Below, one piece after another: positions 1 to 64,000 of a stretch of 64,000 nt of DNA. This DNA comes from Mobula hypostoma (taxonomy: Eukaryota). Under the pieces are notes generated by a model. It was given only the letters and a program-made list of their open reading frames with translations, made no database searches and was not told the DNA's origin. How positions within the stretch are numbered: position 1 is the first letter of the stretch; the number at the start of each line of letters is the position of its first letter. The translations under genes were made by a program, and so were the position numbers. The stretch covers positions 18,228,001-18,292,000 of the forward strand of contig NC_086123.1 of NCBI RefSeq assembly GCF_963921235.1, given 5' to 3'.

Positions 1-212
1 CTTGGTTGAATAATATTACTGCAGATTCCTCTGGACAGTCAATCAACCCGAGAATGGCCCACTATAACGGGTAGAAGCTAGCTACAAACGAGACACATAG
101 GCTGAAGTCATCTGAGGAAGTAATTGCTTACATGAAAAGAGAAAATCTTAAAATATCCATAAACCCTTTCCTTCAAGGCAGGGGTTCCCAAATGGGATTC
201 ACGGAACCCTTA

Positions 213-1160
213 CTGTTTTCTTAACAAAACTATAAAAGTTTATTTACATCACATATACACAAGGTACAGACAGTCAATATTTACAAGACAGTAAGTATAC
301 TCAAATTAAAATGTGGTTACTACCGTCTGTAAGATAATCAATACCTCGGGGGGCGGGGGCGACCACTTACGAATGTCCCCACAATGTGCCCGTCGCAACC
401 GTGTGCTCCCTGTCCAGGTACAGTCGGGCACGAACGTATCCTCAGAAAAGGGGCAGGCAGTCGGCCCGGGCAGCGCCCGCCCTCCACTTTCCTCCGCCAC
501 GCCTGTGAATGGCCATCTTGGCCAGACCCAGGACCAAGCCCGCCAACAGATCCTCCTCACGCCCCGACCCCCAGCGTACGCGTGGTACACTGACTGCTCC
601 CGCCCACAGAGTGGAAAGGTGGTCGGGGTGTCAGTTAACCTGCTCAAGAACCCGTTGTACGGGACTACCGATGCAACACCTTCCACCCCAGATCCGCAAT
701 GTACAGGGGAAGCACCCCTGCGTAAAGGGACTTCCACTGGGGACCTCCTCCGCTGCCAGATGGTAACACAAGGCAGGTCCGGTCGGCAGACGAAGGCAAG
801 GAAGTCAACGGTGTGCAGGAGCAGCCCGTACAAGAAACGCTTCGGAGCGTCACGGAACTGCACGGTGGGCATCCCTGCGAGACGGCTCACGTTCAGCGGG
901 ACCCTTTCCCGCGCGTGGTCTCCCGAGGCCAGGGTCCGACCACCACAGCGGGTGGTGGTGTAGTCGGAACCCCTCCACTTCTCCGTTCCCACCCTACACC
1001 CACACTAATAGGATCGGGACCAGAGCCCCCAGCAGCTAGGAGCACCCTGCCCGGATGAGGCCAGACCCCGTCCCCTCCACAGTTCCCGGTAAAAGCGGCG
1101 TAGTTCCCTCAGAGCAGCACGTCATCCAGGATCCGCGTGCCCTCCTGGCAAAATAAAATA
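213..1160 (-). mobile_element. 3' fragment of a Tx1-like (L1-clade) LINE ORF2 in the 3' flank of GPCR A1
   Basis: Minus-strand frames give a decayed C-terminal zinc-knuckle region (WKSLYAGVLPLYIADLGWKVLH..FLSRLTDTPTTFPLCGREQSVYHAY, LVLGLAKMAIH). AATAAA lies at 239-244 on the minus strand. The fragment sits inside a short CAGGGGTTCCCAA MITE-like relic that is uninterrupted at about 9718-9785. Confidence 0.75.
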
Positions 1161-1385
1161 GGGAACCCACGATTTAAAGACAGCGTTTCTTAAAAAACAA
1201 CCTCTGAAATAAACTTACTTTATGTAGATAACATGCAGTATCTCCTCTACATATAAAGGGAAGTGTATTTCAGAACTTGTTACTTAAAATCGCCTTAGCT
1301 CGCACCAGCATTTTCAGAATTGATCAATTTCTGCGTCCGGTCGCATTTCTCAGCTTTGCTTTGATCACATAACAATAAAGAGCAT

Positions 1386-2417
1386 CTAGTTCACACGGAC
1401 CGGGATCGATCGGATGGCTGATGCAGAGCTCGTTTGCTGTTCAACAGTCTGCTCCTTTGTAGATGTTCCTTGTTCAGTGGCTGATCTGCGACAGTTTAAA
1501 TTAAGACGAATTAGAGCTTTCTCCAAACCATTTTTAAACTGCGATGTACAAAAATAGTAAATAATTGGATCGACCACACTGTTCAGATACGTTATAAACA
1601 ACGTATTGTAAAAGATATTCACTGTTATGTGATACGACTTGCAGTCGAATGGATTTCTTAGTTTAGTCACCAAAACCGCGACCACAGCAACACTGGTGGG
1701 CAAGAAGCAAATGACAAAAACCGCAGCCACGGCTATCACAAGTTTCACAGTTCGCTCATATTTAGCCCGCATTCCAACTTCCATCTGCCGTAACCTCCAG
1801 ATGATGGAGGACGTAGAGAACAGGATAACTGAAACTGGCAAAAGAAACTTAAAGAATATAAAAATAAAGTCAGTCCAAATTGCTGTGGGACGCAGAGCCT
1901 TGTTTATGCTGAAAGGCTCACAGTTTGTCACGTTGTGTTGTTCGAAGTCATGTTTGCCTATCAGCAAGTGCAAGCAAATAGCCACCGCTACAATCCACAG
2001 ACCGCCTGCTATCATCACCGCACACCTTGTAGAGATCTTGTTTACCTTGTGGAGTGGATGGATCACCTTAAAGTAACGATCGATCGCAATAACCATGAGG
2101 AAAAAGACGCTGCCAATCCGGTTCAGGGAAATCATGAATATGTTCAGTCGACACAGTCCATCACCAAAAATCCAGTCCTTCCCTCGGATAAAATAATCAG
2201 CTCGAAAAGGTAGACAGCACATTAACAGAGTGTCGGCAATCATGAGATGCAGTGAATATATAATACTTGGTTTCCGCGACGTCACATGAACACAAAAGAT
2301 CCACAAAGCAATCGTATTTCCAGCAAGCCCGAGGATGAATGTGATGATAATTATGGGCGGGTTGTAGGACGAGTTAACATCTTCACTAGGAGCACATTGC
2401 GGGGTCGAGTTCGCCAT
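1386..2417 (-). CDS. Hydroxycarboxylic acid receptor-like (HCAR/GPR109-like) class A GPCR, copy A1, 343 aa, single exon
   Basis: Seven hydrophobic segments with GN (TM1), LMIAD..CLPFR (TM2), WIFGD..C, MISLNRIGS..DRY..HP (TM3), CEPF (ECL2), CFLP (TM6) and TYLNSVVDPIIYYF (TM7). These match HCAR-type motifs (NRxGS, DRY..VHP, TYxNSxxDPxxYYF). Start context is ACAATGG. Confidence 0.93.
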   Translation of the reverse strand: MANSTPQCAPSEDVNSSYNPPIIIITFILGLAGNTIALWIFCVHVTSRKPSIIYSLHLMIADTLLMCCLPFRADYFIRGKDWIFGDGLCRLNIFMISLNRIGSVFFLMVIAIDRYFKVIHPLHKVNKISTRCAVMIAGGLWIVAVAICLHLLIGKHDFEQHNVTNCEPFSINKALRPTAIWTDFIFIFFKFLLPVSVILFSTSSIIWRLRQMEVGMRAKYERTVKLVIAVAAVFVICFLPTSVAVVAVLVTKLRNPFDCKSYHITVNIFYNTLFITYLNSVVDPIIYYFCTSQFKNGLEKALIRLNLNCRRSATEQGTSTKEQTVEQQTSSASAIRSIPVRVN

Positions 2418-2514
2418 TGTGCGAAAAAGTCAAGTTGTGTCCGGGGAGAGCAAACTCAATCAGAGTCGAACAACCTGTAAAGTTGATCTTCGAATGAGTT
2501 TGTTCCCCTGTGGG

Positions 2515-2555
2515 TGGAGTATATGGGCGGAGTGAAATAGTCAGAGCACCAATAA
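2515..2555 (-). promoter_or_regulatory. Putative proximal promoter: CCAAT, GC box and CATATA about 100-135 nt upstream of the ATG
   Basis: Plus strand TATATGGGCGG (minus CCGCCCATATA) is kept in all six recent copies, including the diverged B-type flanks (about 19096, 25542, 32058, 47001, 55100). CCAAT near 2549 is seen only in A copies. Confidence 0.4.
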
Positions 2556-2936
2556 ATTGTGCGATCGAATCATCAATTCCAGGAAAACTGGAAGCATCAG
2601 TATTTAAATTAAGCAGCAAACAATGAAATATATTTAGCTTTCATTGCCAGTTTATGCTTCAGTATGTAGGTCTTTCATTTTACTTTCTTTGAATTTCAAC
2701 AGTTTTTGATTATCTTTTGAGATGGAGACGACTCCCTGAACATCATCTGGTACCAGTGAAGGTGCTGTATTTAAACAAATCTTCTTTATTTTAAGGATTT
2801 GTAATATAGAAGTCCATCTACTTCCTCTGGTTTGGGGAAGTGATTCAGCTTGAGTGACATGGCTACTGAACAGAATGGTTTCACAATATCTGAGTGGATC
2901 AATATCTATCCTGGTGTGCAATGGGGATGCTGAGAG

Positions 2937-3630
2937 TGTCACAGATTGGGGCGCTGGTGCAGGCCCAAATGCAAGACACAGACACTGAAGTACTAGGGAC
3001 AGGTCTAGGATGCAGGACCTGGGCTCAGACATGGACAAGAAACAGGGAACCCAGACAAAGAACCATGAACTCAAAGCCTGGGCTTGGGAAAGCGGGACCA
3101 GGACTAGGAACCATGAACTAGGAACTGGGCTTGGACTCTGAGCCAGAGACTGGACAAGGACCTAGAAGCTGGGTCTTGCCTCAGGCTTGGACCCCAGAAC
3201 TAGGCAAGGACATGACATGGCTACAGGACAGGACGTGACTGGGGTCTTGAGGCTTGAGGCTGGGGTCTTGAGTCTTGAGGCTTGAGGCTGGGGTCTTGAT
3301 TCTGCAGGCTGGGGACTTAAGTCTTGAGGCTGTAGGCTGGGAGCTGGGGTTTTGGAATGTGGAGGCTGATAACTTGGAGGCTGGAGCTCAGAGACAGACT
3401 AGGAACTGAACATCAACATAGATTCGGGACTTATCCTTCAAAAAGCTGGGACTCATCTTTATCTCCACACCACGGTGGGAAAGGTCCATCCGTCATGTAA
3501 CGGCAGAACGGCTGGACTTACCCAACAGAGGCAAAGAGAAGACAGGTCCCCCCACAGGGCAATGGCAGAACGGCCTGACTTCCCCACGGAGGTGAGGACA
3601 AGACAACACAGATCCCCCAGGACTTGAGCT
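2937..3630. mobile_element. Truncated solo-LTR-like element (same insertion as 55513-56627)
   Basis: Starts TGTCACAG after GAGAG. The site is empty in A2 (about 26448). The right part has been lost by a deletion that joins to TGACC..GGATTTGTAAAGG. Confidence 0.65.
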
Positions 3631-4249
3631 GACCGGGATTTGTAAAGGAATCTGGAAATGGGGATCTCAAATGTTGAGTACACCTGATCATGGGGACTCT
3701 AGCTTTTTAACCTCTTTTCAAGTAGGTCTGGAATCAAGCATCACTCAAGTCACACATGGGAAAAGCAGGACCTGGGGATCGACTGTTGCTGAATATATCT
3801 CCAGCAGTGTGAATGCTGAGAATGTTACTGTACGAGCTGAGTGGAGGGAGAGTGTGACGGAGAGGGATCAGCAGCGACACAGGCTCTTCCAAGTCATCCA
3901 ACAGGCAGAAGCTTGGATCTACTTTGGCTGTCAGGTTATCGATACACTCGAAACAGTACACCAGAAATGAATGCAGGACCAGGCCATAGAGATCCCTGAA
4001 TTTCACCCAGAATTCACTCAGATCATCACCTCAACACTTGCTGCACATTGGCACAAATGGCAGAACCTCTGCCTCACTGCACCAGAACTCTGGGTTCAAA
4101 ACATAACCCTGGATTCCTTTGGGTCTGGAGTTTGTACATTCACCCTGGACGACATGGGCTTCCTCTGGGTGCTTCAGTACCCCTGCCACCTTGCAAACAA
4201 ATGCATGTCAGTAGATGAATGTCCTGCTGTAAATCGCTACAAATATTAC

Positions 4250-4590
4250 ACCATTGGGCCATAAGGTATAGGTGCACAATTAGGGTATTTGGCCCATTGA
4301 CTTTGCTTTCATCATCGCTGACACATTTCCCGTCTCAGCCCCAACCTCCTGTCTTCTCCCCCTCTCCCTTCTTCATTAATTTAGGATCTACAAACCTCTG
4401 CCTTAAATATACCCAATACCCTGGCTTCCACAGCCACCTGTGGCATCGAATTACACAGAGTCACCACACTCTGGCTAAAAGAAATCTCTCCTGATCTCCA
4501 TTCTAAAAGGACGTCCCTGTATTATAAGGCTGTATCCTCTGGTCTTAGACACCCGAACCATAGCAAACATCTTCTCCACAGCTTCTCTTG
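4250..4590 (-). mobile_element. Decayed CR1/L2-type LINE 3' end (paralogs at about 34040-34370 and 57700-58030)
   Basis: The paralogs read MF..V..SKTRGYSL.I.G.PFR.E.RRNFFSQ.VV..NS.P on the minus strand, like the C-terminus of the better preserved CR1 at 47488-48114. Confidence 0.65.
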
Positions 4591-5464
4591 GTAGGTGGCA
4601 GAGTGTGGGAGAAACCAAGGAATATGTGGGGAGAAATTTTAAAATATTTGATTAATTTAGTATTTGGGTAAATGGATTCTTGACAGTCACCAGAAACATA
4701 AAGGCGTAACTTGTTAATTTCTCCCCGTGACTTATAGAATTAAGGATATCTGTATTCAAACCCAGAAGTTTTAAGTTGCTAGTTGCCATAAACCACACGG
4801 AATATGCAGCTTGTCACGCACATGGAACGGTGGAAAGCCTCACTCTCAATTACTCAGCTTCATTCACCAACAGCTCATTAACCATATTAGGAACAATTCC
4901 TCATTCCATTCCTTCACTCAGACTGACACAATCCCTTCCCATCCAGGAAACTTGGTGCTAATCTAAAAGAAAGATGAGTTACTCAGAGTGGAAGTGTGAC
5001 CTTATGTTCTCATCAAAGCCACCAATTTCGGGATTTAGGCAAAAGTCCATAACAGCCACTGCCAGTGAAGAATACTGCCGGTACAGTAACTGCCGACCAG
5101 AATGCCCAGGAACCTGTTTTCAACCTGGGTAAAGACGGATGATGGCAGATTCCAAATGATCTCCCGGAGTATCCGAGCAGCCTTGCGGTGAGGTTATTGA
5201 AACAGTGGAGGAACCAGCCTGGTGAAGATCAAAGGCGCAAAACCTCATCACTTGGACTTCTATCAGGTTCCCTCATATTGCCTGTGTGTTATCCTGCCAG
5301 TGTTACACGGAGGCGGCTGGAGCGACTGGCAGCGGACCCAAGTGCAGGACACAAGCATGGAGACAGACTAAACAGAAATGTATTTATTGATAGCTACGAA
5401 GAAGGCCAGGTAGTGAGGATAAAAAGCCAACAAGGACATGAACGTTGGATAACAAACTAGCAAA

Positions 5465-6075
5465 ACCTGGACTTAGACTTCAGCTCGGACACGGAGCCTG
5501 GACCTGGACTCGGGCTCAGACACAAACCCTGGACTTAAACTCAGAACTTGGACCTCGACTTAAGCTCAGGTACGGAGACTGGACTTGGACTCAGAACCTG
5601 AACATGGACTTCAGCTCGGACAGGGAGCCTGGACTTGGACTCGGACTTGGACACAAACTCTGGACTTCAACTCAGAACCTGGACTTGGAATTGGACTCAG
5701 ACACGGAACCGGAACTCAGACTTGTACTCGATCAAAGTGCCAGGACACAGAACCTGGACTTAGACTTGGACTTGAACACTGAACTTCAACTTGGGCTCAG
5801 GCACAGAGTCTGGACATAGACTTGGACTCAGAGCCAGGACATGAACTTGGACTTCCACCCAGAACCTGGACCTGGGCTTGGACTCGGAGGCAGGACTTAG
5901 ACTTCGACTTCAAACCTGAACTTGGCCTTGGACACAGAGCCAGGACATAGACTTGGACTTGGGCTTGGGCTTGGGCTTGGACTTGGAAACTGGACTTGGG
6001 CTTGGACTCTGGACTTGAACTTGGGCTCGGACACAGAGCCGGGCCTTAGACTTCGACTTGGACTAGGACTCGGAA
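5465..6075. repeat. Degenerate GGACTT/GGACTC/GGGCTT hexamer minisatellite (also about 35265-35895 and 58770-59340)
   Basis: Seen directly in the sequence. It produces the spurious LGLG/WTWT/LDLD ORFs. Confidence 0.9.
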
Positions 6076-6077
6076 CG

Positions 6078-6305
6078 ACAAAACAACAACAGTCCATTCG
6101 AGTAGCAGCAAATGGCATGCCAACTGAGCTGGATATGAGACGACAAAACAACGACAGTCCATTCGAGTAGCGACAAATGGCCTGCCTACTGAGCTGGATA
6201 CAAGACAACTAAACAACGACAGGCCATTTGAGTAGCGGCAAACGGACTGCCTACTCAGCCCGATACAAGATGATGAAATCCAAACCACAACAGTCCATTC
6301 GAATC
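6078..6305. repeat. 65-bp tandem repeat (about 3.5 copies)
   Basis: Unit AAACAACGACAGTCCATTCGAGTAGC..CTACTGAGCTGGATACGAGA starts at about 6078, 6143 and 6208, plus a partial copy. Confidence 0.85.
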
Positions 6306-6814
6306 TCGGCTTGGAGAACTGGCCACCCGCCAGCAAATCTCAGCTGGCCATGGAAACGGCAGAGTTCGTACCTTTGGCTCGGAGTGGCAGCAAACGGCTG
6401 GCAAGTCAGTTGGACACGAAAACAATCAAATCCACAAAGCAAACCTGGGCACCGGAGGCACTTACAGAGTCCACAATGAACGGGGACCCGAATCGGGTAC
6501 AACTGCAGTTGCTCAGGTGACGGTCCAGCACCGAGTAGCTGTTAGCTGGAGTTTTTACGCTGCCGGCTCGGATGGGAAATGGCTGCCTTAATCAAGACAC
6601 CCGATGCACAACAGGGAAAAGGAATTAACTGGAATGAGGAGTCAATGGACTGGACCGGGACAGCCAGGAATGCCAGTGCCCATGCTGAGATATACAATAT
6701 GAACTCCTGTATTTGAGTCCCAAACCACCAGACAATCCTTCATTGCCATCTGCATTTCTACATCACTGAAGGCCTTTGGCTTTCCTCCAGTCATGGTGCC
6801 ATCACTGGGGACAT

Positions 6815-7030
6815 GACTGCCTCACTCAACAAATGCAAGGTGCCATCTGACTGTGGGAACCCCTGGCCTACAGCTGTTCAAAGTAGAGAAGGAGCATTCG
6901 GAATGGAACTGAGAAGTTCATGCCCATACTTCAGAAACGCTACAAAGAGCTGCGTAATTAGTAGGTGGAGCAGACCACCTCTGCTACACCCACTCCACAC
7001 CCTGTCAGGAAGCAACTGCCCATCTGTGGA
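6815..7030 (+). mobile_element. Ancient RTE-clade LINE 3' relic (paralogs at about 21885, 28400, 36570, 49545, 60210)
   Basis: With one frameshift it reads ASLNKCKVPSD/WEPLAYSCSK*RRSIRNG, resembling an RTE ORF C-terminus. A DDGR/IPNDL RTE-like motif occurs at about 5140. Confidence 0.55.
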
Positions 7031-7034
7031 GGAC

Positions 7035-7365
7035 CATAAATCCATCGTAAGATATTGGATCAGAATTAGGCTATTGGGACCATCGAGTCTGATCCTCTAT
7101 TTAATTATGCCTGAGTTTCTGTTTTCAACTCCAGTCTCCCAACTTCACCCTACAACCCTTAAACCCCTTCATGATCAAGAACCTATAAGTCATTGTCTTA
7201 AATACACTCAATGATTTGGCCTCCTCTGCCCTATATGACAATGAATTCCACAGATTCCCCACACTCTGCCTGTGGAAATTGCTCATTTCAGTTCCAAAGA
7301 GACCTCCCATTATTTTGAGGCTGTGCCCTTGGTTCCTTGGATCATCCCCTACTAATAGAAACATC
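7035..7365 (-). mobile_element. Decayed CR1-type LINE 3' end (paralogs at about 22110-22480, 36790-37125, 49775-50140, 60425-60780)
   Basis: The minus frame gives MF.LVG..R.QGHSLKI.G..F.TEM.NF..QSVGNLWNSL. Confidence 0.65.
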
Positions 7366-7884
7366 CATGACTAATTACCTCAGAATGGGGAAAAAAAACA
7401 TCTACATGAATGGACAGGAGTGGACAATGTTCCTTATCTGAAGAGGTGGAGATATTGCAAACCTGTTGTATATTTAATATTCTGTAATATTTGAGTCATA
7501 CCATATATTTTTATTTGTTGATTAAGGATTCTTCCTATAATTAACATTAATTTCTATGTAAGTTACATTAATTGCCTACGTCATTGCATGATAAGGGTGC
7601 GCCTCATTGGAAGTAAAAGAACAACGGCAAGACTCGCATCTTTCAGCTCTTGTTTGGTTTTGAATTGAATCTTGATTACTCAGAGGATAGTGAGGGTGTG
7701 GAACCAGCTTCCAGCACAGTAGTGCAAGTGAGTTCAATATCAATGTGTTAAGAGAAGTTTGGATTGGTACATGGATGGTAGGTGTTTGGAAGGCTATGGT
7801 CCTGGTGGAGGTCATTGAGAGTAGGCAGCTTAAATGGTTTGGTATGGACTAGAGAGGCCCAAAGGCCTGTTTCTGTGCTGTACT

Positions 7885-8028
7885 CTATGATTTTACATGA
7901 AAATAAAATACCTACAAAGCAGTTATATTTCTGACTAGTCATAGGATGATTGTTATAATAACTACTGGTGGGCTGTCAGCAGGGTTGTCCACCTCACTAG
8001 AGACACATTGATGGGCCGATTTATCCAT
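7885..8028 (-). pseudogene. Ancient HCAR-like paralog remnant (N-terminus/TM1)
   Basis: Translates MDKSAHQCVSSEVDNPADSPPVVIITIIL*LVRNITAL*VFYFHVKS*, collinear with A1 MANSTPQCAPSEDVNSSYNPPIIIITFILGLAGNTIALWIFCVHVTSR. Confidence 0.85.
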
Positions 8029-9972
8029 TGTCCAAAGAAAACTTATTCAAAGATTATACTGTTTGTATACAGCAAAATTCAGAGCATCATAATTCGGAGT
8101 TCAAAATTCAACATTGCTGCTAGAAAGCATAAGATGTAATGCGATGAAATACAAGCGGCATTGTTATCAGAGTTTGCTAAGTCATGACATACTTTGATTT
8201 GATATTAAGTACTTAATCCATTTCTATGGTCCTATTAAAACTATAAAATTTTCTTTAGGATTCAGAGTTCACTCCATATTCTGCTGAAATGCAAATTCTC
8301 TAACTAAATAAAAATTATCCAATTGGAAACTCATCCTATCCCAGCTCCCATCACAAACTAGTAAATTGTCCCAGCAGGTGCCCCGAATGAGATTAGCAAA
8401 ATATTATTCAAATCCACCTCATTGATACACTTCACTCACAGAGAGATAACAAGACTCCCAGTGTAGATTTTCTGTTTCCACAAGGATCTGCTGAATGAAG
8501 GTTAAAAGTGAATTCTACTCTCCTTCATGCAGCCTGGAGATGACTTATTATGGTTGTTGGAAGAATAGTTCCTCAGGCCACACTCCATCATGGTGTTTGT
8601 AACGTGGTGAGGCAGTTCAGTCTATATTAAAGTCATTCACTGCTGCACTGCTGACCTACTCATAGCAATAAATTCCTAGCATACATATGCATGCACGCAC
8701 TTCAGTCACAAACGTGTATGTGAGCACGCACACACACACAAAACCATGCATCACATAGTTCTTAAACATTCTAGTTACCACAGTACAACTGTCTGCACGT
8801 GTGTCATTGTGCATGTGTGTGCAGATACGTGTTTAGGTTCATGCAGGTCAGCGTGAAATACTAGGACAAAAGACACAAGAAATATGTTGATTAGATCCCA
8901 GGGGAAAAAGAACTTACTATCTCTGTATCATATTGTCCTTGGTTGTGAAGACATTCTTCAAATGGTATGTTCAGTGTTTATTTCATTCGACACTGCCCTC
9001 TAATCTGGGAGTTCTTCACTGGAAACAATGACTCACACAAATCTTTTATTTCCAAGGAATTAAAGATCAAATAAATTGCTATATAAGCCATTGGAGTAGA
9101 ATTGGGCCATTCGGCCCATCGAGTCTATTCCATCATTCCATCATGGTTGCTTTATTATTGCTCTCAACACCATTCTCCTGCCTACTCCCCGTAACCTTAC
9201 TAATCAACAACCTATCAAACTCCACTTTAATTATACTTGGCTCAATAACCATCTCTGGCAAAGAATTCCACAGATTCGCCAGCCTATCGTTAAAGAAATT
9301 CCTCCACATCTCTGTTCTAAATGCTGACCATCCTTCTTCATTACAGATTTCAATTTTATTTCCTGAAAATAAATTCCCCGATTTTGAACCGGAGCTAACC
9401 TCCTGTCTCCAGTTCCAGTTCACTAGGAGAGGCTTTTCTTTTCCAATTCAGTACCTAGTTCCAGTACTGTCACGATATGGGTACATGCAGCTTGGCACCA
9501 GCACAGCGGCCCCTAACATCACTTTCCTCCTGACTGAAAGTCCACTGGTAGGGTTCTTCTTGATTGACTTGATTACCGCTGATTCTAGTGGGCAGTCAGT
9601 CAACCTGAGAATGGCCCACTATCACGTGTAGAAGCTAGCTACAAACAAGACACATAAGCTGAAGTCCTCTGGGGGAAAAAATAAATTTTAACTATCCATA
9701 AACCCTTTCCTTTAAAGCAGGGGTTCCCAACCTGGGGTCCACTCACTGGGAAGCCTCCATGGCACATAAAAGATTGGGAAACAACGACTTAAAGACAGGA
9801 AGGGTTTCTTAACGAACACGCTCTGAATATGCGTACTTATGCAGTTAAAATACAATTTCATCTCCACATAAAGGGAAGCGTATTTGAGAACTGGCTTGTT
9901 AAGATCCGAGCAACACACATAAAAGTTGCTGGTGAACGCAGCAGGCCAGGCAGCATCTCTAGGAAGAGGTAC

Positions 9973-10008
9973 AATCGATGTTTCAGGCCAAGATCCTTCG
10001 TCAGGACG
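9973..10008 (-). ncRNA. Minimal type I hammerhead ribozyme motif in the pLTR (stem III mutated)
   Basis: Minus strand reads GTC-CTGACGA-AGGATCTTGGCCT-GAAACATC-GAT. The core is kept, but the ACGT palindrome has changed to ACAT. Confidence 0.6.
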
Positions 10009-11405
10009 AACTGAAGGAAGAGTGAGTAAGGGATTTGAAAGTTGGAGGGGGAGGGGGAGATCCAAAATGATAGGAGAAGACAGGAGGGGGAGGGATGGAG
10101 CCAAGAGCTGGACAGGTGATAGGCAAAAGGGATACAAGAGAGGATCATGGGACAGGAGGTCCGGGAAGAAAGACAAGGTGGGGGGGGGACCCAGAGGATG
10201 GGCAAGGGGTATATTCAGAGGGACAGAGGGAGAAAAAGAAGAGTGAGAGAAAGAATTTGTGTATAAAAATAAGTAACAGATGGGGTAAGAGGGGGAGGTG
10301 GGGCATTAGCGGAAGATGGAGAAGTCGATGTTCATGCCATCAGGTTGGAGGCTACCCAGACGGAATATAAGGTGTTGTTCCTCCAACCTGAGTGTGGCTT
10401 CATCTTTACAGTAGAGGAGGCCGTGGATAGACATGTCAGAATGGGAATGGGATGTGGAATTAAAATGTGTGGCCACTGGGAGATCCTGCTTTCTCTGGCG
10501 GACAGAGCGTAGGTGTTCAGCAAAGCGGTCTCCCAGTCTGCGTCGGGTCTCGCCAATATATAAAAGGCCACATCGGGAGCACCGGATGCAGTATATCACC
10601 CCAGCCGACTCACAGGTGAAGTGTTGCCTCACCTGGAAGGACTGTTTGGGGCCCTGAATGGTGGTAAGGGAGGAAGTGTAAGGGCATGTGTAGCACTTGT
10701 TCCGCTTACACGGATAAGTGCCAGGAGGGAGATCAGTGGGGAGGGATGGGGGGGACGAATGGACAAGGGAGTCGCGTAGGGAGCGATCCCTGCGGAATGC
10801 AGAAAGAGTGGGGGAGGGAAAGATGTGCTTAGTGGTGGGATCCCGTTGGAGGTGGCGGAAGTTACGGAGAATAATATGTTGGATCCGAAGGCTGGTGGGG
10901 TGGTAGATGAGGACCAGGGGAACCCTATTCCTAGTGGGGTGGCATGAGGATGGAGTGAGAGCAGATGTACGTGAAATGGGGGAGATGCATTTAAGAGCAG
11001 AGTTGATAGTGGAGGAAGGGAAGCCCCTTTCTTTAAAAAAGGAAGACATCTCCCTCGTCCTAGAATGGAAAGCCTCATCCTGAGAGCAGATGCGGCGGAG
11101 ACGAAGGAATTGCGAGAAGGGGATGGCGTTTTCGCAAGAGACAGGGTGAGAAGAGGAATAGTCCAGATAGCTGTGAGAGTCAGTAGGCTTATAGTAGACA
11201 TCAGTGGATGAGCTGTCTCCAGAGATAGAGACAGAAAGATCTAGAAAGGGGAGGGAGGTGTCGGAAATGGACCAGGTAAACTTGAGGGCAGGGTGAAAGT
11301 TGGAGGCAAAGTTAATAAAATCAACGAGCTCTGCATGCGTGCAGGAAGCAGCACCAATGCAGTCGTCGATGCAGCGAAGGAAAAGTGGGGGACAGATACT
11401 AGAAT

Positions 11406-11795
11406 TTTTTTAAATTTCAAAATATACTTTATTCAAAAATAAATATATACAATAAACCATTCAATAACTTTTCATCCTTTACACACGTTTCCATTATAGT
11501 CAGTACATATCCGTATTTATAGCCACCCACGTGGCACTCCAGTAGTTCAGCTTACCATATCATTGTTGAGGGGTATACTCCCCGCCCACCGACCCCTCCC
11601 ACTCCCACGGGTGGAGAAACCTATACCGTGGTCCTTCCCCACCGGGTCCTTGCGGTGACTGCACCGAGTTTCAGTGCGTCCCTCAGCACGTACTCCTGCA
11701 GCCGAGAATGTGCCAGTCGGCAGCATTCTCCCACGGACATCTCCATGTGCTGGTAGATCATCAAGTTTCGGGCCGACCAAAGAGAGTCTTTCACC
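11406..11795 (-). mobile_element. Tx1-like LINE 3' end nested in the Penelope RT
   Basis: T-run tail at 11405-11411 and GAAT duplicated at 11402-11405 and 11796-11799. The ORF ends KDSLWSARN..CCRLAHSRLQEYVLRD..RWG. The sequence is absent from the other Penelope arm (about 12385). Confidence 0.8.
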
Positions 11796-12243
11796 GAATA
11801 GGCACGGAACATAGATTGTTCCACAAAGCCAACAAAAAGGCAGGCATAGCTAGGACCCATACGGGTGCCCATAGCTACACCTTTAGTTTGGAGGAAGTGG
11901 GAGGAGACAAAGGGGAAATTATTAAGAGTAAGGACTAATTCCACTAGACGGTGCAGAGTGGTGGTAGAGGGGAACTGATTAGGTCTGGAATCCAAAAAGA
12001 AGCGTAGAGCTTTGAGACCTTCCTGATGGGGGATGGAAGTATATAGGGACTGGACATCCATGGTGAAAATAAAGCGGTGGGGGCCAGGGAACTTAAAATC
12101 ATCGAAAAGTTTAAGAGCGTGAGAAGTGTCACGAACATAGGTAGGAAGGGATTGAACAAGGGGCGATAAAACCGTGTCGAGGTATGCAGAAACGAGTTCG
12201 GTGGGGCAGGAGCAAGCTGAGACAACAGGTCGGCAAGGAGGTA

Positions 12244-13910
12244 ATTAGCCCTTACTCTTAATAATTAATCCTTTGGCTTCTCCCACTTCCTCCAAACTAA
12301 AGGTGTAGCTATGGGCACCCGTATGGGTCGTAGCTATGCCTGCCTTTTTGTTGGCTTTGTGGAACAATCTATGTTCCGTGCCTATTCTAGTATCTGTACC
12401 CCACTTTTCCTTCGCTACATCGACGACTGCATTGGCACTGCTTCCCGCACGCATGCAGAGCTCGTTGATTTTATTAACTTTGCCTCCAACTTTCACCCTG
12501 CCCTCAAGTTTACCTGGTCCATTTCCGACACCTCCCTCCCCTTTCTAGATCTTTCTGTCTCTGTCTCTGGAGACAGCTTATCCACTGATGTTTACTATAA
12601 GCCTACTGACTCTCACAGCTATCTGGACTATTCCTCTTCTCACCCTGTCTCTTGCAAAAACGCCATCCCCTTCTCGCAATTCCTCCGTCTCCGGCGCATC
12701 TGCTCTCAGGATGAGGCTTTTCATTCTAGGACGAGGGAGATGTCTTCCTTCTTTAAAGAAAGGGGTTTCCCTTCCTCCACTATCAACTCTGCTCTTAAAC
12801 GCATCTCCCCTATTTCACGTAATCTGCTCTCACTCCATCCTCATGCCACCCCACTAGGAATAGGGTTCCCCTGGGCCTCATCTACCACCCCACCAGCCTC
12901 CGGGTCCAACATATTATTCTCCGTAACTTCCGCCACCTCCAACGGGATCCCACCACTAAGCACATCTTTCCCTCCACCCCCTCTGCATTCCGCAGCGATC
13001 GCTCCCTACGTGACTCCCTTGTCCATTCGTACCCCCCCATCCCTCCCCACTGATCTCCCTCCTGGCACTTATCCGTGTAAGCGGAACAAGTGCTACACAT
13101 GCCCTTACACTTCCTCCCTTACCACCATTCAGGGCACCAAACAGTCCTTCCAGGTGAGGCAACACTTCACCTGTGAGTCGGCTGGGGTGATATACTGCAT
13201 CCGGTGCTCCCGATGTGGCCTTTTATATATTGGCGAGACCCGACTGCAGACTGGGAGACCGCTTTGCTGAACACCTACGCTCTGTCCGCCAGAGAAAGCA
13301 GGATCTCCCAGTGGCCACACATTTTAATTCCACATCCCATTCCCATTCTGACATGTCTATCCACGGCCTCCTCTACTGTAAAGATGAAGCCACACTCAGG
13401 TTGGAGGAACAACACCTTATATTCCGTCTAGGTAGCCTCCAACCTGATGGCATGAACATCGACTTCTCTAACTTCCGCTAATGCCCCACCTCCGCCTCGT
13501 ACCCCATCTGTTACTTACTTTTATACACATATTCTTTCTCTCACTCTCCTTTTTCTCCCTCTGTCCCTCTGAATATACCCCTTGCCCATCCTCTGGATGC
13601 CCCCCCCTTGTCGTTCTTCCCGGACCTCCTGTCCCATGATCCTCTCGTATCCCTTTTGCCTATCACTTGTCCAGCTCTTGGCTCCATCCCTCCCCCTCCT
13701 GTCTTCTCCTATCATTTTGGATCTCCCCCTCCCCCTCCAACTTTCAAATCCCTTACTCACTCTTCCTTCAGTTAGTCCTGACGAAGGGTCTCGGCCTGAA
13801 ACGTCGACTGCACCTCTTCCTAGAGACGCTGCCTGGCCTGCTGCGTTCACCAGCAACTTGTATGTGTGTTGCTTGAATTTCCAGCATCTGCAGAATTCCT
13901 GTTGTTTGCG
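12244..13910 (+). mobile_element. Penelope-like element, 5'-truncated, right arm of the inverted insertion
   Basis: RT FLRYIDD motif and GIY-YIG with frameshifts (12311-13481), followed by the pLTR. The composite 9911-13910 is flanked by TTGTTAA(G/C)ATCCGAG at 9896-9910 and 13911-13925. Confidence 0.92.
13774..13809 (+). ncRNA. Minimal type I hammerhead ribozyme with intact core
   Basis: AGTC-CTGACGA-AGGGTCTCGGCCT-GAAA-CGTC-GACT: stem I is AGTC/GACT, the core is CUGANGA plus GAAA, stem III is the palindrome ACGU and the cleavage triplet is GUC. Confidence 0.85.
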
Positions 13911-13969
13911 TTGTTAACATCCGAGTTTTGGTGCACCAACATTTTCAGAATTGATCAATTTCTGCGTTC

Positions 13970-16900
13970 AGAATATTTTTGTGATTGCTACTTTAACCTG
14001 TCTTAATAAGTAGTTTTAAAATGGATCAAAGTATTAATTTATTTAGTTTTAACGTGGAAGGGCTAAATCACACCATGAAAAGAAATAAGATTTTTGCCTA
14101 TATTAAAAAACTTAAGGTTCCAGTTGTTTGTCTTCAAGAAACCCATATATGTAAGTGCGACAATTCATGCCTTTTTAATCGATGCAGAGAGCCTCATTTC
14201 CATTCCTCATTTCAGGCCAAAGCTAGAGGTGTTTCTATTCTTATAGATAATAAAGTTCCTTTTTTTCAACATAAAGTCATTTCTGAAACTAATGGGCATT
14301 TTGTTATAGTATCAGGAAAATTAAATAACAAATTAATGGTATTTCCAAATGTCTATGCTCCGAATATAGATGACCCAGTTTTCTTTGCAAGTTATTTTCT
14401 ATTTTTGCCAGATCTAAGTCTGTACTCATTGGTGATGGGTGGAGACGTTAATTGTTGCTTAGATCCAGTTTTAGATCGTTCATCTTCTAAACTAATGATA
14501 CCAAATAAATCAGCTGTGTTTATTAAAACTTTTTTAAAGAAATGTGGTATTATTGATGATTGGCGTATTTTTTTCATCCAGTAGACAAGGAATATTCATT
14601 TTTCTCTCATGTCCATCATACATATTCCAGGATTGATTTTTTTTTATTGATAGCCAAATGATTCCATTAGTTCGATCCTGTGTATACAAAGAGATTGCTG
14701 TTTCAGATCACGCTCCTGTGTTTCTATCTTTAAATCTCCCTGGTCTTCTTCAAACAAATAGATTTTGGCGATTTAATCTAACATTGTTATCTCATAAAGA
14801 TTTTTTTAAATTTATGGAGAGACAAGTTACTTTTTTTTTGAAGAGAATACATTAGAGGAGACTTCTAGTCTTATCAGATGGAATGCCTTTAAGGCGTATC
14901 TTATAGGACAAATTATTTCTTATACTGCAAGTATTAGGAAAAAAGCTAATACAGAGAGAAGTGATTTAGCTAATCAGCTGAAACAGTCAGACCAAGAGTA
15001 TGCCTTGGCTACAGAACCTGCCTAATACAAGAGATGTGCTGAAATTAAAACTAAATATTATCTCCTTTTAACTTATCCAATTGAAGCCCAATTCCTAAAT
15101 GAAAAAAGTTAATTTTATATTCATGGAGATAAAACAGGTAAATTATTGGCTGATCAAATTAAAACTTTTACAGCTAAACAACAGATTAAAGAAATATGCA
15201 AAGCTAATGGTGATAGGAGGACTGATTATTTAGAAATAAATGATACTTTAAGAGAAATTTACTCTAAACCTTATAGTCCTGAATCTTCTAAGGATAACAC
15301 TGTAATGAACATTTTTCATATCAACTAAACATTCCTACATTTTCTGCTGACAACGGGAAGTTGTTGGAACAACCAATTTCTTTTTTGAGGAAATTGCCGA
15401 GGCTGTAGGCTCATTACGTTTGAGGAAAGCTCCAGGTCCAGATGGATTTTCTGGAGAATTTTACAGGACCTTTTCCTCATCGCTTATACCTCATTTATGT
15501 TCAGTTTTTTTGAATTCATTTAAGTTGGGCAGACTCCCTCAATCTTTTTATGAGGCTTCCATTTCTCTTATTCTTAAGAAGAAATAGGATCCAACTGAAT
15601 CCTCTTCTTATACACCAATCTCTTTACATAATGTTTATACTAAGATCCTATCCAAAGTTTTGGCCCATAGAATTGAAAATATTTTACCATCTGTCATCTC
15701 TGATAACCAAACTGGATTTATCAAATATCAATATTCTCACTTTAATATTAGTCGGATATTAAATGTTATTTATCCTCCTTCTAATATGATATCAGAATGT
15801 AGGGTATCGCTAGATGCTGAGAAAGCTTTCTACAGGGTTGAATGGAATTATTTATTTAAAACTTTAGCAAAATGCAACTTTAGACCCGTTTTCCTTCAAT
15901 GGATTAAAATACTTTATTTAGCTCCTTCCGCTAGGGTTATCACTAATTCTCATAATTCCAAAGCATTTAAGCTTCAACGTGGCACTAGACAAAGCTGTCC
16001 ATTGAGCCCTTTGCTTTTTGATCTGGCCTTAGAACCCTTAGCCATTGCCTTTCGAGAATCTAATGATATCACCGGTATTTTAAGCAGAGACACTATTCAT
16101 AAAGTCTCGCTGTATGCTGAAGATTTGCTGCTATTTATTTCTAATGTTGAGACTTCATTACCTCATCTGCTTTCTGTACTTTCCTTTTTTAGCCAGTTCT
16201 CAGGTTATAAATTAAACCTATATTAAAGTGAACTTTTTCCTTTGAACAATTTGATACCAACAAATTAGAACCTTCCTTTTAAAATTGTAAGAAACCAATT
16301 TACCTACTGAGGTGTAACAATCACTAAAAACTGAAAGAGCCTCTTTAAGGAAAATTTTCTTACCCTATTGAATCACGTAAAACGGATACTATCAAATTGG
16401 TCGCCTCTTTCACTATCACTGATTGGTCAAATCAACTCTATCAAAATGAATATATTACCTAAATTTATATATCTTTTTCAGGCTTTGCCAGTTTTTACTC
16501 CTAAATCCATTTTTGATTCCATTGACTTTATTATATCTTCTTATATCGAGAAGAATAAGCGTTCTAGTTCAGTTTCAGGGTTCTGGGAATACACATCTCA
16601 GAAGACCTTACATGGTCCACTAACACCACAACAGTAGTTAAGAAAGCACAGCAATGCTTGTTTTTCCTCAGGACGCTGAAGAAAGCTGGTCTACCTGAAC
16701 AGACGCTGGTGACCTTTTACCACTGCACCATAGAGAGCATCTTAACATACTGCATCTCTGTGTGGTATCTCAGTTGTACAGCAGCTGATAGGAAATCACT
16801 TCAGTGGGTCATCTCTAGCACACAGAAGATCATCGGGACACAACTCCCAGCCCTGGAGGACACCCACAGCTCACACTGCCTAAGGAAAGCTACAAGCATC

Positions 16901-18764
16901 TGTAAGGACAATACACACCCATGTAATCATCTGTTTGAACTTCTTCCATCTGGCAGACGTTATAAGATTTTCTATGCCCGCACTTCTAAACTGAAAAACA
17001 GCTTTTTCCCCAGAGCTATAATTGCTCTGAACCAATCGATCAAGCATCATCCATAAATTTGTTATATTGCTACTTTAATACTGGTTTTATGGTTGTCAGG
17101 TATCTGAGTTGTGCTTTTGTACTGCTGGGCATTGCTTCTACTGGCTGGTTACTCGACTTTAATAATTGCTTATTTATTTTATTTGTTGCTTTTAGCATTG
17201 AGTACTTAAGTTACAAACTCATTTTCGCTGTATTGGTGCATGACAAATTATACTACGCAATGACAATAAAGATATCTCATTTCATTTCTAGATTAAACAA
17301 AATTCATCTTCACAAAGATAAAAAGAATGGAGGATTAGCCTTACCAAACTTTAGATTTTATTATTGGGCAGTTAATATAAGTAATCTTACTTTCTGGTTA
17401 TATTACATAAATCATGAGGATTGCCCGATGTGGGTTTTTTGAGAAGCTAACTCTGCTAATTAATTCTTTATTATTTCTCGTCTTGGATCCACACTCCCTT
17501 TGTCTTTGAGTAAATTAACTGATAATCTGGTAGTTAAACACACTATGTGAATTTGGATACAATTTCGAAAATACTTTGGCTTATTCAGATTTTCTTTTTC
17601 GAGTCCCATTTTTTCTAAGTAATTATTTAAACTCTGTATGATTGATATGGCTTTTACAGAATGAGATAGATTAGGTATTAAATGTTTTCAGGATTTGTTT
17701 GTAGAGGCAAGTCTTTTTTCATTTGAACAACTTTCAACTAAATTTAGTTTATCCAAAACTCACTTTTTCGATACCTACAAATAAGAGGTTTCTTACGGTC
17801 TCAAATAAGTACATTTCCTAAAAGTTCTGATAAGAATCTACCAGATGTAATCTTTAATTTGAAACCATTTTACAATGGATTTATATCTAATATTTATAAT
17901 ATGCTGCTGGGAATGAGAAGACTTCCTTTAGATAAAATTAAAAAATCTTTGGGAACAAGATTTACAGACTTCAATTTCTCAGAAAACTTGGAATCAAATT
18001 TTTTAATTGGTTAACACCTCATCGTTATGTGCTCGCCACTCACATCGACAATTTAAAGTGGTCCATAGGGCCCATATGACTAAGGATCAGTTGTCGTTTT
18101 TATTTGGATATATCTCCGTATTGTGATAAATCTAATAATGGAGAAGCTTCACTCATTCATATGTTTTGGACATGCCCAAGTTTTGAAAAATTTTGGAAAG
18201 AAGTATTTCAAACTTACTCAATACTTTTAAACTAAACTTTAAGCCTCATCCTTTGACTGCTTTATTTGGTATTGTTGGAGGAAAGGATATTATTTTGGAG
18301 TCATCTGACTTGCACATTTTGGCTTTTATGTCTCTTATGGCCAGAAGGACGCTTTTGCTTAAATGGAAAGATGCGGCCCCTCCTATTCACGCCCAATGGT
18401 TACATGATGTGATGTCATGTTTAAATTTAGAGAACATTCAATGTTCAATCTCTGAATCTACTCAGGACTTTCAAACATTGTGGGGATCTTTTCTGAATTA
18501 TTTTCAAAACCTTTGATTTGCTGTTAATGCATAGATGCTGATTAGTATTTTGTTTTCTTTTTTTCTTTACTAATCAGTTTCGGACTTGGTACTGGGTTAG
18601 ATTTTTTAAATATAATAAATATTACTATTTATCAATGTTACAAATTAATTAACTTGTATGAATATAGGGTAAGGAGTCTTTATATGTGGTTTAGTATAAT
18701 GTATTGATATTTTTTCTGTACTCTATTCTCAAATGTACACTAATTCATAAAAATATTGAAAAAA
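13970..18764 (+). mobile_element. Decayed L1-clade LINE (ORF2: APE endonuclease, RT, C-terminal domain), no ORF1
   Basis: SFNVEGL..CLQETH..NVYAPN..GGDVN..SDHAP endonuclease motifs; SLDAEKAF, GTRQSCPLSPLLF and YAED RT motifs. There are many stops and an A-rich 3' end abutting GPCR TM2 sequence. Confidence 0.93.
16568..17285 (+). mobile_element. Rex1/Babar-like LINE 3' fragment nested in the L1
   Basis: LGIHISEDLTW..VKKAQQ.LFFLR.LKK..FY.CTIESILTYCISVWY motif, AATAAA plus (CATTT)n tail, and TTCTAG duplicated on both sides. Confidence 0.8.
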
Positions 18765-18979
18765 GAAAACGTAGACAGCACATTAAACAGAGTGTCCGCA
18801 ATCAGGAGATTCAGTGACTACACAATACTTGGTTTCCGCGACTTCACATGAACGCAAAAGATCCACAAAGCAATCGTATTTCCAGCAAGCCCGAGGATTA
18901 ATGTGATGACAATTACGGGTGGGTTGTGGGCCGAGTTAACATCTTCACCAGGAGCGCATTGTGGGGTCGAGTTTGCCAT
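18765..18979 (-). pseudogene. HCAR-like pseudogene B1: 5' remnant, rest deleted
   Basis: MANSTPQCAPGEDVNSAHNPPVIVITLILGLAGN..KPSIV* with a premature TAG and a frameshift, cut by the L1 in TM2. At about 13968 the gene's 3' flank is fused directly to L1 sequence. Confidence 0.92.
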
Positions 18980-19414
18980 TGTGCAAAAAGGTGGTCACAC
19001 AGTCAAGATGTTTCAGAGGGGAGCATACTGATTCGGAGAGAAACAACCTTACAAGCTGATCTTCTTTGAATGAGTTTGTTCTCCTGTGGGTGTTGTATAT
19101 GGGCGGAGTAAATTAGGCAGAGATGTCCGATGAAATCACCAAGTTCCGGGAAATCCAGAGGCACAAGCATTCAGATTAAGGAGCAGACAATGAAATATAT
19201 CTGATTGTCACATTTCTTCCCCAATCTGAAGTTTCGTTTAAACAACAACTGAACCCCATGACTATGACTGTATGTTTTCATGCATTGAGTTTCTGACACA
19301 TGAACAATGAGGTTCAAGAACAGTTACTACCCACCAACCATCAGGCTCTTGAACAAAAGAGGACAACTACACCGATTCTGTTTCTGTTGTTCCCACAATC
19401 AAATGCTCTCACTT

Positions 19415-21023
19415 CGTCCTGACCAAGGGTCTCAACCAGAAACGTTGACTGTACTTCTTCCTATAGATGCGGCCTGGCCTGCTGTGTTCCACCAGCATTT
19501 TGCTGGAATTTCCAGCATCTGCAGATTTTCTCGTGTTTGCGTTTGTAAATTCACTACTGCGAAGCCTCTTCCAGGGATGCCTACACTGAAGAAGTTTAAA
19601 TCTGCTCTTCGACGGGAGTTTAGTGAAACCCTCTCTCACTGTTCCCCATCTGTAATTTCTTCGGCCCTTCAACTTTTCGACCACACGCTCACTCAGACCC
19701 GCTATTATAGCCATATATCCTTCCTAGGAACATGTCTCTGCCGCAAACTTACTGAGTTGGATTCAAGGTTTGTTTCCGAGCCTCCCAACTTGGATCTTCT
19801 GAGGAACCCAGGTCCTCACATTTAATTGACTCTGCCTCCCGGTGCTTCTCCCGCCGAGCTCTGAGGGCGACACTCTCCGCCATGAGGAGGTACCTGGCGT
19901 CCCTATCCCAGTCCCTTCCACACCTCCGAGACACTTTCTTCACCGTTTGTAATAGACCTGCCCGTTACTTTATCCTCCGTCGGACTTTGTCACGTCCTGC
20001 AAGATCCCGGAGCCTGCCAACACTAGCAGGCGTGAACTTCAGACCCCGGCTCCCGCCGTCAATCTCGGCAGCTCTACCAACCCAGAGCAAATTCAGAACC
20101 CGGACTCCATCACCATCCATGCGGGTTCCAACAAGCATGGACACCTTCAAAACCATTGCGCAGCCTCCAACTGCGACTCCAGCCTTGAACTCCAGGCCGG
20201 GTCTTCACGTGCTGCTATTGGAACTCCCATCTCCCCATTCTCCACCACCACTCTGCAACCCCGTCTCCCTCAGACCCTATCGTCAGCTCCTGGGACCTTA
20301 GAGACTGCATCCACCACTCACTCCAACCCTCCCCTCTCCACTGCCGCTACCAACCACCCACCCCCCACTGATCCCAGCTCTCATCCGAACAGGGTCTTCA
20401 CCATCCCCTCCGACCTTCCACTCTCTGAGGCAGAGCGCTCTGTCCTCAGTAAGGGCCTCACCTATGTCTCCCTGCGCCCACACCTCAGCGAGTTCCGCGT
20501 ACGCCATAACGTTAAACTCTTCTTCCGCCGGCTCCGTCTCCGAGCTTATTTCTTCGCCAACAACTCTCCTACCCCCACTGATAACCCCCTGTCCTGTCTT
20601 CAACCCTCCTCCTCTTCTGGACACCCCGCTCTGGCCTTCTGCCTGCTCTGGATCTTTTTATTGCTAACTGCCGACGGAACATCAACCGTCTCGACTTCAC
20701 CACACCTTGTTCCAATTCCAACATCACTCCTTCCGAACGCTCTGTTCTCCATTCCCTCCGCACCAATCCTAACCTTACCATAAAATCCGCTGATAAGGGG
20801 GGTGCTGTAGTAGTCTGGCGTACTGACCGCTACCTTGCCGAGGCACAGCGACAACTCGCTGATACCTCCTCTTATTTACCCCTTGAACATGACCCCGCTA
20901 AGGAGCACCAGGCCATTGTCTCCCACACCGTCCTGACGAAGGGTCTCGAAAACGTTGACTGTACTTCTTCCTATAGATGCTGCCTGGCCTGCTGCTTTCC
21001 ACCAGCATTTTGTGTGTGTTGCA
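19415..21023 (+). mobile_element. Internally deleted Penelope-like element with direct pLTRs, 8-bp TSD TCTCACTT
   Basis: pLTRs start at 19415 and 20929. Between them are the N-terminal ORF region and the start of the RT (TIKSADKGGAVVVW). The TSD is at 19407-19414 and 21024-21031, and the empty site is at about 47312. Both hammerhead motifs are damaged. Confidence 0.85.
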
Positions 21024-23111
21024 TCTCACTTTAAGCACACTCTACCTTGTTATTTCATGTTCGTCTTATTTACTGCTCGTTATTTAGATTTGCATTTGCA
21101 CCGTTTCTTGTTCGTTGATCCTGCTTACAGTTACTGATCTATAGATTTACCGCATGCCCGCATGGAAAAGAGTCCCAGGGTTGTACATGGTGGCATGTCT
21201 GTACTCTAAAAATCAATTTTACTTTTAAAATTGAACTTTTGAACTTTGAACATGATTGCCTGATTGGATAATTATCGAGCTGGTGGGCAGGTGTGCTTCA
21301 TAAAATGGCCACTATTGGGATTCAGGTAAAAGTCTGTAATGGCCACTGGCCACTATGAATGAAAGGCTCCTGCAGGTACACTACCTGCTGACCGGAATTC
21401 CTGGGAGTTCTGTTGATGTCCACTTAGATAAAGATTGAAGATGATGGATTCCAAAGGGTCTCCCAGGTATCAGAGCAGACCTGCTGTCAGATAATTTAAC
21501 CACTGGAGGCGCTAGTCTGGTGAAGATCAGAGGCACCAAGCTTTATCACTCGGACTTATTTCATAATTTATTAGCATAATTTACATATTACTATTTAGCT
21601 ATTTATTGTTCTATTACTATTTATTATTTATGGTGCAACTATAACGAAAACCAATTTCCCCCGGATCAATAAAGTGTGACTACTGCTACTACTACTACGA
21701 CTGCTGCTTCTATCAGGTTCCCCCTATAGCAGGTGAGTTATTCTGCCGAGCCTCCCAGTGCTCATGCTGAGAAATACAAAACGAATTCAAGTCTTTGTGT
21801 CCTAATGCTCAGACAATCCTTCATTGCCACCTCAATTTCTACTTCACTTCAATCCTTCAGTCTTCCTCCAATCTTGCTGCCGTCACTGCGGACACGTCTG
21901 CCTCATTCAACAAATATGAATAACCACGCCGACTTTGTGAAACCCTGGCCAACGGCTACTCAAAGTACAGAAGGCACATTGAGGATGGAACTGAGAAGCC
22001 CATGCCCATACTTCAGAAACGCAGGAAAGAGCTGCGTTATCAGTAGGAGGAGCAGACCACCTCACCTACACCCACTCCACACCCTGTCATTCTGCTCATC
22101 TGTGGAAAACCATAAAACCATCAAAAGCTATTGGATCAGAACTAGGCTAATCGGACCAGCGAGTCTGCTCCACTACTTAATCATGGCTGAGTTTCTGTTT
22201 CCAACTCCAGTCTCCCAACTTCATCCTATAACCCTTAAAACCCCCTTAACAACCAAGAAACTATAAATCTTGTCTAAAGTACACTCAATGATTTGGCCCC
22301 AAACGCCCTATATGACAATGAATTCCACAGACTCCCCACACTCAGGCTGCGGAAATTTCTCATCTCATTTCGAAAGAGATGACCCTTTATTCTGGGGATG
22401 TGCCCTCGGATCCTAGACCTCTGGATCCTTGGATCCTCCCCCACTAATGGAAACATCCTCTGCACATCTACATTATCAGGTTTTGTGGTTCCTCACATTG
22501 AGATGACTAATTACCTCAGAATGGAAAAAAAATGCATCTAGAGGAACAGACAGGAGTGGATAATGATCCTTATCTGAACAACTGGACATATTGCACCCTG
22601 CGTGCATTTAATATTTTGTAATAGTTGAGTACTCTTGTATATAGATTGCTTAATTAAGGATTCTTGTTATAATTAGTTTAAATTTCTATGGAAATTACGT
22701 TATTTGGACACGTCATCACATGATACGGGCAGTCATCGCTTGAAGTAAAAGAACAAAGTTTAAAACTCACATCTCTTGGCTCTTGTTTTCTTTTGAGTCA
22801 GTTTAAGGTTTTGGAGCTACAAAACATAACCCAGGGCCCTCGGGCCACAGTCGATCATGGTGCTTGTAATGTGGTGAGGCAGTTCAGTCTATCTTAAAGT
22901 CATTCACTGATGCACTGTTGCCCTACTCAGAATAATAAATACCTGTTAGCTCAATTTCAGGGTTCAGGTGAATTTTGGGCAGGTATATGGATGGTAGGCA
23001 AATGGAGGGCTATGGACCCGGTGAAGGCCAATGAGAGTAGGCAGTTTAAATGGTTTGGTACGGACTAGATCGGCCAAAGGACCTGTTTCTGTACTGTACT
23101 TTCCCTTGATG

Positions 23112-23255
23112 CTAAGATTTTACATGAAAATAAAATATCTAGAAAGCAGTTGTATTTCTGACTAGTCCTAGGATGATTGTTATAATAAATACTGGTGGTC
23201 TGTGAGCAGGATTGACGACCTCACTAGAGACACATTGCTGGGCCGATTTCTCCAT
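23112..23255 (-). pseudogene. Ancient HCAR-like paralog remnant (N-terminus/TM1)
   Basis: Homologous to 7885-8028; ATG at 23255. Confidence 0.8.
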
Positions 23256-23907
23256 TGTCAAAAGAAAACTTTTATTCAAAGATAATCATATGTGCATACA
23301 GCAAAGTTCAGAGCATCAAAATTCAGAATTCAAAATTTTCCAATATTGCCACCAGAATGCATAAGATTATTGTACGGAAATACATCCGGCTTTGTAATCG
23401 GAACTTTGCATGTCATACCATAGAAATGTATAATACTTCATTTCGATATTAAGTACATAAACCATTTGTATGGTTCTATCAAAACCATTAAACTTTATTC
23501 GCTATTCAGAGTTCACTCCTAATTCTGTTGAAATGCAAATTCTCTACATGAATGAAAATTGTCCAATTGGAAACTCACCCTACTCCAGCTCCCATCACAA
23601 ACTGGTAAATTGGTCCAGCAGGTGTCCTCAATGAGATGAGCAGAATAGTATTCAAATCCATCTCATTGATTATACAGCATTGCTCTTCCATGCACTTTAC
23701 GTGACAGAGGTCAGTGAGACAACAGTATCCCAGAGTAGATTTTCTGTTACCACAAAGATCTGCTGAATGAAGCTTAAAAGTTATTTCTGCTCTCCTTCAT
23801 GCAGCCTGGACATGGTTTACCATGGTTGTAGGAGGAGAGGCAGCAATAGTTCCACGCAACACACTCTATCATGGTGTTTAAGTTCATGTGAGTAATCGGA
23901 GAATGAC

Positions 23908-24182
23908 ACCTCACGTTGAGCGGGACCCTTTCCCGCCTGGTCTCCCGAGGCCAGGGTCCGACCACCACAGCGGGTGGTGGTGCAGCCGGATCCCCTCCAC
24001 ATCCCCGCGCCCTCCCTACACCCACCCTAATAGGATCGGGACCAGAGCCCCCAGCAGCCAGGAGCACCCAGCCTGGATGAGCCCAGACCCCGTCCCCTCC
24101 ACAGTTCCCGGTAAAAGCGGCGTAGTTCCCTCAGAGCATCACGTCATCCAGGATCCGCGTGCCCTCCTGCCAAAATAAAATA
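23908..24182 (-). mobile_element. Tx1-like fragment, 3' tail deleted (duplicate at 30424-30698)
   Basis: Matches 886-1160. Confidence 0.7.
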
Positions 24183-24407
24183 GGGAACCCATGCTTTAAA
24201 GACAGCGTTTCTTAATAAACAACCTTTGAAATAAACTTACTTTATGTAGATAAGATGCAGTATCTTCTCTACATATAAAGGGAAGTGTATTTCAGAACTT
24301 GTTACTTAAGCTCGACTTATCTCGCACCAACATTTTCAGAATTGATCAATTTCTGCGTCCGGTCGCACTTATCAGCTTTACTTTGATCACGTAACAATAA
24401 AGAGCAT

Positions 24408-25439
24408 CTAGTTCACGCGGACCGGGATCGATCGGATGGCTGTTGATGAGCTCGTTTGCTGTTCAACAGTCTGCCCCTCCCTGGATGTTCCTTGTTCAGT
24501 GGCTGATCTGCGACATCTTAAATTAAGACGAAGTAGAGCTTTCTCCAAAGCATGTTGAAACTGCGAAGTTGAAAAATAGTAAATAATGGGATCGACCACA
24601 CTGTTCAGATACGTTATAAACAACGTATTGTAAAATATATTCGCTGCTATGTGATACGACTTGCTGTCGAATGGATTTCTTAGTTTAGTCACCAAAACCG
24701 CGACCACAGCAACACTGGTGGGCAAGAAGCAAATGACAAAAACCGCAGCCACGGCTATCACAAGTTTCACAGTTCGCTTATATTTAGCCCGCATTCCAGC
24801 TTCCATCTGCCGTAACCTCCAGATGATGGAGGACGTAGAGAACAGGATAACTGAAACTGGCAAAAGAAACTTAAAGAATATAAAAATAAAGTCAGTCCAA
24901 ATTGCTGTGGGACGCAGAGCCTTGTTTATGCTGAAAGGCTCACAGTTTGTCACGTTGTGTTGTTTGAAATCATGTCGATATTTCAGCAAGGGCAAGCAAA
25001 TAGCCACCGCTACAATCCACAGACCGCCTGCTATCATCACCGCACACCTTGTAGAGATCCCGTTTACCTTGTGGAGTGGATGGACCACCTTAAAGTAACG
25101 ATCGATCGCTATAACCATGAGGAAAAAGACGCTGCCAATCCGGTTCAGGGAAATCATGAATATGTTCAGTCGACACAGTCCATCACCAAAAATCCAGTCC
25201 TTCCTTCGGATAAAATAAACAGCCCGAAAAGGCAGACAGTACATTAACAGAGTGTCCGCAATCATGAGATTCAGTGAATACACAATACTTGGTTTCCGCG
25301 ACTTCACATGAACACAAAATATCCACAAAGCAATCGTATTTCCAGCAAGCCCGAGGATGAATGTGACGATAATTACGGGCGGGTTGTAGGATGAGTTAAC
25401 ATCATCACCAGGAGCACATTGCGGGGTCGAGTTCGCCAT
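24408..25439 (-). CDS. HCAR-like GPCR, copy A2, 343 aa
   Basis: Intact ORF with the same motifs as A1; about 33 amino-acid differences by manual count. Confidence 0.93.
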   Translation of the reverse strand: [343 protein letters not shown]

Positions 25440-28400
25440 TGTGCGAAAAAGTCAAGTTGTGTCCGGGGAGAGCAAACTCAATCAGAGACAAACAATCTGT
25501 AAAGTTGATCTTCGAATGAGTTTGTTCCCCTGTGGGTGAACTATATGGGCGGAGTGAAATAGTCAGAGCACCAATAAATTGTGCGATCGAATAATCAATT
25601 CCCTGAAAACTGGGCGCATCAGCATTTAAATTAAGCAGCAAACAATGAAATATATTTAGCTTTCATTGCCAGGCATAAAATTGTACAATACTTAGTTTTG
25701 CTGTTGAGTGCATGAATAATTTTGTATTAAAAATTAATGAGGGGGCGTAATTTTAAGCTGATATGAGGGAAGTGTAGGGGGACGTCAGAGGCAGAGTTCT
25801 TTACGTAGCAAGGTTGGGTGCGAGGAACACGCTGCCAAGTTTGGTGGTAGAGGCAGATACATTAGGGGCATTTCTGAACCGTTAGGTAGGCAGAAGGATG
25901 ATAGAAAACTGGAGGACTATGTAGGGTTTGACTGATCTCAAAGTAGATTAAAATTCGACACACATCGTACTGTGATATAACATGTTCTTTTAAAAAGGAC
26001 ATATTATGTAATAGTAATCAACTCCAAAAATTATTTCACTGTTACTAAATGCATTCTTGTAATATCTCCTGCCGACAATTAACATCAAAATGTACTGGGA
26101 TATGAATTAAAAGCAGAAAACGCAGAAAAAAATTCCGGCATGTCAACTATGGAAAGAAAATCAGAGATAATGCTTCAGTATGTAGGTCTTTCATTATATT
26201 TCTTTTGGATTTCAACAGTTATTGATTATCTTTTGAGATGGAGACGACTCCCTGAACATCATCTGGTACCAGTGAAGGTGCTGTATTTAAGCAAATCTTC
26301 TTTATTTTAAGGATTTGTAATATACAAGTCCATCTACTTCCTCTGGTTTGGGAAAGCGATTCAGCTTGAGTGACACGGCTACTGAACAGAATGGTTTCAA
26401 AATATCTGAGTGGATCAATATCTATCCTGATGTGCAATGGGGATGCTGAGAGACATTATGGGATCAGGAAAGAGGAAAGAGTCAAAGCAGCAGAGGGCTT
26501 CAAAGGTATCACAGCTATTTGTGAACCATTAGCCTGCGGGGAGGCGGTAACAATCCGTAAGTTATGAAATTGACGCTGGAGGGTAAATAGAGTCTTCTGG
26601 GCAAATACGTCAGGGATTCCTAAGGGAGATTCAAGCCTGATACTCAGTGGTGGTGGGTCGTGTTCCCATTGGAAATACGAGAAAGTGTCCAGGAGCTGAC
26701 GTTCAGGAGAGGGTAATTTGCACAAGCACTCTCACACTGTCCTTGTCAGCAGACTTGACGAGTCATTCCAGGAGTCATTCTTATTGAAGAGAGTCTTGCA
26801 AATGCAGGTTCAGTAGAGGGAGCAAATTGAAATATTTAGTTCTGAGTTGGCAGAGAGTGATGAATGGATCAGGAGAAGGAAAGGGCTTTCAAGAGTGACC
26901 AGGATTTGTAAAGGAATCTGGAAATGGGGATCTCAAATGTTGAGTACACCTGATCATGGGGACTCTAGCTTTTTAACCTCTTCTCAAGTAGGTCTGGAAT
27001 CAAGCATCACTCAAGTCACACATGGGAAAAGCAGGACCTGGGGATCGACTGTTGCTGAATATATCTCCAGCAGTGTGAATGCTGAGAATGTTACTGTACG
27101 AGCTGAGTGGAGGGAGAGTGTGACGGAGAGGGATAAGCAGCAACACAGGCTCTTCCAAGTCATCCAACAGGCAGAAGCTTGGATCAACTTTGGCTGTGAG
27201 GTTATCGATACACTCGAAACAGTACACCAGAAATGAATGCAGGACCAGGCCATAGAGATCCCTGAACTTCACCCAGAATTCACTCAGATCATCACCTCAA
27301 CACTTGCTACACATTGGCACAAATGGCAGAACCTCTGCCTCACTGCACCAGAACTCTGGGTTCAACAAATAACCCTGGATTCCTTTGGGTCTTACCCCTT
27401 GAACATGACCCCGCTAAGGAGCACCAGGCCATTGTCTCCCACACCGTCCTGACGAAGGGTCTCGAAAACGTTGACTGTACTTCTTCCTATAGATGCTGCC
27501 TGGCCTGCTGCTTTCCACCAGCATTTTGTGTGTGTTGCATCTCACTTTAAGCACACTCTACCTTGTTATTTCATGTTCGTCTTATTTACTGCTCGTTATT
27601 TAGATTTGCATTTGCACCGTTTCTTGTTCGTTGATCCTGCTTACAGTTACTGATCTATAGATTTACCGCATGCCCGCATGGAAAAGAGTCCCAGGGTTGT
27701 ACATGGTGGCATGTCTGTACTCTAAAAATCAATTTTACTTTTAAAATTGAACTTTTGAACTTTGAACATGATTGCCTGATTGGATAATTATCGAGCTGGT
27801 GGGCAGGTGTGCTTCATAAAATGGCCACTATTGGGATTCAGGTAAAAGTCTGTAATGGCCACTGGCCACTATGAATGAAAGGCTCCTGCAGGTACACTAC
27901 CTGCTGACCGGAATTCCTGGGAGTTCTGTTGATGTCCACTTAGATAAAGATTGAAGATGATGGATTCCAAAGGGTCTCCCAGGTATCAGAGCAGACCTGC
28001 TGTCAGATAATTTAACCACTGGAGGCGCTAGTCTGGTGAAGATCAGAGGCACCAAGCTTTATCACTCGGACTTATTTCATAATTTATTAGCATAATTTAC
28101 ATATTACTATTTAGCTATTTATTGTTCTATTACTATTTATTATTTATGGTGCAACTATAACGAAAACCAATTTCCCCCGGATCAATAAAGTGTGACTACT
28201 GCTACTACTACTACGACTGCTGCTTCTATCAGGTTCCCCCTATAGCAGGTGAGTTATTCTGCCGAGCCTCCCAGTGCTCATGCTGAGAAATACAAAACGA
28301 ATTCAAGTCTTTGTGTCCTAATGCTCAGACAATCCTTCATTGCCACCTCAATTTCTACTTCACTTCAATCCTTCAGTCTTCCTCCAATCTTGCTGCCGTC

Positions 28401-29627
28401 ACTGCGGACACGTCTGCCTCATTCAACAAATATGAATAACCACGCCGACTTTGTGAAACCCTGGCCAACGGCTACTCAAAGTACAGAAGGCACATTGAGG
28501 ATGGAACTGAGAAGCCCATGCCCATACTTCAGAAACGCAGGAAAGAGCTGCGTTATCAGTAGGAGGAGCAGACCACCTCACCTACACCCACTCCACACCC
28601 TGTCATTCTGCTCATCTGTGGAAAACCATAAAACCATCAAAAGCTATTGGATCAGAACTAGGCTAATCGGACCAGCGAGTCTGCTCCACTACTTAATCAT
28701 GGCTGAGTTTCTGTTTCCAACTCCAGTCTCCCAACTTCATCCTATAACCCTTAAAACCCCCTTAACAACCAAGAAACTATAAATCTTGTCTAAAGTACAC
28801 TCAATGATTTGGCCCCAAACGCCCTATATGACAATGAATTCCACAGACTCCCCACACTCAGGCTGCGGAAATTTCTCATCTCATTTCGAAAGAGATGACC
28901 CTTTATTCTGGGGATGTGCCCTCGGATCCTAGACCTCTGGATCCTTGGATCCTCCCCCACTAATGGAAACATCCTCTGCACATCTACATTATCAGGTTTT
29001 GTGGTTCCTCACATTGAGATGACTAATTACCTCAGAATGGAAAAAAAATGCATCTAGAGGAACAGACAGGAGTGGATAATGATCCTTATCTGAACAACTG
29101 GACATATTGCACCCTGCGTGCATTTAATATTTTGTAATAGTTGAGTACTCTTGTATATAGATTGCTTAATTAAGGATTCTTGTTATAATTAGTTTAAATT
29201 TCTATGGAAATTACGTTATTTGGACACGTCATCACATGATACGGGCAGTCATCGCTTGAAGTAAAAGAACAAAGTTTAAAACTCACATCTCTTGGCTCTT
29301 GTTTTCTTTTGAGTCAGTTTAAGGTTTTGGAGCTACAAAACATAACCCAGGGCCCTCGGGCCACAGTCGATCATGGTGCTTGTAATGTGGTGAGGCAGTT
29401 CAGTCTATCTTAAAGTCATTCACTGATGCACTGTTGCCCTACTCAGAATAATAAATACCTGTTAGCTCAATTTCAGGGTTCAGGTGAATTTTGGGCAGGT
29501 ATATGGATGGTAGGCAAATGGAGGGCTATGGACCCGGTGAAGGCCAATGAGAGTAGGCAGTTTAAATGGTTTGGTACGGACTAGATCGGCCAAAGGACCT
29601 GTTTCTGTACTGTACTTTCCCTTGATG

Positions 29628-29771
29628 CTAAGATTTTACATGAAAATAAAATATCTAGAAAGCAGTTGTATTTCTGACTAGTCCTAGGATGATTGTTATA
29701 ATAAATACTGGTGGTCTGTGAGCAGGATTGACGACCTCACTAGAGACACATTGCTGGGCCGATTTCTCCAT
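29628..29771 (-). pseudogene. Ancient HCAR-like remnant (duplicate of 23112-23255)
   Basis: Lies within the 6,516-bp duplication. Confidence 0.8.
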
Positions 29772-30923
29772 TGTCAAAAGAAAACTTTTATTCAAAGATA
29801 ATCATATGTGCATACAGCAAAGTTCAGAGCATCAAAATTCAGAATTCAAAATTTTCCAATATTGCCACCAGAATGCATAAGATTATTGTACGGAAATACA
29901 TCCGGCTTTGTAATCGGAACTTTGCATGTCATACCATAGAAATGTATAATACTTCATTTCGATATTAAGTACATAAACCATTTGTATGGTTCTATCAAAA
30001 CCATTAAACTTTATTCGCTATTCAGAGTTCACTCCTAATTCTGTTGAAATGCAAATTCTCTACATGAATGAAAATTGTCCAATTGGAAACTCACCCTACT
30101 CCAGCTCCCATCACAAACTGGTAAATTGGTCCAGCAGGTGTCCTCAATGAGATGAGCAGAATAGTATTCAAATCCATCTCATTGATTATACAGCATTGCT
30201 CTTCCATGCACTTTACGTGACAGAGGTCAGTGAGACAACAGTATCCCAGAGTAGATTTTCTGTTACCACAAAGATCTGCTGAATGAAGCTTAAAAGTTAT
30301 TTCTGCTCTCCTTCATGCAGCCTGGACATGGTTTACCATGGTTGTAGGAGGAGAGGCAGCAATAGTTCCACGCAACACACTCTATCATGGTGTTTAAGTT
30401 CATGTGAGTAATCGGAGAATGACACCTCACGTTGAGCGGGACCCTTTCCCGCCTGGTCTCCCGAGGCCAGGGTCCGACCACCACAGCGGGTGGTGGTGCA
30501 GCCGGATCCCCTCCACATCCCCGCGCCCTCCCTACACCCACCCTAATAGGATCGGGACCAGAGCCCCCAGCAGCCAGGAGCACCCAGCCTGGATGAGCCC
30601 AGACCCCGTCCCCTCCACAGTTCCCGGTAAAAGCGGCGTAGTTCCCTCAGAGCATCACGTCATCCAGGATCCGCGTGCCCTCCTGCCAAAATAAAATAGG
30701 GAACCCATGCTTTAAAGACAGCGTTTCTTAATAAACAACCTTTGAAATAAACTTACTTTATGTAGATAAGATGCAGTATCTTCTCTACATATAAAGGGAA
30801 GTGTATTTCAGAACTTGTTACTTAAGCTCGACTTATCTCGCACCAACATTTTCAGAATTGATCAATTTCTGCGTCCGGTCGCACTTATCAGCTTTACTTT
30901 GATCACGTAACAATAAAGAGCAT

Positions 30924-31955
30924 CTAGTTCACGCGGACCGGGATCGATCGGATGGCTGTTGATGAGCTCGTTTGCTGTTCAACAGTCTGCCCCTCCCTGG
31001 ATGTTCCTTGTTCAGTGGCTGATCTGCGACATCTTAAATTAAGACGAAGTAGAGCTTTCTCCAAAGCATGTTGAAACTGCGAAGTTGAAAAATAGTAAAT
31101 AATGGGATCGACCACACTGTTCAGATACGTTATAAACAACGTATTGTAAAATATATTCGCTGCTATGTGATACGACTTGCTGTCGAATGGATTTCTTAGT
31201 TTAGTCACCAAAACCGCGACCACAGCAACACTGGTGGGCAAGAAGCAAATGACAAAAACCGCAGCCACGGCTATCACAAGTTTCACAGTTCGCTTATATT
31301 TAGCCCGCATTCCAGCTTCCATCTGCCGTAACCTCCAGATGATGGAGGACGTAGAGAACAGGATAACTGAAACTGGCAAAAGAAACTTAAAGAATATAAA
31401 AATAAAGTCAGTCCAAATTGCTGTGGGACGCAGAGCCTTGTTTATGCTGAAAGGCTCACAGTTTGTCACGTTGTGTTGTTTGAAATCATGTCGATATTTC
31501 AGCAAGGGCAAGCAAATAGCCACCGCTACAATCCACAGACCGCCTGCTATCATCACCGCACACCTTGTAGAGATCCCGTTTACCTTGTGGAGTGGATGGA
31601 CCACCTTAAAGTAACGATCGATCGCTATAACCATGAGGAAAAAGACGCTGCCAATCCGGTTCAGGGAAATCATGAATATGTTCAGTCGACACAGTCCATC
31701 ACCAAAAATCCAGTCCTTCCTTCGGATAAAATAAACAGCCCGAAAAGGCAGACAGTACATTAACAGAGTGTCCGCAATCATGAGATTCAGTGAATACACA
31801 ATACTTGGTTTCCGCGACTTCACATGAACACAAAATATCCACAAAGCAATCGTATTTCCAGCAAGCCCGAGGATGAATGTGACGATAATTACGGGCGGGT
31901 TGTAGGATGAGTTAACATCATCACCAGGAGCACATTGCGGGGTCGAGTTCGCCAT
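30924..31955 (-). CDS. HCAR-like GPCR, copy A2', identical to A2
   Basis: Identical translation to 24408-25439. Confidence 0.9.
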   Translation of the reverse strand: [343 protein letters not shown]

Positions 31956-34900
31956 TGTGCGAAAAAGTCAAGTTGTGTCCGGGGAGAGCAAACTCAATCA
32001 GAGACAAACAATCTGTAAAGTTGATCTTCGAATGAGTTTGTTCCCCTGTGGGTGAACTATATGGGCGGAGTGAAATAGTCAGAGCACCAATAAATTGTGC
32101 GATCGAATAATCAATTCCCTGAAAACTGGGCGCATCAGCATTTAAATTAAGCAGCAAACAATGAAATATATTTAGCTTTCATTGCCAGGCATAAAATTGT
32201 ACAATACTTAGTTTTGCTGTTGAGTGCATGAATAATTTTGTATTAAAAATTAATGAGGGGGCGTAATTTTAAGCTGATATGAGGGAAGTGTAGGGGGACG
32301 TCAGAGGCAGAGTTCTTTACGTAGCAAGGTTGGGTGCGAGGAACACGCTGCCAAGTTTGGTGGTAGAGGCAGATACATTAGGGGCATTTCTGAACCGTTA
32401 GGTAGGCAGAAGGATGATAGAAAACTGGAGGACTATGTAGGGTTTGACTGATCTCAAAGTAGATTAAAATTCGACACACATCGTACTGTGATATAACATG
32501 TTCTTTTAAAAAGGACATATTATGTAATAGTAATCAACTCCAAAAATTATTTCACTGTTACTAAATGCATTCTTGTAATATCTCCTGCCGACAATTAACA
32601 TCAAAATGTACTGGGATATGAATTAAAAGCAGAAAACGCAGAAAAAAATTCCGGCATGTCAACTATGGAAAGAAAATCAGAGATAATGCTTCAGTATGTA
32701 GGTCTTTCATTATATTTCTTTTGGATTTCAACAGTTATTGATTATCTTTTGAGATGGAGACGACTCCCTGAACATCATCTGGTACCAGTGAAGGTGCTGT
32801 ATTTAAGCAAATCTTCTTTATTTTAAGGATTTGTAATATACAAGTCCATCTACTTCCTCTGGTTTGGGAAAGCGATTCAGCTTGAGTGACACGGCTACTG
32901 AACAGAATGGTTTCAAAATATCTGAGTGGATCAATATCTATCCTGATGTGCAATGGGGATGCTGAGAGACATTATGGGATCAGGAAAGAGGAAAGAGTCA
33001 AAGCAGCAGAGGGCTTCAAAGGTATCACAGCTATTTGTGAACCATTAGCCTGCGGGGAGGCGGTAACAATCCGTAAGTTATGAAATTGACGCTGGAGGGT
33101 AAATAGAGTCTTCTGGGCAAATACGTCAGGGATTCCTAAGGGAGATTCAAGCCTGATACTCAGTGGTGGTGGGTCGTGTTCCCATTGGAAATACGAGAAA
33201 GTGTCCAGGAGCTGACGTTCAGGAGAGGGTAATTTGCACAAGCACTCTCACACTGTCCTTGTCAGCAGACTTGACGAGTCATTCCAGGAGTCATTCTTAT
33301 TGAAGAGAGTCTTGCAAATGCAGGTTCAGTAGAGGGAGCAAATTGAAATATTTAGTTCTGAGTTGGCAGAGAGTGATGAATGGATCAGGAGAAGGAAAGG
33401 GCTTTCAAGAGTGACCAGGATTTGTAAAGGAATCTGGAAATGGGGATCTCAAATGTTGAGTACACCTGATCATGGGGACTCTAGCTTTTTAACCTCTTCT
33501 CAAGTAGGTCTGGAATCAAGCATCACTCAAGTCACACATGGGAAAAGCAGGACCTGGGGATCGACTGTTGCTGAATATATCTCCAGCAGTGTGAATGCTG
33601 AGAATGTTACTGTACGAGCTGAGTGGAGGGAGAGTGTGACGGAGAGGGATAAGCAGCAACACAGGCTCTTCCAAGTCATCCAACAGGCAGAAGCTTGGAT
33701 CAACTTTGGCTGTGAGGTTATCGATACACTCGAAACAGTACACCAGAAATGAATGCAGGACCAGGCCATAGAGATCCCTGAACTTCACCCAGAATTCACT
33801 CAGATCATCACCTCAACACTTGCTACACATTGGCACAAATGGCAGAACCTCTGCCTCACTGCACCAGAACTCTGGGTTCAACAAATAACCCTGGATTCCT
33901 TTGGGTCTGGAGTTTGCACAATCACCCTGAACTACATGGGCTTCTTCTGGGTGCTTCAGTACCCCTGCCACCTTGCAAACAAATGCATCTCAGTAGATGA
34001 ATGTCCTGCTGTATATCACTACAAATATTAGGCCATTGGGGCATAAGATATAGGTGCACAATTAGGGTATTTGGCCCATTGACTTTGCTTTCATCGTCGC
34101 TGACACATTTCCCGTCTCAGCCCCAACCTCCTGTCTTCTCCACCTGTCCCTTCTTGACTAATTAAGAATCTATAAACCTTTGCCTTAAATATACCCAATA
34201 CCCTGGCTTCCACAGCGACCTGTGGCATCGAATTACACAGAGTCACCACACTCTGGCTAAAGAAATTCCTCCTGATTTCCATTCTAAAAGGACATCCCTG
34301 TATTATAAGGCTGTATCCTCTGGTTTTAGACACCTGAACTATAGCAAACATCTTCTCCACATCCTCTCTTGGTAGGTGGTAGAGTGTGGGAGAAACCAAG
34401 GAATATGTGGGGAGAAATTTTAAAATATTGGATTAATTTAGTATTTGGGTTAATTTAGTATTTGGGTAAATGGATGCTTGACAGTCACCAGAAACATAAA
34501 GGCGTAACTTGTTAATTTCTCCCCGTGACTTATAGAATTAACTATATCTGTATTCAAACCCAGAAGTTTTAAGTTGCTAGTTGCCATAAACCACATGGAA
34601 TATGCAGCTTGTCACGCACGTGGAACGGTGGAAAGCCTCACTCTCAATTACTCAGCTTCATTCACGACAGCTCATTAACCATATTAGGAACAATTCCTCA
34701 TACCATTCCTTCACTCAGATTGACTCAATCCCTTCCCACCCAGGGAACTTGGTGCTAATCTAAAAGAAAGATGAGTTACTCAGAGAGCAAGAGTGCCCTT
34801 ACGTTCTCATCAAAGCCACCAATTTCGGAATTTAGGCAAAAGCCCATAACAGCCACTGTGAGTGGAAGGATACTGCAGGTACAGTACCTGCCAACCAGAA

Positions 34901-35098
34901 TGCCCAGGAATCTGATTTCAACCTGGATAAAGACAGATGATGGCAGATTCCAAACGGTCTCCCGGAGTATCAGAGCAGCCCTGCAGTGAGGTTATTGAAA
35001 CAGTGGAGGAACCAGCCTGGTGAAGATCAAAGGCGCAAAACCTCATCACTTGGACTTCTATCAGGTTCCCTCATATTGCCTGTGTGTTATCCTGCCAG

Positions 35099-36417
35099 TG
35101 TTACACGGAGGCTGCTGGAGTGACTGGAGGCGGACCCAAGTGCAGGACACAGGCACGGAGACAGACTAAACAGAAATGTATTTATTGATAGCTACTAAGA
35201 TGGCCAGGGAGCGAGGATAAAAAACCAACATGGACATGAACTTTGGATAACAAACTGGTAAAACCTGGACTTGGAATTCGGCTGGGACACAGAGCCTGGT
35301 CTTGGACTCGGACTCAGACACCAAGCCTGGATGTGGACTTGGACTCAGAACCTGGACCTGGACTTCAGCTCGGACACGGAGCCTGGACTTGAACTCGGAC
35401 TCAGACACAAAGCCTGGACTTGGGCTTGGACTTGGACTTGGAACCTGGACTTCGACTTCAGCTCGGACACAGGAGCCTGGACTTGCACTCAGAATCTGGA
35501 CTTGGAATTGGACTCAGACACGGAACCGGGATTCAGACTTGGACTCGGACAAGGAGCCGGGACTCAGACTTGGAGTCAGACAAGGAGCCGGGACTCAGAC
35601 TTGGGCTTGGACACAGATCCTGTACTTAGACTAGGACTCGGACACAGAGCCAGGACTTGAACTTGGATTTGGACCCGAAACCCGGACCTGGGCTTGGACT
35701 CGGAGCCAGGAATTGGAATTGGAATTGGACTTGGATCCGGAACCTGGACCTGGGCTTGGACTCGGACACAGAACCAGGACTTAGGCTTGGACTTGGGCTT
35801 GGACTCAGAACCTGGACTGGCGCTTGGACGCTGGACTCGAACTTGGGCTCGGTCACTGAGCCTGGCCTTAGGCTTGGACTTGGACTAGTACTCGGAATGA
35901 CAAAACAACAACAGTCCATTCGAGTAGCACCAAACGGCCTGCCTACTGAGCTGGATACGAGACGACTAAACAACGACAGTCATTTGGAGTAGCGGCAAAC
36001 ATACTGCCTGCTCAGCCGGATACAAGACGACGAAATCCATACCACGACAGTCCATTCAAATCTCGGCTTGGAGAAGTTGCCACCCGCCAGCAAATCTCAG
36101 CTGGCCATGGAAACGGCAGAGTTCGTACCTTTGGCTCGGAGTGGCGTCAAATGGCCGACAACTCAGCTGGACACGAAAACGACCGAATCCATGATGCAAA
36201 CCCGGGCACCGGAGCCACTTAGAGTCCACAATGAACGGGGACCCAAATTGGGTACAACTGCACTTGCTCAGGTGACGGTCCAGCACTGAGTAGCTGTTAG
36301 CTGGAGTTTTTACGCTGCCAGCACAGATGGGAATCAGCTGCCTTAATCAAGACACCCGACGCACCATGGGGAAAAGGAAATAACTGGAATGAGGAGTCAA
36401 TGGACTGGACCGTGACA
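35099..36417. mobile_element. Solo-LTR-like minisatellite element (paralog of 5301-6662)
   Basis: TGTTAC...GTGACA termini with GCCAG TSD. Confidence 0.7.
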
Positions 36418-37444
36418 GCCAGGAATGCCAGTGCCCATGCTGAGATATACAATATGAACTCCTGCCTTTGAGTCCCAAACCTCCAGACAATCCTTCATTG
36501 CCATCAGTAATTCTACATCACTGAAGGCCTTTGGCTTTCCTCCAGTCATGGTGCCATCGCTGGGGACATGACTGCCTCACTCAACAAATGCAAGGTGCCA
36601 TCTGACTGTGGGAACCCCTGGCGTACAGCTGTTCAAAGTAGAGAAGGAGCATTTGGAATGGAACTGAATTCATGCCCATACTTCAGAAATACTACAAAGA
36701 GCTGCGTAATTAGTAGGCGGAGCAGACCACCTCTGCTACACCCACTCCACACCCTGTCAGGAAGCAACTGCCCATCTGTGGAGGACCATAAAACCATCGT
36801 AAGATATTGGATCAGAATTGGCCTATTGGGACCACTGAGTCTGATCCTCCATTTAATTATGCCTGAGTTTCTGTTTTCAACTCCCGTCTCTCAACTTCAT
36901 CCTACAACCCATAAACCCCATCACAATCAAGAACCTATAAATCATTGTCTTAAATACACTCAATGATTCGGCCTCCTCCGCCCTATAAAACAATGAATTC
37001 CACAGATTCCCCGCACTCTGTCTGTGGAAATTGCTCATCTCACTTCCAAAGAGATCTCCCTTTATTTTGAGGCTGTGCCCCTCGATCCTTGGATCCTTTG
37101 GATCCTCCCCTACTAATAGAAACATCCGTGACTAATGACATCAGAATGGGGAAAAAACATCTATAGGAACAGACTGGAGTGGATAATGTTCCTTATCTGA
37201 AGAGGTGGACATATTCCAAACCTGTTGTATATTTAATATTCTGTAATATTTAAGTAATATTGTATATATATATTTGTTGATTGATGATTCTTCTTATAAT
37301 TAACATTAATTTCTATGTAAATAACGTTAATTGCCTTGGTCATCGCATGATAAGGGTGTGCCTCATTGGAAGTAAAAGAACATTAAGAGTCGCTTCTTTC
37401 AGCTCTTGTTTGGTTTTGAATTAGTTTAACGTTTTGGACTTACA

Positions 37445-38631
37445 AACCCAGAGTCATCAAACGCTTTTGATTCCTCACGTTGATGCAAAAAAAAAATGAA
37501 GCATAAAGTGACCAAAACTGTTCAACAATCCCATGTGGAAAATAAAATGATGTCGATCCAAATTGCTGCAGTATTGAAAGTATATAACTCATGTTGCTGG
37601 GCACACATTGTGTCGCTTGTAGACGTGTGGCTCTTTATTTTGATTTATTTCGAGATTTAGCACACCAACAGGCCCTTCCGGCTCACTGACCTCCTGCCCA
37701 ATTACACCCATGTCACCAATTAGCCTCCTAATCCAAACGTGTTTGGAATGCAGCAGGAAAGCCGAGCACCAGGAGGAACCCACCATGCGGTCAAAGATGG
37801 AATGTACATACTGCTTACAGACAGCAGGTAGAAAAAAATCAGCAAGTAGAAACAAATGGCGGTTTGACAATTGACAGAGCCCCATGCGTCATCATTCCGT
37901 ACATCCTGTTTACATTACAGACTGCTTGCGCCATCTTAAAACTGTGATAGTTAAGTTCATTAGAATGATGACGTTGTCAATCAAGTTTTTTAAAAGTCAT
38001 AAATATCTTGAGGGGTCATGGAACATCACAAAAAATCCAGTGCTTCTCAGTTACAAAGTCATCACCTTGCAATGGGACATGACAGCACATGAACAATGTC
38101 TGCAAATACCAGATTCACAATTTCTACAATTCATGTATACACAATACTGCATCTGAATTCCATGATTTGATCTCCAGCTACATAGAGAGGGTAAATGCAA
38201 GCAGGCTTTTTCCAATGAGGCTCGGTGGGACAGCAACTAGAGGTCATGGGTTAAGGGTTAAAGGTGAAAGGTTTAAGCGGAACATGAGGATAGTGAGAGT
38301 GCGGAACGAGCTTCCAGCACAGTATTGCATGTGAATTCGATGTCAATGTGTTAACAGAAGTTTGCAGCGGTACATGGATGGTAGGCTTTTGGAAGGCTCT
38401 GGTCCCAGTGGAGGTCATTGAGAGCAGGCAGTTTAAATGGTTTGGTATGGACTAGAGAGGCCCAAAGGCCTCTTTCTGTGCTGCACTCTATGATTTTACA
38501 TGAAAATAAAATATCTACAAAGCAGTTATATTTCTGACTAGTCCTAGGATGATTGTTATAATAACTACTGGTGGGCTGTGAGCAGGGTTGTTGACCTCAC
38601 TAGAGACACATTGATGGGCCGATTTAGCCAT
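37445..38631 (-). pseudogene. Most complete ancient HCAR-like pseudogene (N-terminus to TM5), split by two insertions
   Basis: 38631-38488 reads MAKSAHQCVSSEVNNPAHSPPVVIITIILGLVRNITAL*IFYFHVKS. A CR1 3' end occupies about 38165-38487. About 38120-38020 reads VNLVFADI/FMCCHVPLQGDDFVTEKHWIFCD (cf. [31 protein letters not shown]). A SINE-like insert occupies about 37635-37830. About 37570-37538 reads AAIWIDIILFS (cf. [11 protein letters not shown]). Confidence 0.85.
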
Positions 38632-40443
38632 AGTCCGAAGAAAACTTATTCAAAGATTATCATGCTTGCATACAGCAAAATTAAGAGCATCATAATTTGG
38701 AGTTCAAAATTTACTAACATTGCTGCTAGAAAGCATAAGATTTAATGCGATGAAATACAAGCAGCATTATTATAAGAATTTGGTAAGTCATAACATACTT
38801 CGATTTGATACTAAGTACTTAAACCATTTCTATGATCCTGTCAAAACAATAAAATTTTCTTTAGGATTCAGAGTTCACTCCATATTCTGCTGAAATGCAA
38901 ATTCTCTAACTAAATAAAAATTGTCCAATTGGAAACGCATCCTATCCCAGCTGCCGTCGCAAACTAGTAAATTGTTCCAGCAGGTGCCCCCAAATGAGAT
39001 TGGCAAAATATTATTCAAATCCACTTCATTGATTACACAGAATTGCTGTTCGATACACTTCACTCACAGAGTACAGAGACACAACAAGACTCCCACTGTT
39101 GATTTTCTGTTTCCACAACGATCTGCTGAATGAAAGTTAAAAGTGATTTCTACTCTCCTTCATGCAGCCTGGACATGACTTATCATGGTTGTTGGAGGGG
39201 AGGCAGTAATAGTTCCTCGGGCCACGCTCCATCATGGTGTTTGTAATGTAGTGAGGCAGTTCAGTCTATATTAAAGTCATTCACTGCTGCACTGCTGCCC
39301 TACTCATAGCAATAAATTCCTAGCTTACATATGCATGCATGCACTTCAGTCACAAACGTGTATGTGAGCACGCACACGCACACAAAACCATGCATCACAT
39401 AGTTCTTAAACATTCTAGTTACCACAGTACAACTGTCTGCACGTGTGTCATTGTGCATGTGTGTGCAGATACGTGTTTAGGTTCATGCAGGTCAGCGTGA
39501 AATACTAGGACAAATGATACCAGAAATATTTTGATTAGATCCCAGGGGAAAAAGAACTTACAATCTCCATATCATATTGTCCTTGGTTGTGAAGACATTC
39601 TTCAAAAGGTATGTTCAGTGTTTATTTCATTCGACACTGCCCTCTAATCTGGGAGCTTTTCGCTGCAAACAATGACTCACACAAGTCTTTAATTTCCAAG
39701 GAATTAAAGATCAAATAAATTGCTATATAAGTCATTGGAGTAGAATTGGGCCATTCGGCCCATCGAGTCTATTCCATCATTCCCTCATGGTTGCTTTATT
39801 ATCGCTCTCAACACCATTCTCCTGCCTACTCCCCGTAACCTTACTAATCAACAACCTATCAAACTCCGCTTTAATTATACTTGGCTCAATAACCATCTCT
39901 GGCAAAGAATTCCACAGATTCGTCAGCCTGTGGTTAAAGAAATTCCTCCACATCTCTGTTCTAAATGCTGACCATCCTTCTTCATTACAGATTTCAATTT
40001 TATTTCCTGAAAATAAATTCCCCGATTTTGAACCGGAGCTAACCTCCTGTCTCCAGTTCCAGTTCACTAGGAGAGGCTTTTCTTTTCCAATTCAGTACCT
40101 AGTTCCAGTACTGTCACGATATGGGTACATGCAGCTTGGCACCAGCACAGCGGCCCCTTGCATCACTTTCCTCCTGACTGAAAGTCCACTGGTAGGGTTC
40201 TTCTTGATTGACTTGATTACCGCTGATTCTAGTGGGCAGTCAGTCAACCTGAGAATGGCCCACTATCATGTGTAGAAGCTAGCTACAAACAAGACACATA
40301 AGCTGAAGTCCTCTGGGGGAAAAAATAAATTTTAACTATCCATAAACCCTTTCCTTTAAAGCAGGGGTTCCCAACCTGGGGTCCACTCACTGGGAAGCCT
40401 CCATGGCACATAAAAGATTGGGAAACTACGACTTAAAAGACAG

Positions 40444-40666
40444 CAAACAACAGGAATTCTGCAGATGCTGGAAATTCAAGCAACATACATCAAAGTTGCT
40501 GGTGAACGCAGCAGGCCAAGCAGCATCTATAGGAAGAGGTGCAGTCGACGTTTCAGGCCGAGACCCTTCGTCAGGACCGAAGGGTCTCGGCCTGAAACGT
40601 CGACTGCGCCTCTTCCTATAGATGCTGCTTGGCCTGCTGCGTTCACCAGCAACTTTGATGTATGTT
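40444..40666. mobile_element. Palindromic Penelope pLTR mini-element, 13-bp TSD ACTTAAAAGACAG
   Basis: 89-bp inverted arms at 40482-40570 and 40578-40666 with one mismatch and a 7-nt spacer. The TSD is at 40431-40443 and 40667-40679, and the empty site is at about 9787. Confidence 0.9.
40543..40577 (-). ncRNA. Minimal hammerhead ribozyme with intact core, on the GPCR sense strand
   Basis: Minus strand reads GTC-CTGACGA-AGGGTCTCGGCCT-GAAACGTC-GACT. Confidence 0.8.
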
Positions 40667-41705
40667 ACTTAAAAGACAGGAAGGGTTTCTTAACGAGCAC
40701 GCTCTGAATATGCGTACTTATGCAGTTAAAATACAATTTCATCTCCACATAAAGGGAAGCGTATTTGAGTACTTGCTCGTTCAGACCCAAGTTTTGTCAC
40801 ACGAACATTTTCAGAATTGATCAATTTCTGTGTTCGAACGCATTTCTCAGCTTTGCTTTGATCACGTAACAATAAAGAGCATCTAGTTCACGTGGACCGG
40901 GAGCGATTGGATGGCTGTTACAGAGCTCGTTTTCTGATCCACAGTCTGCTCCTCCTTGAATATTCCTTGCTAAGTGGCTGATCTGCAAGAGCTTAAAATT
41001 AAGATGAAGTAGAGCTTTCTCCAAACAATCTTTAAGTTGATAAGTTGGAAAATAGTAAATAATGGGATCGACCACATTGTTCAGATACGTTATAAACAAC
41101 GTAATGCAAAAGATATTCACTGTTATGTGATACGACTTGCAGTCGAATGGATTTCTTAGTTTAGTCGCCAAAACCGCGACCACAGCAACATTGGTGGGCA
41201 AGAAGCAAATGACAAAAACTGCAGCCACGGCTATCACAAGTTTCACAGTTCGCTTATATTTAGCCCGCATTCCAGCTTCCATCTGCCGTAACCTCCAGGT
41301 GATGGAGGACGTAGAGAACAGGATAACTGAAACTGGCAAAAGAAACTTAAAGAATATAAAAGTAAAGTCAGTCCAAACTGCTGTGGGACTCAGAGGCCTG
41401 TTTATACTGAAAGGCTCACAGTTTGTCACGTTGTGTTGTTCGAAGTCATGTTTGTCTATCAGCAGGTGCAAGCAGATAGCCACCGCTACAATCCACAGAC
41501 CGCCTGCTATCATCACCGCACACCTTGTAGAGATCCAGTTTACCTTGTGGAGTGGACAGACCACCTTAAAGTAACGATCGATCGCAATAACCATGAGGAA
41601 AAAGATACTGCCAATCCGGTTCAGGGAAATCATGAATATGTTCGGTCTACACAGTCCACCGCCAAAAGTCCAGTCCTTCCCTCGGAGAAAATAATCAACT
41701 CGAAA

Positions 41706-44700
41706 GAGTATGTGTTTAGGAGAAGAAGATAGCGGTTGTTCTTTGACCGAGGTTCTCTTTTGGGAGGAGGGAGGGGGATGGGAAGTTCTTTTTTCTTGAA
41801 GTTGATTTGGGAATCTACTCAATTCTGTTGCTTAGCTAATATATTTCAAGGTTTATTATTTGGGTTTAATTTATATTTTTCTGATTGCTATTTTAACTTT
41901 TCTTTTAATAGTTTTAAAATGGAACAAAGTATTAATTTACTCAGTTTTAACGTGAAAGAGCTAAATCAGCCCATGAAAAGAAATAAGATTTTTGCGTGTA
42001 TTAAAAAGCTTAATGTACCAATTGTTTTTCTTCAAGAAACACATATACGTACATGTGACAATTCACGCCTTTTTAATCGATGCAGACAATCTCATTTCCA
42101 TTCCTCCTCTCAGACCAAAGCCTGAGCTGTTTCGATCCTTATAGCTGTTTCCATCCTTTTTCACAACATAAAGTAATTTCTGATACTAATGGGCATTTTG
42201 TTATAGTATCAGAAAACTAAATAACAAATTAGTGGTTTTTGCCACTGTATATCCTCCGAATATAGATGACCCAGGTTTCTTTGAGCGTTTTTTTCCATTT
42301 TTGCCAGATCTAAGTCTATACTCATTGGTGATGGGTGGAGACGTTAATTGTTGCTTAGCTCCAGTTTTGGATCATTCATCTTCTAAACTAATGATACCAA
42401 ATAAATCAGCACTGTTTATTAAATCTTTTTAAATGAAATGTGGTATTATTGATGCTTGGTGTTTTTTTTTTCCATCCAGTGGACAAGGAATATTCATTTT
42501 TCACTCATGTCCATCATCCATATTCCAGGATTGATTTTGTTTTTATTGATAGCCAGATGATTCCATTAGTTTGATCCTGTGTATACAAAGAGATTGCTGT
42601 TTCAGATCACGCTCATGTATTTCTATCTTTAAATCTCCCTGGTCTTCTTCAAACAAATAGATTTTGGTGATTTAATCTAACTTTGTTATCTGATAAAGAT
42701 TTTTTAAACTTTATGGAGAGACAAACTACATTTTTTTGAAGAGAATACGTTAGAGGAGACCTCCAGTCACACAGATGGGATGACTTTAAGACGTATATTA
42801 GAGGACAAATTATTTCTTATACTGCAAGTATTAAGAAAAAAGCTAATAAAGAGAGAAGTGATTTAGCTAATCAGCTGAAACAGTTAGACCAAGAGTATGC
42901 CTTGGCTCTAGAACCTGCCTTATTTAAAAGATGTGTGGAAATTAAAACTAAATATGATCTCCTTTTAACTTATCCAATTGAAACGCAACTCCTAAAAGAT
43001 AAAAGTCAATTTTATATTCATGGAGATAAAACAGGTAAATTATTGGTGGATCAAATTAAAACCATTATAGCTAAACAACAGATTAAAGAAATATGCAAAG
43101 CTAATGGTGATAGGATGACTGGTTATTAAGAAATAAATGATACTCCTAGAGAATTTTACCCTAAACTTTATACTTCTGAATCTTCTAAGGATAACACTGT
43201 AATGAACAATTTTTTAGATCAACTCAACATTCCTGCAATTTCTGCTGACAACAGAAAGCTGTTGGAACAACCTATTTTTTTTTTTAGGAAATTGTCGAGG
43301 CTGTGCTCTCATCACATTTGAAAAAAGCTCTGGGTCCAGATGGATTTTCTGGAGAATTTTACAAGACCTTTTCCTCACTGCTTATACCTCATTTATCTTC
43401 AGTTTTTTTGAATTCATTTAAATTGGGCAGACTCCCTCAATCTTTTTATGAGGCTTCCATTTCTCTTATTCTTAAGAAGAAATAGGATCCAACTGAATGC
43501 TCTTCTTATAAACCAATCTCTTTCGTTAACATTGATTCTAAGATCCTATCTAAAGTTTTGGCCCATAGGATTGTAAATATTTTACCATCTGTCATTTCTG
43601 ATAAACAAACTGGATTTATCAAAAATTGATATTCTCACTTTAATATTCATCAGTTATTACATGTTAATTATCCTCCTTCTAATATGATATCAGAATGTGG
43701 GGTATCGCTAGACGCTGAGAAAGCTTTCGACAGGGTTGAATGAAATTACTTATTTAAAACTGTAGAAAAATTCAATTTTGGACCCGTTTTCATTCAATGG
43801 ATTAAATTACTTTATTTAGCTCCTTCCGCTAGGGTTATCACTAATCCTCATAATTCCAAACCATCTAAGCTTCAATGTGGTGCTAGACAAGGCTGTCCAT
43901 TGAGCCCTTTGCTTTTTGATCTGGCCTTAGAACCCTTATCCTTTGCCTTTCGAGAATCTAATGATTTCACTGGTATTTTAAGGAGAGACACTATTCATAA
44001 AGTCTTGCTGTATGCTGAAGATCGCCTGCTATTTATTTCTAATGTTGAGACTTCATTACCCCATGTGCTTTCTTTCCTTTCCTTTTTCAGCCAGTTCTCA
44101 GGTTATAAATTAAACCTATATTAAAGTTAATTTTTTCCTTTCAACAATTTGAAACCAACAAATTCTAACCTTCCTTTTAAAAATATAAGAAACCAATTTA
44201 CCTGCTTAGGTGTAACAATCACTAAAAACTGTAAGTGTCTCTTTAAAGAAAATTTTCTTATCCTATTGAATCCCATAAAAAGGACACTATCAAATTGGTC
44301 GCCTCTTCCGTTATCACTGATTGGTCGAATCAACTCTATCAAACTGAATATATTACCTAAATTTATATATCTTTTTCGGGCATTGCCAGTTTTTATTCCT
44401 AAATCCTTTTTTGATTCCCTTGACTCTATTATATCTTCTTATATCTGGAAGAATAAGCGTTCTAGTTCAGTTTCAGTTTCAGGGTTCTGAGAATACACAT
44501 CTCAGAAGACCTTACATGGCCCACTAACACCACAACAATGGTTAAGAAAGCACAACAACACTTGTTTTTCCTCAGGACACTGAAGAAAGCTGGTCTACCT
44601 GAACAGATGCTGGTGACCTTTTACCATTGCACCATAGAGAACATCTTAACATACTGCATCTCTGTGTGGTATCTCAGTTGTACAGCAGCCGATAAGAAAT

Positions 44701-46671
44701 CACTTCAGTGGGTCATCTCTAGCGCACAGAAGATCATCGGGACACAGCTCCCAGCCCTGGAGGACACATACAGCTCTCACTGCCTAAGGAAAACTACAAG
44801 CATCTGTAAGGACAATACACACCCATGCAATCATCTGTTTGATCTTCTTCCATCTGGCAGACGTTATAAGATTTTCTATTCCCGCACTTCCAGACTGAAA
44901 AATAGCTTTTTCCCCCCAGAGCTATACTTGCTCTGAACCAATCGATCAAGCATCATCCATAACTTTGTTATATTGCTACTTTAATACTGGTTTTATGATT
45001 GTCAGGTATCTGAGTTGTGCTTTTGTACTGCTGGGCACTGCTTCTACTGGCTGGTTACTTGACTTTAGTTGTTGTTTATTTATTTTATTTGTTGTTTTTA
45101 GCATTGAGTATGAAAGTTGCAAACTTATTTTCGCTGCATTGGTGCATGACAAATTGTACTATGCAATGACAATAAAGATATTTCATTTCATTTCATTTCT
45201 AGATTAAACAAAATTCATCTTCACAAAGATAAAAAGAATGGAGGATTAGCCTTACCAAACTTTAGATTTTATTATTGGGCAGTTAATATAAGAAATCTTA
45301 CATTCTGGTTATATTACATAAATCATGAGGATTGCCCAATGTGGATTTTTTAGAAGCTATCTCTGCTAATAAATTCTCTATTATTTCTCTTCTTGGATCC
45401 TCACTCCCTTTGTCTCTGAGTAAGTCAACTGATAATCTGGTAGATAAACACACCAAGAGAATTTGGATACAATTTCAAAAATATTTTGGCTTATTGAGAT
45501 TTTCTTTTTCGAGTCCTATTTTTTCCAATTATTTTTTTAAACTCTCTATGATTGATGTGGCTTTAAAAGAATGAGATAGATTAGGTATTAAATGCTTTCA
45601 GGACTTGTTTGTAGAGGGAGGCCTTTTTTTGTTTGAACGACTGTCAACTAAATATAGTTTACCCAAAACTCACTTTTTCGATACCTACAAGTAAGAGATT
45701 TTTTACGGTCTCAAGTAAGTACATTTCCTAAAAGTCCTGATAAGAATCTACTATATGTAATCTTTAATTTGAAACCTTTTTACAATGGATTTATATCTAA
45801 TATTTATAATATGCTGCTGGGAATGAAAAGGGTTCCTTTAGATAAAATTAAACATCTTGGGAAACAAGATTTACAGACTTCAATTTCTCAGATAACTTGG
45901 AATCAAATTTTTTAATTGGTTAACACTTCATCGTTATGTGCTCGGCACTCTCTCCTACAATTTATAGTGGTCCATAGGGCCCATTTGACTAAGGATAAGT
46001 TGTCATCTTTATTTGGATATATCTCTGTATTGTGATACATGTAATAATCGGGAAGCTTCACTCATTCATATGTTTTAGACCTGCCCGTGTCTTGGAAAAT
46101 TTGGAAAGAAGCATTTCAAACTTTCTCAATACATTTAAAGTAAACTTTACGCCTAATCCTTTGACTGCTTTATTTGGTATTGTTGGATGAAAGGATATTA
46201 TTTTGGAGTCATCTGACTTGCACATCTTGGCTTTTAGGTCCCTATGGCCAGAAGGATGCTTTTGCTTAAATGGAAAGATGCAACCCCTCCTATTCACGCC
46301 CTATGGTTATGTGATGTCATGTCATGTTTAAATTTAGAGAACATTCGATGTTCAATCTCTGAATCTACTCAGGACTTTCAAACATTGTGGGGATCTTTTC
46401 TGAATTATTTTCAAAACCTTTGATTTGCTGTTAAAGCACAGATGATGACTGATAATTAATTTTCCTTTTTTTCTTTATTAATCAGCTTCGGTCTTGGTAG
46501 TGGGTTAGATTTTTTTAATATAATAAAATTATTATTTTTCAATGTTACAAATTAATTAACTTGTATGAATATAGGGTAAGAGTCTTTACATGCGATTTTG
46601 TATAATGTTTTGATATTTTTTCCTGTACTCTATTTTTATATGTAAATTAATTAATAAAAATATAGGAAAAG
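41706..46671 (+). mobile_element. Decayed L1-clade LINE (ORF2), same insertion as 13970-18764
   Basis: Collinear with the first copy and has the same 3' junction (GAAAACGTAGACAGCAC). There is a probable short GAAA TSD. Confidence 0.93.
44466..45196 (+). mobile_element. Rex1/Babar-like fragment nested in the L1 (same insertion as 16568-17285)
   Basis: Same site and TTCTAG TSD. Confidence 0.8.
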
Positions 46672-47417
46672 GAAAACGTAGACAGCACATTAACAGAGTG
46701 TCCACAATCATAAGATTCAGTAAATACACAATACTTGGTTTCTGCGACTTCACATGAACACAAAAAATTCATAAAGCAATCGTATTTCCAGCAAGCCAGA
46801 GGATGAATGTGACGATAATTACCAGCGGATTGTAGGATGAGTTAATATCTTCACCAGGTGCACATTGTGGGGTCGAGTTCGCCATTGTGCGAAAAGGCGG
46901 TCACACAGTCAAGATGTTCAGAGGGGAACAAACTCATTCGGAGGGAAACAGCCTTACAAGCTGATCTTCTTCGAATGAGTTTGTTCTCCTGTGGGTGCAG
47001 TATATGGGCGGACTGAATTAGTCAGAGATGCCCGATGAAATCATCAACTTCCAGGAAATCTAGAGGCACAAGCATTCAGATTAAGGAGCAGACAATTAAA
47101 TATATCTGATTCTCACATTTCTTCCGCAGTCTGATGTTTTGTTTAAACAACAACTGTACCCCTTGACCATGACTGCATGTTTTCATGCATTGAGTCTCTG
47201 ACACATTAACCACGAGGTTCAAGAACAGTTACTACCCTCCAACCATCAAGCTCTTGAACAAAAGAGGACAACTGCACTCATTTTGTTTCTGTTGTTCCTA
47301 CAATCAAAAGTTCTCACTTTAAGCACACTTTACTTTGTTATTTCATGTCCGTCTTATTCACTGCTCGTTATTTAGATCTGCATTTGCACCTTTTGTTGTT
47401 CGTTGATCTTGCTTACA

Positions 47418-48794
47418 TAGAAACATAGAAAATAGGTGCAGGAGTAGGCCATTCGGCCCTTCGAGCCTGCACCGCCATTCAGTACGATCATGGCTGATCA
47501 TCCAACTCAAAACCCTGTACCTGCCTTCTCTCCATACCCCCGATCCCTTTAGCCACAACGGCCATATCTAACTCCCTCTTAAGTATAGCCAATGAACAGG
47601 CCTCAACTGTTTCCTGTGGCAGAGAATTCCACAGATTCACCATTCTCTGCATGAAGAAGTTTTTCCTCATCTCGGTCCTAAAAGGCTTCCCCTTTATCCT
47701 CAAACTGTGACCCCACGTTCTGGACTTCCCCAACATCGGGAACAATCTTCCTACATCTAGCGTGTCCAATCCCTTTAGAATTTTGTACGTTTCAATAAGA
47801 TCCCCCCTCAATCTTCTAAATTCCAGAGAGTATAAGCCTTGCCAATCCAGTCTTTCATCATATGAAAGTCCAGCCATCCCAGGAGTCAATCTGGTGAGAA
47901 TGTCTTTCCTCAGATTAGGGGACCAAAACTGCACACAATACTCTAATTGTCGTCTCACCAAGGCCTTGTACAACTGCAGTAGTACCTCCCTGCTCCTGTA
48001 CTCAAATCCTCTTGCTATTAATGCCAGCATACCATTCGCCTTTGTCACCGCCTGCTGTACCTGCATGCCCTCTTTCAATGACTGGTGTACAATGACACCC
48101 AGGTCTCGTTGCACCTCCCTTTTTCCTAATCGGCCACTATTCAGATAATCTGTTCATCTGTTTTCCTGTTCTTGCCACCAAAGTGGATAACCTCACATTT
48201 AACCACGTTAAATTGCATCTGCCATGAATTTGTCCACTCACCTAACCTACCCAAGTCACCCTGCATCCTCTTAGCATCCTCCTCACAGCTAACACTGCCG
48301 CCCGCTTTGTGTCATCCGCAAACTTGGAGATGCTGCATTTAATTCCCTCGTCTAAGTCATTAATATATATTGTAAACAACTGGGGTCCCAGCACTGAGCC
48401 TTGCGGTACCCCACTCGTCACTGCCTGCCATTCTGAAAAGGTCCCGTTTATTCCCACTCTTTGCTTCCTGTCTGCCAACCAATTCTCTACCTACATCACT
48501 ACTATACCCCTAATACCGTGTGCTTTAAGTTTGCACACTAATCTCCTGTGTGGGACCTTGTCAAAAGCATTTTGAAAATCCAAATATACCACATCCACTG
48601 GTTCTCCCCTATCCACACTACTAGTTACATCCTCAAAAAATTCTATGAGATTGGAAAATCATGTCTGACCAATCACAAATCCATGCTGACTTCGTCTGAT
48701 GATTTCACAGCTTTCCAAATGTGTTGTTATCACAGCTTTGATAACTGACTCTAGCATTTTCCCCACCACCAATGTCAGGCTTACTGGTCTATAA
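47418..48794 (-). mobile_element. CR1-clade LINE, 5'-truncated, TSD TTACA
   Basis: RT motif [21 protein letters not shown]....ISKFADDTK and a (TTTCTATG)n-type tail. The empty site is at about 21125. Confidence 0.9.
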
Positions 48795-50775
48795 TTACAG
48801 TTACTGATCTGTAGATTTACTGCATGCCCACAGGGAAAAGAGTCTCAGGGTTGTACATGGTGACGTGTCTCTACTCTAACAATCAATTTTAGTTTGAAAT
48901 TTGAACTTTTCAACTTGGAACATGATTGCCTGATTGGATAATTATCGATAATTATCAAGCTGGTGGGCAGGTCTGCTTCATAAAATAGTCACTATTGGGA
49001 TTCAGGTCAAAGTCCGTAATGGCCACTGGCCACTGTGAATGGAAGGCTACTGCAGGTACAGTACCTGCTGACCAGAATTCCTGGGAGTTCTGTTGATATC
49101 ATCTTAGATAAAGACTGAAGATGATGGATTCCAAAGGGTCTCCCAGGGTATCAGAGCAGACCTGCTGTCAGATAATTTAACCACTGGAGGCACTAGCCTG
49201 GTGAAGATCAGAGGCACCAAGCGTTATCACTCGGACTTATTTCATAATTTACTGGCATAATTTACATATTACTATTTAACTATTTATGGTTCTATTACTA
49301 TTTATTATTTATGGTGCAACTATAACGAAAACCAATTTCCCCCGGATCAATAAAGTGTGACTACTACTACTACTACTTCTATCAGGTTCCCCCTATAGCA
49401 GGTGAGTTATTCTGCAGTGCTCATGCTGAGAAATACAAAACGAATTCAAGCCTTTGTGTCCCAATGTTCAGACAATCCTTCATTGCCACCTCAATTTCTA
49501 CTTCACTTCAATCCTTCAGCCTTCCTCCAATCTTGCTGCCGTCACTGCGGACACGTCTGCCTCATTCAACAAATATGAATAACCACGCCGACTTTGTGAA
49601 ACCCTGGCCAACGGCTACTCAAAGTACAGAAGGCACATTGAGGATGGAACTGAGAAGCCCATGCCCATACTTCAGAAACGCAGGAAAGAGCTGCGTTATT
49701 AGTAGGAGGAGCAGACCACCTCACCTACACCCACTCCGCACCCTGTCAGGAAGAATCTGCTCATCTGTGGAGGACCATAAAACCATCAAAAGGTATTGGA
49801 TCAGAACTAAGCTAATCGGACCAGCGAGTCTGCTGCACTACTTAATCATGGCTGAGTTTCTGTTTCCAACTCCAGTCTCCCAACTTCATCCTATAACCCT
49901 TAAAACCCCCTTAACAATCAAGAACCTATAAATCTTGTCTTAATTACACTCAATGATTTGGCCCCAAACACCCTATATAACAATGAATTCCACAGACTCC
50001 CCACACTCAGGCTGCGGAAAATTCTCAGCTCAGTTCTAAAGAGATGACCCTTCATTCTGGGGCTGTGCCCTTGGATCCTAGACCTTTGGATCCTTGGATC
50101 CTCTCCCACTAATGGAAACATCCTCTGCACATCTACATTATCAGGGTTTGTGGTTTCTCATATTGGGATGACTGATTACCTCAGAATGGAAAATAAAAGC
50201 ATCCATAGGAACAGACAGGAGTAGATAATGTTCCTATTCTGCACAGATGGACATATTGCACCCTGCATGCATTTAATATTTTGTAATAGTTGAGTACTCT
50301 TGTATATAGATTGATTAATTAAGGATTCTTGTTAAAATTAGTATAAATTTCTATGTAAATTACGTTATTTGGACATGTCATCACATGATACGGACACGCA
50401 TCGCTTGAAGTAAAAGAACAAAGTTAAAACTCACATCTCTCGGTTCTTGTTTTCTTTTGAGTCAGTTTAAAGTTTTGGAGCCACAAAACATAACCCAGTG
50501 ACCCCAGGCCACGCTCGATCATGGTGCTTGTAATGTGGTGAGGCAGTTCAGTCTATCTTAAAGTCATTCACTGCTGCACTGCTGCCCTACTCAGAATAAT
50601 AAATACCTGTGAGCTCAATTTCAAAGTTCAGGTGAATTTTGGGCAGGTATATGCATGGTAGGCAAATGGAGGGCTATGGACCCGGTGAAGGTCAATGACA
50701 GTAGGCATCTTAAATGGTTTGGTACGGACTAGATCAGCCAAAGGGCCTGTTTCTGTGCTGTACTTTTCCTTGACG

Positions 50776-50919
50776 CTAAGATTTTACATGAAAATAAAAT
50801 ATCTACAAAGCAGTTGTATTTCTGACTAGTCCTAGGATGATTGTTATCATAACTACTGGTGGGCTGTGAGCAGGATTGACGACCTCACTAGAGACACATT
50901 GCTGGGATTATTTCTCCAT
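50776..50919 (-). pseudogene. Ancient HCAR-like remnant (N-terminus/TM1)
   Basis: Homologous to 23112-23255. Confidence 0.8.
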
Positions 50920-51324
50920 TGTCGAAAAAACTTTATTCAAAGATAATCATATCTGCATACAGCAAAGTTCAGAGCATCAAAATTCAGAATTTTAAACTTT
51001 CTAATATTGCCACCAGAATGCATAACATTTAATGTAAGGAAATATATCCGGCTTTGTTATCAGAACTTTGTCAGTCATAACATAGAAATGTATAATACTT
51101 CATTTCGATATTAAGTACACACACCATTTGTATGGTCCTATCAAAACCATTAAACTTTATTTGCTATTCAGAGTTCACTCCTAATTCTGTTGAAATGCAA
51201 ATTCTCTACCTCAGTGAAAATTGTCCAGTTGGAAACTTACCCTACTCCAGCTCCCGTCACAAACTGGTAGATTGGTCCAGCAGGTGTCCTCAATGAGATG
51301 AGCAGAATATTACTCAAATCCATC

Positions 51325-51836
51325 TGTTACGTACCCCGTGAGGAGAATAAAGAACCAGCAGAGATGGAAAACACTTTGGAGTCCAGTATTGCTATTAACT
51401 AATAATTTTTATTAGTAACTACGCAATACAGTAATTTAAATGTAGATAAATTAAACAGGTTAGCAATGATTATATATAATTAAGTGTGGAAATATATGTG
51501 AACAACCAAGCTTCTTCAAGTCTAGGGGTAAATAGACAGTCTTAAATTGATGAGTAAAGTTCAGTTCAGTTTGTGAGATTGAGTTGAGCAGTGATGGAGA
51601 GAGAGAGGGAGATTTGAGTCTTCAGGTTAATTGACCCCGTCGACCTTCTCGTTGTCCTCCAAAATCCTTAAAAAGTCACCGACAGTCAGTGACAGTCCAA
51701 AAGTTATTCTTTGTCTCTCTCTCTCTCAATCTCTTTCTTTCTCTCTCTCTTTCCAAAAGCACATGTCGGTGTTTAATAACTCTCTCTCTTTTTCTCAAAA
51801 GCACAGTTCATAGGGGTAGTCCAGGACCACGTCACA
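51325..51836. mobile_element. 512-bp solo LTR, 5-bp TSD CCATC
   Basis: TGTTACG...CGTCACA termini, with CCATC at 51320-51324 and 51837-51841. The empty site is at about 23658. Confidence 0.8.
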
Positions 51837-52282
51837 CCATCTCACTGATTATACAGCATTGCTTTTCCATGTACTTTACGTGACAGAGGACAGAGAGACA
51901 ACAGTATTCCCAGAGAAGATTTTCTGTTACCACAAAGATCTGCTGAATGAAGCTTAAAAGTCATTTCTGCTCTCCTTCATGCAGCCTGGACATGCTTTCT
52001 CATGGTTGTAGGAGAGGAGGCAGCAATAGTTCCTCGCGACACACTCTATCATGGTGCTTTAGTTCATGTGGGTAAGTGTGAAATAATCGGACAGAGACAC
52101 CAGACATATATTGATTAAATCCTGGGGAATAAAAGAAGTTACTAACTCAGAATCCCACATGCCCTTGGTTGCCCTTGATTCTTAATAAGGGATATTCAGT
52201 GTTCATTTCTTTCCACACTGCCACCTTGTGTTGGAGTTCTTTGCTGCAAACAATAATCCACAAAAGTCACTTCCAAGGAACT

Positions 52283-52406
52283 CAAACAGAAAGTCTGCTG
52301 GAAATCCAAGCAACATACACAAAATGCTGGAGCAACTCAGCAGGCCGGGCAGCATCTATGGAAAAAAGTACAGTCAACGTTTCTGGCCGAGACCCTTCGG
52401 CAGGAC
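52283..52406 (-). mobile_element. Solo Penelope pLTR with mutated hammerhead core (CTGCCGA)
   Basis: Matches the pLTR at 19415; absent at the paralogous site (about 9060). Confidence 0.8.
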
Positions 52407-53212
52407 TTTCAAGATCAAATAAATTTCTGTTTTTTGACATTCCTGGATGGGTCTCAACAGGTAAGCAAAATTACTTTAATATTGGTAAATCAGAGTGGAT
52501 TTTATAATATCCTGGTAACTTCAGTGACACCCATAACACATAGGAGAAGAATTAGTCCATTCAGCCCATCGACTCTGTTCTACCATTCCATCACGGTAGC
52601 TTTACTATCGCTCTGAACCCACTCTCATGCCTTCTGGCCAGGAGTTAGCAATCAAGAACCTATCAACCTCTGCTTTAAATATACCCAATGACTTGTCCTC
52701 CACAACCACCTCTGGCAGTGAATTCCACAGACTGACCATCTTCTTGTAAAAGAAATCCCTCCATATCTCCGTTCTAAATACTGATCATCTTTAATTAATG
52801 ATGACCATCCTTCTTCAGTACTGATAATCTTTCTTCATTCCAGATTTCAATTTAATTTACGGAAAATAAACTCCCCAGTTTTGAACCGACGCTTCACTTC
52901 CTCTCTCCAGTTCACCAGAAAAGGCTTTTCTTTGGCACCATTCCAGCAACCGCTTACAACACTTTGCTACTGACTGAAAGTCTACAGGTAGCATTGAACT
53001 TGGTTGAATAATATTACTGCAGATTCCTCTGGACAGTCAGTCAACCTGAGAATGGCCTACTATAACGGGCAGAAGCTAGCTACAAATGAGACACAGAGGC
53101 TGAAATCATCTGAGGAAGTAATTGCTTATATGGAAAGAGAAAATCTTAATATATCCATAAACCCGTTCCTTCAAAACAGGGGTTCCCAACCTGGGATTCA
53201 CGGAACCCTTAC

Positions 53213-53740
53213 TGTTTTCTTAACAAAACTATAGAAGTTTATTTACATCACATATGCACAAGGTACAGACAGTCAATATTTACAAGACAGTAAGTATACT
53301 CAAATTTAAAAATGGTTAGTACCGTCTATAAGACAATCAATACCTCGTGGGGGGGGGCAACAGCTCACGGATGTCCCCACAATGTGCCCGTCGCAACCGC
53401 GTGCTCCCTCTCCAGGTACAGTCGGGCACGAACGTTTCCTCAGAAAAGGGGCAGGCAGTCGGCCCGGGCAGCGCCCGCCCTCCACTTTCCTCCGCCATGC
53501 CTGTGAATGGCCATCTTGGCCAGACCCAGGACAAAGACCGCCAGCAGATCCTCCTCACGCCCCCGCGCCCTCCCGACACCCACCCTAATTGAATCGGGAC
53601 CAGAACCCCCCAGCAGCCAGAAGCACCCAGCCTGGATGAGGCCAGACCCCGTCCCCTCCATAGTTCCCGGTAAAAACGGCGTAGTTCCCTCAGAGCAGCA
53701 CGTCATCCGGAATCCGCGTGCCCTCCTGGCAAAATAAAAT
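53213..53740 (-). mobile_element. Tx1-like 3' fragment with an internal deletion (paralog of 213-1160)
   Basis: Reads EEDLLAVFVLGLAKMAIH..ADCLPLF; about 0.4 kb shorter than the A1 copy. Confidence 0.75.
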
Positions 53741-53971
53741 GGGGAACTCATGCTTTAAAGACAGGGTTTCTTCATAAACAACCTCTGAAATAAACTTACT
53801 TTATGTAGATAACATGCAATAACTTCTCTACATATAAAAGGAAGTGTATTTCAGAACTTGTTACTTAAAATCAACTTATCTCGCACCAACATTTTCAGAA
53901 TTGATCAATTTTTGCGTCCGGTCGCATTCATCAGCTTTACTTTGATCACTCAACAATAAAGAGCATCTTGT

Positions 53972-54997
53972 TCACGCGGACCAGGAACATTGGATGGCTG
54001 CTGATGAGCTCGTTTGCTGATCCACAGTCTGCTCTTCTGTAGATGTTCCTTGTTCAGTGGCTGATCTGCGACAGCTTAAATTAAGAGGAAGCAGAGCTTT
54101 CTCCAAACCATCTTTAAACTGCGAAGTAGAAAAATAGTAAATAATGGGATCGACCACACTGTTCAGATACGTTATAAACAACGTATTGTAAAAGATATTC
54201 GCTGCTATGTGATACGACTTGCTGTCAATTGACCTTCTCAGTTTAGTCACCAAAACCGCGACCACAGCAACACTGCTGGGCAAGAAAAAAATGACAAAAA
54301 CCGCAGCCACGGCTATCACAAGTTTCACAGTTCGCTTATATTTCGCCCGCATTCCAGCTTCCATCTGCCGTAACCTCCAGATGATGGAGGACGTAGAGAA
54401 CAGGATAACTGAAACTGGCAAAAGAAACTGAAAAAATATAAAAATAAAGCCAGTCCAAAGTGCTGTGGGACGTAGATCCTTCGTTATGCTGAAAGGCTCA
54501 CAGTTTGTCACGTTGTGTTGTTCGAAGTCAAGTTCGTCTATCAGCAAGTGCAAGCAAATAGCCACCGCTACAATCCACAGACCGCCTGCTATCATCACCG
54601 CACACCTTGTAGAGATCCTGTTTACCTTGTGGAGTGGATGGACCACCTTAAAGTAACGATCGATCGCTATAACCATGAGGAAAAAGACGCTTCCAGTTCG
54701 GTTCAGGGAAATCATGAAAACGTTCAGTCGACACAGTCCATCACCAAAACTCCAGTCCTTCCCTCGGATAAAATAAACAGCTCGTAAAGGTAGACAGCAC
54801 AGTAACAGAGTGTCTGCAATCATGAGATTCAGTGAATATATAATACTTGGTTTCCGCGACTTCACATGAACACAAAAGATCCACAAAGCAATCGTATTTC
54901 CAGCAAGCCCGAGGATTAATATGATGATAATTACGGGCGGGTTGTAGGATGAGTTAACATCTTCAGCAGGAACACATTGCGGGGTCGAGTTCGCCAT
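53972..54997 (-). CDS. HCAR-like GPCR, copy A3, 341 aa with altered extreme C-terminus
   Basis: Intact 7TM ORF that ends AAIQCSWSA instead of AIRSIPVRVN. Confidence 0.92.
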   Translation of the reverse strand: MANSTPQCVPAEDVNSSYNPPVIIIILILGLAGNTIALWIFCVHVKSRKPSIIYSLNLMIADTLLLCCLPLRAVYFIRGKDWSFGDGLCRLNVFMISLNRTGSVFFLMVIAIDRYFKVVHPLHKVNRISTRCAVMIAGGLWIVAVAICLHLLIDELDFEQHNVTNCEPFSITKDLRPTALWTGFIFIFFQFLLPVSVILFSTSSIIWRLRQMEAGMRAKYKRTVKLVIAVAAVFVIFFLPSSVAVVAVLVTKLRRSIDSKSYHIAANIFYNTLFITYLNSVVDPIIYYFSTSQFKDGLEKALLPLNLSCRRSATEQGTSTEEQTVDQQTSSSAAIQCSWSA

Positions 54998-55512
54998 TGT
55001 GCGAAAAAGTCAAGTTGTGTCCAGGGAAAGCAAACTCGATCAGAGACGAACAATCTGTAAAGTTGATCTTCGAACGAGTTTGTTCCCCTGTGGGTGGAGT
55101 ATATGGGCGGAGTGAAATAGTCAGAGAACCAATAAATTGTGCGATCGAATCATCAATTCCGGAAAACTAGAAGCATCAGCGTTTAAATTAAGCAGCAAAC
55201 AATGAAATATATTTAGCTTTCATTGCCAGTTTATGCTTCAGTATGTAGGTCTTTCATTTTTTTTTTGGATTTCAACAGTTCTTGATTATCTTTTGAGATG
55301 GAGACGACTCCCTCAACATCATCTGGTACCAGTGAAGGTGCTGTATTTAAACAAATCTTCTTTATTTTAAGGATTTGTAATATTGAAGTGCATCTACTTC
55401 CTCTGGTTTGGGGAAGTGATTCAGCTTGAGTGACATGGCTACTGAACAGAATGGTTTCACAATATCTGAGTGGATCAATATCTATCCTGGTGTGCAATGG
55501 GGATGCTGAGAG

Positions 55513-56627
55513 TGTCACAGATTGGGGCGTAGGTGCAGGCTCAAATGCAAGACACAGACACTGAAGTACTAGGAACAGGACTGGGATGCAGGACCTGGGC
55601 TCAGACATGGACAAGAAACAGGGAACCCAGACAAAGAACCATGAATTAGGAGCCTGGGCTTGGACTCACAGCCAGAGACTGGACAAGGACCCAGAACCTG
55701 GGTCTTGCCTCACGCTCGGACCCCAGAACTAGGCAAGGACATGACATAGCTACAGGACAGGACGTGACTGCGGTCTTCAGGCTTGAGGCTAGGGTCTTGA
55801 GTCTTGAGGCTGCAGGCTGGGAGCTGGGGTCTTGGAATGCGGAGGCTGATAACTTGGAGGCTGGAGCTCGGAGACAGACTGGGAACTGAACATCAACAGA
55901 GCACAAGGACTTATCCTTCGAAAAGCCAGGACTCATCTTTATCTCCACACCAAGGTGGGACAGGTCCATCCGTCAGGTAACGGCAGAATGGCCAGACTTA
56001 CCCAAGAGAGGCAAAGACAAGACAGGTCCCCCTGCAGGGCAATGGGAGAATGGCATGACTTCCCCACGGAGGTGAGGACAAGACAAGACAGAGCCACCCC
56101 CCACCCACAGGGCAACAGCAGAACGGCCTGACTTACCCCACGGAGGTGAGGACAAGAAGAGACAAACACCGAAGAATGACAGACAGTTCCATCTCCGCAT
56201 CGGGGTTGCTCCGAATGGCAGTTACGGTCAGCAACCTCGGCTGGCTACGGAAACAGCCGGATCCCTACCTAGCTCGGAGTGACTGACGGCCACTCAGCTG
56301 GCCCGGGAAATGGCCAAATCCATACACAAAGACAGCTCTGACTACTGACAGCAAGGCTCCACGAGGCGATGGTTCACCAGCGCAGCCTAAAGATGTCAAG
56401 TGGCCGATCCAGCCTTCCACCGGCAGGTTGCTCCCAGGGAATCTTGACAAGACAAACCAGCAGCTCACACTCAACCCCAAGGCCACTTATATTCCAATCC
56501 CCAAGATGGGAATCAGGTGCTTATGATTAACCCAACCAAAACAAAGGACAGCTGGAATAACCGGAGTCCTGAGTCCATGGAATGGACCGTGAACCGGAAT
56601 GCGAACGTCACGGACAGGACCATGATA
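55513..56627. mobile_element. About 1.1-kb solo-LTR-like element, 5-bp TSD GAGAG
   Basis: TGTCAC...CATGATA termini, with GAGAG at 55508-55512 and 56628-56632. The site is empty in A2 and A2'. Confidence 0.75.
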
Positions 56628-58644
56628 GAGAGACATTATGGGTCAGGAAAGAGGAAACAATCAAAGCAGCAGAGGGCTTCATAGGTATCACAGGTGTCTG
56701 TGAACCATTAGCCTGCAGGGAGGTGGTAGAAACTGTAAGTTATGAAACTGACACTGGAGGGTAAATAAGAGTCTTCTGGGCAAATACAGCAGGGATTCCT
56801 AAGGGAGATTAAAGCCTGATACTCAGTGGTGGGTCGTGTTCCCATTGGAAATACGAGAAAGTGTCCAGGAGCTGATGTTCAGGACAGAGTAATATGCACA
56901 AGCACTCTCACACTGTCCTTGTCAGCAGACTTGACGAGTCATTCCAGGAGTCATTCTTATTGAAGAGAGTCTTGCAAATGCAAGTTCAGTAGAGGGAGCA
57001 AATTGAAATATTTAGTTCTGAGTTGGCAGAGAGTGATGAATGGATCAGGAGAAGGAAAGGGCTTTCAAGAGTGACCAGGATTTGTAAAGGATTCTGGAAA
57101 TGGGGATCGTAAGTGTTGAGTACACCTGATCATGGGGACTCTAGCTTTTTAACCTCTTCTCAAGTAGGTCTGGAATCAAGCATCACTCAAGTCACACATG
57201 GGAAAAGCAGGACCTGGGGATCGACTGTTGCTGAATATATCTCCAGCAGTGTGAATGCTGAGAATGTTACTGTACGAGCTGAGTGGAGGGAGAGTGTGAC
57301 GGAGAGGGATAAGCAGCAACACAGGCTCTTCCAAGTCATCCAACAGGCAGAAGCTTGGATCTACTTTGGCTGTGAGGTTATCGATACACTCGAAACAGTA
57401 CACCAGAAATGAATGCAGGACCAGGCCATAGAGATCCCTGAACTTCACCCAGAATTCACTCAGATCATCACCTCAACACTTGCTACACATTGGCACAAAT
57501 GGCAGAACCTCTGCCTCACTGCACCAGAACTCTGGGTTCAACAAATAACCCTGGATTCCTTTGGGTCTGGAGTTTGCACAATCACCCTGGACTACATGGG
57601 CTTCTTCTGGGTGCTTCAGTACCCCTGCCACCTTGCAAACAAATGCATCTCAGTAGATGAATGTCCTGCTGTATATCACTACAAATATTAGGCCATTGGG
57701 GCATAAGATATAGGTGCACAATTAGGGTATTTGGCCCATTGACTTTGCTTTCATCGTCGCTGACACATTTCCCGTCTCAGCCCCAACCTCCTGTCTTCTC
57801 CACCTGTCCCTTGTTGACTAATTAAGAATCTATAAACCTCTGCCTTAAATATACCCAATACCCTGGCTTCCACAGCGACCTGTGGCATCGAATTACACAG
57901 AGTCACCACACTCTGGCTAAAGAAATTCCTCCTGATTTCCATTCTAAAAGGACATCCCTGTATTATAAGGCTGTATCCTCTGGTCTTAGACACCTGAACT
58001 ATAGCAAACATCTTCTCCACATCCTCTCTTGGTAGGTGGTAGAGTGTGGGAGAAACCAAGGAATATGTGGGGAGAAATTTTAAAATATTGGATTAATTTA
58101 GTATTTGGGTTAATTTAGTATTTGGGTAAATGGATGCTTGACAGTCACCAGAAACATAAAGGCGTAACTTGTTAATTTCTCCCCGTGACTTATAGAATTA
58201 AAGATATCTGTATTCAAACCCAGAAGTTTTAAGTTGCTAGTTGCCATAAACCACACGGAATATGCAGCTTGTCACGCACATGGAACAGTGGAAAGCCTCA
58301 CTCTCAATTACTCAGCTTCATTCACGACAGCTCATTAACCATATTAGGAACAATTCCTCATACCATTCCTTCACTCAGATTGACTCAATCCCTTCCCACC
58401 AAGGAAACATGGTGCTAATCTAAAAGAAAGATGAGTTACTCAGAGAGCAAGTGTGCCCTTACGTTCTCATCAAAGCCACCAATTTTGGGATTTGGGCAAA
58501 AGTCCATAACAGCCACTGCGAGTGGAAGGATACTGCCGGTATAGTATCTGCCGACCAGAATGCCCAGGAACCTGTTTTCAACCTGGATAAAGACGTGTGA
58601 TGACAGATTCCAAACGGTCTCCCGGAGTATTAGAGCAGGCCTGG

Positions 58645-60055
58645 AGTACAGGACACAGGCACGGAGACAGATTAAACAGAAATGTATTTATTGCTAGCTA
58701 CTAAGAAGGCCAGGGAGTGAGGATAAAAAGCCAACAAGGACATGAATGTTGGATAACAAACTAGTAAAACATGGACTTGGACCGGCTCAGACACGGAGCC
58801 CAGACTTTGACTCGGAATCAGACACAAAGCCTGGACTTGGACTTGGACTTGGAACCTGGACTTGGACTTCAGCTCGGACATGGAGCCTGGACTTGGACTC
58901 AGACACAAAGCCTGGACGTGGACTTGGACTCGGAACTGGACTCAGACATGGAACCGGGACTCAGACTTGGACTCGGTCAAGGAGCCGGCACTCAGACTTG
59001 GACTTGGACACAGAACCTGGACTTAGACCCTGAACTTGAACTTGGGCTCGGACACAGAGCCTGGACATGGACTTGGACTCGGACTCGGACACAGAGCCAG
59101 GACTTGAATTTGGACTTCGACCTGGGACCTGGAACCTGGACCTGGGCTTGGACTCGGAGCCAGGACTTAGACTTCGACTTCGACTTCAAAACTGAACTTG
59201 GGCTCGGACACAGAGCCAGGACTTAGACTTTGACCAGGGCTTGGGCTTCGACTCGGAACCTGGACATGGACTTGGACTCTGGACTTGAACTTGGGCTCGG
59301 ACACAGAGCCTGGCCTTAGACTTGGATGTGGATAGGACTCGGAATGACAAAACAATGACAGTCCATTCGGGTAGCGGCAAACGGTCTGCCTACTGAGCTG
59401 GATACGAGATGAAAAAACAACGACAGTCCATTCCAGTAGCAGCAAACGGTCTGCCTACTGAGCTGGATACGAGATGAAAAAACAACGACAGTACATTCCA
59501 GTAGCAGCAAACAGCCTGCCTGCTGAGCTGGATACGAGATGAAAAAATGACAGTCCATTCGAGTAGCACCAAACGGCTTGACTACTGAACTGGATACGAG
59601 ATGACTAAACAACAACAGGCCATTTGAGTAGTGGCAAACGGATACCTACTCAGCCGGATACGAGACGACGAAATCCAAACCACAACAGTCCATTCGAATC
59701 TCGGCTCGGTGAAGTGGCCACCCGCCAGCAAATCTCAGCTGGCCATGGAAACGGCAGAATTCCTACCTTTGGCTCGGAGTGGCGTCAAGTGGCCAGCAAC
59801 TCAGCTGGACACGAAAACGACCGAATCCACGAAGCAAACCCAGGCACCGGAGCCACTTAGAGTCCACAATGAACGGGGACCCGAATTGGGTACAACTGCA
59901 CTTGCTCAAGTGATGGTCCAGCACCGAGTAGCTGTTAGCTGGAGTTTTTACGCTGCCGGCACGGATGGTAAACAGGTGGCTTAATCAAGACACCCAATGG
60001 ACCACGGGGAAAAGGAAATAACTGGAATGAGGAGTCAACGGACTGGACCGTGACA
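58645..60055. mobile_element. Solo-LTR-like minisatellite element, left end deleted (paralog of 5301-6662)
   Basis: Ends GTGACA-GCCAG and holds about 5.5 copies of the 65-bp repeat at about 59346-59700. Confidence 0.7.
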
Positions 60056-61179
60056 GCCAGGACTGCCAGTGCCCATGCTGAGATATACAATATGAACTCC
60101 TGCCTTTGAGTCCCAAACCTCCAGACAATCCTTCATTGCCATCAGCAATTCTACTTCACGGAAGACCTTTGGCTTTCCTCCAGTCATGGTGCCATCGCTG
60201 GGGACATGACTGCCTCACTCAACAAATGCAAGGTGCCATCTGACTGTGGGAACCCCTGGCCTACAGCTGTTCAAAGTAGAGAAGGAGCATTTGGAATGGA
60301 ACTGAGAAGTTCATGCCCATACTTCAGAAATACTACAAAGAGCTGCGTAATTAGTAGGTGGAGCAGACCACCTCACCTACACCCACCCGACACCCTGTCA
60401 GGAAGCAACTGTTCATCTGTGGAGGACCATAAAACCATCGTAAGGTATTGGATCAGAATTAGGCTATTGGGACCATCGAGTCTGATCCTCTATTTAATTA
60501 TGCCTCAGTTTCTGTCTTCAACTCCAGTCTCCAAACTTCACCCTACAACCTTTAAACCTCTTCACGATCAAGAACCTATAAATCATTGTCTTAAATACAC
60601 GCAATGATTTGGCCTCCTCCGCCCTATAAGACAATGAATTCCACAGATTCCCCGCACTCTGCCTGTGGAAATTGCTCATCTCACTTCCAAAGAGACCTCC
60701 CTTTATTTTGAGGCTGTGCCCTTGGATCCTTGGATCTTGGGACCTTGGATCATTGGATCCTCCCCTACTAATAGAAACATCCGTGACTAATTACATCAGA
60801 ATGGGGACAAACTATCTATAAGGAACGGATAGGAGTGGATAATGTTCCTTATCTGAAGAGGTGGACATATTGCAAACCTGTTGTATATTTAATATTCTGT
60901 AATATTTGAGTAATATTGTATATATATTTTTTTGTTTGATTCTTCTGATAATTAACATTAATTTCTATGTAAATTACGTTAATTGCCTACGTCATCGCAT
61001 GATAAGGGTGCGCCTCATTCGAAGTGAAAGAACAACATTAAGAGTCGCATCTTACAGCTCTTACACCCATCTGACCAATTAACCTCCTAATCCAAACGTG
61101 TTTGGAATGCGGCAGGAAAGCCGAGCACCAGGAGGAACCCATGAGGTCAAACATAGAATGTACATACTCCTTACAGCCA

Positions 61180-62007
61180 GCAGGTAGAAACAAATCAGCA
61201 AGTAGAGAACAATGGTGTTTCCACAATTCACAGAGCCCCACCCGTCATCATTCTGTACATCCTGTTGCATAACAGACTGCTTGCGCCATCTTAAAACTGT
61301 GATAGTTAAGTTCGTTAGAATGATGACGCTGTCAATCAAGTTTTTAAAAAGTCATAAATATCTGGAGGGGTCAATGAACATTACAAAATATCCAGTGCTT
61401 CTCAGTTACAAAGTCATCACCCTGCAATGGGACATGACAGCACATGAACAATGTCCACAAATACCAGATTCACAATGTCTACAATTCATGTATAAACAAT
61501 ACTGTATCTGAATTCCATGATTTCATCTCCAGCTGTATAGAGAGGGTAAATGCAAGCAGGCTTTTTCCACTGGGGCTCGGTGGGATGGCAACTAGAGGTC
61601 ATGGGTTAAGGGTTAAAGGAGAAAGGTTTAAGGGGAACATGAGGGGAATCTTGATTACCCAGAGGATAGTGAGAGTGCGGAACGAGCTTCCAGCACAGTA
61701 GTGCATGTGAATTCGATGTCAATGTGTTAACAGAAGTTTGCAGCCGTACATGGATGGTAGGCGTTTGGAAGGCTATGGTCCCGGTGGAGGTCATTGAGAG
61801 TAGGCAGCTTAAATGGTTTGGGATGGACTAGAGAGGCCCAAAGGCCTGTTTCTGTGCTGTACTCTATGATTTTACATGAAAATAAAATACCCACAAAGTA
61901 GTTATATTTCTGACTAGTCATAGGATGATTGTTATCATAACTACTGGTGGGCTGTGAGCAGGGTTGTTGACCTCACTAGAGACACATCGATGGGCTGATT
62001 TATCCAT
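61180..62007 (-). pseudogene. Ancient HCAR-like pseudogene (N-terminus to TM4), split by a CR1 3' fragment
   Basis: Collinear with 37830-38631; ATG at 62007. Confidence 0.82.
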
Positions 62008-63559
62008 TGTCCGAAGAAAACTAATTCAAAGATTATCATGTTTGCATACAGCAAAATTCAGAGCACCATAATTCGGAGTTCAAAATTTACTAACATTGCT
62101 GCTAGAAAGCATAAGATTTAATGCGATGAAATACAAACGGCATTGTTAATCACAATTTGATAAGTCATAACATATTTCGATTTGATATTAAGTACTTAAA
62201 CCATTTCTATGGTCCTATCAAAACTATAAAACTTCCTTTGGGATTCAGAGTTCACTCCATATTCTGCTGAAATGCAAATTCTCTAACTAAGTAAAAATTG
62301 TCCAATTGGAAGCTCATCCTATCCCAGCTCCCGTCACAAACTAGTAAATTGTTCCAGCAGGTGCCCCGAATGAGATTAGCAAAATATTAATCAAATCCAC
62401 CTCATTGGTTACACAGAATTGCTGTTGCATACACTTCACTCACAGAGTACAGAGACACAACAAGACTCCCAGTGTAGATTTTCTGTTTCCACAACGATCT
62501 GCTGAGTGAAGGTTAGAAGTGATTTCTACTCTCCTTCATGCAGCTTGGACATGACTTATCATGGTTGTTGGAGGGGAGGCAGCAATAGTTCCTCGGGCCA
62601 CGCTCCATCATGGTGTTTGTAATGTAGTGAGGCAGTTCAGTCTATATTAAAGTCATTCACTGCTGCACTGCTGCCCTACTCATAGCAATAAATTCCTAGC
62701 TTACATATGCATGCACGCACTTCAGTCACAAACGTGTATGTGAGCACGTACACAGACACAAAACCATGCATCACAAAGTTCTTAAACATTCTAGTTACCA
62801 CAGTACAACTGTCTGCACGTGTGTCATTGTGCATGTGTGTGCAGATACGTGTTTAGGTTCATGCAGGTCAGTGTGAAATACTAGGACAAAAGACAGAAGA
62901 AATATTTTGATTAGATCCCATGGAAAAAACTTACCATCTCCGTATCATTTATGTCCTTGGTTGTAAAGACATTCTTCAGAAGGTATGTTCAGTGTTTATT
63001 TCATTCGATACTGCCCTCTAATGTCAGAGTTCTTTGCTGCAAACAATGACTCACACAAGTCTTTTATTTCCAAAAAATTAAAGATCAAATAATTTGCTAT
63101 ATAACCCATTGGAGTAGAATTGGCCCATTCAGCCCATCGAGTCTATTCCATCATTCCATCACGGTTGCTTTATTATTGCTCTCAACACCATTCTCCTGCC
63201 TACTCCCCGTAACCTTACTAATCAACAATCTATCAAACTCCGCTTTAATTATACTTGGCTCAATAACCATCTCTGGCAAAGAATTCCACAGATTCTCCAG
63301 CCTGTGGTTAAAGAAATTCCTCTATATCTATGTTCTAAATGCTGACCATCCTTCTTCATTACAGATTTCAATTTTATTTCCCGAAAATAAATTCCCCAAT
63401 TTTGAACCGGAGCTCACCTCCTGTCTCCAGTTCCAGTTCACTAGGAGAGGCTTTTCTTTTCCAATTCAGTACCTAGTTCCAGTACTGTCACGATATGGGT
63501 ACATGCAGCTTGGCACCAGCACAGCGGCCCCTTGCATCACTTTCCTCCTGACTGAAAGT

Positions 63560-64000
63560 CCAGAGGTAGGGTTCTTCTTGGATGAATAGATTACTGCTGA
63601 TTCTGATGGACAGTCCAGCAACCTTCTACCACTATAACGAGTAGAAGCTAGCTACAAAAGAGACACGGAGGCTGAATTCATCTGTGGAAGCGGTTGCTTA
63701 TATGGAAAGAGGATATCTTAAATACCCATACACAACACAGAACACTTTCCTTTAAACCAGGGTTTCCAACATGTGGTTCACCACCCTTCATTTAATTGTA
63801 AGGCCCCATGGCATACAAAAGATTGGGAAAACTGCTTGAAAGTAAAGTTTCTTAAGAATAAGCTCTGAAATGAACTTAGTTTTGTAGAGATAAGACACAA
63901 TTTCTTCTCTGCATAAAGGGAAGTGTATTACGGAACTTGTTCGTTAAGATCGACTTATCCCTCACAAAAATATTACCATTTGATCACTTTCTCCTTTCGG
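63560..64000 (-). other. 3' flank of a further, more diverged receptor unit lying beyond the window
   Basis: Homologous to 1-210 plus 1170-1340. TAAAGGGAAGTGTATT..GAACTTGTT lies about 130 nt from the stop codon in the other copies. Confidence 0.7.

Follow-up and report, generated by a model that had tools for sequence, protein, structure and literature searches.

A young tandem array, riddled with transposons, of genes akin to the mammalian lactate and ketone-body receptors in the lesser devil ray, Mobula hypostoma

A tandem series of HCAR-like receptor genes in a ray raises the question of what was multiplied, how, and whether the copies serve different ligands. The window, meaning the full 64,000-nt stretch of an M. 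hypostoma (lesser devil ray) chromosome (39.5 Mb) within which the array was studied, had been described in an initial annotation as an expanded, diversifying array of HCAR-like carboxylate receptors, a candidate repertoire for sensing ketone bodies and organic acids. The array itself was confirmed: it comprises, besides four intact genes, two copies that are disrupted and six of which only a short N-terminal remnant survives. The host is indeed an elasmobranch, as the window's own proteins lie on a 39,497,361-bp contig of GCA_963921235.1 on which named M. hypostoma proteins are found too. The interpretation fared unevenly: an HCAR-like, expanded elasmobranch array that is turning over was supported, but diversification, ketone-body sensing and the use of Arg3.36 as an HCAR marker were not. 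The array is a young tandem set of receptor genes, riddled with transposons, whose mammalian kin are the lactate/ketone-body receptors (HCAR1-3). The window probably lies within a large cluster, arranged in tandem, of HCAR-family class A GPCR genes that represent a shark-and-ray-specific HCAR offshoot.

All intact genes, disrupted copies and remnants lie on the minus strand. The intact genes in the window are single-exon 7TM genes, A1 (positions 1386-2417, 343 aa), A2 (24408-25439, 343 aa), A3 (30924-31955, 343 aa) and A4 (53972-54997, 341 aa), the last ~8 residues of A4 being altered through a 5+1 bp indel. All four ORFs matched Pfam 7tm_1 (E about 1e-48; 1.1e-47 for A1), and the DRY motif, D7.49PxxY, F6.48 and the C3.25-C45.50 pair are kept. 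The coding sequences of A2 and A3 showed 0 differences in 1032 nt, so that only three distinct intact sequences are present. In a phmmer search of the PDB, the best solved relatives were HCAR2 (5e-71, the value also obtained with A1), HCAR3 (4.6e-70) and HCAR1 (2e-66), with GPR4/CysLT2 as the next family at about 1e-35, and relatives carry the RefSeq names HCAR1/2/3-like; the HCAR-like identity originally assigned is therefore retained.

A higher-order block of 23-30 kb occurs three times in the array, each time with one intact beta gene (A1 in block I, A3 in block II, A4 in block III) and one alpha gene. A2 belongs to an additional local duplicate of 6.5 kb that is perfectly identical: the first copy (20876-27392, holding A2 and a remnant at 23115-23255) and the second copy (27392-33908, holding A3 and a remnant at 29631-29771) are 100% identical over 6517 bp and meet at a junction with 1 bp of microhomology. 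An assembly artefact may account for this perfect duplication; the junction sits in very high-copy repeats, and no contig bridging it was found among the contigs listed. The array had been said to run off the window edge, and it does so at both edges, as positions 1-565 match the sequence that borders A4 on its 3′ side, and block III extends to at least 63684.

The disrupted copies and remnants were located by tblastn. The psi1 copy retains only its N-terminal 64 codons (18788-18979; 87.5% in tblastn), and the psi2 body (40886-41705, aa 71-343; 84% identical to A2, found in two frames with a frameshift near aa 308) is parted by a plus-strand LINE insertion (41706-46672) from its first 71 codons (46673-46885; tblastn and translation), which carry a Trp-to-stop change; an internal stop is present in the translation of both N-terminal pieces. 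The homologous plus-strand LINE insertion in psi1 (13973-18787; RVT_1 ORF at 15660-16226, E = 7.5e-19) is common to block II, and the LINE interrupted the alpha gene around codons 64-71. Self-blastn aligned 13973-19414 with 41873-47319 at 90.6% identity, giving a ~5-kb insertion common to psi1 and psi2, which indicates a single disruption copied along with its block. The place of the psi1 body is taken by an inverted pair of 96% identical Penelope-like elements (9909-13873; 9909-11405 matching 13873-12384 in self-blastn), with a GIY-YIG ORF at 10306-11049.

The six old remnants in the window correspond to codons 1-47 (40-54% identity in tblastn). In addition to the two within the 6.5-kb duplicates, detected by tblastn, they lie in the alpha units of block I (7888-8028, codons 1-47, with stops) and block II (38491-38631, codons 1-47), 3′ of A4 (50779-50901), all three supported by tblastn and translation, and in the next alpha unit (61867-62007; tblastn, self-comparison and translation), whose gene would lie past the window end. 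An identical Trp-to-stop change was found in four of the five translated remnants, and each remnant is situated 3′ of one repeat unit. The common stop and position indicate one old remnant, spread by duplication. Fewer independent events underlie the array than the raw counts of genes, pseudogenes and remnants imply. The alpha gene was killed by the LINE insertion before its block was copied; genes are gained through unequal or non-homologous tandem duplication, and they are lost when retrotransposons insert, Penelope-like elements replace them, or stops and frameshifts arise. The birth-and-death turnover proposed earlier is thus borne out as duplication plus transposon-driven decay.

Phylogenetic and synteny analyses linked the shark-and-ray clade to the KNTC1 HCAR locus in a shark, with weak backbone order. 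In the tree, the main shark-and-ray clade, with members from sharks and rays only, was supported at 100/100 and a Myliobatiformes-only clade at 100, and A4 and M. birostris P0013 formed the closest pair (100/99). The backbone was poorly supported: the main clade joined the KNTC1-linked genes at 70/66, and no branching order of the HCAR, OXER1+GPR31 and shark-and-ray clades was supported. A grouping of the main clade with bony-vertebrate HCARs was not recovered in the tree and was not rejected by the AU test (p = 0.22). The shark HCAR1-like genes P0080, P0082 and P0079 are each about 2 kb from KNTC1. P0082, the KNTC1-adjacent HCAR1-like gene of the sevengill shark Heptranchias, is separated on CM068661.1 by 65 kb from the main-clade gene P0028 and by 108 kb from the main-clade gene P0032, which places these two in the canonical HCAR locus; primate HCAR genes lie between KNTC1 and DENR (bioRxiv 10.64898/2026.01.23.701403). 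The shark-and-ray offshoot probably arose via tandem duplication within this KNTC1-HCAR-DENR locus.

The subclade of the window comprises a single gene in sawfish (Pristis), whereas Mobula has 7-9 and stingrays have at least 14; other sharks and rays carry about 4-5 HCAR-like genes in total. The expansion relative to the 2-3 mammalian genes was upheld, and copy counts across sharks and rays showed that the recent expansion is restricted to Myliobatiformes (stingray-type rays), in which one sublineage of the offshoot has multiplied; the expansions in Mobula and in Dasyatidae are independent. Zebrafish hcar1a/b, next to denr, are likewise single-exon HCAR genes and tandem duplicates at a conserved locus (bioRxiv 10.1101/2020.05.13.069997), but they number two copies, whereas the expanded family described here has 7-17 per genome, in higher-order blocks with many pseudogenes and in a different clade.

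Pocket residues were mapped with a check against primate HCAR1 numbering, and residue roles were taken from PMC12040280 and PMC10628104. The Arg of LNR.GS (R100 = 3.36) is kept, as first noted, in all five copies that retain TM3, but it is present in OXER1 and newt GPR31 too and therefore marks a wider carboxylate-ligand clade, not HCARs specifically. HCAR1 (GPR81, the lactate receptor) is about 43-45% identical to the window's genes and, like them, is encoded by one exon and has DRY, DPxxY and F6.48. The four crucial ligand-contact residues of HCAR1 are all present (R99(3.36) as R100, Y268(7.43) as Y277, E166(45.51) as E167, R71(2.60) as R72), F168 and L264 are kept as F169 and L273, and ECL1 is basic in both (R79 in HCAR1, K80 in the window). 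However, Y75(2.64) is replaced by Phe, L92(3.29) by Ile/Val, S167(45.52) by Pro, R240(6.55) by Val, H261(7.36) by Tyr and I262(7.37) by Asn; Arg6.55 is conserved in all bony-vertebrate HCARs sampled. Nor are the window's genes one-to-one orthologues of HCAR1, as in sharks a different gene, adjacent to KNTC1, carries a pocket of the HCAR1 type that is nearly complete.

OXER1 and GPR31 (5-oxo-ETE and 12-HETE receptors), of the same superfamily, also have R3.36, R2.60 and Y7.43, but the OXER1 clade differs in Glu in ECL1, L/Q/R at 45.51 and G/A at 6.55, and seal OXER1 is 35% identical to the window's genes (E 1.8e-49) versus about 43% for mammalian HCAR1. OXER1 and GPR31 are not known to lie at the KNTC1 locus. 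We infer that the window's genes encode Gi-type receptors for a small (hydroxy-)carboxylic acid; as in HCAR1, Arg3.36 and Tyr7.43 would bind its carboxylate, and Arg2.60 and Glu45.51 would contact a polar group. Given the altered shell (Phe2.64, Ile/Val3.29, Pro45.52, Val6.55, Asn7.37), the actual ligand may differ from lactate.

The best-scoring solved structures, HCAR2 and HCAR3 (GPR109A/B), are receptors for beta-hydroxybutyrate, niacin and 3-hydroxyoctanoate, and HCAR2 of mammals senses beta-hydroxybutyrate (PMC12040280). The equivalents of HCAR2 R111, F180 and Y284 are kept in the window's genes (PMC10628104). A repertoire that senses beta-hydroxybutyrate/acetoacetate and related organic acids, as an adaptation to elasmobranch extrahepatic fuel use, would fit this ligand, the Arg3.36/Tyr7.43 carboxylate anchor, the elasmobranch host and the continuous reliance of elasmobranchs on ketone bodies (PMC11320369). 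It is nevertheless very unlikely. The HCAR2 selectivity residues L83(2.60), N86(2.63), W91(ECL1), S178(45.51) and S179(45.52) are Arg, Tyr, Lys, Glu and Pro in the window's genes (PMC12040280, PMC10628104), giving an HCAR1-like pocket at the positions where L, S and W (2.60, 45.51, ECL1) are tied to HCAR2 agonist selectivity, and L83R markedly impairs agonist activity in HCAR2 (PMC12040280). HCAR2-type residues were confined to mammalian sequences in the sampled set, and the recent expansion is restricted to Myliobatiformes whereas ketone reliance is common to all elasmobranchs (PMC11320369).

Core pocket residues are nearly invariant among the paralogues. Pairwise dN/dS was 0.57-0.74 and never above 1; it fell significantly below 1 in only a single pair out of three (p = 0.037), so that a drift of some intact copies towards pseudogenes is conceivable. 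The extracellular half was only weakly enriched in variable sites (OR 1.4, p = 0.16; 15- and 27-sequence sets), and variability was among the highest in ECL2, ECL3 and the N-terminus. These dN/dS values and the lack of a clear extracellular concentration of variable sites do not demonstrate diversifying selection, contrary to the initial annotation. A chemosensory or immune-surveillance repertoire, in which the array detects external or microbial carboxylic acids (e.g. in olfactory, gill, gut or leukocyte cells) and copy number grew by selection for breadth, like rodent vomeronasal FPRs, would accord with these variable segments, with tandem birth-and-death and many pseudogenes, with a dN/dS that is high for a metabolic GPCR, with the independent expansions in Mobula and Dasyatidae, and with butyrate sensing by zebrafish neutrophils via Hcar1 (bioRxiv 10.1101/2020.05.13.069997). 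The almost invariant pocket core, the weak extracellular enrichment and the 10-17 genes, a small number for a chemosensory family, make it unlikely. The intact copies give the impression of recent duplicates under weak constraint, not of a repertoire demonstrably tuned to different ligands.

It is possible, if doubtful, that the array reflects mostly neutral churn, in which a duplication-prone, transposon-rich region repeatedly copies one functional gene and the extras are redundant or decaying, the perfect A2/A3 pair perhaps even being artefactual. The CDS (5.2-6.7%) has diverged no less than the flanks (4.3-5.1%), two pairs out of three have a dN/dS that does not differ significantly from 1 on the low side, variable sites are scattered along the whole protein, the alpha genes were already dead at the time of copying, and the 6.5-kb duplicate is perfect with a 1-bp junction, all consistent with such churn. 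Putative RNA runs of M. hypostoma yielded low-depth contigs on CDS and 3′UTR that code open peptide segments, whereas single-copy intergenic DNA had none. Identity of these contigs to A2 is about 97%, and no contig matches A1-A4 exactly, which also accords with churn; the contigs fit none of the window's copies, and the putative expression is thus that of other close paralogues, not of A1-A4 themselves. On the other hand, all three distinct beta genes are fully open despite 5-7% divergence, while neighbouring alpha copies gained stops; with 3.8% of point changes being nonsense, 73-95 random substitutions would leave the frame without a stop at a probability of about 0.03-0.06, and the first 336 codons contain 0 frameshifts where the flank rate would predict about 4 gap events. 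Stingrays retain many intact copies in parallel, and since the nearest relative of A4 is in M. birostris, at least some copies look kept intact from the split of the two species onward.

ORF listing placed four intact genes on the minus strand of the window, A1 (1386-2417), A2 (24408-25439), A3 (30924-31955) and A4 (53972-54997), which span 341-343 codons and each encode a rhodopsin-type 7TM protein (Pfam 7tm_1, E ~1e-48). A tblastn search of the window with the A1-A4 proteins located two disrupted copies, psi1, of which only codons 1-64 are left (18788-18979), and psi2, whose body (40886-41705) lies 5 kb from its first 71 codons (46673-46885), as well as six old short remnants of codons 1-47 with 40-54% identity. 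As the ORFs and the tblastn copies reproduced them and the window contains no N runs, the counts and coordinates in the initial annotation are correct, and the locus, accurately described there, is a real tandem array of the HCAR family (class A delta-branch GPCRs). Among solved structures, A1 matched HCAR2 (5e-71), HCAR3 (4.6e-70), and HCAR1 (2e-66) best, with GPR4/CysLT2 next at ~1e-35; HCAR1-3 are thus the closest characterised relatives by a clear margin, in agreement with the HCAR-like identity first proposed. Amino acid identities were roughly 40-45% to the solved HCARs and 37-45% to bony-vertebrate relatives. The motifs described for HCARs (PMC12040280) are all present, namely VVDPIIY (D7.49PxxY, not NPxxY), F6.48 (not W6.48), IDRYF (DRY), and the C89/C166 disulfide pair (C3.25-C45.50). 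An annotated M. hypostoma protein of 314 aa (P0015) terminates in '...FFQISH', corresponding to the shifted C-terminal frame of psi2 ('LLQISH...', 40821-41000); as this shifted frame is common to both, the tail frameshift may be older than the duplication and present in an otherwise intact gene.

Self-comparison of the window revealed that the 12 array items are not independent. They are arranged in three collinear blocks with 89-94% identity, block I (~886-19414), block II (30426-47319), and block III (53568-63684+), each consisting of a unit with an intact gene (beta; A1, A3, and A4, respectively) followed by an alpha unit, and the array extends beyond both edges of the window. The dead alpha genes, psi1 in block I and psi2 in block II, have in common a ~5-kb insertion carrying a reverse-transcriptase ORF (RVT_1, E=7.5e-19; 13973-19414 vs. 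41873-47319, 90.6% identity). This common insertion indicates that the alpha gene was already dead before the block was copied. In block I, the alpha-gene body has given way to an inverted pair of 1.5-kb elements with 96% identity (9909-11405 and 12384-13873) and a GIY-YIG ORF (10306-11049), which we read as Penelope-like retroelements that replaced the psi1 body. Each remnant sits 3′ of one unit, and a Trp-to-stop change is identical in four of the five translated copies, pointing to a single ancient fragment propagated by duplication. Block duplication thus adds copies and transposon insertion destroys them, as expected from the birth-and-death turnover suggested for the array.

Two segments of the window, 20876-27392 and 27392-33908, are identical (100% over 6517 bp) and arranged head-to-tail, and A2 and A3 therefore have the same sequence (0 differences in 1032 nt). 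The junction is a single common T, and the borders otherwise lack homology, including flanking repeat homology. Either this 6.5-kb duplicate arose very recently by non-homologous tandem duplication, or it is an artefact of the assembly. M. hypostoma contigs, taken from a single DNA run and from three runs that are putatively RNA, were placed on 22900-28899, and none of those listed bridged the junction at 27392, which is inside repeats with a contig depth of ~4e5. The exact match of one RNA-run contig ends at 27392; its sequence agrees with the right flank (33908/33909) and is uninformative on the junction. Very high-copy interspersed repeats were located at 25700-25899, 27300-27699, and 27900-28299, with a DNA-run contig depth of 1e4-4e5, and were abundant in the putative RNA runs too.

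Several minor features recur within the repeat units. An ORF of 155-177 aa without a Pfam match is found once per beta unit (21733-22266, 28249-28782, and 49464-49931) and probably represents either a fortuitous frame or what is left of an old transposon within the repeat unit. Minisatellites with periods of 62-131 bp (5464-6270, 35262-35796, and 58771-59665) occupy the same relative site in every higher-order block, and a repetitive 151-aa ORF at 58771-59226 is the product of one of them. A near-perfect palindrome (40516-40632) is located ~250-370 nt beyond the 3′ end of the psi2 reading frame; the region around it (~40200-40900) generated miRNA-like hits in Rfam on both strands, all sub-threshold, and no match to a hammerhead family, and the window as a whole generated no matches at Rfam gathering thresholds.

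Two trees, a quick one of 124 rows and a careful one of 74 rows, were constructed with mammalian HCAR1, an elephant-shrew HCAR2-like protein, seal OXER1, and tarsier and newt GPR31 as anchors, and lamprey and hagfish P2Y, CysLT, and LPAR as outgroups. The main shark and ray genes, including the window genes, formed a single clade (100/100), which was joined weakly (70/66) to three shark 'HCAR1-like' genes. The comparison with HCAR1-3, OXER1, and GPR31 suggested in the initial annotation thus yielded a firm main clade, and the backbone relating the shark-and-ray genes to bony-vertebrate HCARs and to OXER1+GPR31 had supports of only 70/66, 78/66, and 86/85; forcing the shark-and-ray genes and bony-vertebrate HCARs into one clade cost 1.06 lnL (AU p=0.22). 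The window genes were placed within a Myliobatiformes-only clade (support 100) with two branches, one of Mobula and one of Hypanus+Hemitrygon. This arrangement means that the two families underwent most of their duplications independently, or else that their copies are homogenised. A4 paired with M. birostris protein P0013 (100/99), suggesting that A4 is probably older than the divergence of M. hypostoma and M. birostris.

Copy number was counted as annotated proteins falling in the window's subclade. Pristis pectinata has one such gene, M. hypostoma at least seven (six distinct proteins), M. birostris nine, and Hemitrygon akajei and Hypanus sabinus at least 14 each, whereas the remaining sharks and rays have ~4-5 HCAR-like genes in total. 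By these counts, recent growth is a Myliobatiform feature; the lineage-specific expansion, and the elasmobranch host on which it had been premised, were both confirmed, M. hypostoma being a batoid. About twenty shark and ray species already have relatives in RefSeq under the name 'hydroxycarboxylic acid receptor 1/2/3-like', and the genes themselves are modelled there as 'HCAR1/2/3-like'; our literature search on HCARs in cartilaginous fishes found nothing relevant, nor any publication describing the main clade or its growth in copy number.

All M. hypostoma HCAR-like proteins are encoded on one chromosome. The primate HCAR cluster is flanked by KNTC1 and DENR (bioRxiv 10.64898/2026.01.23.701403), and in zebrafish denr serves as a marker of the hcar locus. 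KNTC1 is located ~2 kb tail-to-tail from the divergent HCAR1-like genes of white shark (P0080), sevengill shark (P0082), and smooth-hound (P0079). On Heptranchias perlo CM068661.1, the main-clade genes P0032 (24.631 Mb) and P0028 (24.674 Mb) are 108 kb and 65 kb, respectively, from the KNTC1-adjacent P0082 (24.739 Mb). More telling than the trees, this proximity in a shark indicates that the main clade was born by tandem duplication within the canonical HCAR locus. The synteny sought in the initial annotation thus holds for the main clade in a shark (KNTC1-HCAR-DENR locus), the shark loci standing in for the ray array.

Pocket positions were mapped by Ballesteros-Weinstein anchors and verified against primate HCAR1 numbering. 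The four residues crucial for HCAR1 ligand recognition (PMC12040280), R99 (3.36), Y268 (7.43), E166 (45.51), and R71 (2.60), are all present in the window genes, as R100, Y277, E167, and R72 in A1 numbering. R100 and Y277, equivalent to the Arg3.36 and Tyr7.43 that form a salt bridge and a hydrogen bond, respectively, with the ligand carboxylate (PMC12040280, PMC10628104), are found in A1, A2, and A4 and across the clade. F45.53 and L7.39 are also retained and ECL1 is basic (K80), whereas the second shell differs from that of HCAR1 at 6 of 14 pocket positions. The Arg of the LNR.GS motif, previously highlighted as a sign of carboxylate binding, is therefore present as stated, but it is not HCAR-specific: OXER1 and newt GPR31 have Arg3.36, along with Arg2.60 and Tyr7.43, in common with the window genes, so Arg3.36 marks the carboxylate-ligand superfamily and not HCARs in particular. 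R2.60 appears ancestral to the whole superfamily.

Other pocket positions set the window genes apart from bony-vertebrate HCARs. All sampled bony-vertebrate HCARs have Arg6.55 (R240 in HCAR1, R251 in HCAR2), whereas the window genes have Val245; this position is Val, rarely Ile or Ala, in the sampled main clade, and Arg in the KNTC1-linked shark genes, in which the HCAR1-type pocket is almost complete. Position 45.52 is mostly Ser in bony-vertebrate HCARs but Pro in the window genes, Asn7.37 of the window genes is in no sampled bony-vertebrate HCAR, and their Phe2.64 and Ile/Val3.29 are lacking from most of those sampled. Among A1, A2, and A4, the pocket differs at positions 3.29, 3.37, 5.39, and 6.51 only. 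The window genes are predicted to encode Gi-coupled receptors for small hydroxy-carboxylates with an HCAR1-like design.

HCARs, of which mammals possess just 2-3, signal through Gi in response to fuel metabolites (lactate, ketone bodies, and medium-chain hydroxy acids). The proposal that the expanded receptors sense ketone bodies accords with the continuous dependence of elasmobranchs on this fuel (PMC11320369), and HCAR1-type anchors would fit any small hydroxy-acid. However, the pocket is like that of the lactate receptor, not the ketone-body receptor: L2.60, W(ECL1), S45.51, and S45.52, which shape the agonist sub-pocket of HCAR2 (PMC12040280, PMC10628104), are replaced by R72, K80, E167, and P168. 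These HCAR2-type residues appear to be a mammalian novelty, and the recent expansion took place in one ray order, Myliobatiformes, yet the physiology is general to elasmobranchs. The ketone-body role is thus unsupported. Diversification of ligands is unsupported as well.

The KNTC1-type HCAR1-like gene is tagged 'LOW QUALITY PROTEIN' in P. pectinata (P0325) and M. birostris (P0327), the Pristis gene having R3.36Q, and a protein search with a KNTC1-linked shark query found no counterpart for M. hypostoma, Hypanus, or Hemitrygon. As a lead and not a result, the canonical gene may be decaying or lost in the same lineage that saw the derived clade multiply. Combined with Val6.55, Pro45.52, and Asn7.37 in the expanded subfamily, this raises the rather improbable idea that stingray-type rays are replacing the KNTC1-linked HCAR1 orthologue by an expanded, re-shaped HCAR-like subfamily with new ligand specificities; if true, cartilaginous fishes would have an overlooked repertoire of metabolite or chemosensory receptors. 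GPCR expansions restricted to single lineages are common. A separate clade that has lost Arg6.55 with the HCAR1 anchors kept, in 10-17 genes in stingray-type rays, offers a natural mutant series for ligand-choice residues in a drug-target family, and given how unusual fuel metabolism is in elasmobranchs, identifying the ligand of even a single member would be instructive.

The array had been described as diversifying. Pairwise Nei-Gojobori dN/dS values among A1, A2, and A4 were 0.69, 0.74, and 0.57 (dS 0.07-0.10), all below 1 and significantly so for A2-A4 only (p=0.037), and divergence of the CDS (5.2-6.7%) was not lower than that of the aligned flanks (4.3-5.1%). Variable sites were spread over the protein across 15 sequences from Mobula and 27 from stingrays (extracellular vs. 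intracellular half, OR 1.4, p=0.16); enrichment in the three window genes alone (OR 2.1, p=0.025) was non-significant in these larger sets. Taken together, these values do not show diversifying selection. Some constraint is likely, judging from the reading frames: full frames are kept in three distinct genes, when ~3-6% of neutral histories that long avoid a stop, the first 336 codons contain no disrupting gaps against ~4 gap events expected at the flank rate, and neighbouring alpha copies did gain stops.

Expression was investigated in the three small M. hypostoma runs, whose RNA nature is the tool's guess. These putative RNA runs generated low-depth contigs over the CDS and 3′UTR, and none over single-copy intergenic DNA. 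The contigs, ~97% identical to A2, encode open peptide segments and match no annotated paralogue exactly. At the diagnostic sites they disagree with each of A1, A2, A4, and psi2 and so do not attest transcription of the window's own genes; they represent either a further close paralogue or an allele of another individual. Insofar as these runs are RNA, transcription of one or more additional close paralogues is probable.
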